NCBI GenBank assembly: GCA_046483085.1
Contig: JAWODX010000614.1
Coordinates: 1-30,793 of the forward strand
DNA length: 30,793 nucleotides
Origin: Planctomycetota bacterium
Lineage (GTDB): Bacteria > Planctomycetota > PUPC01
Reading direction: 5' to 3'
Shown one piece after another: positions 1 through 30,793 of this stretch (positions are counted from its first letter, which is position 1; each line of letters starts with the position of its first letter). The notes beneath the pieces are model-generated. The model saw only the letters and a program-made list of their open reading frames with translations. It was not told where the DNA came from and did not search any database. The translations under genes were made by a program, and so were the position numbers.

Positions 1-3000
1 TGGCCGACCTTCGTCCCGTGGCCCATGGCCCAGACCTTGATCTTCCAGCCGGTCAGGTTCTCGGGCATCGTCAGGTCGACCGTCGCTGTCCCGTCCTTGT
101 CGGTCGTCAGGTTGGCGACCCAGAGCGCGGTGTCGGCGAACTTCTTGCGCACCGTCGGCTCGACCTTCTCGGCCTCCCCGCGGCCGCCGCCCGCCTCACC
201 CGCAGCCTCCTTGTCGGCCGCGAAGGCGACCCCGCGGTCGGCCTTGCGCCGCGCGTTCTTGGCGGCCGGCGCCGCCCCGAGCTGGCGGCCCTTCGCCTTC
301 TCCTCTCTTACAGCGCCGTCCCTGGATTCGCGTTCTCCGCCCTCCGTCGGTTGCTGGGGCATGTCGGCGACGGACCGGCCGAAGACGCCGAGGAAGCTCA
401 TCCCCGGTTTCTTCGGCGGGGTGAGGTTCCCGCCGCCCCGCTGCAGCGACGACTCGGTCCGCGGGTGGTGCCGTCGGCGCCACTTCCAGAAGAACGCCTT
501 GATCTCGGGCACGTTGCTGCCGCCGGAGATGTACTCGACCGACTTGTCGTAGACTGTCAGCGCGAGCGATCCGACGAACGGGTCGCCGTCGATGTCGGTC
601 ACCGTCAGGTCGATCTCGGCCTCCTCGCCCGGTTTGCACTCGGACTTCGACGGTTTCGCCTCGACCTTGAGCACGCGCTTCTCGGGCGGGACGATGATCT
701 CGCGGACGGCGGTGTGCAGGTCGCCGCCGCTGATCGTGACCGCCTCGACGAAGAAGTTCGGCATGTCTTTCTTCGTGACCGCGATCTGCTGCTCGACGCT
801 CTTGCCATCGAGCCGCAGCACCTCCGGCTTCAGGTAGATCCCGTTCGTCGGGCGGGTGAAGAGCAGGACGGTGCTGCCCAGCCGGTTCGTGTTGACGCGG
901 AGCTGGACCTTCTCGCCCGGCTCGTACTCCTTCTTGTCGGGCACGAGCTCGACGGCGTTGAAACGGAAGTCGGAGCCGTCGAACCCCTCGCCGGTGATGA
1001 TGAAGATGTAGCCGCCCTCGATGGTGTGGTCCTTCGCGTCGGTCACCTTGTACGAGAGGCGGTACTGGCCGGGCTTGTGCGCGGCCAGCTTCTTCTCGGC
1101 GCGGCCCTCCGGGTTCGTGTCGAGCTCCCAGCTCTGGACCTTCTTCTCGGTCGGCTCACCCTTCTCGTTGTAGGTGAGCGAATAGAGCGTCAGCTCGCCG
1201 TCGCCCTTCACCGGCTGCTTCGAGAGGGTCTGTGCGTTGAAGCTGGCGTGGATGGTGTCGCCCACGCGGTAGTGCCCGCGGTCGACCCAGGCGTAGACCT
1301 CGAACGGTTTGCGCGCGACCATCACGTTGCCTGTCCCGACGATCGTCCGCCGCGACTGGTCGGTCACCTCGGCGGTGATGGTGTACTTGTGGTCGGTGTC
1401 GCCGTGCACCTCCTTGGCGATGCTCGTGTCGATCTCGACCTCGACGGTCCCGTCAGGCCCGATCTCGACCTCGTTCTCGCTCACCAGCTCGGGCGGGCTC
1501 TGGCGCGTGCCGTACCACCACCAGCGCGGCGCCTTGCAACCCCACCGGCCCCAGCCGGGATACCACGCGTAGTCATACGCGAACCACCAGTAGCCGGGCT
1601 CGTAGAACCAGTCCCAGTACATCACCGGGTACCAGCGTGCGTCGTAGTCGCGCCGCTCGACCTTGTACTTGACCTTCGCCTTGGTGACGGCGGCGCCGAA
1701 GTAGTACTTCGCCTTGACCGTCGCCGTGATCTTTTCGCCGAGCATCACCGGCTCGGTCGGCGCGTCGACGGTCACCTCGAACTCCGGCTTCTTGTACTCC
1801 TCGACGCGGAATGCGTTCCCGCCGATCCGGTGGTCCGGGTCACGCCACAGCGACAGGTAGTAGCGGCCGAGCGCGGCCCCGTCGGGCAGCTTGTACGAGC
1901 CGTCGAGCCCGCCGTACTCGTCGGTCGTGATCTTCTTCTCGAAGACCTTCTCGCCCTTCGCGTCGTTGATCCGCACGATGTACGTCTTGCCGGCGAAGTG
2001 CGATGCGTCGCCCATGTCGTACTGCGCGTGCCGGATCCACATCTTGAACTTCACCGTGTGCTCGGGCCGATAGACCGGGCGGTCGGTGATGATGAATGTG
2101 CGCGTCCGCTTGTACTCGGGGTCGTGATAGCTTCCGTACCACACGCTCGTGTAGCCGTGGTGTGCGAAGCGGCCGCCGTCGGTCCGCGCGATCAGGATCC
2201 ACCGGTAGTGCGGCGGCATATCCTTCTTGTTGAGGATGATCTGGCCGTCGGCGTCGGTGTGGCGGGCGAAGTTCTCGATGTCGATCCGGTAGTTCCGGCC
2301 GCCGGTGTACTTCTGGCGGTAGCCGAAGAACTCGACGTTCGCCTTGGGCACCGGCTTGCCCGTGACGGAGTCGGCCACGTAGATGTACACCGCCTGGTCC
2401 AGGTGCTTCTTCACGATCACCGTGTCGTTCAGCCAGAGGACGATGTAGCACGTGTTCCCGCCCTTCATCTGCGCCCGGAGCAGATACGCGCCGGGGTCCT
2501 GCAGCGGCGTGGTCACCGTCATCCGCTTGTCGAAGTGATGGGGCCGCGGCTCGAGGTCGAGCGACCACTGCGCGACCTGCTCCCCGACGTACTTCTTCTG
2601 GTTCTTCGTCACCAGCCGATAGCCGAGGTTCCGGATCTGGACCTTCTGCCAGTCGAGCCGGTTCGGCTTCTTCCGGATGTACGCCTTCACGTCGTCGAGC
2701 AGCGTCTCGACCTTGACCGCGTGCGCGGTGAAGGTCACCTTCTCGCCGTTCCGGAATCGGAACGGGACGGTCGCCCCGGCCCCGCCGCCCGCCGGCTGCT
2801 GCATCTTGTGCTCGAACATGCCCCACGGGTCCACGATCTGGCTCAGCCGCTTCTTCTTCCAGTTGCGGTTACCCGGGCCATAGGTCTTGATGTTCTCCCG
2901 CCAGGTCTCCGCCGCCGTCTCGTACTGCCGCCGGTTCTCGAAGAGCTGCGCCAGCTTGCCCAGCGCCTGCTCGCCGTAGCTGGTCTTGCCGGCCGCTACG

Positions 3001-4055
3001 ACTTGCCGGTAGATCTTGATGAAGTTGTGCTCGTCGGGCAGCTCGAACCGCTTGATCCCGGTCGCCAGCTTCGCGATCGTCTCGGTCTGCTTCAGTGTGT
3101 GGAGCTGGAGGATCCCGCCGGCCTTCTCCTTGTCGTCGCCCGCGGGCGAGCGCCGGAAGTACCAGCCGTAGCTCCGCATCGTCTGGCAGCCGAACTGCCC
3201 GTGCAGGAAGTCGGCCCGGATCATCCGCACCTGGTTGGCGAGCCCCGGGTCGAGCTCCTTCGCCTGGAGCAGGAGGAACCGCCAGCGCTCGCCGTCGTTC
3301 GCCGCCGCCTCCCAGCTCTCGGGGACGCTGTAGTAGACCGGCTCGCCGTCGGGGCCGACCGGGGCGCCCTTGTTGCGATTGTGGTAATAATAGTAGTAGC
3401 CGCGCCCGTCGTCGTAGTCCGGCAGCTCGTCGAGGTCGGTCTTGTACTGCAGCCGCCACGCCTGGCTGTAGCCGCGGTAGACGCGGATCATCCGGGCGAA
3501 ATCGAGATGGAACTGCGCGACCGCCTTCGTGTTCTTCTCGTCCTTCGCCTCCTTCATCGCGGCGGTCATCAGTTGCATCGCGCGGACGCGGTCGCGTGCC
3601 ATCGAGTTGACGACCTTCCCGCCGCCGCGGTGCCGGCCGCGGTGATATTCGCCCGCGATCCTGTAGCCCCAGGACGGGATCCGGCTCCAGCGCGGGCAAT
3701 TCGTGTTCACCTTCTGCCCGGCGTACGTCTTCGCCGCCGCGTGGAGCAGCCGCCAGTTGTCGTCGTGCACCTTGATGACCGCCTCGCGGAACGCGTCGAC
3801 CTCGTCCACCCGGTTCAGGTGCCGCAGGCACTGGAGCGCGACGTCGAGGTCGCCGCCGACCTGCATCGGGTCCGAGTCCTCGTCGAGCAGGATCTTGCGG
3901 TAGAGCTGGTAGGCGTCGCGGTAGTTCCCGTTCTTGTACGCCCTGAACGCCTTCGTTCGGGCGTCCTCGTGCGGCCCCTTCGCCGCGAACGAGACGGCGA
4001 CCGCGCCGGCGACCATCACGACCAGGACCAGAGCGACCAGCTTCCGTGTCTTCAT
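1..4055 (-). CDS. Alpha-2-macroglobulin family (MG2/A2M domain) secreted protein, >1351 aa, 3' end outside the window
   Basis: Absent from the ORF track because it has no stop in the window; translated by hand from ATG 4055 (SD GAGGAG upstream). Signal peptide MKTRKLVALVLVVMVAGAVAVSFA. MG2 motif 'FIITDRPVYRPEHTVKFK', 'FRVEEYKKPEFEVTV', 'PDKKEYEPGEKV', and A2M-domain start 'VRKKFADTALWVANLTTDKDGTATVDLTMPENLTGWKIKVWAM'. Confidence 0.9.
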   Translation of the reverse strand, partial: MKTRKLVALVLVVMVAGAVAVSFAAKGPHEDARTKAFRAYKNGNYRDAYQLYRKILLDEDSDPMQVGGDLDVALQCLRHLNRVDEVDAFREAVIKVHDDNWRLLHAAAKTYAGQKVNTNCPRWSRIPSWGYRIAGEYHRGRHRGGGKVVNSMARDRVRAMQLMTAAMKEAKDEKNTKAVAQFHLDFARMIRVYRGYSQAWRLQYKTDLDELPDYDDGRGYYYYYHNRNKGAPVGPDGEPVYYSVPESWEAAANDGERWRFLLLQAKELDPGLANQVRMIRADFLHGQFGCQTMRSYGWYFRRSPAGDDKEKAGGILQLHTLKQTETIAKLATGIKRFELPDEHNFIKIYRQVVAAGKTSYGEQALGKLAQLFENRRQYETAAETWRENIKTYGPGNRNWKKKRLSQIVDPWGMFEHKMQQPAGGGAGATVPFRFRNGEKVTFTAHAVKVETLLDDVKAYIRKKPNRLDWQKVQIRNLGYRLVTKNQKKYVGEQVAQWSLDLEPRPHHFDKRMTVTTPLQDPGAYLLRAQMKGGNTCYIVLWLNDTVIVKKHLDQAVYIYVADSVTGKPVPKANVEFFGYRQKYTGGRNYRIDIENFARHTDADGQIILNKKDMPPHYRWILIARTDGGRFAHHGYTSVWYGSYHDPEYKRTRTFIITDRPVYRPEHTVKFKMWIRHAQYDMGDASHFAGKTYIVRINDAKGEKVFEKKITTDEYGGLDGSYKLPDGAALGRYYLSLWRDPDHRIGGNAFRVEEYKKPEFEVTVDAPTEPVMLGEKITATVKAKYYFGAAVTKAKVKYKVERRDYDARWYPVMYWDWFYEPGYWWFAYDYAWYPGWGRWGCKAPRWWWYGTRQSPPELVSENEVEIGPDGTVEVEIDTSIAKEVHGDTDHKYTITAEVTDQSRRTIVGTGNVMVARKPFEVYAWVDRGHYRVGDTIHASFNAQTLSKQPVKGDGELTLYSLTYNEKGEPTEKKVQSWELDTNPEGRAEKKLAAHKPGQYRLSYKVTDAKDHTIEGGYIFIITGEGFDGSDFRFNAVELVPDKKEYEPGEKVQLRVNTNRLGSTVLLFTRPTNGIYLKPEVLRLDGKSVEQQIAVTKKDMPNFFVEAVTISGGDLHTAVREIIVPPEKRVLKVEAKPSKSECKPGEEAEIDLTVTDIDGDPFVGSLALTVYDKSVEYISGGSNVPEIKAFFWKWRRRHHPRTESSLQRGGGNLTPPKKPGMSFLGVFGRSVADMPQQPTEGGERESRDGAVREEKAKGRQLGAAPAAKNARRKADRGVAFAADKEAAGEAGGGRGEAEKVEPTVRKKFADTALWVANLTTDKDGTATVDLTMPENLTGWKIKVWAMGHGTKVG

Positions 4056-4118
4056 CCTGCTTCTCCTCAGGCGGATCGTTCTTCAGCCATTTGCCTTGTC
4101 TGCCACGGAGGCACGGCA

Positions 4119-4155
4119 CTGTAGCCGAGGTCCATGACCTCGGCCTTTGCTACAG
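4119..4155. repeat. REP-like hairpin in the A2M leader
   Basis: Perfect 9-bp stem GCCGAGGTC-CAT-GACCTCGGC (4124-4144) with outer CTGTAG/CTACAG arms; GTAG tetranucleotide at the stem foot. Confidence 0.6.
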
Positions 4156-4231
4156 CCGGCAGACCGCGAAATGAACACACGACACAAGTGGCCGTTCTCG
4201 CGCGCCGGGCGCACCCAACCTATCGGCTGCC

Positions 4232-4269
4232 ATTATAGACGCGGCCGGGGGCAAATGGTTCCCGAAAAA
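4232..4269 (-). promoter_or_regulatory. Candidate ECF-sigma promoter of the A2M gene
   Basis: Minus strand TTTTTCGGGAACC-N16-GTCTATAAT; near-identical motif at 5947-5984. Confidence 0.55.
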
Positions 4270-4323
4270 TCTCGGGCAGCGGGATCCGCTCTCGGATTCG
4301 GCCGTCGCAGACAGAAGTAACAG

Positions 4324-4406
4324 ACTATCTCGATACTCGGTGGGGCAGGCATTCTTGCCTGCCAGATGGCGGACAGGAATGTCCGCCCTACCTTTTTTGA
4401 GATGGT
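4324..4406. repeat. REP doublet (REPIN-like) copy 1 inside short terminal inverted repeats
   Basis: GTGG-GGCAGGCA-TTCT-TGCCTGCC-AGAT-GGCGGACA-GGAA-TGTCCGCC-CTAC (4340-4391), flanked by ACTATCTCGA / TTGAGATGGT. Further copies at 25258 and 30525. Confidence 0.85.
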
Positions 4407-4440
4407 TCCCAACTGAGTGGCCCCGGCTCCTCCGGATGGC

Positions 4441-5862
4441 TCAGGGGCCGTCGGGGCCTGTCGGCTCCTGGCTGCGCCGCCGAGCGTTGGAGCTCCAGCG
4501 TGAGAAGGCGATGACGAGCGCGGCGGCGAGGACGATGGCGACGCCGAGCCCAACCGAGAAGGGAAGGCCCGCCCGCGAATCCTCCTCGCCCGGGCGATCG
4601 GCCTGCCCCCGCCGGACATCCTCAACGCCGAGTCTCTTCAGCGCCCTGGCCGCTTCCTCGCGGACCGCGTCGCTGGGGTCATCCAGCAGGGGCCGGAGAG
4701 CCGGGATCGCCTGCTTGGCGTGAAGTCGACCGAGCGCCCTCGCAGCGGGCCGGCGCACCTGGCACGCCGTATGGTTCAACAGCCCGATGAACTTCGGGAC
4801 GGCCGCGGACGCCGCCTTCGGCCTGCGTCGGATCGCTCGCACGGCGCGCCTGATCACTCCGGCGTCCGGGTCGTCCAGGGCGGCCAGCAGCGGCCCGGTG
4901 ACCTGCCGGTCATATTTCTCGTCGAGATACGTCAGGTTGCCGGCGCAGGCGCATCTGACCGCCGGGCGCTCGTCCTTCAACCCCCTGACCAGGGCATCGA
5001 CGGCAGCGGGCGTCCGTATCTGGTTCAAGGCGCCGGCCGCGGTCTTCGCGCGGTCCGGATCCTCGAGCCACTTGACCAGCAGGGGCACGGCGTCGCCGGC
5101 CTTGGCCCTGCCCAGAGCCCACGCGGCGGTCTTCCACACCGGGTGATCGCGGTCCTCGGCCATCTTCAACAGCGGGCGGACGGCCGCCCGAACGGCCTTG
5201 CGGCGCTCCTTGTCGTGATACCCGTAGTGGAAGAGCGCCTTGATCGCCGCGCGTTGAACCCCGACATCCGGATCCTCGATCCTCGCGAGAAGGGGCTCGA
5301 AGAAGTGCCGGGAATGGCGACCCGATGCGTGGCCCATGCCCCGGACCGCGGCGAGGCGGATGTGGGGGTCCTCGTGCGAAGCCGCCTCCTTCAACCGGGC
5401 GACGGCGCGGGGGACGAAAAAGCGGCCGAGAGCGCGGAGGGCGGCGGCGCGTTCCGCTTGGTCCTCCTTCCGGGTGGCCGCGACGACGCGTCCGAGCAAT
5501 TGCTCCGCTCTTGCGGACCTGTCCCCCGCCTCGTCCGACAGGTCTCTCGTCTCGATCGGGTCACGCCTAAGCACGGAGCCGAGCTCGTCCAGCGCCGCGA
5601 GCCGGACCTTCGGGGAGCGATCGTCGAGTACGCTCCCGAGCGCCTCGGCCGCAGGCCGAGTGTCCAGGTCGCTCTCGGCCTCCCCGAGACCTCGGACGGC
5701 ACTCAGCCGATCGGCGACCCTGCGGCTGGCCAGCTTCTTCGCGAGCTCCTCGACCCGAATCCTCCGCGGCGGCTCGGCCTCGCAGGCCGCCGCCGTCCCT
5801 GCCGGCCCCAGCAACGCGAGAAGACAAAGTACCGCCCGGCACGTCCCGACCGCTCTCGTCAT
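4441..5862 (-). CDS. HEAT-repeat (PBS-lyase-like) protein with N-terminal signal peptide and C-terminal membrane anchor
   Basis: Repeated HEAT motifs ('LDDRSPKVRLAALDELG', 'IEDPDVGVQRAAIKAL', 'LKDERPAVRCACAGNL', 'LDDPSDAVREEAARAL'). Start moved to ATG 5862 (MTRAVGTCRAVLCLLALLGPAGTAAAC), purine-rich SD. Hydrophobic tail 'LPFSVGLGVAIVLAAALVIAF' followed by RRR. Confidence 0.8.
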   Translation of the reverse strand: MTRAVGTCRAVLCLLALLGPAGTAAACEAEPPRRIRVEELAKKLASRRVADRLSAVRGLGEAESDLDTRPAAEALGSVLDDRSPKVRLAALDELGSVLRRDPIETRDLSDEAGDRSARAEQLLGRVVAATRKEDQAERAAALRALGRFFVPRAVARLKEAASHEDPHIRLAAVRGMGHASGRHSRHFFEPLLARIEDPDVGVQRAAIKALFHYGYHDKERRKAVRAAVRPLLKMAEDRDHPVWKTAAWALGRAKAGDAVPLLVKWLEDPDRAKTAAGALNQIRTPAAVDALVRGLKDERPAVRCACAGNLTYLDEKYDRQVTGPLLAALDDPDAGVIRRAVRAIRRRPKAASAAVPKFIGLLNHTACQVRRPAARALGRLHAKQAIPALRPLLDDPSDAVREEAARALKRLGVEDVRRGQADRPGEEDSRAGLPFSVGLGVAIVLAAALVIAFSRWSSNARRRSQEPTGPDGP

Positions 5863-5946
5863 TCTGCCCCTTCCCTTCCCCAGCGCCCGGCGCGCAAGAA
5901 CGTCCTTGCCGGGTGCCTCGATGCGACCGGCGCACTTCTTCCGGGG

Positions 5947-5984
5947 ATATAGACGCGGGGGCGGCCCCATCGGTTCCGAAAAAC
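5947..5984 (-). promoter_or_regulatory. Candidate ECF-sigma promoter of the HEAT-repeat gene
   Basis: Minus strand TTTTTCGGAACC-N17-GTCTATATC; matches 4232-4269. Confidence 0.55.
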
Positions 5985-6073
5985 CGCGCCCTGGCCGCAG
6001 GCGTTTCATTCCGGCGCCCGCCTGGCCTTCCCCCGGCCCCTGCGCCTGTCCGGCGGTTCACCGGGAGTCGGTA

Positions 6074-6781
6074 TCACGTGCTCGGGGCTTCGTCCGCCAG
6101 CGCCTCCCGCAGCGCGGCCCGCGCCAGCAGGCGGGTCGAGTCGAGCACGGGCAGCGGGCAGTCGTCGGGATCGACGAGCAGCGGGATCTCGGTGCAGCCG
6201 AGGACGACCGCGTCGCAGCCGCGATCCCTCATCTCGGCGATGACCTGGTTGAAGAACCGCCGCGAGTCCTCGGTGAAGATCCCGTTCACCAGCTCGCCGA
6301 AGATGATCCCGTCGATCCGCTCGCGGTCCGGCTCGTCCGGGATCTCGCAGGCGATGTCGAACTCCGCGAGCGCGTCGGGATAGACCGGCCCGGTCACGAG
6401 GTACTTCGTGCCGGTGATGGCGAGGGTCGAGAAACCCCGCCGGCGGGCCTCGCGGCCGACCTCCGTCGCGATGTGCAGCCACGGGATCGGGCTCTCGTCG
6501 GCGACGCGGTCGAACGCCTCGTGGATCGTGTTGTCGGGGCAGACGGCGAAGTCGGCGCCGATGGCCGCGAGCTTGCCCGCCGACGAGAGCATCAGGTCCG
6601 CCACCGCGTCCCAGTCGCCCGCCCGGATGTGGACCATGTACTCGGCGAGCGGGTGGGTGTGCATCGAGACCTCGGGATGCATGTGCTCGCCCATTTTCGC
6701 GGGCGCCTCGGCGCAGAGCGTGCGGTAGCACAGCGCGGCGCCCTCGGCGCTGCACGCGACGATTCCGATGTGTTTCGCCAT
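6074..6781 (-). CDS. Aspartate/glutamate racemase family protein
   Basis: ATG 6781 with SD GAGGAG. 'HIGIVACSAEGAALCY', 'GADFAVCPDNTIH', 'DAVVLGCTEIPLL', 'LPVLDSTRLLA'; 235 aa. Confidence 0.88.
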   Translation of the reverse strand: MAKHIGIVACSAEGAALCYRTLCAEAPAKMGEHMHPEVSMHTHPLAEYMVHIRAGDWDAVADLMLSSAGKLAAIGADFAVCPDNTIHEAFDRVADESPIPWLHIATEVGREARRRGFSTLAITGTKYLVTGPVYPDALAEFDIACEIPDEPDRERIDGIIFGELVNGIFTEDSRRFFNQVIAEMRDRGCDAVVLGCTEIPLLVDPDDCPLPVLDSTRLLARAALREALADEAPST

Positions 6782-6813
6782 GGGTCTCCTCTCATTGAAC
6801 TGTTGGGAAGCGA

Positions 6814-7234
6814 GCGGGGAGAACCCCCTCTTGAAAAAGGGCCGTTCTCCCCGCACCCCTTTCCCCGAAAACTTCCGGGAGATGCCCTTCCGGCTCCGCC
6901 GGAATGACATCTCCTGCCGTGCTTTCCCGGGAAGGAAAAGCCAGGGATCCGCCTCTGTCCGGAGTTCGTGAAGTCGGTGCTGAATTCTGCTCCCTCTGCG
7001 AATCCTACGGTCTCGCCAGTCAGGAATTCGGAGCGGTTGCCGTACCGTTTGGAATTTGCGATTTCGGATTTGTTTGTCATTTGGCGCTTCAGATTTCGAA
7101 TTTGCCGCACCAACCCTGCTCCCCGCCCCCCTCTTCCTCAAAACTCGGAGGAGATGCGGTTGCTAAACCGCATCTCCACAGAAGTTCTTGGAGGGGGTGC
7201 GGGGGAAACCCTCTTTCAAGAAGGGTCCCCCGCA
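6814..7234. repeat. Composite intergenic cluster of palindromic repeats
   Basis: Inverted pair of related ~55-60 bp hairpin elements (6814-6874, 7182-7234); two GGAGATG...CATCTCC hairpins (6878-6914, 7150-7177); 7-bp tandem units 7051-7103. Confidence 0.75.
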
Positions 7235-7288
7235 TTCCATTAGCCATACATGCGTCAATAATCCTGTCCAGCCGACAACCCGACCGGC

Positions 7289-8224
7289 TCACTTCTTCCC
7301 GTCGGGCACGTCGCCGCCCTGGGACACCGGCCGGCCGTGGTAGTATTTCTTGAACAGCGCCTTCGTCGGCTTGATACGGAACCGCGTGGACGCGTACGGA
7401 TACCGCCCGCGGGAGACGGGGACCGTGAGGTTGTTGGTGAACGTGGTCGTGTGGTCGCAGATGCTCCCGGCCTGGAACTTGAGCCGGAGGAGGCTGAGCA
7501 TCGCCTCCTCGTTGTCGACGAACCGCCGCCCGTGCCGGTCGAGGTCCTTGTGGCTGAACGACAACAGCGTGATCGTCCGGCCGCCCGACCGCCGGTGGCG
7601 GATGGTCCCGCCGGGGATCGGCTTGGTCGCGGTGAGCTTCACCGTGACCTGCAGGCCCTTCATCAGGTCGGCGAAGACCGGCCGGAGGTCGCGGAGCATC
7701 TGCGACTCGGCGGGGGTCGGCTCCGGCGGCGGCTCCTCATCCTTCCCCCCGCGCCGCTCCTCCGGCTCGGCGGGGACCAGCGCCATCATCAGGTCGCCCA
7801 CTTTGTGGAAGGAATGGACGCGCCGGTAGATCGGCGTGAACCGGAGCCGCATCTTCCGGCCGGGCCGGCCGTACTGGACGTACGGGTTGAGGAGCCGCAG
7901 GTCCTCGATGTTCGGGATCTTGTACACCGCCCGGCTCTCGCGGGCGCCGTTCTGCAGGTCCTCGACCTCGTGGCGGACCAGCCGGCAGCCCCGGCCCATC
8001 TGCTTCGCCCGGAGCAGCGCGTGCTTCCTGTCGAGCAGCCGGACGAGCTTCTGCTCCTTCGGCGTGCCCTGATCGAGCTGGCGCAGCGGCCGCGAGAAGC
8101 GCACGCGCTCGCGGATCGTCGCCCCGCCGTCCTCGTGCATGGTGATCGACTGCTCGATCTGCAGGCAGCCCGCAGAGGCCGCCACGACGAGCAAGAACAC
8201 AATCCGCGTGGCCGTCTTGATCAT
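7289..8224 (-). CDS. Hypothetical lipoprotein
   Basis: ATG 8224 with GGAG SD. Lipobox 'LLVVAASAG-C'; mature start 'CLQIEQSITMHEDGGATI' resembles DUF3153/LppM-type N-termini (unverified); 311 aa. Confidence 0.7.
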   Translation of the reverse strand: MIKTATRIVFLLVVAASAGCLQIEQSITMHEDGGATIRERVRFSRPLRQLDQGTPKEQKLVRLLDRKHALLRAKQMGRGCRLVRHEVEDLQNGARESRAVYKIPNIEDLRLLNPYVQYGRPGRKMRLRFTPIYRRVHSFHKVGDLMMALVPAEPEERRGGKDEEPPPEPTPAESQMLRDLRPVFADLMKGLQVTVKLTATKPIPGGTIRHRRSGGRTITLLSFSHKDLDRHGRRFVDNEEAMLSLLRLKFQAGSICDHTTTFTNNLTVPVSRGRYPYASTRFRIKPTKALFKKYYHGRPVSQGGDVPDGKK

Positions 8225-8433
8225 GCCGCGTGGTCTCCTTTCCAGACATCGCCGGGGGGACCCATTGACGAATCCATTAGAGCGCGGACCGCCCCCGAGC
8301 GCAAGGTGGGCCGCCGGGAGGCGAACGGCCAGCGGGGTTGGAGCGTCATGTTGATTTCCCACCTGGGAAATTAGCATGACGGTCGCACACAGGAGGATCG
8401 AGGAGCGACGAGAGACAGCACGCCCCCGAACCC

Positions 8434-8462
8434 TGCACACGGGAAGGCCTGCCTGATATAAT
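8434..8462 (+). promoter_or_regulatory. sigma70-type promoter (extended -10) for the MBL hydrolase
   Basis: TGCACA (8434-8439), 17-bp spacer, TG-A-TATAAT (8454-8462). Confidence 0.55.
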
Positions 8463-8467
8463 CACGG

Positions 8468-9400
8468 GTGTCCGGCATCGGAGCCGGGCGCTCGCTCGTC
8501 TCTTGTCGTGAGGGGGATGCCACGAAGGCCAGAGGTTTTCCACACGTCGGGGCGTCGTCGGGCTGCCGGTGGTTTGCGTTGCTGGCGGTTCTCGCGTGTC
8601 TGACGGCGCCGGTCGCCCGAGGAGCCGAGCGGGAGCCGGAGCCGACCAGGCCGGTCACCGTGACGGTCGTCTACGACAACAATCCCGACAAGCAGGGGCT
8701 GGCGACCGACTGGGGATTCGCGTGCGTCGTCCGCGGGCTGGAGAAAACGATCCTGTTCGACACGGGCGCGAAGGGGGAGCTCCTGCTCCGCAATATGAAG
8801 AAGCTGGACGTGACGCCGGGCGAGATCGACGCCGTCGTGCTGTCCCACATCCACGGCGACCACGTCGGCGGGCTGGACGAGTTCCTCGAGCGGAACAGCG
8901 ACGTGACGGTCGTCCTACCGGCCGCGTTTCCCACCCGCTTCAAGCTCCGGGTGCGCCGGGCCGGGGCGAAGATCGTGCAGACCCTCGCGCCGCACGAGGT
9001 CTGCCCAGGGGCACGAACCACGCGCGTCCTCGGCGGGGGCATCCGCGAGCAGGGGCTGTGTGTGCAGACGCCCGAGGGGCCCCTGGTGATCACGGGCTGC
9101 GCCCACCCGGGGGTGGTCGCGATCACGAAGGCGGCGGTGCTCGACCGGAAGCAGCCGGTCCGCGCCGTGCTCGGTGGGTTCCACATGCGGCATGCCCCGC
9201 GGCGCGAGATCGCCGGCGTGATCCGGGCGCTGGCGAAGCTCGGCGTGAGGAAGGCCGGGCCGTGCCACTGCTCGGGCGACGAGACCCGGGCGATGATGAA
9301 GAAGGCGTTCGGCGGCGGCTACCTGTCGGTCGGCGTCGGCAGCGAGATCCGGTTCGCCGAGTCGGAAGACGAGGCGGACGATCAACCGGTGGGCGACTGA
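8468..9400 (+). CDS. Metallo-beta-lactamase-fold hydrolase (COG1237-like); start uncertain
   Basis: 'VVYDNN', 'ILFDTG', 'LSHIHGDHVGGL' (HxHxDH), 'ITGCAHPG', 'GGFHM', 'PCHCSG'; signal-like segment 'WFALLAVLACLTAPVARGA'. Confidence 0.85.
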   Translation: MSGIGAGRSLVSCREGDATKARGFPHVGASSGCRWFALLAVLACLTAPVARGAEREPEPTRPVTVTVVYDNNPDKQGLATDWGFACVVRGLEKTILFDTGAKGELLLRNMKKLDVTPGEIDAVVLSHIHGDHVGGLDEFLERNSDVTVVLPAAFPTRFKLRVRRAGAKIVQTLAPHEVCPGARTTRVLGGGIREQGLCVQTPEGPLVITGCAHPGVVAITKAAVLDRKQPVRAVLGGFHMRHAPRREIAGVIRALAKLGVRKAGPCHCSGDETRAMMKKAFGGGYLSVGVGSEIRFAESEDEADDQPVGD

Positions 9401-9589
9401 TGGGGTTCTTTCCTCCACCGCCCCACCGCCCCACAGCCCCCGGCATCGAAGAAGGAGAGAACCAGGGGACAACACAGGAAGCGAGATGAACTCCGGGAGG
9501 AGGGGGAGCCATGAGGCGGGGGCACGGACGGACGTTCCCCCGCCTCAGCCAGAGCCACGAGCAACCTGTCCGCCAGAGCAACCAGCAGG

Positions 9590-11041
9590 CTATCCGCCAG
9601 ACCTGCCGGGAGGCTGTCCGGAAGGGGAGGATGCCGGAGATTCTTTCGGGGAGGGCAGGGGGAGTTGGACGGTGAAGACGGTGCCGCAGTCGCCGTTGGG
9701 CCGGGCGTCGATGGAGCCGTCGTGCAGGTCGACGATCCGCTTGCAGATGGCGAGCCCGAGCCCGGTCCCCTCTCGGAACCACTCCTTGGCGTTCTGGGCG
9801 CGGTAGAACTCGTCGAAGATTTTGCCGGCGGCCTTTTTGCTGATCCCGATGCCGGTGTCGGCGACGGCGAGCCGGGCTTGGTGGTCGCGCCGTTCGAGCG
9901 TGACGTCGATCCGCCCGCCGGACGGCGTGTACTGGATGGCGTTGGCGACGAGGTTGGTGACGAGCTCGCGGAGGAGTTCTTCGTTGCCGGGGACGGAGAG
10001 GGGTTGGCAGGTGCAGGTCAGGTCGAGCCCGGCGGCGCGGGCGCGCTGCTTCATCAGCTCGACGGTGCCGGCCGCGACGGCGCCGAGGTCGACGGGCTCG
10101 GGGCGGAACACCTCCTCGGCGGCGCGGAGCCGGGAGTAGCGGAGCAGGTCATTGACGAGTTCCATCATCCCCTGGCAGCGCTGCTTGGCGCGGTCGATCA
10201 GCGAGCTGCGGCGGGGGCCGAGGTCGTCGCTGATGTGGGCGAGTGCGTCGAGGATGCTGTGGATGGCGCCGAGCGGCGCGCGCATTTCGTGCCCGGCCTT
10301 GCGCATGAAAAAGCTCTTCGTCCGGTCGGCGGCGCCGAGTTGGTGGTAGGCGTCTTCGAGTTCGGCCTCGCGCTGTCGGAGCCGGGCGGCGATGGTCGAG
10401 GCGACGAAGACGAGGGCGAAGATGGTGACGGTCAGCGCCGCGGTCACGTGCAGCACGTAGAGCGGGTCGGCGAACCGGTCGGCGCCGGCGGCCGCGCCCC
10501 GGCCGGCGAGCTCGACCCGGACGTGGGGGAGGATGCCCTGCTGCTCGCCCCAGGCGACGACGTTGAGCATGAGCGCGGCGACGCCCGCCGTGGCGTAGGC
10601 GACGCGCTGCGGCAGCAGCTCGGTGACGATGACGACCGGGACGAGGATGAGGATGGCGAAGAAGTTCTCGACCCCGCCGGTCCGATGGATGAGGAGCGAG
10701 ATGGCGATGAGGTCGCAGACGAGCTGGAGCAGGCCGATCGACTCGGTCAGCCGCCGGGTGATCCGCCGGCGGGCGCGGATCACGCGCACGACGAGGCTGA
10801 AGACGGCGTTGTAGAGGAAGAGGAAGAAGACGACGTGGACGGCGGGCGCGACGGTCAGCCGCTCGCCGACCCGGAACCGGATGTCCAGGCCGTACCAACT
10901 GACGAGCAGCAGCAAGAGGCAGAAGAGGCCGAACACCCACCGGACCTGGGTGAACCACCGCAGCCGGTCGAACAGCTCGCGGTCGGTGATGCTGAGCCGG
11001 CCGTCGCTCGGCGTGGACGCGCTCTCGGGTGTGTCGGACAT
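9590..11041 (-). CDS. Membrane-bound sensor histidine kinase (about 6 TM, HisKA plus HATPase_c)
   Basis: H-box 'AGHEMRAPL', N-box 'NLVANAIQY', G1 'DTGIGI', F 'IFDEFYR', G2 'GTGLGLAI'. Start placed at ATG 11041. Confidence 0.92.
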   Translation of the reverse strand: MSDTPESASTPSDGRLSITDRELFDRLRWFTQVRWVFGLFCLLLLLVSWYGLDIRFRVGERLTVAPAVHVVFFLFLYNAVFSLVVRVIRARRRITRRLTESIGLLQLVCDLIAISLLIHRTGGVENFFAILILVPVVIVTELLPQRVAYATAGVAALMLNVVAWGEQQGILPHVRVELAGRGAAAGADRFADPLYVLHVTAALTVTIFALVFVASTIAARLRQREAELEDAYHQLGAADRTKSFFMRKAGHEMRAPLGAIHSILDALAHISDDLGPRRSSLIDRAKQRCQGMMELVNDLLRYSRLRAAEEVFRPEPVDLGAVAAGTVELMKQRARAAGLDLTCTCQPLSVPGNEELLRELVTNLVANAIQYTPSGGRIDVTLERRDHQARLAVADTGIGISKKAAGKIFDEFYRAQNAKEWFREGTGLGLAICKRIVDLHDGSIDARPNGDCGTVFTVQLPLPSPKESPASSPSGQPPGRSGG

Positions 11042-11051
11042 GGTGGGCCCA

Positions 11052-11060
11052 ATCATACCA
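11052..11060 (-). promoter_or_regulatory. Extended -10 element for the histidine kinase
   Basis: Minus strand TG-G-TATGAT ending 10 nt before ATG 11041; no SD visible. Confidence 0.4.
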
Positions 11061-11119
11061 TGTGGTCCGGCGGGGCGCGCAAAGAAAATCGGTTCGGGCG
11101 GCGCGCGGTCGGGGCCGAG

Positions 11120-11141
11120 AATTGTGAAAAATTTCGCAATT
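11120..11141. promoter_or_regulatory. Palindromic operator, Rex-box/CRP-like
   Basis: AATTGTGAAAAATTTCGCAATT; core TTGTGAA-N4-TTCGCAA is one mismatch from the Rex consensus TTGTGAA-N4-TTCACAA. Confidence 0.65.
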
Positions 11142-11145
11142 CCCC

Positions 11146-11174
11146 TTGACGCACCCCGGCCCCGTCCGTATAGT
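11146..11174 (+). promoter_or_regulatory. sigma70 promoter of the hydrogenase operon
   Basis: TTGACG (11146-11151), 17-bp spacer, TATAGT (11169-11174). Confidence 0.8.
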
Positions 11175-11349
11175 ACGCCCAATCAACAAGCTGGATCGGC
11201 AGGAGTCGCGGGCGGGCGCGAGCGGAACGACCGATGCCGACCCGCTCCTGCCGGAGACAATCGGGTTCCGTACGACGCGGTAAGAGGGGCAGCGGAGCAA
11301 GTCGCGCCCCTCGGTTCGTTGTGCCTGTTCATCTATGGGAGGCGGGCAC

Positions 11350-12393
11350 GTGACCACGTACTGCCTGGACCCGCAGCAGCTGGCCGACGCTCTGGCCGAG
11401 AAAGAGGGGATCGTCACATTCGCGCCCGTCCCCACCGAGGGGATGAGCTGGCTGGGGATCGGCGTGGCGGAGCCGGACCCGTCGGCGCTCCGCGAACCGC
11501 GCAGCGCCCAGAGCCCCAAGGGCGCCGTCTTCCCCGCCTCGGAATCCGTCGGCCGCTACGGCCCGAAGGCCGGGACCGCCACCGACACGCTCCCCAAGTC
11601 CATCGTCCTCGTCGGCGTGCGCGCCTGCGAACTCCGCGCCATCCGCTACCTCGACCGCGTGCTGCTGGAGGGCGATTTCGAGGACCCGCCTTACCGCCGG
11701 CGCCGCGAGGCGACGACCCTCGTCGCCTGCGACTGCACCGGGCTGGCCGAGACCTGCGCCTGCACCCTCGTCGGAGGGCAGCCGTATCCCAACGAGGGCT
11801 ACGACGTCAACCTCACCCCGCTCGACGACCGGTTCCTCGTCGAGGTCGCCACCCCGAAGGGCGAGGCCTGGCTCGAGAGCGTCGGGCTCACCGATCTGGC
11901 CGAGGCCGGCGAAGACGAGCTGGCCCGGCGGGACGAGCAGCGGGCCGAAGTCGCCCGCCGCGTCGAGGAGCAGAACGCTGAGTTCGAGGTCCGCGCGTCG
12001 GACGACACGCCGGCGCCCCTGCCGGACGACGCCGCCGAGAGCTGGAACCGGTTCGCCGCCGACTGTGTCGAGTGCGGCGCCTGCACGCACATCTGCCCCA
12101 CCTGCCACTGCTTCTACCTCTACGACCAGGCGCTGGGGCCGGAGGAATTCGAGCGGCTGAAGACCTGGGACAGTTGCCTGTGGAGCACGTACCACCGGAT
12201 GGCGGGCGGCGCGGGCATGAAGCTCAGCCCGCGCCCGCGGCTGGCCAGCCGGCTGGCCAACCGCGTGCTGCACAAGTTCGTCTATTCGCCCCAGCAATAC
12301 GAGCTCCTGGGCTGCGTGGGCTGCGGCCGGTGTGTCGACGCCTGCCCCGGGGCCATTGACATTCGCGAGGTGGTAAGGGAACTGGCCGAATGA
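11350..12393 (+). CDS. AsrA/HydB (sulfhydrogenase beta)-like 4Fe-4S protein
   Basis: GTG start after GGAGG. 'GVRACELRAI', 'CVECGACTHICPTCHCF', 'WDSC', 'CVGCGRCVDACP'. Confidence 0.88.
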   Translation: MTTYCLDPQQLADALAEKEGIVTFAPVPTEGMSWLGIGVAEPDPSALREPRSAQSPKGAVFPASESVGRYGPKAGTATDTLPKSIVLVGVRACELRAIRYLDRVLLEGDFEDPPYRRRREATTLVACDCTGLAETCACTLVGGQPYPNEGYDVNLTPLDDRFLVEVATPKGEAWLESVGLTDLAEAGEDELARRDEQRAEVARRVEEQNAEFEVRASDDTPAPLPDDAAESWNRFAADCVECGACTHICPTCHCFYLYDQALGPEEFERLKTWDSCLWSTYHRMAGGAGMKLSPRPRLASRLANRVLHKFVYSPQQYELLGCVGCGRCVDACPGAIDIREVVRELAE

Positions 12394-13208
12394 CTGCGGA
12401 AGAGTCGTACCTGCCGACGCCGGCGGAGCTGGTCGAGGTGATCGACGAGACGCCGACGATCCGGACGCTGATCGTCGAGCCCGAGGAGCCGCTCGAATTC
12501 AAGGCCGGCCAGTTCGTCCAACTGACCGTCCCCGGCCGCGGCGAGGCGCCGTTCACCCCGTCCAGCTCCCCCAGCCAGCCCGACCGTATCGCCGTCACCG
12601 TCCTGCGCACCGGGAAGATCACCGACGAGCTGCACGAGGCGAGCGTCGGCGAGACGCTGGGCATCCGGGGGCCGTTTGGCAAGGGGTACCCGCTGGAGAA
12701 GCTGCCGGGGAAGGACGTGCTGATCGTGGGCGGCGGGGTCGGCCTGGCGCCGCTCCGCGCCCTCATCTTCGCCCTGCTCGAAGACCTGAGCGAGATCCCC
12801 CGCGTCAGCATCAAGTACGGCGCCCGCTGCATGGAGGAGCTGCTCTTCAACGACCAGTACGACGGGTGGGCGGAGCACCCGAAGGTCGACTTCACCTGCA
12901 CGATCGACCGGCCGCAGGAGGGCTGGACCGGGCGGACCGGGGTCGTCACCACCCTGCTCAAGGGGGTCGACGTCCACATCGGCAACTGCCTGTCGTTCGT
13001 GTGCGGGCCGAGCATCATGCTCAAGTTCACCACGATGGCCCTGGAAGAGGAGGGCTTTGCGCCGGAGCAGATCTACCTGTCGATGAACCGGCGGATGTCT
13101 TGCGGAAAGGGACTTTGCGGCCGCTGCAACATCGGGCCGTATTACCTGTGTAAAGACGGACCGGACATCAACTACGCGCTGATCAAGGGCTACCCCAACG
13201 TGTTCTAG
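12390..13208 (+). CDS. AsrB/HydG (sulfhydrogenase gamma, PyrK-like) FAD/NAD(P)-binding 2Fe-2S subunit
   Basis: 'FKAGQFVQL', 'GIRGPFGKGY', 'VGGGVGLAPL', 'CGPSIM', 'MSCGKGLCGRC...CKDGP'; ATGA overlap with the upstream gene. Confidence 0.92.
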   Translation: MTAEESYLPTPAELVEVIDETPTIRTLIVEPEEPLEFKAGQFVQLTVPGRGEAPFTPSSSPSQPDRIAVTVLRTGKITDELHEASVGETLGIRGPFGKGYPLEKLPGKDVLIVGGGVGLAPLRALIFALLEDLSEIPRVSIKYGARCMEELLFNDQYDGWAEHPKVDFTCTIDRPQEGWTGRTGVVTTLLKGVDVHIGNCLSFVCGPSIMLKFTTMALEEEGFAPEQIYLSMNRRMSCGKGLCGRCNIGPYYLCKDGPDINYALIKGYPNVF

Positions 13209-13280
13209 CCGCGTGAGCCGGGCCGGGCGCCGCGTCGGTCGCTCGCCCGGGTCCCCCTGGTCGACGCCGGGAAAAGCCCC

Positions 13281-14900
13281 GTGCCTGGAGCCGAAGAAAG
13301 CCGTGACGTCCGCAGTCGATGCGTCCTCTGCCCCGCCGGCTGCGAGCTCGGGCTCGCCCCGAGCGGGCCGGACCGGTGGCGGACCGCGTACCCCCTGACC
13401 GACGACGCCGGGCTCTGTGCCCGCGGCTCCGTCGTCGGCGAGCTGCTCGGCCATCGCCGCCGCATCCTCGACCCCGCCGTCCACGAGGACGGATCGCGCC
13501 GCCGCGTCGGCCCCGACGACGCCCTGCGAGCGGTCCTCGACGCCGCCGGCGAGAAGACCCTGACCGTGCTGCTCGACGGCAACCTCCCGTGCGAGCAACT
13601 GGCCGAGGCCGTCGCCCGGCTCGACGCCTGGCCCGCCGGGCGCCTCTGCCTGGTCGTCGAACCCGTCGACCGCGAGCTCCTGCTCGGCACCGAGGAGAGC
13701 GGCGCCGACTACCTGCGGAACGACGGGCTGGCCGACTGCGACGGGTTCCTCCTCGTCGGGGACGTGTTCGCCGCGAACCCGCTGTGTGCGCGGCCCGTGC
13801 TCGACCGGCACCGGGCCGAGCCGAGGACGCCGATCGCCGCGCTGGACCCGGCCGGCGGGGCGGTCGTGAAATTCGCCTCGCACCGGGTCGACGTCGCCCC
13901 GGGCGGCGAGCTGGCCGCGCTCCGGGCGCTGGCGGCGGCCGCCGGGCTGAATGTCGACGCGCCGGACGTCCCCTCGGCCGCCGCGGCCGGGGCGGCCCTC
14001 GCCGACTGCGAGCGGCTGGGCGTCCTGCTCGCCGCCGAGTGCGCGCGGACCGACAACTGGCGCGCCATCGGCCGGCTGGCCGGCGACCTGGCGAAGGCCC
14101 GCGGCGGCGGCGTCGCCGTCCAGACGAACGGCGCGAACGCGCTGGCCGCCGTGCGCGTCGAGGCGGCGGAAGGGACGATCCCGCTGGCCGACGCGCTGGC
14201 CGACGAGAGCGACGTCAAGGTCGCCGTGGGCTGCGACGTCGTCGGGATGCTGGGGCGGGACGACGTTGCCGTCGCCGCCGCGGCCGCCGCCCTGCCGAAC
14301 CGGACGACGCAGGCGGCGGGGATTGTGCTCCCGCTCGCACTCCCCGGCGAGTACGGCGGCACGTATCTGCTCGACGGGGCGCGGCCGGCGGAGGTCGGGC
14401 CGCTCATCGACCCGCCGGCGGGGATCGAGACCGCCGCCGCGCTCGTGGCGGCACTGGCCCGCGCCGCGGGAGCGGCCGAGCCGGCGCCCCGGACGCAGGA
14501 CATCGTGCCCGGCCGCGTGGCCGGCGGGGACGCGCCGGCCGAGACGCCCGCCGCCGAGCACGCCTCGCTCGTCCTCGTCCTGGCGCGCCGGGCGGCGGAC
14601 GGCGGGTGCGGCGCGCTGACGGGCCACGCGAGCTGGCGGACGTCGGTCGATCCGCTGCCCGAGCTGGCGATGGCGCCCGACGACGCCGAGCAGGCCGGCC
14701 TGTCGAACGCGGCGGAGGTGACCGTCGAGACCGACCGCGGGCAGCTCCGGGCGCGGGTGCGCCTGGCGCCCGAGGTGCGGCCCGGGGTGTGTGTGCTGCC
14801 CGAGGGGCTGCCGGCCGCCCGGGCGCTCGTCTCGTCGGAACTCGATCCGGACCACCATCGCGTCGTGGCGCCACCGCGACCTGTCACAGTGAGCGAATAG
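13281..14900 (+). CDS. Divergent molybdopterin-oxidoreductase (FdhF/NuoG-like) homologue lacking the Mo-ligand motif
   Basis: N-terminal 4Fe-4S motif 'CVLCPAGC...LCARG'; 'LADCDGFLLVG...NP'; 'LPLALPGEYGGTY'; C-terminal molybdopterin-dinucleotide-like domain 'MAPDDAEQAGLSNAAEVTVETDRGQLRARVRLAPEVRPGVCVLP'. Confidence 0.75.
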   Translation: MPGAEESRDVRSRCVLCPAGCELGLAPSGPDRWRTAYPLTDDAGLCARGSVVGELLGHRRRILDPAVHEDGSRRRVGPDDALRAVLDAAGEKTLTVLLDGNLPCEQLAEAVARLDAWPAGRLCLVVEPVDRELLLGTEESGADYLRNDGLADCDGFLLVGDVFAANPLCARPVLDRHRAEPRTPIAALDPAGGAVVKFASHRVDVAPGGELAALRALAAAAGLNVDAPDVPSAAAAGAALADCERLGVLLAAECARTDNWRAIGRLAGDLAKARGGGVAVQTNGANALAAVRVEAAEGTIPLADALADESDVKVAVGCDVVGMLGRDDVAVAAAAAALPNRTTQAAGIVLPLALPGEYGGTYLLDGARPAEVGPLIDPPAGIETAAALVAALARAAGAAEPAPRTQDIVPGRVAGGDAPAETPAAEHASLVLVLARRAADGGCGALTGHASWRTSVDPLPELAMAPDDAEQAGLSNAAEVTVETDRGQLRARVRLAPEVRPGVCVLPEGLPAARALVSSELDPDHHRVVAPPRPVTVSE

Positions 14901-14901
14901 G

Positions 14902-15447
14902 ATGCCGACCCAGGAGCAGGAGACGATCGAGAAACGCGTGTTCGTGGACATGGACCGCTGCATCGAGTGCGGGTCGTGTGCGGCGGCGTGTTACTACAGC
15001 CACGCGGACATGCCCGCGGTGCAGCAGGCGCGGGCCGGCTGGGCGCTGCTCCCGGTGATCTGCCGGCAGTGCAAGTCGGCCCCGTGCGTCGACGTCTGCC
15101 CGGCGGAGGCGATGGTCCGGGACGACCAGGGGGTCGTGCGCCGGCGGCTGTTCCGCTGCATCGGCTGCGGGTCGTGCGCCCGGGCGTGTCCGTTCGGGGT
15201 GATCACGACGACGCTGGGGGGGACGCCGGTGGCGTGGAAGAGCCCGGACCGGCTGACCGGGCACCAAGTGGCGAAGTGTGACCTGTGCGCGGACCGCCTG
15301 TCGGAGCATCCGGACGCGGTCCCCCGGTGTGTGGCGGCGTGCCCGGCGGGGGCGCTCGTGTTTGTCGACGCCCGCGCGGCGCCGGCGGAAGGGATCAAGG
15401 TGGTGGGCGGCCGGACCGCCGCCGAGGACTTCTACAAACGCAGGTGA
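14902..15447 (+). CDS. HycB/HyfA/CooF-like 4x[4Fe-4S] electron-transfer protein
   Basis: 'CIECGSCAAAC', 'CRQCKSAPCVDVCP', 'CIGCGSCARACP', 'KCDLC...PRCVAACP'. Confidence 0.9.
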   Translation: MPTQEQETIEKRVFVDMDRCIECGSCAAACYYSHADMPAVQQARAGWALLPVICRQCKSAPCVDVCPAEAMVRDDQGVVRRRLFRCIGCGSCARACPFGVITTTLGGTPVAWKSPDRLTGHQVAKCDLCADRLSEHPDAVPRCVAACPAGALVFVDARAAPAEGIKVVGGRTAAEDFYKRR

Positions 15448-15451
15448 GCCA

Positions 15452-16402
15452 ATGGACGTGCCCTGGGCGTTGATTGCGTTTCTGGCCGCCGGCGCCGGGA
15501 CCCTCGTGCTCGGGCTCCTGCTCCGGTGGCTGGACCGGAAAGTGACGGCGCGGGTCCAGTGGCGGAAGGGCCCGCCGATCTACCAGACGTTCGCCGACGT
15601 GATCAAGCTGCTGGGCAAGGAGAACCTCATGCCGGCGAACGCGCGGGGGACGGGCTTCCTGCTCGCCCCGGTGCTCGCCCTGGCGGCGACGGCGGTGGCG
15701 GCGACGCTCCTGTGGACCGCGCTGCTCAGCCCGGGCACCACGTTCCTCGGCGACCTGATCGTGGTGATCTACTTCCTGGCCGTGCCCGCCATCATGACCA
15801 TCGTGGGCGGCGGGGCGAGCGGGAACCCGCACGCCTCGGTCGGCGCCAGCCGCGAGATCAAGCTGCTGATGAGCTATGAGCTGCCGCTGTTCATCGTCAT
15901 CCTGGTGGCGGTGGCTCACAGCGGCTGGACGTTCCAGCTCGGCGGGCTGCTCGCCGCCCAGCAGGCGGGCGCGCCGGTCGTCTTCCGCCTGTCCGGCGTG
16001 CTGGCCCTGGTCGTGGCGATCGTGTGCATGCAGGCGAAGCTGGGGCAGGTCCCGTTCGACCTGGCCGAGGCGGAGTGCGAGATCATGTCCGGGGTGTACG
16101 TCGAGTACTCCGGCCCGTCGCTCGCGTTCTGGATGATGACGCGGGCGATGCTGCTCGCCGTGATGCCGCTGTTGCTGATCATCGTGTTCTGGGGCGGGCT
16201 GACCCCGACGGTCCTCGGTGTGCTGGCGTTCGTGGGGAAGTACGTCCTGCTGGTGGCGCTGGTCACGTTGATCCGGAACACGAATCCGCGGCTGCGGATC
16301 GACCAGACGGTGCGGTTCTTCTGGTTCGTGCTCACCCCGCTCGCCGTGGTCACCATCCTGCTGGCGCTGATCGGGCAGGGGAAGGAGCTGCCGTGGCTGT
16401 GA
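15452..16402 (+). CDS. NuoH/HycD/MbhM-like membrane subunit
   Basis: 'DRKVTARVQWRKGPP..Q.FADVIKLLGKE', 'GASREIKLLMSYE', 'PFDLAEAECEIMSGVYVEYSG', 'PRLRIDQ'. Start at ATG 15452. Confidence 0.92.
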   Translation: MDVPWALIAFLAAGAGTLVLGLLLRWLDRKVTARVQWRKGPPIYQTFADVIKLLGKENLMPANARGTGFLLAPVLALAATAVAATLLWTALLSPGTTFLGDLIVVIYFLAVPAIMTIVGGGASGNPHASVGASREIKLLMSYELPLFIVILVAVAHSGWTFQLGGLLAAQQAGAPVVFRLSGVLALVVAIVCMQAKLGQVPFDLAEAECEIMSGVYVEYSGPSLAFWMMTRAMLLAVMPLLLIIVFWGGLTPTVLGVLAFVGKYVLLVALVTLIRNTNPRLRIDQTVRFFWFVLTPLAVVTILLALIGQGKELPWL

Positions 16403-16854
16403 AGACCTGGTGCCGGGAGCTGTGGAAGCGGGCGTTCGCCAAGTCGCTCTGGGTGTATCACGTGAACACCGGTGCGTGCAACAACTGCGACATCGAGGTG
16501 CTCGAGCTGCTCACGCCGCGCTACGACGTCGAGCGGTTCGGGATGGTGCTCGTCGGCTCGCCCCGGCACGCCGACGTGCTCGCCGTCACCGGGTCCTGCA
16601 CCCGGCAGGCGATGCCCCGGCTGCAGGAGGTCTACATGCAGACGGCGAAGCCCTGCGCCGTGCTGGCCATCGGGTCGTGCGCCCTGCACCAGGGCATCTT
16701 CGCCGAGGGATACCACATGGGCGCGACGGTCGACGAGACGATCAAAGCGGTCGACCCGAATGCGATCATCATGTACGTGCCCGGCTGCCCGCCGAAGCCG
16801 GAGGCGATGATCTCGGCCGCCGCCCAGGCGATGGAACTGATCAAGACGTTGTAG
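16393..16854 (+). CDS. [NiFe]-hydrogenase small subunit (HycG/MbhJ/NuoB-like)
   Basis: 'TGACNNCDIEV', 'YDVERFG', 'SPRHADVLAVTG', 'GSCA', 'PGCPPKPEA'. GTG start at 16393 (SD AAGGAG) or 16399. Confidence 0.92.
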   Translation: MAVKTWCRELWKRAFAKSLWVYHVNTGACNNCDIEVLELLTPRYDVERFGMVLVGSPRHADVLAVTGSCTRQAMPRLQEVYMQTAKPCAVLAIGSCALHQGIFAEGYHMGATVDETIKAVDPNAIIMYVPGCPPKPEAMISAAAQAMELIKTL

Positions 16855-16878
16855 AGGGAGGACGGAGGACATCCGACG

Positions 16879-18627
16879 ATGACCATCACGACGACAGAGA
16901 CAGAGGTCCCCCTGCAGGGCTTTGTCGGGGAGGTGCTGGAGCGGCTCGGCGACGCCGTGGTCGAGGTCGAGACCTGTGACGAGCGGCGGGGGTTCGCCCG
17001 GATCGACCCGGCGCGGACCGCCGAGGTCGCCGAGACGATGCTCGCGATGGAGGGCGCCCGGCTGGCCACGGCCAGCGGCGTCGACGTGCGCGACGGGATC
17101 GACGTGCTCTACCACTGGGCGTTCGAGCCGCAGGGCGTCGTGGTCACCCTCAAGGTGCTCGCCGAGCGGCCGGACCTGGAGGTCGAATCGGCCGCCAACG
17201 CCGTCCCGGCCGCTAACTGGATCGAGCGCGAGATGCACGACCTGCTCGGCGCGAACTTCCGGAACCATCCCGACATGCGGCGGCTCATCCTCGACGACTC
17301 GTGGCCGGAGGGGGTGTACCCGCTGCGGAAGGACTTCGACCAGGTGGCCGACCGGCCGCCGCTCCCGCCCCGGCAGACGGAGCCCGACGCGGACCCGCCG
17401 CTCCCCCGCGACCCCGGCCCCGGCGTCAAGGGGCAGGTCAAGCACCGCGACCTGAAGGTCGTCAACATCGGCCCCTTCCACCCGCTCCAGGAAGAGGCCG
17501 AGTTCTTCCAGCTCTACGTGGACGGCGAGACGGTGGTCGACGTCGACATGCGGACCAGCTACAACCACCGCGGGATCGAGAAGATCGACGAGTCGAAGAC
17601 GTTCGACCAGGTCCCGTTCGTCGTCGAGCGGGTCTGCGGCATCTGTTCGGCCAGCCATCCGCTGGCCTACGTCCAGGCGGTCGAGGAGATCGCCGAGGTC
17701 GACGTGCCCGAGCGGGCGCTCTACCTGCGGACCATCGTGAACGAGCTGGAGCGGCTCCACTCGCACATGCTGTGGGTCGGCCTGGCCGGCCACTTCCTCG
17801 GGTACAACACCGTGTTCATGTGGGCGTGGAAGTACCGCGAGCCGGTGATGGACATCCTGGAGATCGCGACCGGCAGCCGGGTCAACTACGCCAACTGCAA
17901 GGTGGGCGGCGTCCGGCGCGACATCACCGACGAACAGCTCCGCCAGATCGACCAGGTCTGCACCGAACTCGTCGAGCCGCTCGAGATGCTGACCCACGCG
18001 GTGCTCGACGACCCGGTGCTCCACGCGCGCCTGAAAGGCGTGGGGATTCTCAGCCCGCAGGCCGCGAAGGAGTTCGGCGCGCTCGGGCCGACGGCCCGCG
18101 GCAGCGGCGTGCCCATCGACGTGCGCCGCGACGACCCGTACGCCGCGTACGACCGCGTCGACTGGGACGTCTGTACCCAGCCGAAGGGGGACGTGTTCGG
18201 CAAGGCGGTCGTCCGCCTGCTCGAATGCCTGGAGGCGGTGAAGATCATCAAGCAGTGCGTGCAGGACCTGCCCGGCGGCGAGATCGACGCGAAGGTCGAG
18301 GCCATCCCGCCCGGCGAGGGCGTGGGGCACGTCGAGGCGCCGCGCGGCGAGACCTTCCACTACGTGCGCAGCGACGGCTCGAACCGCCCGGTCCGCCACA
18401 AGGTCCGGGCGCCCAGCTTCAACAACGTCCCCACGTTCAAGGCCTCGTGCATTGGGCAGCGGATCCCCGACGTGGCCATCACCCTGGCGAGCATCGACCC
18501 GTGCTACTCGTGCACGGAGCGGATGTGCGCCGCGGTGGACGCCGACACGGGGGTCCGGCTGTACACGTTCCAGGACCTGGTTCGCCTGTCGCAGCAGAAG
18601 ACAAGAGAGCTGCGCGAGAAAGGGTAG
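16879..18627 (+). CDS. Group 4 [NiFe]-hydrogenase large subunit fused to a NuoC/MbhK-like domain (HycE-type architecture)
   Basis: NuoC part 'NWIEREMHDLLG...HPDMRRLIL...YPLRKDF'; 'NHRGIEK'; L1 'ERVCGICSASH' (17626-17658); 'VEAPRGETFHY'; L2 'DPCYSCTER' (18496-18522); 34-aa C-terminal extension. Confidence 0.95.
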   Translation: MTITTTETEVPLQGFVGEVLERLGDAVVEVETCDERRGFARIDPARTAEVAETMLAMEGARLATASGVDVRDGIDVLYHWAFEPQGVVVTLKVLAERPDLEVESAANAVPAANWIEREMHDLLGANFRNHPDMRRLILDDSWPEGVYPLRKDFDQVADRPPLPPRQTEPDADPPLPRDPGPGVKGQVKHRDLKVVNIGPFHPLQEEAEFFQLYVDGETVVDVDMRTSYNHRGIEKIDESKTFDQVPFVVERVCGICSASHPLAYVQAVEEIAEVDVPERALYLRTIVNELERLHSHMLWVGLAGHFLGYNTVFMWAWKYREPVMDILEIATGSRVNYANCKVGGVRRDITDEQLRQIDQVCTELVEPLEMLTHAVLDDPVLHARLKGVGILSPQAAKEFGALGPTARGSGVPIDVRRDDPYAAYDRVDWDVCTQPKGDVFGKAVVRLLECLEAVKIIKQCVQDLPGGEIDAKVEAIPPGEGVGHVEAPRGETFHYVRSDGSNRPVRHKVRAPSFNNVPTFKASCIGQRIPDVAITLASIDPCYSCTERMCAAVDADTGVRLYTFQDLVRLSQQKTRELREKG

Positions 18628-18634
18628 AGGTGGT

Positions 18635-20569
18635 ATGAACGGGATCGTCGAGGTGGTCACCCATCCGCTGGTCTGGCCGATCGCGGCGGCCGCGCTGGCC
18701 GGGCTGCTGGCGACCGTCCTCTCCCGGTGGTCGGCCTTCGTCTGCAAGGTCCTGGCCCTCGCGGCCAGCATCTGCGTGCTGGTGGGCGGGATCACGCTGG
18801 CGGGAGCCGGGGCACTCTCCGAGCGCTGGGTCTGGGTGGAGGGCCTGGCCGAGAACGTCTCGCTCGTCGCCCATCTGGCCGTCTCGCCGCTGGGGCTGCT
18901 GGTGATGATCGCGTCGGGCGGGTTCGGGCTCCTGATCACGCTGTACAGTTTCCGGGACATGGCGGGGGCCGATTTCGAGGGCCGGTTCTACGCGTACCTG
19001 ACGTGGACGCTGGCGGGCGCGTGCGTGGTCGCCCTGGCGGGCAACCTGCTCGTCCTGCTCGTCGGCTGGGAAGTGGTCACCCTCATGCTCTTCCTGATGG
19101 TCAACCAGGGCCGGGAGGGCGCCGAGGCGGGGGCGATGAAGGCGTACGGCGTGCTCGGCTTCGCCGACGCCTGCCTGCTGCTCGCGGTGGCGCTCCTGGT
19201 CTCGCTGAAGGGGGGCACGGCGAACCTCGTCCTGCGGTCCGAGCCGATGACCGTCTCGGCGATGGGGGCGACCGGGTACGTGATCTACGCGCTCCTGCTC
19301 GTCGCCGCGCTGGCCAAGGCGGGCGCCGTTCCGCTCCACACGTGGATCCCGGACATCGCCGAGAAGGCGCCGACGCCGGTGATGGCGCTCGTGCCGGCGG
19401 CCCTCGACAAGCTGCTGGGCATCTACCTGCTGGCGCTCGTCGTGCTGCGGATGTTCCGGCCGGACTGGACGATGCAGGTGGTGCTGATGGCGATCGGGGC
19501 GGTGACGATCCTCAGCGCCGTGCTGATGGCGATGATCCAGCACAACCTCAAGCGGCTGCTCTCGTTTCACGCGGTCAGCCAGGTCGGGTACATGGTGTTG
19601 GGGATCGGGACCGGGACGGCCGTGGGCGCCGTCGGCGGCCTGTTCCACATGCTCAACCACGCGATCTACAAGAGCAACCTGTTCCTGATGGGCGGGACGG
19701 TCGGCGACGCGGCGGGCAGCGACGAGATCGAGGAGATGGGCGGCCTGGCCCGGGCCCTGCCCGTCACGTTCGTGTGCGGTGCGATCAGCGCGGCGGCGAT
19801 CTCCGGCGTGCCGCCGCTGAACGGCTTCGCCAGCAAGTGGCTGGTCTACCAGGGTGCGCTGAAGGTCTCGGAGCAGCACGCGTCGCTCGCTCTGGCCGTG
19901 CTCGTGGTGGCGGTGTTCGGCAGCGCGTTGACCCTGGCGAGTTTCGTGAAGGTGATCTACTCGGCGTTCCTTTCCCCGCCGCCGCGCGAGAAGGAGCCGA
20001 TGCTGAAGACTGTTCGGGAGAGTGTGTGGCGGGCCGGACCGATGGTGGTGCTGGCCGCAGCCTGCGTGGTGTTCGGGCTGCGGCCGGGCCTCGTCACGAA
20101 CCGGATCCTCCCGTCGGCTGTCCCGGCCGCGACGGCGGCCATCTCGACGACGGAAGGGGCGCTGCGGACCGGCGACGTGGGCTACTGGAGCCCGACGCAG
20201 GCGACGGGCCTGATCCTGCTCGGGCTGGCGCTCGGCCTGCTCCTGCTCGGCCTGGTCAGCATGGGCAAGCGGGTGCGGGTGGTCCGGCCGTTCCTCGCCG
20301 GCGAGGTGCCCGCGCCCGACGACGACCGGTTCCGGTTCCCCGGCACCGGGTTCTATCTGACCGTTGCCCGGCTGCCGATCCTCGGGCCCTGGCTCGCCCA
20401 GGCCGAGGGCGGCGCCGTCGACCTGTACCACTGGTCGGGGCGGCACGGCAACACGTTCGTCCAGTTCCTCCGCCGACTTCACACCGGCCTCGTCAGCTTG
20501 TACGTCGCCTGGTGCCTGACGGGCCTGACCGTGATCCTGATTTATCTGCTGATGACCGCGAGGGGATGA
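18635..20569 (+). CDS. Antiporter-like membrane subunit (HyfB/NuoL/MrpA-type)
   Basis: 'LLVGWEVVT', 'KAGAVPLHTWIP', 'LKRLLSFHAVSQVGY', 'HMLNHAIYKS', 'GVPPLNGFASKW'; ATG 18635 after GAGGTG. Confidence 0.9.
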   Translation: MNGIVEVVTHPLVWPIAAAALAGLLATVLSRWSAFVCKVLALAASICVLVGGITLAGAGALSERWVWVEGLAENVSLVAHLAVSPLGLLVMIASGGFGLLITLYSFRDMAGADFEGRFYAYLTWTLAGACVVALAGNLLVLLVGWEVVTLMLFLMVNQGREGAEAGAMKAYGVLGFADACLLLAVALLVSLKGGTANLVLRSEPMTVSAMGATGYVIYALLLVAALAKAGAVPLHTWIPDIAEKAPTPVMALVPAALDKLLGIYLLALVVLRMFRPDWTMQVVLMAIGAVTILSAVLMAMIQHNLKRLLSFHAVSQVGYMVLGIGTGTAVGAVGGLFHMLNHAIYKSNLFLMGGTVGDAAGSDEIEEMGGLARALPVTFVCGAISAAAISGVPPLNGFASKWLVYQGALKVSEQHASLALAVLVVAVFGSALTLASFVKVIYSAFLSPPPREKEPMLKTVRESVWRAGPMVVLAAACVVFGLRPGLVTNRILPSAVPAATAAISTTEGALRTGDVGYWSPTQATGLILLGLALGLLLLGLVSMGKRVRVVRPFLAGEVPAPDDDRFRFPGTGFYLTVARLPILGPWLAQAEGGAVDLYHWSGRHGNTFVQFLRRLHTGLVSLYVAWCLTGLTVILIYLLMTARG

Positions 20570-20573
20570 TCCC

Positions 20574-21182
20574 ATGGGGATTGAGTGGCTGATTGTGGCG
20601 CTGATCGCGTTCATGCTCATGGCGGGCCTGATCGCCGTGGAGACACGCGACCTGCTCAGCTCGGTGATCGCCGTGGGCGCCGCCGGCTTCGCGCTCAGCA
20701 TCATCGACCTGCTGGTCGGGGCGCCCGACCTCGCGATCACCCAGGTCGTGGTCGAGGTCATCGCCCTGGTCCTGCTCATCCGCATGGTGGTGACGCGCGA
20801 GGACACGTCGTCGATCCGTTCGCGCGACGTACTCCGCACCGGGGCCATGCTCCTGGCCGCGGGGCTGATCCTCGTCGGCGCATACTTCGCCGTCCGGCCG
20901 GGCGACGAGGGCACGTTGCCGCCGTTCGGCGACCCGGTCCTGGCTCGGGATGCCGTGCGCGGGGACGACCAGGGCGTGAGCGAGGGATACCTGAGAAAGA
21001 CGGAGGAGCAGACGGGGGCGGCGAACGCGGTGACCGCGGTGCTGCTCGACTACCGGGCCTACGACACGCTGGGCGAGGCGACGGTGATCTTCGTCTCGAT
21101 CCTCGGTGTGTACGCCGTGCTCCGCCGGGTGGGCCGCAAGCGCGGTGAGGCGGGCGAAGAGAGCTGCGAGGGAGAGGCATGA
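20574..21182 (+). CDS. DUF4040 plus MnhB-N fusion (MbhD+MbhE-like; corresponds to the MrpA C-terminal part)
   Basis: 'GAPDLAITQVVVE' and 'NAVTAVLLDYRAYDTLGEATVIF'. Confidence 0.88.
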   Translation: MGIEWLIVALIAFMLMAGLIAVETRDLLSSVIAVGAAGFALSIIDLLVGAPDLAITQVVVEVIALVLLIRMVVTREDTSSIRSRDVLRTGAMLLAAGLILVGAYFAVRPGDEGTLPPFGDPVLARDAVRGDDQGVSEGYLRKTEEQTGAANAVTAVLLDYRAYDTLGEATVIFVSILGVYAVLRRVGRKRGEAGEESCEGEA

Positions 21183-21631
21183 TGAGCAGCAAGAGCGGCA
21201 TGACCTTGATCGTGAAGAACACGGCGCGGCTGGTGGCCGGGTTCATTGCCGTGTTCGGGGTGTACCTGGCGGCGACGGGGCACCTGTCGCCCGGCGGCGG
21301 GTTCCCCGGCGGGGTGATCCTGGCGGCGGCGGCCGTGTTGGTCGTGCTGGCATTCGGGAAGGACTTCGCCGGGCGCCTGCTGCGCGAGCCGCAGTGCCAC
21401 GTGTGGGACGCGGCGGGGGCGGGCGCGTTCCTGCTCGTCGCCCTGTGCGGCTATTTCGCCGGTGGGTTCTTCGCCAACTTCCTGCCTGCCGGCCAGGTCC
21501 ACACGCTGCAGTCGGCGGGGAGCATCCCGCTCTCCAACCTGGCGATCCTGGTCAAGGTGGGCGCGGGGCTCGCCGGCGCCTTCCTCGCCTTGTCCGCGTT
21601 TCGACTCGCTCTACCGAAGGGAGACGAGTGA
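21179..21631 (+). CDS. mnhB: Na+/H+ antiporter subunit B (MbhF-like)
   Basis: 'GHLSPGGGFPGGVILA'; ATGA overlap. Confidence 0.88.
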   Translation: MMSSKSGMTLIVKNTARLVAGFIAVFGVYLAATGHLSPGGGFPGGVILAAAAVLVVLAFGKDFAGRLLREPQCHVWDAAGAGAFLLVALCGYFAGGFFANFLPAGQVHTLQSAGSIPLSNLAILVKVGAGLAGAFLALSAFRLALPKGDE

Positions 21632-21632
21632 G

Positions 21633-21989
21633 ATGGGTGTGTCCGTCTACGTGCTGAGCATCGCCGTCCTGCTGGTGGGCATCTACGGCGTGGTGGCGAA
21701 AAAGAACGTGGTCAAGATCATCGTCGGGGTGCTGCTGCTCGACTACGCGGTCAACCTGTTCCTGGTGCTCGTCGGGTATCGGAGCGGCGGCACGGCGCCG
21801 ATCCTGGGCGAGGGCGAGACGGGCGCCGAGTTGGCGGCCCGGGCCGTCGATCCGCTCCCCCAGGCCATGGTTCTGACGAGCATCGTGATCGGGCTGGGCC
21901 TGACGGCCCTCATGGTGGCGATCGCCATCCGCCTGTACGAGAAATACGGGACGTTCGACGCCGATGAGATGCGGAAGCTGAGGGGCTAG
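21633..21989 (+). CDS. mnhC: Na+/H+ antiporter subunit C (MbhG/NuoK-like)
   Basis: 'KNVVKIIVG...AVNLFL', 'DPLPQAMVLTSIVIG'. Confidence 0.9.
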   Translation: MGVSVYVLSIAVLLVGIYGVVAKKNVVKIIVGVLLLDYAVNLFLVLVGYRSGGTAPILGEGETGAELAARAVDPLPQAMVLTSIVIGLGLTALMVAIAIRLYEKYGTFDADEMRKLRG

Positions 21990-21992
21990 ACT

Positions 21993-23495
21993 ATGGAATC
22001 GCTGGTGCCGCTGTTTGTGATCGTGCCCCTGGGCGTGGCGTTCCTCGTGGTCATCCTGGCCCACGTGCGGCCGCTCCGCCGGGTGGTCGGCCCCCTGTCC
22101 TTCGCGGCCATCCTGGCCAACGCGGCGCTCGCGATCTCCGTCCTGGGCGTCGAGATGGCCCCCCTGTACGTGGGCAAATGGAACCCCGATTCGGTGTTGG
22201 GCATCGCCATGGTCTGCGACGGGCTGGCGAAGCTCATGCTGGTGACGATCAACTTCGTGGCCGCGGCGGCGCTGATCTACGCGGGCGCCTACATGCGGCG
22301 GTTCACCAAGGTCTGGCTATTCTACGCCCTGTTCCTGCTGATGACCGGTGCGATGAACGCGGTGGTGCTGGCGGGCGACCTGTTCAACATGTTCGTGTTC
22401 CTGGAGATCGCGGCCATCTCGTCGTACGCCCTGGTCGCGTTCGGCTGCGAGTCGGAAGAGCTGGAGGCGGCGTTCAAGTACCTGATCATGGGGACGGTCG
22501 GCTCGGCCTGCATCCTGCTTGGAATCGCGGTTCTCTATTCGCTGACCGGGCAGTTGAATATGGCGCAGGTCGGCGGGCTCTTGGCGCGGGGCGCGGGCCC
22601 GGCCGCCTTGTTTGCGGCGGCGGCGCTGTTGGCCGGGCTGGCGCTGAAGGCCGCGATGGTCCCCTTCCACGCCTGGCTGCCCGACGCCCATCCCTCCGCG
22701 CCGGCGCCCATCTCGGCGATGCTGTCCGGCGTGTTGATCAAGGCGATCGGCGTATATGCGCTCGCGCGGATCGTGTTCAATGTGCTGGGGCCGACGGCGG
22801 AGTACAGCATGATCCTCGTCGTGCTTGGGGCCGCGTCGATGGTGATCGGCGTCTTCCTGGCGGTCGGCCAGTGGGACCTGAAGCGCCTGCTCGCCTATCA
22901 CAGCATCTCGCAGATGGGCTACGTCGTCCTCGCACTGGGTGTGGCGGCGGGGCTGGTGGCCGAGGGCGGGAGCCGCAGCGTCGCCGCGCTCTGCCTGCTG
23001 GGCGGGCTGTTCCACATGTTCAATCACGCGGCGTTCAAGAGCTTGCTCTTCCTGTCGTCCGGGTCCATCGAGCAGCAGACGGGGACGCGGATGCTGAAGC
23101 AGATGGGCGGGCTGAAGACGCGGATGCCGGTCACCAGCTTCTGCTGCCGGATCGGCGCATTGAGCATCGCGGGCGTCCCGCCGCTGAACGGCTTTTTCTC
23201 GAAGCTCATCATCATCGTCGCTCTGGTGCTGGCCGGGCGGCCGCTGCTGGCCGGGCTGGCCGTGCTGGTCGCGCTGATGACGCTCGTCAGCTTCACCAAG
23301 GTGCAGCGGTACGTGCTGGAGGGGACGCCGAAGCCGGCGGCGGCCCTGGCCCGCGAGGCCCCGGTGATGATGTGCGTGGCACTCGTCTTTCTCGCCCTGG
23401 TCTGCATCGGCGGCGGACTCGCCCTGTTCCCGCTCCGCGAGCACCTGTTCGGCCCGGCCGGCGAGGCGCTCCTGCGAGGGATCGGCGGACCGTGA
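21993..23495 (+). CDS. mnhD: Na+/H+ antiporter subunit D (MbhH-like)
   Basis: 'GDLFNMFVFLEI', 'EAAFKYL', 'LKAAMVPFHAWLPDAHPSAPAPISAMLSG', 'DLKRLLAYHSISQMGY', 'GVPPLNGFFSK'. Confidence 0.92.
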   Translation: MESLVPLFVIVPLGVAFLVVILAHVRPLRRVVGPLSFAAILANAALAISVLGVEMAPLYVGKWNPDSVLGIAMVCDGLAKLMLVTINFVAAAALIYAGAYMRRFTKVWLFYALFLLMTGAMNAVVLAGDLFNMFVFLEIAAISSYALVAFGCESEELEAAFKYLIMGTVGSACILLGIAVLYSLTGQLNMAQVGGLLARGAGPAALFAAAALLAGLALKAAMVPFHAWLPDAHPSAPAPISAMLSGVLIKAIGVYALARIVFNVLGPTAEYSMILVVLGAASMVIGVFLAVGQWDLKRLLAYHSISQMGYVVLALGVAAGLVAEGGSRSVAALCLLGGLFHMFNHAAFKSLLFLSSGSIEQQTGTRMLKQMGGLKTRMPVTSFCCRIGALSIAGVPPLNGFFSKLIIIVALVLAGRPLLAGLAVLVALMTLVSFTKVQRYVLEGTPKPAAALAREAPVMMCVALVFLALVCIGGGLALFPLREHLFGPAGEALLRGIGGP

Positions 23496-23508
23496 TCGGA
23501 GTCCTGGT

Positions 23509-23994
23509 ATGAAGTGGCTGATGTGCCTGTTGGCCGTGTTCGCCCTGTGGGTCCTCCTGTTCTGGTCGGTGGACGCGTGGGTGCTGGGCAGCGGCGCCTT
23601 CTTCGCCCTGCTCGTCGCCACCTTCCTCGGCGAGATCTACCCCGACCGCATGGACCGGGTGCTCGACCCCCGGCGCGTCTTCTTCTTCCTCGTCTACCTC
23701 CCCTACTTCTTCTACTGGTGCCTCAAGGCGAACCTCGACGTGGCCCTGCGCGTCATCCACCCCGATGTCCCCATCCGCCCGGGCATCGTCAAGGTCAAGA
23801 CCTCGCTCCGGACCGACATGGCCAAGACGTTCCTCGCCAACAGCATCACTCTCACGCCCGGCACACTCACCGTGGACATCGACGGGGACGACGTGTACGT
23901 GCACTGGATCAACATCGACACCGACGATGTGGAGCAGCGGACGAGCGAGATCTGCGGCCGGTTCGAGCCGCTGCTGCGGAGGATTTTCGAATGA
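23509..23994 (+). CDS. mnhE: Na+/H+ antiporter subunit E (MbhA-like)
   Basis: 'ANLDVALRV..P..PIRPGIV', 'LANSITLTPGTLTVD', 'YVHWI'. Confidence 0.92.
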   Translation: MKWLMCLLAVFALWVLLFWSVDAWVLGSGAFFALLVATFLGEIYPDRMDRVLDPRRVFFFLVYLPYFFYWCLKANLDVALRVIHPDVPIRPGIVKVKTSLRTDMAKTFLANSITLTPGTLTVDIDGDDVYVHWINIDTDDVEQRTSEICGRFEPLLRRIFE

Positions 23995-24257
23995 CCCTGT
24001 TCGTACAGATCGCATTCGCCGTGCTCCTGCTCGGCTCGTTCCTCTGCCTCTACCGCATCGCCCGCGGGCCCACCCCGCCCGACCGGACCGTCGCCATCGA
24101 CATCCTCGGCACCCTCGTCGTCGGCTTCTGTTGCCTCATGGCGCTGGGCACCGACCTCGAATACTACATGAACATCGCCATCGCCTGGGCTCTCATCAGC
24201 TTCACCGGCACGCTCGCTCTGGCCAAGTACCTGGAAGGCAGATCTTACGATGATTGA
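23991..24257 (+). CDS. mnhF: Na+/H+ antiporter subunit F (MbhB-like)
   Basis: 'RIARGPTPPDRTVAID', 'SFTGTLALAKYLE'; ATGA overlap. Confidence 0.9.
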   Translation: MTLFVQIAFAVLLLGSFLCLYRIARGPTPPDRTVAIDILGTLVVGFCCLMALGTDLEYYMNIAIAWALISFTGTLALAKYLEGRSYDD

Positions 24258-24645
24258 GACGATCGCCTGCTGGATTATCGGCGTCGGCCTCGCGTTCGAC
24301 CTGTTCGGCTGCATCGGCCTGGTCCGGCTCCCCGACGTGTACAACCGCGCCCAGGCCGCCACGAAATGCGTCACGCTCGGCACCTGCATGATCCTGGTCG
24401 GCGTGGCCCTCGCCGCCGTCGGGTCGGGCAACTGGCCGATGGCCGTCAAGGCGCTCATCTGCGCCTCGTTCATCCTCCTCACCAGCCCCGTCGGCGCCCA
24501 CGCCATCTGCCGCGGCGCCTATCTCTCCGGCGTCCCCCTGTGGGAGGGGAGCGTCGAGGACGCGTTCGAGCCGAGAGCCCGCACCATCCGAACCGAAGAA
24601 ACCCAGGAAGGACCCGCCCCCGATGCGGAAACCGAAACTGCGTGA
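24250..24645 (+). CDS. mnhG: Na+/H+ antiporter subunit G (MbhC-like)
   Basis: 'GLVRLPDVYNRAQAATKCVTLG', 'TSPVGAHAICRG'. Confidence 0.9.
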   Translation: MIETIACWIIGVGLAFDLFGCIGLVRLPDVYNRAQAATKCVTLGTCMILVGVALAAVGSGNWPMAVKALICASFILLTSPVGAHAICRGAYLSGVPLWEGSVEDAFEPRARTIRTEETQEGPAPDAETETA

Positions 24646-25240
24646 GCTCAAAGAGGCCGTCCGGTCCCTCCTCTCCCCGGCCTACACCACCCGGTTCCCC
24701 GCCGAACCCCACGTCCCGCCCGAGGGCTTCCGCGGCAAACCCGAGTTCCAGGAGGACGACTGCATCGGCTGCGCCGCCTGCGCCGAGCTCTGCCCCTCCG
24801 TTGCCATCAGCTACGTCGACGACGCCGGGGCCGATCCGCCGACCCGCCGGTTCGAGCTCCGGCTCGACAAGTGCATCTTCTGCGGCCAGTGCGAGCTCAA
24901 CTGCACCACCGAAAAGGGCATCAAGCTCACCGGCCAGTACGACATGACCACCCTCGACCGCTCCGAGTGCCGCGAGCGGATCGAACACGAGCTCGTCCTC
25001 TGCGAGGTCTGCGGCGCCATCGTCGGCACGCGCAAACACCTCCAGTGGGTCGCCGAAAAGCTCGGGGCGAAGGCGTACGCCAACCCCACCCTGATCGTCA
25101 CCGCCGACGGGACCATGCAGCTCGCCACGCCCGACGCCGGCCGGCCCGGCGAACCCGCACTCGCACGAAGCGACATGATGCGCGTCATGTGCCCCGCCTG
25201 CCGACGCACCACCATCGTCCGCGAGCTGTGGGGCGAGTAA
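24623..25240 (+). CDS. HycF/NuoI/MbhN-like 2x[4Fe-4S] subunit with an extra Cys-rich C-terminal domain
   Basis: 'YTTRFP', 'FRGKP', 'CIGCAACAELCP', 'CIFCGQCELNC', plus 'CEVCG...CPAC'. Confidence 0.92.
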   Translation: MRKPKLRELKEAVRSLLSPAYTTRFPAEPHVPPEGFRGKPEFQEDDCIGCAACAELCPSVAISYVDDAGADPPTRRFELRLDKCIFCGQCELNCTTEKGIKLTGQYDMTTLDRSECRERIEHELVLCEVCGAIVGTRKHLQWVAEKLGAKAYANPTLIVTADGTMQLATPDAGRPGEPALARSDMMRVMCPACRRTTIVRELWGE

Positions 25241-25257
25241 GGAGCTCGAACAAAACG

Positions 25258-25309
25258 GTGGGGCGGACATTCCTGTCTGCCGCGCAGCAGGCAAGAATGC
25301 CTGCTCCAC
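25258..25309. repeat. REP doublet copy 2 (opposite orientation), inside the operon
   Basis: GTGG-GGCGGACA-TTCC-TGTCTGCC-GCGC-AGCAGGCA-AGAA-TGCCTGCT-CCAC. Confidence 0.85.
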
Positions 25310-25336
25310 CAGAGTTCTGTTAGACGGCCTAAGCCC

Positions 25337-25864
25337 GTGACCTCCCCCGAACCCTCCTCCCCCGACCGGTCCGAGCCCGAGCGCCTGGCCGAATGGCTGG
25401 CCGAGGTGCTCCGGCCCTCGTCGGTGATCATCGGAATCGGGGACGAGCTTCGGGGCGACGACGGAGCGGGGGTCGCCGTCGCCCGCCGGCTGGCCGAGGC
25501 CGTCCCCTGGGCGGTCGTGGTCGGCGAAAACGCGCCCGAGAACTTCACCATGAAGATCGCCGCCCGCCAGCCGACCTCCGTCCTGCTGATCGACGCCCTC
25601 CACTTCGGCGGCCGCCCCGGCGGCGTCCGCGCCCTCGACCCGGCCCAGCTCGACGGCCGCGGCATCGGCACGCACGGACCCGGGCCCGACACCTTCCTCC
25701 GCGCCCTCCGCTCGCTCCACCCCTGCCGGCAGGTCGTGCTCGGCATCCAGCCGCTCGACACGAGCTTCGGCGAGGGCCTGACCGAGCCCGTCGCCGACGC
25801 TGTCGACGCCGTCGTCCGCGCATTCGAGCTCTGCGCCGAACGTCGTCGGCCCGGAGAGCGCTGA
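25337..25864 (+). CDS. hycI: Hydrogenase maturation endopeptidase (HycI family)
   Basis: 'IGIGDELRGDDGAG', 'GENAPENF', 'VLLIDA', 'GTHG', 'LGIQP...FGEGLTEPV'. Confidence 0.88.
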   Translation: MTSPEPSSPDRSEPERLAEWLAEVLRPSSVIIGIGDELRGDDGAGVAVARRLAEAVPWAVVVGENAPENFTMKIAARQPTSVLLIDALHFGGRPGGVRALDPAQLDGRGIGTHGPGPDTFLRALRSLHPCRQVVLGIQPLDTSFGEGLTEPVADAVDAVVRAFELCAERRRPGER

Positions 25865-25928
25865 CCGCGCCGTACCGCTCACCCTGACACCCCAGTTGGT
25901 ATTGTGATCGGCGGCGCGCGTTGCGAGA

Positions 25929-26161
25929 TCGTCGTCGTCCTCGTCGTCGTGCTCGTCGTCGGTCGGGCGGCCGCCCTGCCCGGAATGAGTAGGAACCGCA
26001 CGGGGCCGCCGGGTGAACGCGTGTCCTGATCCGAGGCCGAATCCGTGTGCACCGAACTGTGGTGCGGGGAGCCCGTACGTTGCCGTGTGCGCGGTTGTGC
26101 CTGCCGTGTGTGAGCCGATATCGAGAAGCCGAGGACGAGGAGGAGGACGAGGGCGAAACGA
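25929..26161. repeat. Imperfect inverted pair of (CTCGTC)n-type arms
   Basis: TCGTCGTCGTCCTCGTCGTCGTGCTCGTCGTCGG (25929-25962) versus CCGAGGACGAGGAGGAGGACGAGGGCGAAACGA (26129-26161). Confidence 0.6.
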
Positions 26162-26233
26162 CCTGAACCGCCTTTCGGGAGGCCGCGGCGGAATCCCCCC
26201 GTTCGCCGGATCGACCTCTGACACCCGGCCTGC

Positions 26234-26262
26234 TTGACAGGCACAGGCGGCGGGGCTATTCT
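26234..26262 (+). promoter_or_regulatory. sigma70 promoter of ndk
   Basis: TTGACA (26234-26239), 17-bp spacer, TATTCT (26257-26262); SD GGAGGA at 26278. Confidence 0.8.
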
Positions 26263-26288
26263 GTGCCCGACCTGACCGGAGGACGGGG

Positions 26289-26759
26289 TTGGAGAAGACA
26301 CTGGTCATCCTGAAGCCGGACTGTGTGGCCCGGCGGCTCGTCGGCAAGATCATTCAGCGGTTCGAGCAGAAAGGGCTGCAGATCGTCGGGATGAAGCTGA
26401 CGACGATCTCGCCGTCGCTCGCCCAGACGATGTACGCCGAACACGAGGGCGAGGAGTTCTACGAGCCGCTCATCCGGTTCATGACCGGCGGGCCGGTCGT
26501 CGTGATGTGCCTCCGGGGCAAGGGCGCCATCGGGATCGTGCGGGTTATGCTCGGCCCGACGTTCGGACCCGACGCGCCCGCGGGCACCATCCGCGGCGAC
26601 TTCGGCATGAGCAAACGGTACAACCTGGTGCACGGCTCGGACGGGCCCGAGAGCGCCGAACGCGAGCTCGCCCTCTTCTTCGAGCCGGGCGAACTGGTCG
26701 ACGGGCCCCAGCCTGATCTCGCCCACGTCTACGACACGACCGGGCCGGAGCTCGTCTGA
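26289..26759 (+). CDS. ndk: Nucleoside-diphosphate kinase (TTG start)
   Basis: 'EKTLVILKPD', 'RFEQKGL', 'GTIRGDFG', catalytic 'NLVHGSD...SAERELALFF'. Confidence 0.97.
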   Translation: MEKTLVILKPDCVARRLVGKIIQRFEQKGLQIVGMKLTTISPSLAQTMYAEHEGEEFYEPLIRFMTGGPVVVMCLRGKGAIGIVRVMLGPTFGPDAPAGTIRGDFGMSKRYNLVHGSDGPESAERELALFFEPGELVDGPQPDLAHVYDTTGPELV

Positions 26760-26849
26760 GCGGCCCGGTCGGCGGAAAGGCGCTCAGGCCGGAAACGGAC
26801 GGCCCGACGAGACCCTCGCCCCGGTCATCACAGTCAGAAGGATCAAGCG

Positions 26850-27905
26850 ATGAAGGCGATTCAACTGGTCGGCCGGGGGCAGATCGAGATCGGCGAGGTG
26901 CCCGACGTGCATCCGGGGCCCGGCGAAGTGGCGGTCGCGTCCGACTTCGTCGGGCTCTGCGGCACAGACCTCCACGTGGTCCTCGGCCAGTTCGAGGAGC
27001 GCGTCCCGTATCCTGCCGTCCTGGGGCACGAGTTCGGCGGGAAGATCGCCGAGCTCGGCGAGGGCGTAGATACGTTCGACGTGGGCGACGCGGTCGTCGT
27101 CGATCCCGTCTTTCCCTGTGGCGAGTGCCCGCTCTGCCAGGCGGGCCGCCACAATGTCTGCGTGGACGTGGACGTGCTCGGCATCGACTGCGCCGGCGCC
27201 ATGGCCGAGCGGGTGGTCGTCGATTCGGTGAACGTGCTGGCCCTGCCCCCGTCGGTCCCGGCGTCCAACGCCCCGATGGCCGAGCTGTACACGGTGGCGG
27301 TCCACTCGTCGCGGATCACGAGGATCGAGACGGGCGACGTGGTGGTGATCCTGGGCGCCGGGCGGCTCGGCCTGTCGCTGCTCGACGTGATGCGGCAGGG
27401 CCCCGCCGCGCAGATCATCGCCGTCGACGTGCTCGACAGTCGGCTCGAAGTGGCGAAGTCTCTCGGCGCCGACCTCGTCCTCAACGCGAACGACGTCGAC
27501 CCCGTCGCCGAGGTCATGGCGCGAACCGGCGACCTCGGCGTCGACAAGGTCGTCGAGGCGGTCGGCCACGCGGTCGAACTGCCCGGGCGCAAGCCGCCGA
27601 TGTACACCGCCTGCCAGATGATTCGGCCGGGCGGCCAGATCACCGCCATGGGTCAGGGCGGCCACGAGGAGCTCTTCTTCTGGAAACCGTTCGTGCTCAA
27701 GGAGGCGGCCATCGTCTCCTCCCGGCTCAACCTCGGCGACATGCCCCGGGCCGTCCGCATGATGGCCGACGGCCTGCTCCACCCCGATGAGATCATCACC
27801 CACGTCATCCGCCCGGACGAGGTCCAGCGCGGGTTCGAGATGATGGAGCAAGACCCGGGTACCGTCATCAAGGTCGTCGTCGACATGAGCACGCTCGGCG
27901 AGTGA
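26850..27905 (+). CDS. Zn-dependent medium-chain dehydrogenase (sorbitol/threonine dehydrogenase-like)
   Basis: 'GLCGTDLH', 'GHEFGG', structural Zn 'CGECPLC...NVC', Rossmann 'GAGRLG', acidic 'AVDVL' suggesting NAD+. Confidence 0.92.
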   Translation: MKAIQLVGRGQIEIGEVPDVHPGPGEVAVASDFVGLCGTDLHVVLGQFEERVPYPAVLGHEFGGKIAELGEGVDTFDVGDAVVVDPVFPCGECPLCQAGRHNVCVDVDVLGIDCAGAMAERVVVDSVNVLALPPSVPASNAPMAELYTVAVHSSRITRIETGDVVVILGAGRLGLSLLDVMRQGPAAQIIAVDVLDSRLEVAKSLGADLVLNANDVDPVAEVMARTGDLGVDKVVEAVGHAVELPGRKPPMYTACQMIRPGGQITAMGQGGHEELFFWKPFVLKEAAIVSSRLNLGDMPRAVRMMADGLLHPDEIITHVIRPDEVQRGFEMMEQDPGTVIKVVVDMSTLGE

Positions 27906-27914
27906 AGAACCTGT

Positions 27915-28046
27915 ACCATCAAGGACACGAACAAGGGAATCAGACACTGATCTGCACTGAGAAGAACTGATCCGGCCGCCTCTGGCGGCCATCAGTCCCA
28001 TCAGTGTGAATCAGCGTCTCATCCTTTTCTTCGTGTTCTTCGTCGT
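27915..28046. repeat. Nested inverted-repeat element
   Basis: Outer CACGAA-type arms (27915-27938 / 28022-28046); inner 3x10-bp CACTGAT arms (27942-27971 / 27991-28019); central GGCCGCC-TCT-GGCGGCC. Confidence 0.75.
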
Positions 28047-28067
28047 GAGATCAATACGGAGCGAGCC

Positions 28068-29225
28068 ATGACAAACCGTGAGCGGGCGATGGCCGTCCTG
28101 CACGGCGAGCCGGTCGACCGCCTGCCGCTCGTCCATTTCGGGTTCTGGCGCGGCGAGACGCTGCACAAGTGGGCGGCGGAGGGGCACGTCGGCGAGCACA
28201 TCGCCCGGGAGTGGTCGGACGGCAACCCGGCGGACCTCGAGGTGACCGAGCTGCTCGGGTTCGACTTCAACTGGCAGAGCGTCTTCCAGCCGGGCCGCGG
28301 GCCGCGCCCGGGGTTCGAGCCGGAGGTGGTGGCCGAGCTGCCCGACGGCTCGAAACACGTCCGCGACACCACCGGCGTGGTCACGCTCGAGCGGCCCGGC
28401 GCCGGCTCCATCCCCCCGCACGTCGACCACCTGCTCAAGGATCGGGCGTCGTGGGAGGAACACTACAGGCGGCGATACCAGTGGCACGAGGAGCGGGTCA
28501 CCAAGGCGATGGTCCGCGCCAGCGACGAGTTCCTCCGCTGGGACCACGGCGGGCTCGAGTTCCTCCAGCGCGACCAGCGCGACTATCCCTACGGCCTCCA
28601 CTGCGGCAGCTTGTACGGCGACATCCGGTCACTGCTCGGCCTGGAGGGCGCGTGCTACCTGCAGGTGGACGACCCGCCGCTCTTCGACGAGATCATCGAC
28701 ACGGTCGCCGACGTGTGTTACCGGAACGTCGAGTACGTGCTCGAGGCGGGGGCCCGGTTCGACTTCGGCCATTTCTGGGAGGACATCTGCTTCAAGAGCG
28801 GGCCGCTCATCCGGCCGGACGTCTTCGCCGAGAAGGTCGGGCCCCATTACCGCCGCATCACCGACCTGCTGAGCGAGCACGGGATCGACATCGTCTCGCT
28901 CGACTGCGACGGGAAGATCGACGCACTCGTACCCATCTGGCTCGAGAACGGGGTGAACACCATGTTCCCCATCGAGGTCGGCGTCTGGGGCGCGAGCATC
29001 GAGCCCTGGCGGCGGGAGTACGGCGAGGAGCTGCGCGGCGTCGGCGGCGTGGACAAACGGGTGTTCGCCCGGGACCGGGCGGCGGTCGACGCCGAGATCG
29101 AGCGCATCAAGCCGCTCGTCGGGCTCGGCCGATACCTCCCCTGCCCCGACCACCGGCTGGCGCCCGACGCCGAGTTCGAGCTCGTCCGCTACTACACCGG
29201 CCGGATGCGCGAGGAGTTCGGCTGA
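28068..29225 (+). CDS. Uroporphyrinogen decarboxylase (URO-D/CIMS-like) family protein of unknown substrate
   Basis: 'MTNRERAMAVL', 'GSLYGDIRSLLGLEG', 'FWEDICFKSGPLI', 'SLDCDG', 'GGVDKRV', 'YLPCPDH'. Confidence 0.85.
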   Translation: MTNRERAMAVLHGEPVDRLPLVHFGFWRGETLHKWAAEGHVGEHIAREWSDGNPADLEVTELLGFDFNWQSVFQPGRGPRPGFEPEVVAELPDGSKHVRDTTGVVTLERPGAGSIPPHVDHLLKDRASWEEHYRRRYQWHEERVTKAMVRASDEFLRWDHGGLEFLQRDQRDYPYGLHCGSLYGDIRSLLGLEGACYLQVDDPPLFDEIIDTVADVCYRNVEYVLEAGARFDFGHFWEDICFKSGPLIRPDVFAEKVGPHYRRITDLLSEHGIDIVSLDCDGKIDALVPIWLENGVNTMFPIEVGVWGASIEPWRREYGEELRGVGGVDKRVFARDRAAVDAEIERIKPLVGLGRYLPCPDHRLAPDAEFELVRYYTGRMREEFG

Positions 29226-29372
29226 ACCGGCACGCCACCAGGCCAGAACGCCCACAGGACCTGTGCGCGCACGGCTGACATCTTGGCGGGCGTTCCGCGT
29301 CCATTCTGTCACCCTGTTGCACAGGGTCCTGGCCGCCTCCCAGTTGCCTCGGATGACGGCGAGGAGGAACCC

Positions 29373-29555
29373 ATGCTCGCTGGGTTCGCCTTCCGAGGGC
29401 CTCTCTTCGCCGGGCTTCCCGGCCGACGGCTGCAGCAATTCCAGGGCCCGCTTCGGGCTGCGCACGGCAGGTTTCTCCTTGAAACCGGGGCCGGGCCGCG
29501 TACACTGTGGTTCCATCAGCCGGCCCGACGGACGATCGGCAGGTGCCCATTGTGA
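29373..29555 (+). CDS. Candidate 60-aa small protein
   Basis: Strong SD GAGGAGG 5 nt before ATG 29373; stop overlaps the GTG of the next gene (GTGA). No recognisable motif. Confidence 0.3.
   Translation: MLAGFAFRGPLFAGLPGRRLQQFQGPLRAAHGRFLLETGAGPRTLWFHQPARRTIGRCPL
29479..29506 (+). promoter_or_regulatory. sigma70-type promoter for the second mnhEFG module
   Basis: TTGAAA (29479-29484), 16-bp spacer, TACACT (29501-29506). Confidence 0.55.
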
Positions 29556-29917
29556 AGGCTGTGGCGTCGCACGCCGTCAAACTCCTCGCCCCGCTCCGCT
29601 ACGTCTGGGCGCTGTGCTTCCCCGCGCTCGTCGTCTATCACTGGCTGATCGCCGCGGCCCAGGTCGTGTATCTGACCCTGCATCCCGACCTGCCGGTGCG
29701 GCCGGAAGTGGTCCGGTTTCGCACCCGGCTGACGACGCGCGCGGCGAGGGCGCTCCTGGTGTGGGCCCTGCGGCTGACGCCGGGGACGTTCGCCGTGGAG
29801 GCGGACGGCCGGGACCTGCACGTGCATTGTCTGGTCGCCGGTCGCGCCGAGCGGTCGGCGGCGGTCGACCCGGTCTGCGGCCGGTTCGAGACCCTGCTGG
29901 AACGGATCATCGAGTAG
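29552..29917 (+). CDS. Divergent, N-terminally short MnhE/MbhA paralogue
   Basis: 'HPDLPVRPEVV', 'LTPGTFAVE', 'LHVHCL', and C-terminus 'CGRFETLLERIIE' versus 'CGRFEPLLRRIFE' in the operon copy. Confidence 0.8.
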   Translation: MKAVASHAVKLLAPLRYVWALCFPALVVYHWLIAAAQVVYLTLHPDLPVRPEVVRFRTRLTTRAARALLVWALRLTPGTFAVEADGRDLHVHCLVAGRAERSAAVDPVCGRFETLLERIIE

Positions 29918-29921
29918 AGCG

Positions 29922-30188
29922 ATGGCGTGGATAGCGTGGGCTATGTTCGGCGCCTGGCTCCTGGGCGTGTTGTTGTGCCTGTGGCGGGTGTGGATGGGTC
30001 CGGGCTGGGGCGACCGGGCGGCGGCGACGCTGGTCCTGGCCGTCGTCTGTCCGGTCTTCTTCGTCATTCCGTTCGGGGGCGAAGGGCTCGGCATCTGGCG
30101 GTGGGTCGTGGCGGCCTGGCCGCTGGTGGTCGTCGCGGTCTCGCTGGCCATCGTCTGGCCCGCGGGCGGGGAGGGCTCGGATGGCTGA
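29922..30188 (+). CDS. Divergent MnhF/MbhB paralogue
   Basis: 'LLCLWRVWMGPGWGDRAAA' versus 'FLCLYRIARGPTPPDRTVA'; size and position between E and G. Confidence 0.65.
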   Translation: MAWIAWAMFGAWLLGVLLCLWRVWMGPGWGDRAAATLVLAVVCPVFFVIPFGGEGLGIWRWVVAAWPLVVVAVSLAIVWPAGGEGSDG

Positions 30189-30468
30189 TTACGTCGCCTC
30201 GGTTCTGCTGCCGCTCGGCCTGTTCCTGAACCTCGTCGGCTGCCTGGCGGTGGTCCGTATGCCCGACGCGCTGAGCCGGCTGCACGCGGGGGTGAGGTGC
30301 ACGACGCTGGGGACGTGTCTGGTGCTGGCCGGGGTGCTCTTGTTCCGGGGGATGGTCGTCGGCGGACTCGCCGCGGGGGTCTCGATGGCGTTGTTGTGGG
30401 TGTTGACCCCGGTCGCCGCCGGCTGGCTCGCCCGCGCCATCCGTTCGGATGAAACCGATCCGGACTAG
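30181..30468 (+). CDS. Divergent MnhG/MbhC paralogue
   Basis: 'VGCLAVVRMPDALSRLHAGVRCTTLGTCLVLAGV', 'LTPVAAGWLARA'. Confidence 0.8.
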   Translation: MADYVASVLLPLGLFLNLVGCLAVVRMPDALSRLHAGVRCTTLGTCLVLAGVLLFRGMVVGGLAAGVSMALLWVLTPVAAGWLARAIRSDETDPD

Positions 30469-30478
30469 CCGGGTATTT

Positions 30479-30735
30479 CACCACGAAGAGCACGAAGGCC
30501 ACGAACACACTATCTCAATAGTGGGTGGGGCAGGCATTCCTGCCTGCCAGATGGCGGACAGGAATGTCCGCACCACCTTTTGAGATAATCTCGAACCTGT
30601 CCCGGGGCGGCGTCGCCCCAGGGCCTGCCATGTGCGGCCCCTCCGGGCCTGGAGAAGCGTCTGACGGTCCGTCTCCGGCTTCAGGGGAAGGACTGATGAT
30701 CGCCGTTCTTCGTGGTCTTCGTGTACTTCGTGGTG
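30479..30735. repeat. Nested repeat: CACGAAG x3 inverted arms enclosing TIR-flanked REP doublet copy 3
   Basis: CACCACGAAGAGCACGAAGGCCACGAA (30479-30505) / TTCGTGGTCTTCGTGTACTTCGTGGTG (30709-30735); TIRs ACTATCTCAA (30509-30518) / TTGAGATAAT (30580-30589); REP doublet 30525-30576. Confidence 0.85.
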
Positions 30736-30793
30736 TGTATGTTTTCAGACCTAGCCCAAGTTCGCCAGTTAGACTGCTAAAATGAGTCCAGAG

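Follow-up and report, generated by a model that had tools for sequence, protein, structure and literature searches.

Rex control of hydrogenases is established in Firmicutes. The Hun hydrogenase is widespread in subsurface and anoxic-sediment bacteria, and we know of no test of its electron donor or physiological role. Characterised Rex proteins bind DNA at low ratios of NADH to NAD+ and leave it on binding NADH (PMC5355995, PMC2883068, PMC13077300). In Caldicellulosiruptor bescii, EMSA demonstrated Rex binding at the promoter of the Ech [NiFe] hydrogenase operon, which has 19 genes, and Rex controls the ferredoxin-dependent Ech as well as pyruvate:ferredoxin oxidoreductase (PMC6391272). Rex control of CODH/ECH in Parageobacillus has been predicted (PMC13077300). 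The paper on the Hun supercomplex (Glass et al. 2021, bioRxiv 10.1101/536078) mentions neither Rex nor promoter elements, and our search of the published literature found no description of Rex regulation in Planctomycetes, nor of Rex linked to Hun.

Our analysis concerns a 30,793-nucleotide contig of a Planctomycetota metagenome-assembled genome (MAG), termed "the window" for the whole of its length. Between a sensor kinase gene and a divergent hydrogenase operon, the window contains an 18-bp inverted repeat that is very probably a Rex operator (ROP) controlling the promoter of a Hun-type hydrogenase.

Like the ROPs of Streptomyces, Staphylococcus aureus and Bacillus subtilis, the window site is an 18-bp inverted repeat (identical to TTGTGAA-N4-TTCACAA at 13 of 14 specified positions) in a promoter region, and the genome encodes Rex (PMC5355995, PMC2883068). 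The presence of a rex gene with a likely autoregulatory box, here called rex2, adds to this likeness. In contrast to those ROPs, the window box abuts the -35 hexamer from upstream instead of overlapping it, its promoter-proximal half-site is conserved in a non-consensus form (TTC-G/T/C-CAA), and its host is a Planctomycete.

The locus also resembles the C. bescii Ech and [FeFe] Hyd operon and the predicted Parageobacillus CODH/ECH case, in which Rex boxes lie upstream of multi-gene operons for membrane-bound group-4 enzymes (PMC6391272, PMC13077300). The C. bescii site is located 147 bp upstream and is EMSA-positive, and rex is autoregulated in that organism (PMC6391272), whereas the window box is a prediction from sequence. 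The target differs from those of Caldicellulosiruptor and Parageobacillus in that it is of the Hun type, combines a full Mrp module with an NAD(P)H-type module resembling AsrA/AsrB, and occurs outside the Firmicutes.

The probable Rex operator and the predicted hydrogenase promoter

The coordinates of the principal features are collected in the table. The left half-site of the operator is identical to the Rex consensus, and the right half-site, TTCGCAA, has a single deviation. The assembly that was searched (G000) is a Planctomycetota MAG of 4.27 Mb in 651 contigs, with 68.6% GC and 85% completeness. Across all of it, the operator is the sole site with one mismatch or fewer to the Rex consensus, compared with 0.034 such sites expected from base composition. 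When the genome was scanned with a position weight matrix built from the sites of the clade, the operator ranked first with 30.1 bits. Ranks 2 to 4, at ~20-21 bits, went to an AT-rich contig-end site, the rex2 box and a box at a Hox-type hydrogenase operon, and all others scored at most 16.5 bits; this ranking is partly circular, because three of the top four sites belong to the training set.

Table. Predicted features at the hydrogenase promoter in the window, and the second [NiFe] hydrogenase operon of the same assembly
Feature	Coordinates	Strand	Basis or content
Rex-type operator (ROP), predicted	11122..11139	.	TTGTGAAAAATTTCGCAA; consensus match and conservation
22-bp palindrome	11120-11141		AATTGTGAAAAATTTCGCAATT
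Enclosing 24-bp palindrome	11119..11142	.	Inverted repeat with 11-nt arms, 91% complementary: GAATTGTGAAA at 11119-11129 and TTTCGCAATTC at 11132-11142
Predicted sigma-70-type promoter of the hydrogenase operon	11146..11174	+	TTGACG 11146-11151, 17 nt, TATAGT 11169-11174; 10/12 positions
hunA, first operon gene (AsrA/sulfhydrogenase-beta-like 4Fe-4S protein)	11350..12393	+	Pfam Fer4_22; NCBIfam AsrA/ShyB/HydB-like matches below cut-offs
Remaining operon	12390..25864	+	Pfam assignments
Divergent sensor histidine kinase gene	9590..11041	-	HisKA, HATPase_c, PilS-like 6TM domain
Hox-type operon	C612:2360-6962 (loci L113, L151)		NuoE-NuoF fusion, one unannotated ORF, then [NiFe] small and large subunits (group-3)

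A preliminary description of this DNA, made from the letters alone, had noted a 22-bp near-perfect AT-rich palindrome that ends 4 bp before TTGACG-N17-TATAGT, and the sequence reads as it claimed. The same description placed the site between two divergent promoters. A promoter scan of positions 10950-11450 recovered the hydrogenase promoter as its one sigma-70-like match, with 0.0 expected in shuffled sequence. However, no two-hexamer promoter was detected on the minus strand in this interval, where the second promoter can be read just as an extended -10 element. Thus, only the first of the two promoters stands as described.

This extended -10 element precedes the kinase gene and is conserved: it reads TGGTATGAT in G000, at about 11060-11052 (window 11041-11066), and its counterpart in G002, the closest relative that carries the site, reads TGGTATTAT (L004 1306-1330). 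The element lies just 8-10 nt before the ATG, which suggests that the kinase transcript has little or no leader.

For the hydrogenase operon, a leader of ~170 nt is predicted. At 11193-11253, its sequence includes a perfect inverted repeat of 9 bp, CGGCAGGAG / CTCCTGCCG, whose loop is 39 nt long, together with nested imperfect repeats. An Rfam scan of 10900-11500 with E values up to 1 returned no match, that is, no known riboswitch or leader RNA. The consensus patterns of Fur, NikR and sigma-54 were compared by eye with the operator region and gave no fit.

The likely start codon of hunA, as read from the sequence, is the GTG at 11350, with GGGAGG in front of it at 11337-11342. According to Pfam, the genes that follow encode an FAD/NAD-binding AsrB/gamma-like protein (HunB), a degenerate molybdopterin-domain protein, a HycB-like ferredoxin, NuoH-like and NuoB-like subunits, a fused NuoC/[NiFe] large subunit, antiporter-like and MrpB/D/E/G subunits, a NuoI-like ferredoxin and a HycI protease. 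An Oxidored_q6 match lies within the operon at 16477-16821. Both nickel-binding motifs of the large subunit are intact (RVCGICSASH and DPCYSCTER). The operon has the same HunA-HunB-(molybdopterin protein)-Fe-S-NuoH... architecture as the Hun supercomplex of bioRxiv 10.1101/536078, to which the rex and Rex-box linkage described here adds a regulatory layer. As judged by gene content, the operon is a Hun-type, Mrp-linked group-4 [NiFe] hydrogenase operon.

The spacing between operator and promoter is short. The 18-mer ends 6 bp upstream of TTGACG. If transcription starts ~7 nt past TATAGT, the operator would span about -59 to -42, with its centre near -50.5. Measured Rex footprints cover 23-29 nt, and the five mapped in S. 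avermitilis extend over -50..-22, -42..-16, -39..-17, -3..+25 and +108..+135 (PMC5355995). Because the predicted operator position lies upstream of all five (PMC5355995), simple occlusion of the promoter is less obvious here, and the mode of repression is the weakest link in our reading.

Conservation of the box and its association with rex

The operator is conserved upstream of orthologous operons together with its spacing from the -35 hexamer. The relative G002 represents another genus of the same family, and its HunA is 67% identical to that of G000. Its upstream region has otherwise diverged from that of G000, and it carries TTGTGAAAAAGTTCGCAA followed by 6 bp, TTGACT, 17-18 nt and TATACT. 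The box is likewise followed by a 6-bp gap and TTGAC at loci L033 and L036, and by a 7-bp gap before TTGATC at L037; at L041, it is 15 bp away from a TTGTCA -35 hexamer. The arrangement of TTGAC at a 6-bp distance and then a -10 hexamer resembling TATAGT, TATACT or TGTAAT recurs in L040, L033 and L036. An ORF lies between the box and hunA at L037 and has no Pfam match.

We aligned G000 with five related genomes, three of which have the identical 6-bp gap and one a 7-bp gap. Outside the 18-mer (T-GTGAA-AA-TTC-CAA), the alignment has essentially no invariant columns. The distal half-site is the consensus in the aligned genomes except for TCGTGAA in L033. The promoter-proximal half-site deviates at one and the same position in all six genomes (TTC-G/T/C-CAA), and this conserved deviation should lower the affinity for Rex.

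Among 61 relatives, the box was found before the operon in five genomes, all of which also have rex; the eight genomes that hold the operon and have no rex also have no box. Because these genomes are related, we attach no statistical claim to this pattern.

A profile search identified 80 further loci, almost all of which are Hun operons by gene order and whose labels represent about six phyla: Planctomycetota, Omnitrophota, Atribacterota, Latescibacterota, Auribacterota and others. A rex gene is located directly upstream of hunA, on the same strand, in 28 of the 80. A Rex-like box accompanies nearly all of these rex-headed hun operons; it is placed in the rex-hunA interval or 30-65 bp ahead of rex. 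Where enough upstream sequence was available (76 loci), boxes with two or fewer mismatches occur within 1.1 kb upstream in 27 loci, for a total of 28 sites. For comparison, block shuffles yielded 0.41 sites, and 240 kb of downstream sequence yielded 2.

A recurrent variant box, TTGTGAATGTGAAC(A/T)CAA, precedes the rex genes of rex-headed hun operons by 40-65 bp at loci L054-L099, in MAGs labelled Sedimentisphaerales and Pirellulales. Many genomes share it in identical form, and it includes two TGTGAA units in direct orientation.

Candidate binders and further boxes in the genome

Two full-length rex genes were found in G000, encoding Rex1 (contig C436) and Rex2 (contig C442), which are 43% identical to each other. 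The two proteins score 266 and 236 bits with the NCBIfam model NF003995 (cut-off 126), and the equivalog NF003993 (cut-off 217) was also passed; thus both copies lie above the NCBIfam cut-offs for Rex. Rex2 aligns end to end with the solved Rex structures 2VT2, 3KEO, 5ZZ5 and 3IKT, which come from B. subtilis, S. agalactiae, T. maritima and T. aquaticus, with E values of 1e-37 to 1e-40. The alignment covers the recognition segment RKDFSYFG and the GxGxxG motif, which is GVGNIG in Rex2; Rex1 has GAGALS at this position.

In a tree of Rex proteins, Rex2 is sister (support 99/90) to a clade of 17 Planctomycetota Rex proteins whose genes head hun operons. Rex1 groups with the product of a G002 rex gene that is divergent from the hox operon of that genome. 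The phylogeny favours Rex2 as the protein that would bind the operator, and Rex1 is also a possible binder. A point against a firm choice between them is that G002 keeps the operator, while its two rex genes both fall outside the Rex2 clade and no member of that clade was found in it.

Further Rex-like boxes occur in G000 at rex2 and at a second hydrogenase operon. The rex2 start codon is preceded, at a distance of a few bp, by the sole perfect match to TGTGA-N6-TCACA in the assembly, and this is likely the expected autoregulatory arrangement. After the window and rex2 boxes, the next-ranking intergenic box that adjoins a redox operon is that of the Hox promoter. This box, TTGTGAGAGGTTTCACGT, is located at C612:2402, has three mismatches, and lies 74 nt before the NuoE-NuoF fusion gene and downstream of a -35-like TTGATT hexamer. 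Orthologous Hox loci in G009, G002, G006, G017 and G021 have boxes at -80 to -182; two of these boxes are perfect, and none has more than two mismatches. A search with PF00374 found [NiFe] large subunits on C612 and in the window only; both detected [NiFe] hydrogenase operons thus carry a Rex-like box. One regulator appears to control Hun, the Hox hydrogenase and rex2 itself, to the extent that shared boxes can indicate this.

Gene contexts near these boxes provide additional observations. On the 3.5-kb contig C442, mnhE is located 13 bp downstream of rex2 on the same strand (C442:400-1565, locus L002), so that the pair resembles a fragment of a rex-headed Mrp or Hun-like operon. In G002, a rex gene divergently adjoins the hox operon (C27:33503-35737), and several other relatives have rex beside NuoF-like genes.

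Most other sites in the genome with three or fewer mismatches are inside coding frames. Boxes before genes for a phosphoglucomutase, an M48 peptidase and a T2SS ATPase were dropped as unsupported. A site at C513:34 is at an AT-rich contig end, and a rubrerythrin gene follows ~700 bp later. C537 and C589 share an identical 18-mer that belongs to a longer repeated element and is probably not an operator. This near-identical intergenic element of ~42 bp (C537:16470-16515 and C589:6872-6917) contains TTGTGAATGAGACCACTA and is probably a repeat or the end of a mobile element.

The palindrome could instead be recognized by a protein other than Rex. One candidate is a regulator of the CRP/FNR family that senses cAMP, O2 or another signal and activates or represses the promoter. 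The operator does contain a CRP-type core, because TGTGA-N6-TCGCA matches TGTGA-N6-TCACA at 9 of 10 positions, and by our reckoning a centre near -50.5 would lie on the same helix face as class I/II activator positions. However, this core is common to Rex boxes and does not discriminate between the families, whereas the conserved flanks (TT...AA) fit Rex, and the same motif precedes rex genes in the clade. Moreover, the 85% complete G000 assembly has no match to HTH_Crp_2 (PF13545) or cNMP_binding (PF00027). In control genomes, these two domains match in 14 of 14 and 10 of 14, respectively, with HTH_Crp_2 found in every control. The 91% complete G002 has one sub-threshold CRP/FNR match of 22.6 bits in a 152-aa frame. 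A binder from this family, which the preliminary description had named as an alternative, therefore has no candidate in G000 and a sub-threshold match alone in G002, and we consider it extremely improbable.

Alternatively, the site might be bound by another regulator, such as the response regulator that partners the divergent kinase, and serve chiefly the kinase gene or an activation of the operon through the kinase; its likeness to a Rex box would then be coincidental. In G000, G002 and L036, a divergent sensor kinase gene borders the intergenic region with the site, and the site lies upstream of the -35 box, the usual location for an activator. A histidine kinase is also inferred to belong to the Rex regulon of C. 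saccharolyticus (PMC6391272), and the two circuits might therefore be connected. Yet no response regulator gene is located beside the kinase among the window ORFs scanned. The distance from operator to kinase ATG varies, from 80 bp in G000 to 45 bp in G002, whereas the spacing to the hydrogenase -35 hexamer is exact, and at L033, L037 and L041, where the box persists, the available upstream sequence contains no match to a kinase. The variable spacing and the retention of the box without a kinase match indicate that the box belongs to the hydrogenase promoter. Moreover, hun operons of about six phyla are associated with rex genes and Rex boxes, a pattern that chance likeness cannot explain. We regard such a regulator as very unlikely. 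The kinase gene may also respond to the operator, but it is not the conserved partner of this element.

If the binder is Rex, the regulatory logic could still differ from classical repression, with Rex acting as an activator or anti-activator, or competing with an AT-rich UP element. A position of about -59 to -42 is atypical in comparison with mapped Rex footprints (PMC5355995), and evolution has preserved both the weakening of the promoter-proximal half-site and the strict 6-bp spacing. Against this, Rex has a repressor role, shown or predicted, in each of the Rex studies cited here (PMC5355995, PMC6391272, PMC13077300), the Hox box of the same genome is in the classical repressor position, and a footprint of 25-29 bp would still reach the -35 hexamer of the hydrogenase promoter. 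Departure from classical repression thus seems very improbable, and a Rex operator that represses the Hun promoter is the reading that we develop below.

Proposed regulation and its biological meaning

The preliminary description proposed that a Rex-type operator abuts the hydrogenase promoter. Its proposal is supported by the consensus match, the rarity of the site, its conservation, the presence of rex, the lack of a CRP/FNR candidate in G000 and the repeated association of hun operons with rex genes and Rex boxes. Each of the three sequence-based checks suggested there, on rex, on further sites and on orthologous operons, gave a favourable result. From these comparisons, and from the behaviour of characterised Rex proteins, we infer binding, the response to NADH, repression as opposed to activation, and the transcription start.

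A Rex dimer would occupy the box while the NADH/NAD+ ratio is low. Its footprint, ~25-29 bp, would extend from about -64 to about -37 and abut the -35 hexamer. Bound Rex would then fill the position of the UP element and the alpha C-terminal domain (alpha-CTD), and RNA polymerase would be kept off the promoter. Occlusion of sigma region 4 together with the alpha-CTD/UP-element position is thus a possible mode of repression. When NADH builds up, as during fermentation without an electron acceptor, Rex would bind NADH and leave the DNA. The resulting derepression would allow the hydrogenase to be made and reducing equivalents to be disposed of as H2.

It was also suggested previously that control by Rex would support the complex acting as an NADH sink. 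Control in the service of redox balance does fit, since Rex control is consistent with the disposal of reducing equivalents as H2 and with the presence of the NAD-binding HunB. However, Rex also governs ferredoxin-dependent hydrogenases, as the Ech and CODH/ECH precedents illustrate, so that regulation by Rex, taken alone, is no proof of NADH as the direct electron donor.

The Rex switch itself is ordinary, and its regulatory logic is well known. The modest addition made here is the linkage of rex and hun across phyla. We tentatively suggest, as a conjecture that we find plausible without considering it probable, that Hun operons are hard-wired to Rex in at least six phyla, headed by rex in about one third of genomes and elsewhere carrying a box that is served in trans, and that Hun is a dedicated redox valve responsive to NADH/NAD+. 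As part of the same conjecture, the rigid 6-bp geometry and weakened half-site of the window's lineage may reflect a distinct Rex mode, with occlusion of the UP element and alpha-CTD and a tuned affinity.

If this conjecture is true, the physiologically relevant input of Hun as a Rex-wired valve would more likely be NAD(P)H than ferredoxin. The conserved operator, together with rex genes that head one third of hun operons, suggests that Hun is made when NADH piles up. A testable expectation is that Hun would be induced under acceptor limitation, with H2 evolution serving as a redox valve. The boxes of G000 also provide what would be a first sketch of a Rex regulon in Planctomycetota, comprising both [NiFe] hydrogenases and rex.

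Follow-up and report, generated by a model that had tools for sequence, protein, structure and literature searches.

The operon analysed here lies in a window of 30,793 nucleotides (the whole stretch of DNA under study) from a Phycisphaerae MAG from freshwater sediment, and shares parts with several well-described enzymes. E. coli FHL-1 (7z0s/7z0t) has counterparts here of HycB, HycF, HycG, HycD and HycI, and its HycE – the best match among solved large subunits – has, as here, an N-terminal NuoC-like domain. FHL-1 differs in having an active Sec/Mo FdhF, and in lacking both an Mrp module and a flavoprotein. The MBH of P. furiosus (6cfw) and enzymes of the Thermococcus Fdh-Mfh-Mnh type are likewise Mrp-linked group 4 hydrogenases, and equivalents of MbhD/E, MnhB, E, F and G of MBH are present in the operon; however, MBH takes ferredoxin directly and is without SHI-like, Fdh-like, HycB-like and extra NuoL-like subunits. 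The beta/gamma pair of the soluble sulfhydrogenase I (SHI) of P. furiosus (group 3b, 9nez) shares with the first two proteins of the operon a [2Fe-2S] motif, a glycine-rich loop and the TAR/GAR arginine, with identity that is modest and under the NCBIfam equivalog cut-offs. Whereas that pair sits on a soluble group 3b alpha-delta dimer, its homologues here are part of an operon for a membrane-bound group 4 enzyme. In complex I, NuoG/Nqo3 resembles the Fdh-like subunit in keeping a cofactor-less MopB fold as an FeS-bearing scaffold. The degeneration of the Fdh-like subunit, which is without the N-terminal [2Fe-2S]/HydA-like domain, nevertheless looks independent of NuoG, and the FNR/PyrK-type flavin module of the operon has no relation to NuoEF.

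Closer still are three descriptions based on genomes. Matheus Carnevali et al. (2019; PMC6349859) reported an 'enigmatic' group 4 [NiFe] hydrogenase cluster from Saganbacteria RX5A which, as here, combines hydrogenase and Mrp-like subunits with cooF, asrA, asrB and an unclassifiable molybdopterin oxidoreductase; it comes from another phylum, and its function was merely likened to that of Mbh. Glass et al. (2021; bioRxiv 10.1101/536078 / Environ Microbiol) described a 16-subunit 'Hun' supercomplex (hunA-P) that, going by their description, is alike in gene content and order: AsrA-like, AsrB-like and polyferredoxin genes are followed by NuoH, small subunit, NuoC and NuoD-type large subunit, and these by NuoL-like, Mrp and NuoI-like subunits. 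As in this operon, HunB and HunC are separated in some MAGs by a 4Fe-4S molybdopterin protein, and the authors note that AsrC is missing (10.1101/536078). There are differences: in this operon NuoC is fused to the large subunit and HycI comes last, the L2 motif reads CYSC in this clade vs the CYCC quoted for HunG, and HunG (RXG63129) is from Atribacteria whereas the host here is a Phycisphaerae MAG. Takano et al. (2026; PMC13582414) described group 4b clusters that, like this one, combine SHI-beta and SHI-gamma homologues with a Cys/Sec-less Fdh devoid of the Mo ligand and with antiporter subunits. They focus on large subunits that contain Sec, drawn from nine bacterial phyla, whereas the large subunit here is all-Cys; Planctomycetota are absent from their main text. 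The subgroup of this architecture is disputed in print (4g in Glass et al. 2021 vs 4b in Takano et al. 2026).

Results

Organization of the operon

Seventeen co-directional, tightly packed genes occupy bases 11335-25864 of the + strand, behind a single promoter-like site. Features of the region are as follows.

11122..11139, strand-neutral (.): Rex-type operator TTGTGAA-N4-TTCGCAA, 7 bp upstream of the -35 hexamer
11146..11174, +: sigma-70-like promoter TTGACG-17-TATAGT, 10/12 positions matched
11335..12393, +: sulfhydrogenase beta/AsrA-like FeS subunit (HunA-like), 352 aa; Pfam Fer4_22 2.4e-28
12390..13208, +: sulfhydrogenase gamma/AsrB-like FAD, NAD(P)H, [2Fe-2S] subunit (HunB-like), 272 aa; Pfam NAD_binding_1, FAD_binding_6, DHODB_Fe-S_bind
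13281..14900, +: Fdh-like MopB-fold protein without Mo ligand, one [4Fe-4S] site kept, 539 aa; Pfam Molydop_binding (sole Pfam match)
14902..15447, +: HycB/HydN/CooF-like polyferredoxin (HunC-like), 181 aa; Pfam Fer4_7, Fer4_9, Fer4_11
15452..16402, +: NuoH/HycD-like membrane subunit; Pfam NADHdh 4.4e-66
16399..16854, +: [NiFe]-hydrogenase small subunit (NuoB/HycG-like), 151 aa; Pfam Oxidored_q6 3.6e-24
16879..18627, +: NuoC-NuoD-type fusion, [NiFe] large subunit with cleavable C-terminal tail, 582 aa; Pfam Complex1_30kDa, Complex1_49kDa, NiFeSe_Hases
18635..20569, +: NuoL/HyfB/MrpA-like antiporter subunit; Pfam Proton_antipo_M 3.6e-51
20574..21182, +: MbhD+MbhE fusion; Pfam MbhD 3.1e-12, MbhE 4.7e-12
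21179..21631, +: MnhB-domain subunit; Pfam MnhB 6.3e-23
21633..21989, +: NuoK/MnhC-like subunit; Pfam Oxidored_q2 1.4e-25
21993..23495, +: MrpD/NuoN-like antiporter subunit; Pfam Proton_antipo_M 4.2e-64
23509..23994, +: MnhE; Pfam MNHE 6.6e-40
23991..24257, +: MrpF; Pfam MrpF_PhaF 8.2e-16
24250..24645, +: MnhG; Pfam PhaG_MnhG_YufB 1.9e-23
24623..25240, +: HycF/NuoI-like two-cluster ferredoxin subunit (HunP-like); Pfam Fer4_7
25337..25864, +: HycI-type large-subunit maturation protease; Pfam HycI

Profile searches gave a Pfam or NCBIfam match for each of the 17 proteins, bearing out the parts list of a preliminary description of this DNA. The start/stop overlaps quoted there are likewise all found in the sequence: 4 bp at 12390, 16399, 21179 and 23991, 8 bp at 24250 and 23 bp at 24623; the widest intergenic gaps are 72 and 96 bp. 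Starts were corrected by reading the sequence for NuoH (ATG 15452), the NuoL-like subunit (ATG 18635) and the NuoK-like subunit (ATG 21633), and GC3, in the frames where it was scored, is 0.82-0.96, in favour of the chosen frames. The promoter match at 11146-11174 is the only sigma-70-like match between 10.9 and 26.2 kb, and hence before or within the operon; the next, at 26234, precedes ndk. No RNA runs containing this DNA were found.

The hydrogenase core and the Mrp module

The large subunit carries intact Ni-Fe motifs (patterns tested: L1 C[GS][ILV]C..H; L2 [DE][PL]C..C.[DE][RL]), namely RVCGICSASH (L1) and DPCYSCTER (L2), with a 34-residue tail after TER. RVCGICS..H is carried by the homologues listed, and DPCYSCTER is found in all of them. 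Its top PDB matches are HycE (7z0s_E, 2.1e-93, 317 bits) and MbhL (6cfw_L, 1.1e-86, 295 bits), scores so nearly equal that they give no subgroup call. The small subunit reaches 117.6 bits against a cut-off of 116 for the NCBIfam NuoB subfamily and is 72-85% identical between loci. The HycF/NuoI-like subunit matches the NCBIfam formate hydrogenlyase FeS subunit (5e-30) and NuoI (5e-19), and the protease scores 98.4 bits for hydrog_prot (cut-off 47.45) and 2.5e-23 for hycI; HypD is present elsewhere in the same genome. Motifs, NuoB-, NuoH- and NuoI/HycF-like subunits, protease and tail together confirm the complete group 4 [NiFe]-hydrogenase that had been proposed.

The antiporter arm comprises a full Mrp set, with equivalents of MrpA/D-like, B, C, E, F and G all found; the NuoL-like subunit matches NCBIfam NuoL (2e-70) and hydrogenase 4 subunit B (4e-62). 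Variants of this cluster without Mrp also exist, an observation new in this analysis.

The flavin/FeS module

The operon's first two proteins are, to judge from sequence, homologues but not orthologues of sulfhydrogenase beta and gamma. The AsrA-like protein finds SHI beta as its top PDB match (P. furiosus, 9nez_B, 1.5e-27), and NCBIfam AsrA (2.2e-37) and ShyB (1.8e-35) both under cut-off; 15 Cys are invariant across 19 orthologues. The AsrB-like protein finds SHI gamma (9nez_C, 1.8e-42, 238 residues aligned) and combines FNR/PyrK-type FAD and NAD(P) domains with a C-terminal [2Fe-2S] Cys motif. Neither reaches the NCBIfam equivalog level: the beta-like protein scores 111-122 bits for HydB/ShyB (cut-offs 690-750) and the gamma-like protein 140-155 bits for HydG/ShyC (cut-offs 600-650). 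Across 20 orthologues of the gamma-like protein, in which mean column identity is 74%, GGGVGLAPLR, YGAR, CGP and all four Cys of the [2Fe-2S] site vary little if at all, a conservation of NAD(P)H/FAD/[2Fe-2S] motifs that is new in this analysis. With SHI beta/gamma as nearest solved relatives and cofactor motifs conserved, the earlier suggestion that the pair forms an NAD(P)H-type flavin/FeS module appears sound.

The Fdh-like subunit and the polyferredoxin

The Fdh-like protein is the least conserved subunit of the operon (32-54% identity across loci). Its N-terminal C14, C17, C21 and C46 are invariant, as are many non-Cys residues in the family, e.g. R61, G160, N286, E357 and G360. In a profile alignment the Sec-His dyad of the F420-Fdh 9t1s_L aligns with Glu127-Pro128, and this position reads [EP]P.[DE] throughout the family. 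The Sec/Cys-His ligand of metal-dependent Fdh is thus absent, and the molybdopterin domain PF00384 is unmatched in the protein and in the rest of the genome (84.8% complete). The AlphaFold model (pLDDT 92.7) matches NapA, FdhH and NuoG/Nqo3 by Foldseek with TM 0.67-0.76; FdhH of FHL-1 aligns with TM 0.73-0.74, and NuoG chains rank with the best structural matches (TM 0.67-0.75). The subunit is predicted to be a catalytically dead, NuoG-like formate-dehydrogenase relic. The 'Mo-less FdhF homologue' of the preliminary description holds: Glu127-Pro128 stands in place of Sec-His, four Cys and a MopB/NuoG-like fold are kept, and no Moco synthesis was found in the genome. The adjoining HycB-like polyferredoxin (NCBIfam HydN 4.1e-20) has 16 invariant Cys, compatible with four [4Fe-4S] sites.

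Conservation of gene order

A synteny search for AsrA/AsrB-like, Fdh-like and HycB-like genes next to a group 4 hydrogenase, proposed with the preliminary description, shows that the arrangement recurs: gene order is the same in all 22 related loci fetched (L001-L022), including those with distant members of the Fdh-like family. Since these loci belong to other organisms and their flanks differ, a chance arrangement is ruled out. Here, AsrA-like, AsrB-like and polyferredoxin genes stand directly upstream of the core and share one operon with a full Mrp set. By these features the operon is a Hun-type group 4, Mrp-linked, membrane-bound [NiFe]-hydrogenase as predicted from sequence, and a member of an already published architecture. 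The novelty that had been implied does not stand, the architecture having been in print in 2019, 2021 and 2026; our literature search found no biochemistry on this enzyme type.

A Rex-type box at the promoter

The box at 11122..11139 is an exact match to TTGTGAANNNNTTCRCAA (chance expectation 0), and is the only one in the 4.27 Mb genome within one mismatch of the Rex consensus used (TTGTGAA-N4-TTCACAA). Boxes scoring at least 12/14 lie upstream of the first gene in six orthologous loci (L005, L006, L010, L013, L014 and L019), in each case as the only such site of the locus; a strong box is missing in 12 of the 18 fetched loci that contain the first gene. A canonical Rex gene is found in the genome. 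From this we infer putative control of the operon by Rex, an NADH sensor; both the box by the promoter and its recurrence in six loci are new in this analysis.

Genome context

PFOR and Rnf/Nqr-type genes are present, and a soluble NAD-linked Hox (group 3d) hydrogenase is also encoded. The genome, which is 84.8% complete, gave no match to MoaC or Moco synthesis, Mo enzymes (PF00384), PFL (pyruvate formate-lyase), [FeFe]-hydrogenase or oxidase (COX1). The absence of Mo-cofactor synthesis, Mo enzymes, PFL and [FeFe]-hydrogenase is new in this analysis.

Discussion

What remains to be weighed is the source of the electrons. With no great confidence, we think it probable that this Hun-type enzyme is an NAD(P)H:H+ oxidoreductase, reversible, coupled to ions and under Rex control, through which H2 is vented where sediment H2 is low. 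Counted against this reading are the ferredoxin proposal of Glass et al. (2021), the branched network of Takano et al. (2026), the want of a strong Rex box in 12 of 18 loci, and redundancy: because the soluble Hox is already in the genome, a second plain NADH valve looks superfluous. The ferredoxin proposal (10.1101/536078, where HunG is classed as group 4g) would make the operon an Mbh-like proton reductase in which the AsrAB-like and HycB-like proteins only collect ferredoxin electrons, NAD(P)H being no substrate. On this view thermodynamics pose no difficulty, the core and Mrp module do resemble the ferredoxin-dependent MBH, and PFOR is present; yet the highly conserved nucleotide and FAD motifs of the gamma-like protein are hard to square with a mere wire, SHI gamma, which binds NADPH, is the solved protein nearest to it, and the putative Rex box points to NADH sensing. 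We regard this proposal as doubtful. A confurcating or bifurcating membrane hydrogenase, with an FeS network branching at the HycB-like hub, is also unlikely in our estimate, but deserves rather more credit. NAD(P)H and a second low-potential donor (reduced ferredoxin, or a substrate at the Fdh-like subunit) would together yield H2, with the downhill donor meeting the cost of ion pumping and of the uphill donor. Takano et al. (2026; PMC13582414), who independently proposed an NADPH link through the SHI-beta/gamma homologues, inferred bifurcation or confurcation from AlphaFold models of a branched FeS network with three termini (large subunit, SHI-gamma and Fdh-like). Such coupling would remove the thermodynamic problem and account for the coexisting soluble Hox; PFOR gives reduced ferredoxin, no confurcating [FeFe] enzyme was found in the genome, and the Fdh-like family keeps its many invariant non-Cys residues. 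Against it, there is no flavin site of a known bifurcating kind, the Fdh-like subunit has no Mo ligand, and Moco synthesis was not found in the genome. The FAD of the gamma-like protein is the counterpart of that in the non-bifurcating NfnA/PyrK-type subunit. An outside chance, on a par with the ferredoxin proposal, is that the operon represents a new energy converter, a membrane-bound [NiFe]-hydrogenase in which NAD(P)H and a second low-potential input meet at a branched FeS hub and drive ion pumping without a classical bifurcating flavin; that input would be reduced ferredoxin or a substrate acting at the Fdh-like subunit's remodelled Glu-Pro site.

Two further readings take their cue from single components. 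That the AsrAB-like pair might use H2 or NAD(P)H to reduce sulfite, S0 or polysulfide is suggested by the NCBIfam matches of the first two proteins to AsrA (2.2e-37) and AsrB (2.1e-53) and by the in vitro reduction of S0 by the beta-gamma pair of sulfhydrogenase, but these matches lie far under the equivalog cut-offs (129 vs 323 bits and 181 vs 289 bits) and the operon lacks AsrC and any sirohaem subunit; we consider it very improbable. Anaerobic sulfite reductase AsrABC itself was rejected as an identification, there being no AsrC-like gene in the operon and the AsrA/AsrB scores falling below equivalog cut-offs. An ordinary formate hydrogenlyase powered by formate oxidation at the Fdh-like subunit, like E. 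coli FHL or the Thermococcus Fdh-Mfh-Mnh type, is already disfavoured and barely credible: the order Fdh-like, HycB-like, hydrogenase, Mrp resembles that of group 4b formate-respiring clusters, and HycE is the best solved relative of the large subunit, but Glu-Pro stands here in place of Sec/Cys-His, the family as a whole showing [EP]P.[DE], PF00384 is unmatched, and neither MoaC nor PFL was found in the genome (84.8% complete).

For the NAD(P)H:H+ oxidoreductase that we favour, the hydrophilic arm would carry what in a group 3b sulfhydrogenase is the NAD(P)H diaphorase half (beta-like plus gamma-like), together with the four-cluster HycB-like ferredoxin and the Fdh-like relic, and electrons would pass between NAD(P)H (sequence does not tell NADH from NADPH) and H+/H2. 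The route may run from FAD through the [2Fe-2S] cluster, the beta-like clusters, the HycB-like and HycF-like subunits and the small subunit to Ni-Fe, with the Fdh-like subunit as scaffold or side branch. Of the wire first drawn for this operon, the NAD(P)H-type module survives; its strictly linear course from AsrA through the Fdh-like protein to HycB is not borne out. The AlphaFold models of Takano et al. (2026) have the Fdh-like protein as one terminus of a branched FeS network. Complex prediction gave no support for a docking place of the beta-like subunit, a result that counts neither for nor against.

The concern raised at the outset that NADH (-320 mV) to H2 (-414 mV) is uphill is valid, and very low H2, one of the solutions then offered, fits a sediment organism. 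Applying the Nernst equation to standard potentials, we estimate that for NADPH at about -350 to -380 mV H2 evolution would be downhill below roughly 10^3 Pa H2, and about one ion per H2 could be driven only below about 2-20 Pa, a range common in sediments where organisms consume H2. When H2 is higher, the enzyme would require the ion gradient or run backwards. Its reaction would be coupled reversibly to H+/Na+ movement via the NuoH/NuoL/Mrp arm. In this host, probably an anaerobic sediment fermenter, a rise in NADH would then lead to derepression by Rex, and reducing power would be vented as H2.

An intact and conserved operon

The 17 genes at 11335-25864 (+ strand) form an operon that is genuine, intact and widely conserved. 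All are named by Pfam and NCBIfam. The parts list of the preliminary description is right, and the start/stop overlaps it described are real in the sequence. Intergenic gaps never exceed 96 bp, GC3 is 0.82-0.96 in the frames where it was scored (G+C of the window is 65-77%), and three gene starts were corrected by small shifts, to 15452, 18635 and 21633. The only match to a sigma-70-like promoter ahead of or inside the gene block lies at 11146-11174.

Genes of the operon (11335-25864), in order of transcription
Gene 1, +: AsrA/sulfhydrogenase-beta-like protein (Fer4_22); "beta-like"
Gene 2, +: AsrB/sulfhydrogenase-gamma-like FAD/NAD/[2Fe-2S] protein; "gamma-like"
Gene 3 (13281-14900), +: 539-aa formate-dehydrogenase-like ("Fdh-like") protein, sole match the molybdopterin-dinucleotide-binding cap domain
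Gene 4, +: HycB/HydN-like polyferredoxin
Genes 5-7, +: NuoH; NuoB-type small subunit; NuoC-NuoD fusion, which also matches NiFeSe_Hases
Gene 8, +: NuoL/HyfB-like antiporter subunit
Genes 9-15, +: MbhD+MbhE fusion, MnhB, NuoK/MnhC, MrpD, MnhE, MrpF, MnhG
Genes 16-17, +: HycF/NuoI-like ferredoxin; HycI

Both metal-binding motifs are present in the large subunit (L1, RVCGICSASH; L2, DPCYSCTER), and a tail of 34 residues comes after them; HycI removes C-terminal tails of this kind from large subunits.

The preliminary description had proposed looking for the same layout elsewhere, and the combination of asrAB-like, Fdh-like and HycB-like genes does recur, in 22 loci as far as their contigs reach. 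The whole gene order, with other flanks, is present on four metagenome contigs (large-subunit identity 62-84%) and, to the extent of the contigs, in 15 species-representative Planctomycetota genomes. Identity to the window is 72-85% for the small subunit, 62-85% for the large subunit and 63-84% for the gamma-like protein; that of the Fdh-like protein (32-54%) is among the lowest of the subunits. The Fdh-like gene is patchily distributed within the phylum: of 401 sampled genomes 20 carry it, as do 18 of 287 genera. The species-representative genomes came from one narrow peptide pattern run over genome contigs, which returned only Planctomycetota; spread beyond this set is judged from a search of representatives plus three gene-context look-ups. 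Among 1.84 billion representatives a profile of the Fdh-like protein found 148 clusters (50% identity) with E below 1e-30, and the three distant members that were looked up (L020-L022) all share the operon layout of the Planctomycetota loci. In one of these distant relatives (L022) a protein with AIRS and AIRS_C domains (SelD/HypE-like; 461-1546) is encoded directly upstream of the beta-like gene, and the Fdh-like protein still has Molybdop_Fe4S4 and Molybdopterin Pfam matches.

Two loci from Planctomycetales MAGs (L010:7864-17878 and L012:3-8876) are without MbhD/E, MnhB, C, E, F, G and the second antiporter, while keeping beta, gamma, Fdh-like, HycB, NuoH, NuoB, NuoC/D, one NuoL-like subunit, HycF and HycI. 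Since all else is retained, the Mrp module is separable from the soluble input module.

Relation to published systems

The suspicion in the preliminary description that related layouts were already in print is borne out, and the novelty it saw was overstated: the architecture was published in 2019, 2021 and 2026. Matheus Carnevali et al. 2019 (PMC6349859) called "enigmatic" a Saganbacteria cluster of Mrp subunits, an unclassifiable molybdopterin oxidoreductase, cooF, asrA and asrB. Glass et al. 2021 (10.1101/536078) gave the name Hun to an operon of 16 subunits that they found in Atribacteria, Firmicutes, Omnitrophica, Elusimicrobia, Bacteroidetes and Kosmotoga cultures. They noted that a molybdopterin protein may stand between HunB and HunC, assigned HunG to group 4g and put forward ferredoxin as the electron donor. 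Takano et al. 2026 (PMC13582414) described group 4b clusters in which an Fdh without a Cys or Sec ligand stands alongside homologues of the gamma and beta subunits of sulfhydrogenase I (SHI); their proposal, built on AlphaFold models, is an FeS network that branches three ways and bifurcates or confurcates electrons between H2, NADP(H) and an unknown substrate. Searches of the available literature found no biochemical study of Hun-type enzymes. The operon is a Phycisphaerae member of the described Hun, or SHI-beta-gamma-linked, group 4 hydrogenase type; the window adds no new kind of system.

The input module

Among solved structures, the first two proteins are closest to the beta (9nez_B, 1.5e-27) and gamma (9nez_C, 1.8e-42) subunits of the soluble sulfhydrogenase I of P. 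furiosus, which fit them better than do true AsrA and AsrB. Across 20 orthologues the gamma-like protein has a mean column identity of 74%, and its PFTPSS flavin segment, GGGVGLAPLR loop, CGP motif and four [2Fe-2S] cysteines are invariant or nearly so; the same is true of YGAR, which aligns with the TAR of SHI gamma, a subunit that uses NADPH. The beta-like subunit contains 15 invariant cysteines and the HycB-like protein 16, the latter sufficing for four [4Fe-4S] clusters. Judged from these sequences, conservation of the FAD, nucleotide and FeS motifs fits a working nucleotide-binding flavoprotein better than a passive wire.

Two other functions were weighed. A sulfite or sulfur reductase would account for the resemblance to AsrA and AsrB: this reading was rejected because the first two proteins miss the AsrA and AsrB equivalog cut-offs widely and the operon contains no AsrC. 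The other is a formate hydrogenlyase. The N-terminal [4Fe-4S] motif of the Fdh-like subunit retains all four cysteines without exception. When the subunit is aligned by profile with the Sec-containing, F420-dependent FdhA (9t1s_L), Glu127-Pro128 stands opposite the Sec-His dyad and the DPR motif is DPG; in the wider Fdh-like family the Mo-ligand position reads [EP]P.[DE], and is never Cys or Sec. Given this replacement, and with neither MoaC nor pyruvate formate-lyase matched in the genome (84.8% complete), the formate hydrogenlyase reading was likewise rejected.

The Fdh-like subunit was modelled with AlphaFold (pLDDT 92.7, pTM 0.93), and the model matches the cofactor-less NuoG/Nqo3 of complex I as well as it does NapA and FdhH (TM 0.67-0.76). 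That the protein is a Mo-less relic, as the preliminary description had it, is well supported, since Glu127-Pro128 occupies the Sec-His position and Moco synthesis was undetected in the genome; the conserved, remodelled pocket could bind something else. The docking place of the beta-like subunit was sought in a three-chain prediction from our own alignments (Fdh-like 8-539, HycB-like 8-172, beta-like 52-352), which gave a median score of 0.06 against a mark of 0.32, a level that speaks neither for nor against a docking place.

Regulation

A predicted Rex-type box, TTGTGAAAAATTTCGCAA (11122-11139), lies 7 bp upstream of the -35 hexamer and differs at one position from TTGTGAA-N4-TTCACAA: it is the only site within one mismatch of the consensus in the whole 4.27 Mb assembly. 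In six loci with orthologous operons, a box matching at 12 or more of 14 positions lies upstream of the first gene and is the sole such site in its locus; of the 18 fetched loci that include this gene, 12 have no strong box, and no Rex-like box occurs near the Hox operon in 9 kb of contig C612. Contig C442 encodes a canonical Rex of 203 aa, and contig C436 (L025:299-1423) a second, longer protein of the Rex-like kind; in its 374 aa, about 165 extra N-terminal residues stand ahead of the Rex DNA-binding and Rossmann domains. Because Rex leaves DNA when the NADH/NAD+ ratio rises, the predicted box lends indirect support to an enzyme that would dispose of nicotinamide-bound reducing power.

Organism and genome context

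Named near-homologues belong to Phycisphaerae/Planctomycetota MAGs, and the runs containing the window DNA are DNA metagenomes only, from freshwater sediment and microbial mat. The assembly (4.27 Mb, 651 contigs, 84.8% complete) holds two POR_N (PFOR-type) genes, Rnf/Nqr-type subunits, HypD and Rex. Contig C612 carries a cluster of a HoxEF fusion, HoxU, HoxY and HoxH (L023:2380-7037), that is, a soluble NAD-linked [NiFe]-hydrogenase of group 3d type. Molybdopterin oxidoreductases, MoaC, [FeFe]-hydrogenase, haem-copper oxidase and pyruvate formate-lyase have no match in this incomplete assembly, and these absences are provisional. Taken together, the genes present and absent point provisionally to a bacterium that ferments anaerobically and makes no use of molybdenum enzymes.

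Features flanking the operon in the window
3-4055, minus: large alpha-2-macroglobulin-family protein (MG2, A2M_BRD and A2M domains), upstream
4441-6009, minus: 522-aa HEAT-repeat protein, upstream
7289-8440, minus: 383-aa ORF, GC3 0.90, no Pfam match
9590-11182, minus: PilS-like histidine kinase (6TM), divergent from the operon
29507-29917 and 30181-30468: second, stand-alone mnhE and mnhG, 3.6 kb downstream
29922-30188: 88-aa ORF between these two, no Pfam match

The stand-alone mnhE and mnhG have no A-D partners within the window. Elsewhere the operon is flanked by a similar kinase (L004) or a GAF histidine kinase (L001).

Proposed mechanism and energetics

Electrons would be exchanged between NAD(P)H and H+/H2 by way of FAD, the [2Fe-2S] cluster, the beta-like clusters, HycB-like, HycF-like and the small subunit, and the NuoH/NuoL/Mrp arm would couple this reaction to the movement of ions. 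The order drawn in the preliminary description, from beta-like through Fdh-like to HycB-like, is one possibility; in the models of Takano et al. 2026 (PMC13582414) the Fdh-like protein belongs to a side branch.

The same description had noted that H2 evolution from NADH is uphill at standard potentials: a real puzzle, yet by our own Nernst-type estimate soluble in situ at low H2. Calculations were based on -414 mV for H+/H2, -320 mV for NAD(P)+/NAD(P)H (standard) and 29.6 mV per decade of H2. The H2 couple is then about -266 mV at 1 Pa and about -296 mV at 10 Pa; NADPH at -350 to -380 mV could evolve H2 below about 10^3 Pa, and translocating about one ion, at about 75 mV for each electron pair, would be affordable only below about 2-20 Pa. 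The puzzle is soluble because H2 pressures this low commonly prevail in the presence of active H2 consumers. Above such levels the enzyme would have to consume the ion gradient or act as an H2:NAD(P)+ oxidoreductase, with the turning point predicted between 1 and 1000 Pa. The presence of a soluble Hox in the same genome argues that the membrane enzyme does something that Hox is unable to do, whether through specificity for NADPH, through energy coupling or with the help of a second donor.

Significance

Enzymes of this type occur widely in the deep biosphere and in sediments without oxygen, and published accounts disagree on whether ferredoxin, NADPH or a bifurcating mix supplies their electrons. 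To this the window adds a Planctomycetota lineage that carries the enzyme and a regulatory clue in the predicted Rex/NADH box, and the follow-up adds natural Mrp-less variants. If NAD(P)H does give or take electrons at an ion-pumping hydrogenase, then this would be a complex-I-like machine built from different parts, and models of H2 thresholds and energy yields in fermenters would change.

Follow-up and report, generated by a model that had tools for sequence, protein, structure and literature searches.

The operon for a membrane-bound hydrogenase in a Planctomycetota bacterium (the window, i.e., the entire stretch of 30,793 nucleotides of contig JAWODX010000614.1 that was analyzed) includes a gene for a formate dehydrogenase (FDH) homolog, hereinafter FdhL, and raises the question of whether this protein still oxidizes formate or, as the original prediction had it, is reduced to an iron-sulfur adaptor. 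The gene, at positions 13281-14900 of the plus strand (as are all features below unless indicated otherwise), is real. The reading frame starts with GTG and runs through 539 codons with zero in-frame stops, and hence without the TGA codon whose absence had been noted; its GC3 of 0.94 is that of the genuine genes of the window (~70% GC), and an identical sequence of 539 amino acids is already present in a public protein collection. Alanine accounts for 20.0% of the residues, in line with the earlier characterization of the protein as Ala-rich. FdhL is a degenerate member of the Mo/W-bisPGD (formate dehydrogenase/Nap) superfamily and belongs to a family of proteins of ~540-600 residues (222 representatives after 50% clustering) that are currently annotated as "anaerobic selenocysteine-containing dehydrogenase" or "NuoG". 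Two other reading frames in the window were discarded: the plus-strand ORF 9665-11149 is spurious, the true gene being a minus-strand histidine kinase, and ORF 16410-16979 is an off-frame artifact overlapping the small subunit gene described below.

The gene neighborhood of FdhL is highly conserved. Upstream are genes for an AsrA/sulfhydrogenase-beta-like FeS subunit containing a Fer4_22 domain (11335-12393) and an AsrB/sulfhydrogenase-gamma-like subunit with FAD/NAD(P)H and [2Fe-2S] sites (12390-13208). Downstream are a HycB/HydN/DmsB-type four-cluster ferredoxin (14902-15447), the type that classically serves Mo-bisPGD alpha subunits as the beta partner; a NuoH/HycD-like membrane subunit (15278-16402); a NuoB/MbhJ-like [NiFe]-hydrogenase small subunit of 151 amino acids with the motifs GACNNCD and GCPP (16399-16854), whose GTG start overlaps the NuoH stop and whose orthologs carry PF01058; a large subunit (16879-18627) that is a NuoC-NuoD/HycE-like fusion and in which the Ni-Fe motifs, RVCGICSASH and DPCYSCTER, are intact; and an Mrp/Mbh membrane module that consists of NuoL-like, MbhD/E, MnhB, NuoN-like, and MnhE, F and G components (18452-25864), followed by a NuoI/HycF-like ferredoxin and a HycI protease. 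The hydrogenase is a group 4 [NiFe]-hydrogenase of the Mrp type. The order AsrA-AsrB-FdhL-HycB-NuoH-small-large-Mrp is identical in 14 of 14 genome loci and in three metagenome loci; AsrA/AsrB-like genes precede FdhL in every locus examined, and, wherever the locus extends past FdhL, the next gene encodes a four-cluster protein of the Fer4_11 type, an arrangement that, as read from the genes, corresponds to an alpha/beta pair of complex iron-sulfur molybdoenzymes. The operon was detected in 20 of the 401 sampled genomes of the phylum, and a literature search for a Phycisphaerae hydrogenase combining Mrp with formate dehydrogenase returned none.

The overall fold of FdhL is complete, albeit compacted. 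The C-terminal molybdopterin-dinucleotide-like fold recognized originally corresponds to domain IV (Molydop_binding, PF01568; residues 431-525, positions 14571-14855, E = 5.3e-13), which is retained, and neither PF00384 nor PF04879 is detected in FdhL at E <= 0.01. In some distant orthologs, PF00384 (Molybdopterin) still scores with E-values of 1e-10 to 1e-14. The AlphaFold2 model (pLDDT 93.2, pTM 0.93) matches ForC, FDHs, NapA and FdhH with Z-scores of 26-28 over 514-523 of the 539 residues, and the cofactor-less NuoG/Nqo3 with Z-scores of 23-26. Thus, the four-domain fold of the FdhF/FdhA type is present in its entirety, including domain IV.

Similarly, the N-terminal iron-sulfur site is retained. 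The [4Fe-4S] motif of the FS0 type, C14-x2-C17-x3-C21-x24-C46 (13320-13427), is followed by the invariant R48-G49, where FdhF has K44-G45, so that FdhL displays the CxxCxxxC...C signature followed by K/R-G that is typical of the FdhF/FdhA type. The motif was anticipated correctly, with the spacing before the last cysteine overestimated by two residues (x26 instead of x24). These cysteines are invariant in all full-length close homologs and in 13 of 13 genomic orthologs. In the wider set, the universality of the cysteines is partly circular because representatives with the motif were chosen for it. Of the 89 representatives of at least 500 amino acids, 71 have the motif; most of the remaining 18 begin inside it, their genes having been called too short, and CxxCxxxD is found in at least two. 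A second FeS cluster in place of the cofactor was also considered and rejected: none of the remaining cysteines (C104, C153, C169, C243, C254, C318 and C443) shows conservation across the wider family.

The region that in active enzymes provides the metal ligand is altered. The original prediction stated that the Cys/Sec-His dyad is missing, and this proved accurate: FdhL reads AGRLCLVVEP in place of CARVUHGPS of Escherichia coli FdhF (Sec140), with no histidine following the cysteine. Profile-profile comparison of FdhL with canonical FDHs using hhalign (probability 100%, E = 4.4e-70, 528 columns) places a four-residue gap in FdhL exactly opposite R138-V139-U140-H141 of FdhF. What remains of this segment, residues 120-130 (13638-13670), consists of the strand GRLCLV, a two-residue loop and the helix start PVD, as delineated by hhalign and the AlphaFold2 model, in which only two loop residues separate strand 120-125 from helix 128-140. 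For the ligand segment, the local alignments are in conflict: phmmer aligns RLC-L of FdhL without gaps to the Mo-ligand segment RLC140-M of Desulfovibrio desulfuricans NapA, so that C123 matches NapA C140, the profile-to-PDB alignment shifts the ligand downstream by four residues, to E127, and MAFFT pairs U140 with V129; under none of these three alternatives is there a conserved Cys/Sec/Ser column near the ligand site. We adopted the profile-profile alignment with the deleted loop because it is consistent with the predicted secondary structure. In this alignment, C123, which lies within the strand 120-125 of the model, is paired with D134 of FdhF rather than with Sec140. This cysteine is present in 43 of 51 close homologs (the rest have S in four, A in three and L in one), whereas among 77 wider members the column holds A (22), S (20), D (7), G (7), T (5), L (5) and C (3). 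The cysteine of "RLCL" does not appear to be an intact Mo ligand.

These data bear directly on the possibility that FdhL has remained a Mo/W-bisPGD enzyme, with an atypical metal ligand, namely Asp130, or Cys123 in the close subfamily, and acts on another substrate whose electrons would enter or leave via AsrAB or the hydrogenase. The Asp/Glu column of D130, a few residues from the ligand site, is conserved in all 51 close and 72 of 77 wider members, and this residue could in principle ligate the metal, as an Asp does in NarG; the gapless phmmer match of C123 to the NapA ligand and the completeness of the four-domain fold with domain IV are compatible with such an enzyme as well. Nevertheless, with the ligand loop deleted and C123 lacking conservation in the wider family, retention of catalysis seems improbable.

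The other catalytic determinants have fared no better. The segment GGGVAVQTNGANALAAV (14109-14156), the counterpart of FdhF GVNPVRGQNNVQGAC in the alignments, holds Thr282 at the position of the catalytic Arg333 of FdhF, and this position is occupied by L, F, T, P or Y across the 77 wider members, with the nearby Asn286 being invariant in the FdhL family. The canonical FDHs encoded in the same genomes retain RGQ(N/S)NVQG, the arginine of which FdhL lacks. Hence, neither the Sec/Cys ligand with the catalytic His nor Arg333, both hallmarks of the FdhF/FdhA type, is found in FdhL. Comparison of the Mo-ligand and bis-MGD residues with those of FdhF and NuoG, proposed as a check on the original prediction, also points to decay of the cofactor site. 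Apart from the deleted loop, FdhL keeps 3-4 of the ~14 bis-MGD contacts common to FdhF and NapA, about as few as E. coli NuoG and short of the contact set of the FdhF/FdhA type; this list follows the UniProt annotation of E. coli NapA and was checked by residue identity at these positions, and the alignment is approximate. The contacts that are kept are G160, D319 and R436 (with His440 in most close homologs), and about two remain in wider relatives; in the close subfamily, Arg436 is found in 44 and His440 in 32 of 51 members, which, like the frequent C123 there, speaks against loss of the cofactor. The contacts D429, D478, T579, N662, K679, M297 and Q301 are gone or replaced, and K44 is changed to R and N176 to D, as is the case in NuoG. 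The loss or replacement of most of these contacts further argues against an enzyme with an unusual ligand.

The cleft itself is not devoid of conservation. Positions R48, R256 and R514, formerly in contact with the cofactor, are invariant or near-invariant arginines in the FdhL family, and N286, R292, D319 and E357, which are invariant specifically in this family, lie in the cleft-forming motifs. Such a pattern would be expected if the old cleft were re-used for another anionic ligand, e.g., a nucleotide, in a regulatory or new catalytic role. This possibility appears highly improbable because the arginines may merely fill the empty cleft, no particular ligand can be named, and the same K-to-R change occurs in NuoG without ligand binding. 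Altogether, from the sequence and the model derived from it, FdhL has very probably lost the Mo/W-bisPGD cofactor.

The distribution of the genes for molybdenum cofactor (Moco) synthesis is less informative than it might appear. In the genome that encodes FdhL (85% complete), MoaC, the MoaA C-terminal domain, MoeA_N, MoaE, FdhD and a canonical PF00384 protein were not detected, and a survey of all 10 genomes of the same taxonomic family turned up neither MoaC nor MoeA_N. Two other genomes with FdhL (G046 and G209) also lack all four Moco markers, along with any canonical Mo enzyme, which would be difficult to reconcile with a molybdoenzyme. Conversely, MoaC is present in 14 of the 19 other FdhL-holding genomes, so that most hosts of FdhL make Moco, as an active enzyme would require. 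Moreover, three genomes of the same family in which Moco markers were likewise not found contain a canonical NuoE/F-FdhA-FdhD-TupA-like cassette, and a Sec-type FDH is encoded in the marker-less genome G162. Because canonical FDHs occur in such genomes, the absence of the markers is not proof of the absence of the cofactor and is not a decisive argument. Matches to PF00994 in all five tested genomes are uninformative as well because this domain is also found in Moco-less control genomes.

The evolutionary rate provides an additional line of evidence. FdhL is the least conserved subunit of the system, with 26-33% identity in 13 distant loci, where AsrB reaches 56-68% and the large subunit 51-71%. 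For the same genome pairs, the patristic distances of FdhL exceed those of the canonical FDH alpha subunits by a median factor of 3.8, an acceleration that is unfavorable for an FdhL that still performs catalysis. The original claim that formate oxidation was lost while the FeS cluster and the fold were kept is thus supported by the deletion of the Sec/His loop, the replacement of Arg333, the disappearance of most MGD contacts, the fast evolution and the lack of Moco markers in the same genome.

The origin of FdhL is more difficult to trace. In an unrooted tree, FdhL falls outside all sampled canonical enzymes and adjoins NuoG, the two forming separate clans (SH-aLRT 95 for FdhL and 100 for NuoG); a clade of FdhL, FDH and Nap is not rejected (AU p = 0.074). 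The position next to NuoG is probably a rate artifact, with long-branch attraction being possible. The FdhL profile scores 51-103 bits against FDHs compared to 23-29 bits against NuoG, and derivation from a formate hydrogenlyase is plausible, judging from sequence: FdhL resembles FdhF in having a single cluster, a HycB-like beta subunit is encoded by the adjacent gene, and FDHs are its best sequence matches. FdhL may be independent of NuoG; it is the domain architecture that speaks for this, because the tree puts FdhL next to NuoG and the FDH/Nap clade is not rejected.

Comparison with characterized systems helps to narrow down the likely role of FdhL. NuoG and StnC/NfnC are both structural matches of FdhL; NuoG is free of the cofactor, as StnC/NfnC presumably are. 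NuoG/Nqo3, the 75-kDa subunit of complex I, combines, like FdhL, the Mo-bisPGD fold without the cofactor with a retained FS0-equivalent cluster (N7), and is a scaffold or wire that joins an NAD(P)H-flavin module to a hydrogenase-derived membrane complex, the role proposed here for FdhL. The differences are in the N-terminal region, where NuoG has a domain with one [2Fe-2S] and two [4Fe-4S] clusters (Fer2_4, NADH-G_4Fe-4S_3 and Fer4_Nqo3) whereas FdhL begins 13 residues before FS0 and lacks these Pfam domains (a full N-terminal architecture that a canonical FdhA does show), and in the partners, NuoE/F as opposed to AsrA/AsrB-like proteins and a HycB-like ferredoxin. In E. coli FdhF (FDH-H) docked on HycB and in the Mrp-linked Fdh-Mfh-Mnh formate hydrogenlyases, a single-cluster alpha subunit is likewise combined with a four-cluster ferredoxin and a group 4 [NiFe]-hydrogenase. 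FdhL aligns with FdhF structurally (Z 26.1-26.5 over 514-523 residues) but is ~160 residues shorter, via many small deletions, lacks the Sec140-His141, Arg333 and full MGD contact set of FdhF and, unlike FdhF, is always preceded by AsrAB-like genes. In the StnC/NfnC subunits of the electron-bifurcating Stn/Nfn-ABC transhydrogenases (PDB 8oh5_C, 9bov_A), an FDH-like domain forms part of a complex that transfers electrons via FeS clusters and flavin. FdhL matches these subunits with a profile E-value of 8.6e-14 and Z 22.4, and the 8oh5_C alignment spans the Arg333-equivalent position; only ~410 residues of these large multidomain fusions (~1,170 amino acids) align with FdhL. The truncated FdhA homolog ElpA of the Elp-Hdr complex of Methanothermobacter marburgensis, in which molybdopterin is absent by cryo-EM (Nature 2025, PMC12350162; PDB 8rvu/8rvy), resembles the proposed state of FdhL in that it lacks molybdopterin and FDH activity and resides beside a flavin subunit in an electron-transfer complex (PMC12350162). 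FdhL matches ElpA with Z 24.5 over model residues 10-395 and a profile E-value of 2.3e-10; ElpA consists of ~340 amino acids without the MopB/domain IV part and works with F420H2/Hdr, in contrast to the 539 amino acids, all four domains including PF01568, and AsrAB/hydrogenase context of FdhL. Finally, the group 4 hydrogenase of Saganbacteria RX5A has been called "enigmatic" (Matheus Carnevali et al. 2019, PMC6349859), and its FDH-like protein was taken to be molybdopterin-containing, with the function left open (PMC6349859). By its published description (PMC6349859), this operon resembles that of FdhL, so that the RX5A protein is a candidate member of the FdhL clan, and the assignment of an ortholog as a molybdopterin oxidoreductase in that work is another point in favor of a catalytically active FdhL (PMC6349859). 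The operon type was noted in 2019, and ElpA and NuoG are precedents for loss of the cofactor.

Taken together, these observations indicate that FdhL is probably a cofactor-less FeS adaptor or scaffold. Because the cofactor loop is lost and the gene lies between those of an NAD(P)H-oxidizing module and a membrane hydrogenase, the most likely function of FdhL is that of a wire or scaffold, comparable to NuoG in respiratory complex I. Under this scenario, FdhL would be an FDH-type alpha subunit that no longer binds Mo/W-bisPGD or oxidizes formate but retains the compacted four-domain fold and FS0. By analogy with the alpha subunits of the superfamily, it probably docks on the HycB-like four-cluster ferredoxin encoded by the adjacent gene, from which electrons could pass to the small subunit and the Ni-Fe site of the Mrp-type hydrogenase. 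The opposite side of FdhL probably carries the AsrA/AsrB-like NAD(P)H:FeS module. This docking is suggested by the strictly conserved gene order; complex prediction for FdhL and the AsrA-like subunit, with both supplied as alignments, gave no answer (score of 0.11 against the mark of 0.32) and counts neither for nor against it. The entire machine would couple NAD(P)H/NAD(P)+ to 2H+/H2 and transmembrane ion movement. We infer in this manner the absence of the cofactor from the actual protein, its contacts with HycB and AsrA, the place of FS0 on the electron path or in a structural role, and the direction of the flow. Overall, a cofactor-less FDH-type alpha subunit linking the HycB-like ferredoxin with the AsrAB-like module is the best explanation of the data, and one that we hold with reasonable, not high, confidence.

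A related scenario is that FdhL, without the cofactor, serves only as a structural clamp, with AsrA wired straight to the HycB-like ferredoxin and the FdhL cluster being off the pathway. The homologous cluster N7 of NuoG is indeed off-pathway in complex I, the structural similarity to NuoG is considerable (Z up to 23-26, as given above), and it is not obvious where electrons would enter FS0 once the pterin is gone. Yet N7 is not essential, and many NuoG lineages have lost it, whereas the FS0 cysteines and the R-G pair are near-invariant across the highly divergent FdhL family, and FS0 faces the first beta-subunit cluster in every known alpha/beta pair of the superfamily. A purely structural role therefore seems rather unlikely, and we favor FdhL as a link between the ferredoxin and the AsrAB-like module.

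In a broader perspective, the acquisition of the NADH module by complex I via a dead formate dehydrogenase, NuoG, has so far been inferred from one surviving lineage. The FdhL operon could be a second, independent case of the same assembly principle, whereby an Mrp-linked formate hydrogenlyase lost formate oxidation and the dead FDH was kept as a platform or wire for a captured sulfhydrogenase-type diaphorase, the AsrAB-like module; this evolutionary scenario is tentative and, on balance, somewhat doubtful. FdhL would then represent a second, differently built junction, in which a degenerate FDH subunit connects a membrane hydrogenase with an NAD(P)H-flavin module. The relatives of FdhL form a graded series, some of which are still matched by the Pfam Molybdopterin domain, and there are host genomes that also encode true FDHs for comparison. 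The current labels, "anaerobic selenocysteine-containing dehydrogenase" and "NuoG", mislead metabolic reconstructions toward formate metabolism or complex I, and the present analysis offers a testable reading for a widespread hydrogenase operon left "enigmatic" in the literature. If this reading is correct, the complex would be an ion-translocating NAD(P)H:H+ oxidoreductase, in which membrane potential drives the disposal of NAD(P)H as H2 or, alternatively, H2-dependent reduction of NAD(P)+ conserves energy, suggesting a possible way in which fermenting anaerobes link their NAD(P)H pool to H2 and an ion gradient.

The formate dehydrogenase (FDH) homolog FdhL is encoded at 13281-14900 on the forward strand of the window, which has a G+C content of about 70% and long open reading frames (ORFs) crowding all frames. 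The gene was picked by its third-position GC of 0.94 and its translation; the ORFs that overlap it in other frames are arginine-rich artefacts. The product of 539 aa is 20% alanine and has no in-frame stop, TGA included, as originally described. The N-terminal cysteines that were assigned to the [4Fe-4S] cluster of FDH-type alpha subunits (FS0) are present as well, but in the arrangement C14-x2-C17-x3-C21-x24-C46, with a final spacing of x24 and not x26. The sole Pfam match is to the C-terminal Molydop_binding domain (residues 431-525, E = 5.3e-13), which agrees with the predicted molybdopterin-dinucleotide-like part; neither the Molybdopterin nor the Molybdop_Fe4S4 model of Pfam reaches E = 0.01, and the only NCBIfam matches, all sub-threshold, are to FDH alpha subunits. 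In the ligand region, FdhL reads AGRLCLVVEP where Escherichia coli FdhF has CARVUHGPS, again as noticed before. The initial observation on this protein is confirmed with two corrections, one to the cysteine spacing and the other to the RLCL cysteine (C123), which lies in a strand and is not conserved in the wider family.

A protein identical over the 539 aa is already present in the public record, and a word-indexed search retrieved 82 homologs with 40-59% identity, almost all of 490-580 residues; the few that are named belong to metagenome bins of Planctomycetes/Phycisphaerae. When 1.84 billion representatives were searched exhaustively with HMMER (E <= 0.001), 222 clusters were recovered, with full-length members of 520-620 residues. 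The homologs are uniformly short and, therefore, the short length is ancestral to the family and truncation is excluded. Source annotations switch between 'anaerobic selenocysteine-containing dehydrogenase' and 'NuoG'. Within the phylum, FdhL is present in 20 of the 401 sampled genomes. Among the distant relatives, two (P0180 and P0215) have CxxCxxxD in place of CxxCxxxC at FS0, and a third (P0197) has CxxCC with an Asp three residues downstream; from these sequences, an altered or Asp-ligated cluster is possible in all three.

The AlphaFold2 model of FdhL, built with the family alignment, has a pLDDT of 93.2 and a pTM of 0.93, and Foldseek and VIA-align superpose the entire chain on Mo-bisPGD enzymes, including Bacillus subtilis ForC (Z 27.8, 522 residues), Methylorubrum extorquens FDH (Z 27.1), Desulfovibrio desulfuricans NapA (Z 26.8) and FdhH (Z 26.5), with FdhF of the formate hydrogenlyase structure 7z0t also among the matches. 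The cofactor-less relatives score nearly as high (Thermus thermophilus Nqo3, Z 25.9; ElpA, 24.5; E. coli NuoG, 23.9). Compared to FdhF, FdhL lacks about 160 residues, through a dozen small deletions across domains II-IV and the C-terminus; thus, the modeled fold is compacted yet complete, with all four domains. When a profile of 51 FdhL members was compared to solved structures, FDHs scored best (F420-dependent FDH 9t1s_L, E = 1.8e-28; M. hungatei FdhA, 1.4e-19; D. desulfuricans NapA, 1.5e-19; FdhH, 1e-12), the NuoG proteins being weaker (4e-6 to 8e-4 only).

To examine the catalytic residues, 128 FdhL members were aligned to FdhF, NapA and NuoG of E. coli (K-12 record), and hhalign was run against a profile combining FdhF with the alpha subunits of eleven canonical FDHs encoded by the same planctomycete genomes (probability 100%, E = 4.4e-70, 528 columns). 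In the latter comparison, a four-residue gap in FdhL falls precisely at R138-V139-Sec140-His141 of FdhF, consistent with the secondary structure of the model (a strand at 120-125, a loop of two residues and a helix that begins at 128), and C123 lies within the strand, opposite FdhF D134. Other methods place the ligand differently, at C123 (phmmer to NapA) or V129 (MAFFT). Whichever alignment is used, the candidate column is not conserved in the wider family: C123 is found in 43 of the 51 members of the close subfamily, and the wider family has A 22, S 20, D 7, G 7, T 5, L 5 and C 3 in this column and E, A, T, S or G at V129. The equivalent of FdhF Arg333 is Thr282 in FdhL and L, F, T, P or Y across the wider family; canonical FDHs encoded in these genomes retain CARLC(U)H and RGQ(N/S)NVQG. 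The bis-MGD contacts of E. coli NapA annotated in UniProt, whose residue identities matched the sequence at all positions, were mapped onto the alignment. Out of approximately 14 positions common to FdhF and NapA, FdhL retains G160, D319 and R436, and most close homologs also keep His440; K44 is changed to R and N176 to D, and the positions M297, Q301 (now R), D429 (now A), D478, T579, N662 (now R) and K679 are either missing or substituted. In wider relatives, about 2 of the 14 contacts are left. E. coli NuoG resembles FdhL in having similarly few contacts and the identical K-to-R and N-to-D changes. Given that the ligand column is not conserved and most bis-MGD contacts are lost, FdhL does not combine an intact Mo ligand with conserved bis-MGD residues, and the proposed loss of catalysis and cofactor is largely supported; that the protein carries no cofactor appears quite likely.

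Cofactor supply was assessed through four markers of molybdenum cofactor (Moco) synthesis, namely MoaC, the MoaA C-domain, MoeA_N and MoaE. The genome of the window (4.27 Mb, 651 contigs, 85% complete) gave no match to any of these, to FdhD or to the Molybdopterin domain, and all 10 genomes from the same taxonomic family (completeness 81-93%) lack MoaC and MoeA_N. MoaC is present in 14 of the 19 other genomes that encode FdhL; two (G046 and G209) have none of the four markers and no canonical Mo enzyme, and in another (G120) MoeA_N is the sole marker. The absence of markers fits a cofactor-less FdhL but is not decisive because three genomes of the same family encode a canonical FdhA with an adjoining FdhD (G050, locus L027, G050:C105:1-9000; G143:C187; G101:C127), and no Moco marker was found in them, G050 lacking the MoaA C-domain and MoaE as well. 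The G050 cassette is complete, with NuoE-like and NuoF-like proteins, FdhA (CARLCH, RGQNNVQG), FdhD, a TupA/ModA-like binding protein and an ABC permease. Similarly, a genome from the class of the window (G162; 8 Mb, 91% complete) encodes a TGA-containing (Sec-type) FDH alpha subunit and none of the four markers, although MoaC is present in its congener G387; this case illustrates how the Moco genes, when clustered, may drop out of a bin all together. Either such bins miss the pathway systematically or the cofactor is obtained by another route.

FdhL evolves fast. Orthologs from 13 distant loci show 26-33% identity to the window protein, compared to 37-44% for AsrA, 56-68% for AsrB, 39-53% for HycB, 47-57% for NuoH and 51-71% for the large subunit, and in seven genomes with both proteins, pairwise tree distances of FdhL exceed those of canonical FDH alpha subunits by a median factor of 3.8 (range 2.5 to 7.7). 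Catalytic alpha subunits normally evolve slowly, so such a rate is what relaxed active-site constraint predicts. In a maximum-likelihood tree of 60 rows (LG+C20 PMSF, quick search), FdhL, NuoG and all canonical enzymes form separate clans (SH-aLRT 95, 100 and 98, respectively), and FdhL and NuoG join at one node. The N-terminal architecture of NuoG links it to FdsA-type FDHs; because NuoG nonetheless falls outside all canonical enzymes, this placement looks like a rate artefact. A clade of FdhL, FDH and Nap is not rejected by the AU test (p = 0.074). As the tree is undecided on this point, the possible independence of FdhL from NuoG depends on architecture: unlike NuoG, FdhL lacks the [2Fe-2S]/[4Fe-4S] N-domain and has AsrAB in place of NuoEF and, like FdhF, it adjoins a HycB-type neighbor.

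The operon, all on the forward strand, has an AsrA/sulfhydrogenase-beta-like FeS protein (11335-12393) and an AsrB/sulfhydrogenase-gamma-like FAD/NAD(P) and [2Fe-2S] protein (12390-13208) that flank FdhL on one side, with a HycB/HydN/DmsB-type four-cluster ferredoxin (14902-15447) on the other. There follow a NuoH-like subunit, a NuoB/MbhJ-like hydrogenase small subunit of 151 aa (16399-16854), a large subunit of the fused NuoC-NuoD type in which the Ni-Fe motifs RVCGICSASH and DPCYSCTER are intact, two antiporter-like subunits, MbhD/E, MnhB, MnhE, F and G, a NuoI-like ferredoxin and a HycI protease. The small subunit, whose GTG start overlaps the NuoH stop (GTGA), was missing from the listing of ORFs of at least 80 aa in this stretch; the off-frame ORF of 189 aa at 16410-16979 has no family match. 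A second MnhE-like gene (29483-29917, forward strand) lies outside the operon. The order AsrA-AsrB-FdhL-HycB-NuoH-(small)-large-NuoL-MbhDE-MnhB-NuoN-MnhE is found in 14 of 14 fetched loci, up to contig ends, and three metagenome loci (two distant FdhL representatives) contain the same operon. In two of these three, a Rex-type repressor gene (Put_DNA-bind_N and CoA_binding; L051:4255-4950, L052:1602-2297) lies directly upstream of the operon, which fits control by the NADH/NAD+ ratio; between AsrB and FdhL, these two loci encode an additional protein of 309 aa whose sole match, a faint one, is to the PPC domain (L051:7045-7974, L052:4392-5321). In the window, a PilS-like six-TM histidine kinase (9590-11182, reverse strand) is divergent from the operon and may regulate it. 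The same kinase (63% identity) occupies the equivalent position in G050, and several further loci have weaker kinase matches near the operon.

Thus, FdhL is an FDH-shaped protein with FS0 and without catalytic residues, and its gene invariably sits between those for an NAD(P)H:FeS module and for the ferredoxin subunit of an Mrp-type [NiFe]-hydrogenase. To our knowledge, all alpha subunits of the Mo-bisPGD superfamily dock on a beta subunit and, by analogy, FdhL would dock onto the HycB-like protein and hold AsrA/AsrB, whose homologs are the NAD(P)H-oxidizing beta-gamma pair of Pyrococcus sulfhydrogenase (NCBIfam). Electrons would pass from NAD(P)H through FAD and [2Fe-2S] to the AsrA clusters and then, perhaps via FS0, to the HycB clusters, the small subunit and Ni-Fe; alternatively, FS0 might be structural, like the N7 cluster of NuoG. 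Since electron transfer from NAD(P)H to H2 is unfavorable at standard potentials, the role of the Mrp module would be either to draw on an ion gradient so that NAD(P)H can be disposed of as H2 or, in the reverse direction, to conserve energy. This complete adaptor scheme seems somewhat more likely than not; the docking and the evolutionary scenario, in which a formate hydrogenlyase ancestor would have lost formate oxidation and kept the subunit for docking AsrAB, remain hypotheses.

Cofactor-less FDH relatives that serve as scaffolds are already established: NuoG is one that was retained in this role. Another is ElpA, a truncated FdhA that binds no molybdopterin according to cryo-EM (PMC12350162). 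The gene set described here was termed an 'enigmatic' group 4 hydrogenase in Saganbacteria RX5A, in a paper that also mentions related hydrogenases from Zixibacteria and Omnitrophica (PMC6349859); a literature search found no further paper connecting asrA, asrB, Mbh and molybdopterin. FdhL would represent a third architecture of a 'dead FDH' adaptor, a reading that would explain an operon that the literature had left open.

Follow-up and report, generated by a model that had tools for sequence, protein, structure and literature searches.

A rare stand-alone gene unit of the MrpE/F/G type, lacking the Na+-site aspartate of its F subunit, 3' of a [NiFe]-hydrogenase operon

Three translationally coupled genes on the plus strand (E2, F2 and G2, spanning positions 29552-30468) have intact frames, are under moderate constraint and have been conserved together, with no A-D genes next to them. 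The best explanation is that this triplet has a function and belongs to a rare and old family of stand-alone units of the MrpE/F/G type (MbhA/B/C type). The component families are known; what is new is the arrangement and the loss, throughout the family, of the aspartate of the Na+ site. A literature search for stand-alone or partial mrpEFG or mbhABC units yielded no description of such a unit. The genes are located on a contig of 30,793 bp (C372), which was analysed in its entirety and is referred to here as the window. It is part of a MAG from a freshwater sediment metagenome; the MAG is 85% complete and is distributed over 651 contigs. Named relatives of a gene on a sister contig indicate that the genome is probably from the Planctomycetota.

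On the 5' side of the triplet, and on the same strand, the window carries a group-4 [NiFe]-hydrogenase/Mrp-type operon which ends at position 25864. The operon codes for the large subunit, two antiporter-like subunits, a fused MbhD/E, MnhB, MnhC, MnhD, an E-F-G set of its own (E1, F1, G1), a 4Fe-4S protein and HycI. Of these genes, the one for MbhD/E spans 20574-21182 and the one for MnhB 21179-21631. Because the fused MbhD/E has equivalents of MrpA Glu687 and Glu780, and because F1 has kept its aspartate, the operon's own arm looks Na+-competent. The end of HycI and E2 are 3.69 kb apart, which agrees with the 3.7 kb given in an earlier description of this DNA (the sequence-only reading). In between are the genes for NDK, a zinc alcohol dehydrogenase and a URO-D-like protein. 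The URO-D-like gene has a homologue near the triplet on another contig (L028; 33% identity over the full length, E = 2e-59). As the genome has 27 URO-D paralogues, this recurrence was set aside as an indication of a functional link.

The triplet had been called the second E-F-G module of this organism, which needs correction in so far as a third set exists on contig C442, where the order is Rex, E3, F3, G3 and then the contig end. The F copy of this set reaches 70.7 bits with PF04066. It had also been stated that the triplet has no A-D partners. This holds on the upstream side, where the URO-D-like gene is the neighbour; the downstream side in the window is a contig end inside a repeat.

Table 1. 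Features of the window that are discussed in the text.
Feature	Position	Strand	Remarks
E1	23509-23994	+	PF01899, 136.7 bits
F1	23991-24257	+	PF04066, 61.8 bits; Asp kept (DRTVAID)
G1	24250-24645	+	PF03334, 82.9 bits
URO-D-like gene	28068-29225	+	PF01208; adjoins the triplet on its 5' side
Promoter-like site TTGAAA-16-TACACT	29479-29506	+	Ahead of E2; sole site found
E2	29552-29917	+	121 aa, GTG start; alternative in-frame starts at 29543 and 29507
F2	29922-30188	+	88 aa
G2	30181-30468	+	95 aa
MITE/REP-like insertion	30479-30735		27-nt terminal inverted repeats; its start lies 10 bp past the G2 stop

The triplet is compactly organized, with 4 nt between the stop of E2 and the start of F2 and an overlap of 8 nt between F2 and G2. 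The GC3 of the three genes (0.90-0.91) is that of real genes nearby. One promoter-like site was found 5' of E2, compared to 0.0 expected from shuffled sequences. At the most similar locus (L027, see below) its -10 hexamer is identical and its -35 hexamer differs by one base. From the position of this site, translation of E2 would start at 29543 or 29552, not at 29507. The open frame of E2 begins at 29483 and could code for at most 144 aa, which leaves no space for two additional helices. A search of RNA runs for the triplet sequence gave no match.

ORF calls, Pfam and the family profile bear out that three intact, coupled ORFs homologous to E, F and G of the operon are present. The motif differences between the two sets which had been quoted are all found in the sequences. 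These are DRTVAID in F1 versus DRAAATL in F2, NSITLTPGT in E1 versus WALRLTPGT in E2, ATK and GAHA in G1 versus GVR and AGWL in G2, and RAQA in G1 versus RLHA in G2.

E2 is a short version of the E subunit. It is clearly recognized by PF01899 (MrpE/MnhE/MbhA; 67.7 bits at a cut-off of 27), with a match that covers profile positions 36-145 only. Similarly, it aligns to residues 57-166 of 6u8y_A, its best match by sequence (E = 1.3e-10), and to residues 51-140 of 7qru_E. As the alignments begin around residue 50-57 of solved E chains, E2 is devoid of TMH1-2, the N-terminal dimerisation domain, and the two N-terminal helices are absent from all E proteins of the orphan family. In group 1 Mrp, these two short helices form the dimer interface (PMC7419157). 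What is left is the amphipathic helix and the ferredoxin-like domain with its Thr-Pro-Gly motif (LTPGT in E2). The AF2 model of E2 (pLDDT 84.6) has a helix at residues 14-43, which is followed by a beta-alpha-beta-beta-alpha (ferredoxin-like) domain. When this model was compared to the PDB with Foldseek, the top five matches were all E subunits (6z16_E with TMq 0.79, 7qru_E with TMq 0.74). The Pro-Gly of the motif is invariant in the orphan family, and the Thr is replaced by Ala in three lineages. The equivalents of Thr113-Pro114 (Bp numbering) are kept in E2, with Thr113 being kept in the clade of the window.

F2 is so divergent that no Pfam match is obtained even at E <= 10, and PF04066 does not recognize it. 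Its assignment comes from other evidence. F2 can be aligned to F1 without a gap (28% identity), and it has three hydrophobic segments according to hydropathy. The profile of the orphan F family matches solved MrpF chains over residues 4-84 without a gap (7qru_F with E = 8.6e-9, 6z16_F with E = 8.8e-7), and it also matches 6u8y_B and 6cfw_B. Asp31-Arg32 is kept in F2. The GP-x3-Asp-Arg loop motif has three residues, G26, P27 and D31, that do not vary in the orphan family. Asp31 is the equivalent of Bp Asp32, and a complex is no longer formed upon the mutation F-D32A in B. pseudofirmus Mrp (mutagenesis summarised in PMC5703873).

A second aspartate of F had been reported as lost in F2, and this turned out to be a property of the whole family with documented functional consequences; it is the only one of the listed residue changes for which this is the case. 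Leu37 of F2 aligns to Asp38 of 7qru_F from B. pseudofirmus, which corresponds to Asp35 in A. flavithermus, and the leucine is invariant throughout the orphan family. The Na+-coordinating aspartate is found here in every characterised MrpF/MbhB protein, the five solved F chains among them, and 20 of 21 F proteins encoded in operons of relatives have it as well. The only exception among the latter is the copy next to the E protein P0030 (on L054), which has Phe. In A. flavithermus, MrpF Asp35 has been called invariably conserved, and the mutation D35L abolishes Mrp activity (PMC7419157). In molecular dynamics, Na+ binds to Asp38 of MrpF (PMC9568556).

G2 is recognized by PF03334 (MrpG/PhaG/MbhC; 56.1 bits at a cut-off of 23.4) and matches 7qru_G (E = 3.7e-9) as well as 6cfw_C and 6u8y_C. 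Pro77, a helix-breaking residue in TMH3, is the equivalent of Bp Pro81 and is invariant in the orphan family. Transport phenotypes have been described for G-P81A and for E-T113/P114 mutants of B. pseudofirmus Mrp (PMC5703873). Like the Asp32 equivalent of F, these residues belong to a set that is linked, in B. pseudofirmus Mrp, to complex formation and to the contact between E and G. The three differences in the G subunit which had been considered as altered cation-pathway residues were set aside, being lineage-specific or at non-conserved positions. The change from ATK to GVR is a conservative Lys-to-Arg replacement that is restricted to the clade of the window, with Lys being kept in the other members. 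The His of GAHA is at a position which varies even among solved MrpG chains. At the position of the His in RLHA, members of the orphan family have H, S or G.

The family is rare. When 1.84 billion cluster representatives were searched with E2 (HMMER), only three other clusters of short E proteins were found (42-45% identity). A profile search of 5.8 billion clusters resulted in six family clusters (at 90% identity) with 148-203 bits, the next match having 113 bits. Six further short E-like proteins (P0035, P0039, P0053, P0058, P0089, P0145) have the canonical ANSITLTPGT-type motif and are outside the orphan family. All members come from uncultured sediment or mat bacteria. They have E proteins of 121-132 aa, F proteins of 88 aa and an F/G overlap which is always 8 nt. 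The identity between clades is only 38-46% for E, 28-38% for F and 31-43% for G.

The closest locus, L027, has 91% identical DNA and the same order of URO-D-like gene, E, F and G. On L028, E-F-G is followed by unrelated genes. Two further members (L030/L031 and L032/L033) have genes for HoxH, a maturation protease and a CheY-like regulator, and then E-F-G. There, the next gene on the 3' side is a convergent response-regulator gene on L031 and an unrelated gene on L032. In the downstream DNA available for L028, L031 and L032, the E-F-G genes are not flanked by A-D genes. In each of the three contexts for which upstream DNA is known (the window, L030/L031 and L032/L033), a [NiFe]-hydrogenase cluster with maturation protease is located 5' of the triplet and has the same orientation. 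The hydrogenase near the triplet in L030-L033, which is known from contigs of 4-6 kb only, is of the soluble Hox type and not membrane-bound. On L029, a contig of 565 bp, a G-like gene comes directly after E with no F between them. Such an adjacency may mean that F is not always needed, and it is counted against the docking proposal that is made below.

The triplet is absent from nine same-family genomes and from approximately 400 sampled genomes of the phylum. The same hydrogenase operon is present in many of these genomes, and the triplet is thus not a general accessory of that enzyme. The closest E matches in the same-family genomes, which were candidates for orthologues of the orphan E, were mapped by tblastn and proved to be E genes of hydrogenase operons.

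The window and L027 align over 1024 bases with 90.7% identity; the alignment has no gaps, and neither stops nor indels occur. The dN/dS ratio of this pair is 0.25-0.43 for the individual genes and 0.45 for the concatenate (Fisher p = 0.0008 versus neutrality), compared to 0.17 for the URO-D-like neighbour. Purifying selection on the triplet is moderate and is relaxed relative to the neighbouring gene. When random substitutions were simulated at the observed density, all three frames stayed open in 6% of the simulations.

In a maximum-likelihood tree of E proteins, which is unrooted and for which the sequences were chosen as the best matches to E2, all six orphans group together in a single clade (support 98/87). 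The full-length E protein P0030 is sister to this clade, and the operon E of four same-family genomes comes next (99/90). E1 from the same genome groups elsewhere in this tree, together with another relative. An F of 88 aa and an F/G overlap of 8 nt are found also in the operon copy and in L054. As judged from the sequences, the orphan unit descends from an E-F-G set of the hydrogenase type and is not a recent copy of E1F1G1, since the orphan E clade is nearer to the operon E of other same-family genomes.

The contig ends 325 bp after G2. This region is inside a high-copy repeat where every assembly stops, and thus the genes after G2 cannot be read in this genome. The MITE/REP-like element found there has a core repeat that occurs more than 40 times in the genome, and the word depth is 2500-4100 at 30444-30631 compared to approximately 33 in the flanks. 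DNA contigs that were aligned to the 3' end gave no extension, all pieces stopping in the repeat. The element is absent from the corresponding position in L027, and the region that can be aligned between the two ends precisely with the stop codon of G2.

Two explanations would deprive the triplet of a function as a separate unit, and we regard both as improbable. It had been proposed that the genes might be a decaying duplicate of the operon E-F-G set, and several features point in this direction. F2 is missed by Pfam, an essential Asp has been lost, the N-terminus of E is gone and dN/dS is above that of the neighbouring gene. However, no stops or indels have accumulated at 9% divergence, selection against amino acid changes is significant, the frames survive in few neutral simulations and the GC3 is typical of real genes. 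In addition, the architecture has been kept in six lineages which have diverged down to 28-46% identity, and a recent duplication of E1 is excluded by the phylogeny. The proposal of a functionless, decaying duplicate is therefore rejected, and it is the least probable of the explanations considered. Absence from relatives had been named as a sign of pseudogenisation; the absence itself is confirmed by the nine same-family genomes, but a pseudogenising duplicate does not follow from it. The other explanation, also highly unlikely though less so, is that a larger operon of the Mbh/Mbx/Mrp type begins with the triplet and extends beyond the contig end. Operons that begin with E-F-G do exist, as in Pyrococcus, the contig end is close, the MAG is incomplete and the Rex-E3-F3-G3 set on C442 is also cut by a contig end. 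Against this stand the repeat only 10 bp after the G2 stop, the remaining 325 bp, which have no plausible start of a D/E-type gene, and the convergent (L031) or unrelated (L028, L032) genes after G in other members. Moreover, no further antiporter-like (PF00361), MnhB (PF04039) or MnhC (PF00420) genes are found in the assembly.

For the function of the triplet, we propose that it codes for an alternative end cap, which would dock on the Mrp-type arm of the hydrogenase and close the Na+ route. We assign to this proposal a probability of approximately 0.35. E2, F2 and G2 would be made from their own promoter and form a subcomplex with six TM helices and a peripheral E. This subcomplex would dock on the MbhD/E-MnhB side of the hydrogenase membrane arm, where it would replace E1F1G1. 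Docking would close the Asp-dependent Na+ route, and the Na+ coupling of the hydrogenase would be changed or switched off. The cap proposal is plausible because the MBH of Pyrococcus furiosus without MbhABC keeps its hydrogenase activity and loses much of its Na+ dependence (PMC8415708) and because MrpE is the last subunit to join the Mrp complex (PMC5703873). An E-F-G cap is thus located at the periphery, and the rest of the enzyme can do without it. Furthermore, the Asp-less F (with Phe) in the hydrogenase-type operon of L054 adds to the plausibility, as it indicates that Asp-less caps can be encoded in an otherwise normal operon. Also in favour are the hydrogenase genes 5' of the triplet, the operon arm that looks Na+-competent and the retained residues for assembly and E/G contact. 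The sequence-only reading had suggested an exchangeable module by which ion coupling would be plugged or retuned; this is consistent with the residues which have been lost and with those which have been kept, and the docking is the inferred part. The Hox-type neighbour in L030-L033, the relaxed selection and the absence from relatives are counted against the cap proposal.

Alternatively, the three proteins might form an autonomous small membrane complex which is independent of an Mrp-type arm, either as an anchor or sensor linked to redox or hydrogenase signalling, perhaps that of Hox and the response regulator, or as a conduit for ions or solutes. We consider this the main rival and only slightly less probable than the cap proposal. 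The unit is always stand-alone and, in two deep clades, comes after genes for a soluble Hox-type hydrogenase, a protease and a CheY-like response regulator. An altered role would fit with an F that has lost the Asp of the Na+ site and with an E that has lost its dimerisation helices. Against this reading, none of 80 named genomes with the Hox-linked response-regulator cluster has the triplet within 8 kb, and the same cluster in the present genome (on contig C612) precedes an amidohydrolase gene instead. Also, the retention of residues that are involved in Mrp assembly is left unexplained by an autonomous complex, and an autonomous function of E, F and G was not found in the literature searched.

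If the cap proposal is taken one step further, subunit exchange might act as a switch of ion coupling, with the separately transcribed, Asp-less cap, which also has no dimerisation domain, turning a Na+-coupled respiratory hydrogenase into an H+-only or uncoupled enzyme on demand. We regard such a switch as unlikely. In the literature searched, there is no description of a swap-in regulatory module for the complex I superfamily.

Among the subunits of Mrp antiporters and of Mbh-type hydrogenases, E, F and G are understood least, and the path of Na+ through them is still under debate (PMC9568556). The triplet provides a natural and selectively maintained E-F-G set with an Asp-to-Leu replacement. 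It thus represents a test of the roles that these subunits have beyond Na+ binding, and also of the exchangeability of the cap. If docking occurs, ion coupling would be regulated by subunit replacement; if the complex is autonomous, it would represent a minimal membrane complex of a new kind, with its origin in the complex I superfamily. The rarity of the triplet, with only six sequence clusters, limits its general importance.

Compared to known systems, the triplet has the same three subunit types and folds as MbhA/B/C and MbxA/B/C of Pyrococcus furiosus (6cfw, 6u8y), and both are linked to a hydrogenase. In Mbh, the proteins encoded in the order E-F-G form an edge unit of the complex, the rest of which is active without them (PMC8415708). 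The triplet differs in not being encoded together with MbhD-N, in having an E protein without TMH1-2 and in having an F protein with Leu where MbhB (DRVVAVD) and MbxB (DRLVAVD) have Asp. F and G are homologous to their counterparts in group 1 Mrp (7qru, 6z16) along their entire length, and E is so in its amphipathic helix and ferredoxin-like domain. The equivalents of F Asp32-Arg33, G Pro81 and E Thr113-Pro114 are kept in the triplet, whereas adjacent mrpA-D genes and the E dimerisation domain are lacking. Relative to Mrp from A. flavithermus, the replacement of Asp by Leu in F is the very change that was inactivating as D35L (PMC7419157).

A short E subunit is not unique to the orphan family. 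In the group 2 Mrp from Dietzia sp. (7d3u), MrpE is likewise short (7d3u_E has 121 aa) and is devoid of the two N-terminal helices (PMC9568556). However, the similarity to E2 is weak (E = 0.028, TMq 0.47), and Dietzia has a full mrp operon and an MrpF which carries the Asp (DRAIAAD). Among full-length E proteins, that of the sister lineage L053/L054 (P0030) is most closely related to the orphan E. The F of this lineage has 88 aa, there is an 8-nt F/G overlap, and the Asp has been replaced by a hydrophobic residue (Phe), as in the orphan family. In contrast to the triplet, the E of this lineage has 172 aa, its F is recognized by PF04066, and the genes are arranged in the order antiporter-like subunit, E, F, G, 4Fe-4S protein.

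The loss of the aspartate from MrpF is not restricted to the orphan E-F-G triplet. Asp-less F subunits also occur inside normal operons, because the hydrogenase-type operon of the sister lineage (L053/L054) encodes an MrpF with the motif DRAVALF; this protein is canonical apart from the Asp to Phe exchange and passes PF04066.

When L030 and L031, near-identical metagenome contigs of the orphan-triplet family, were compared, the E gene, the regulator gene and the 287-nt spacer showed 0-1 base differences each, while there were 17 differing positions in F. This suggests fast evolution or recombination that is confined to F. In one family member (L029), only 12 nt separate a short E gene from the start of a G-like gene. 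As this contig is only 565 bp long, its F may be located elsewhere or may be absent.

The Hox-type cluster on contig C612 of the window's genome codes for HoxF-like, HoxU-like and HoxY-like proteins, HoxH and a maturation protease, and is followed by a CheY-like regulator with 63% identity to the one preceding the orphan triplet on L031. An amidohydrolase gene and a URO-D paralogue are found there in place of the triplet. The URO-D family (PF01208) is expanded in this 4.3-Mb MAG (27 matches), and another paralogue adjoins the triplet in the window and likewise on L028, a metagenome contig with the family.

On its 3′ side, the triplet is followed by a MITE/REP-like element at which assemblies break. 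Its core (85-110 bp) has more than 40 copies in the MAG with 86-96% identity, found on contigs C631, C189 and C612 as well as on over 35 further contigs, and its word depth in the source run is 2500-4100.

Coordinates of the features described
Feature	Location	Remarks
MrpF with Phe at the Na+-path Asp	L054 587-853	DRAVALF
F genes compared	L030 5971-6237; L031 3547-3813	
Short E gene, then G-like gene	L029 45-563	no F gene between
Complete Hox-type bidirectional [NiFe]-hydrogenase cluster	C612 (L062) 2380-8060	
MITE/REP-like element	window 30479-30735	core 30486-30616; 27-nt terminal inverted repeats, CACCACGAAG...
Third E-F-G set of the genome	C442 (L005/L063) 3-1540	minus strand

In the third set, a gene for a Rex-type redox repressor is followed by E3 (full-length, 173 aa), F3 (82 aa, PF04066) and an incomplete G3 that runs into the end of the contig; the rest of the operon is missing from the assembly. 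Like Mbh and Mbx, this operon has E-F-G first, at its start.
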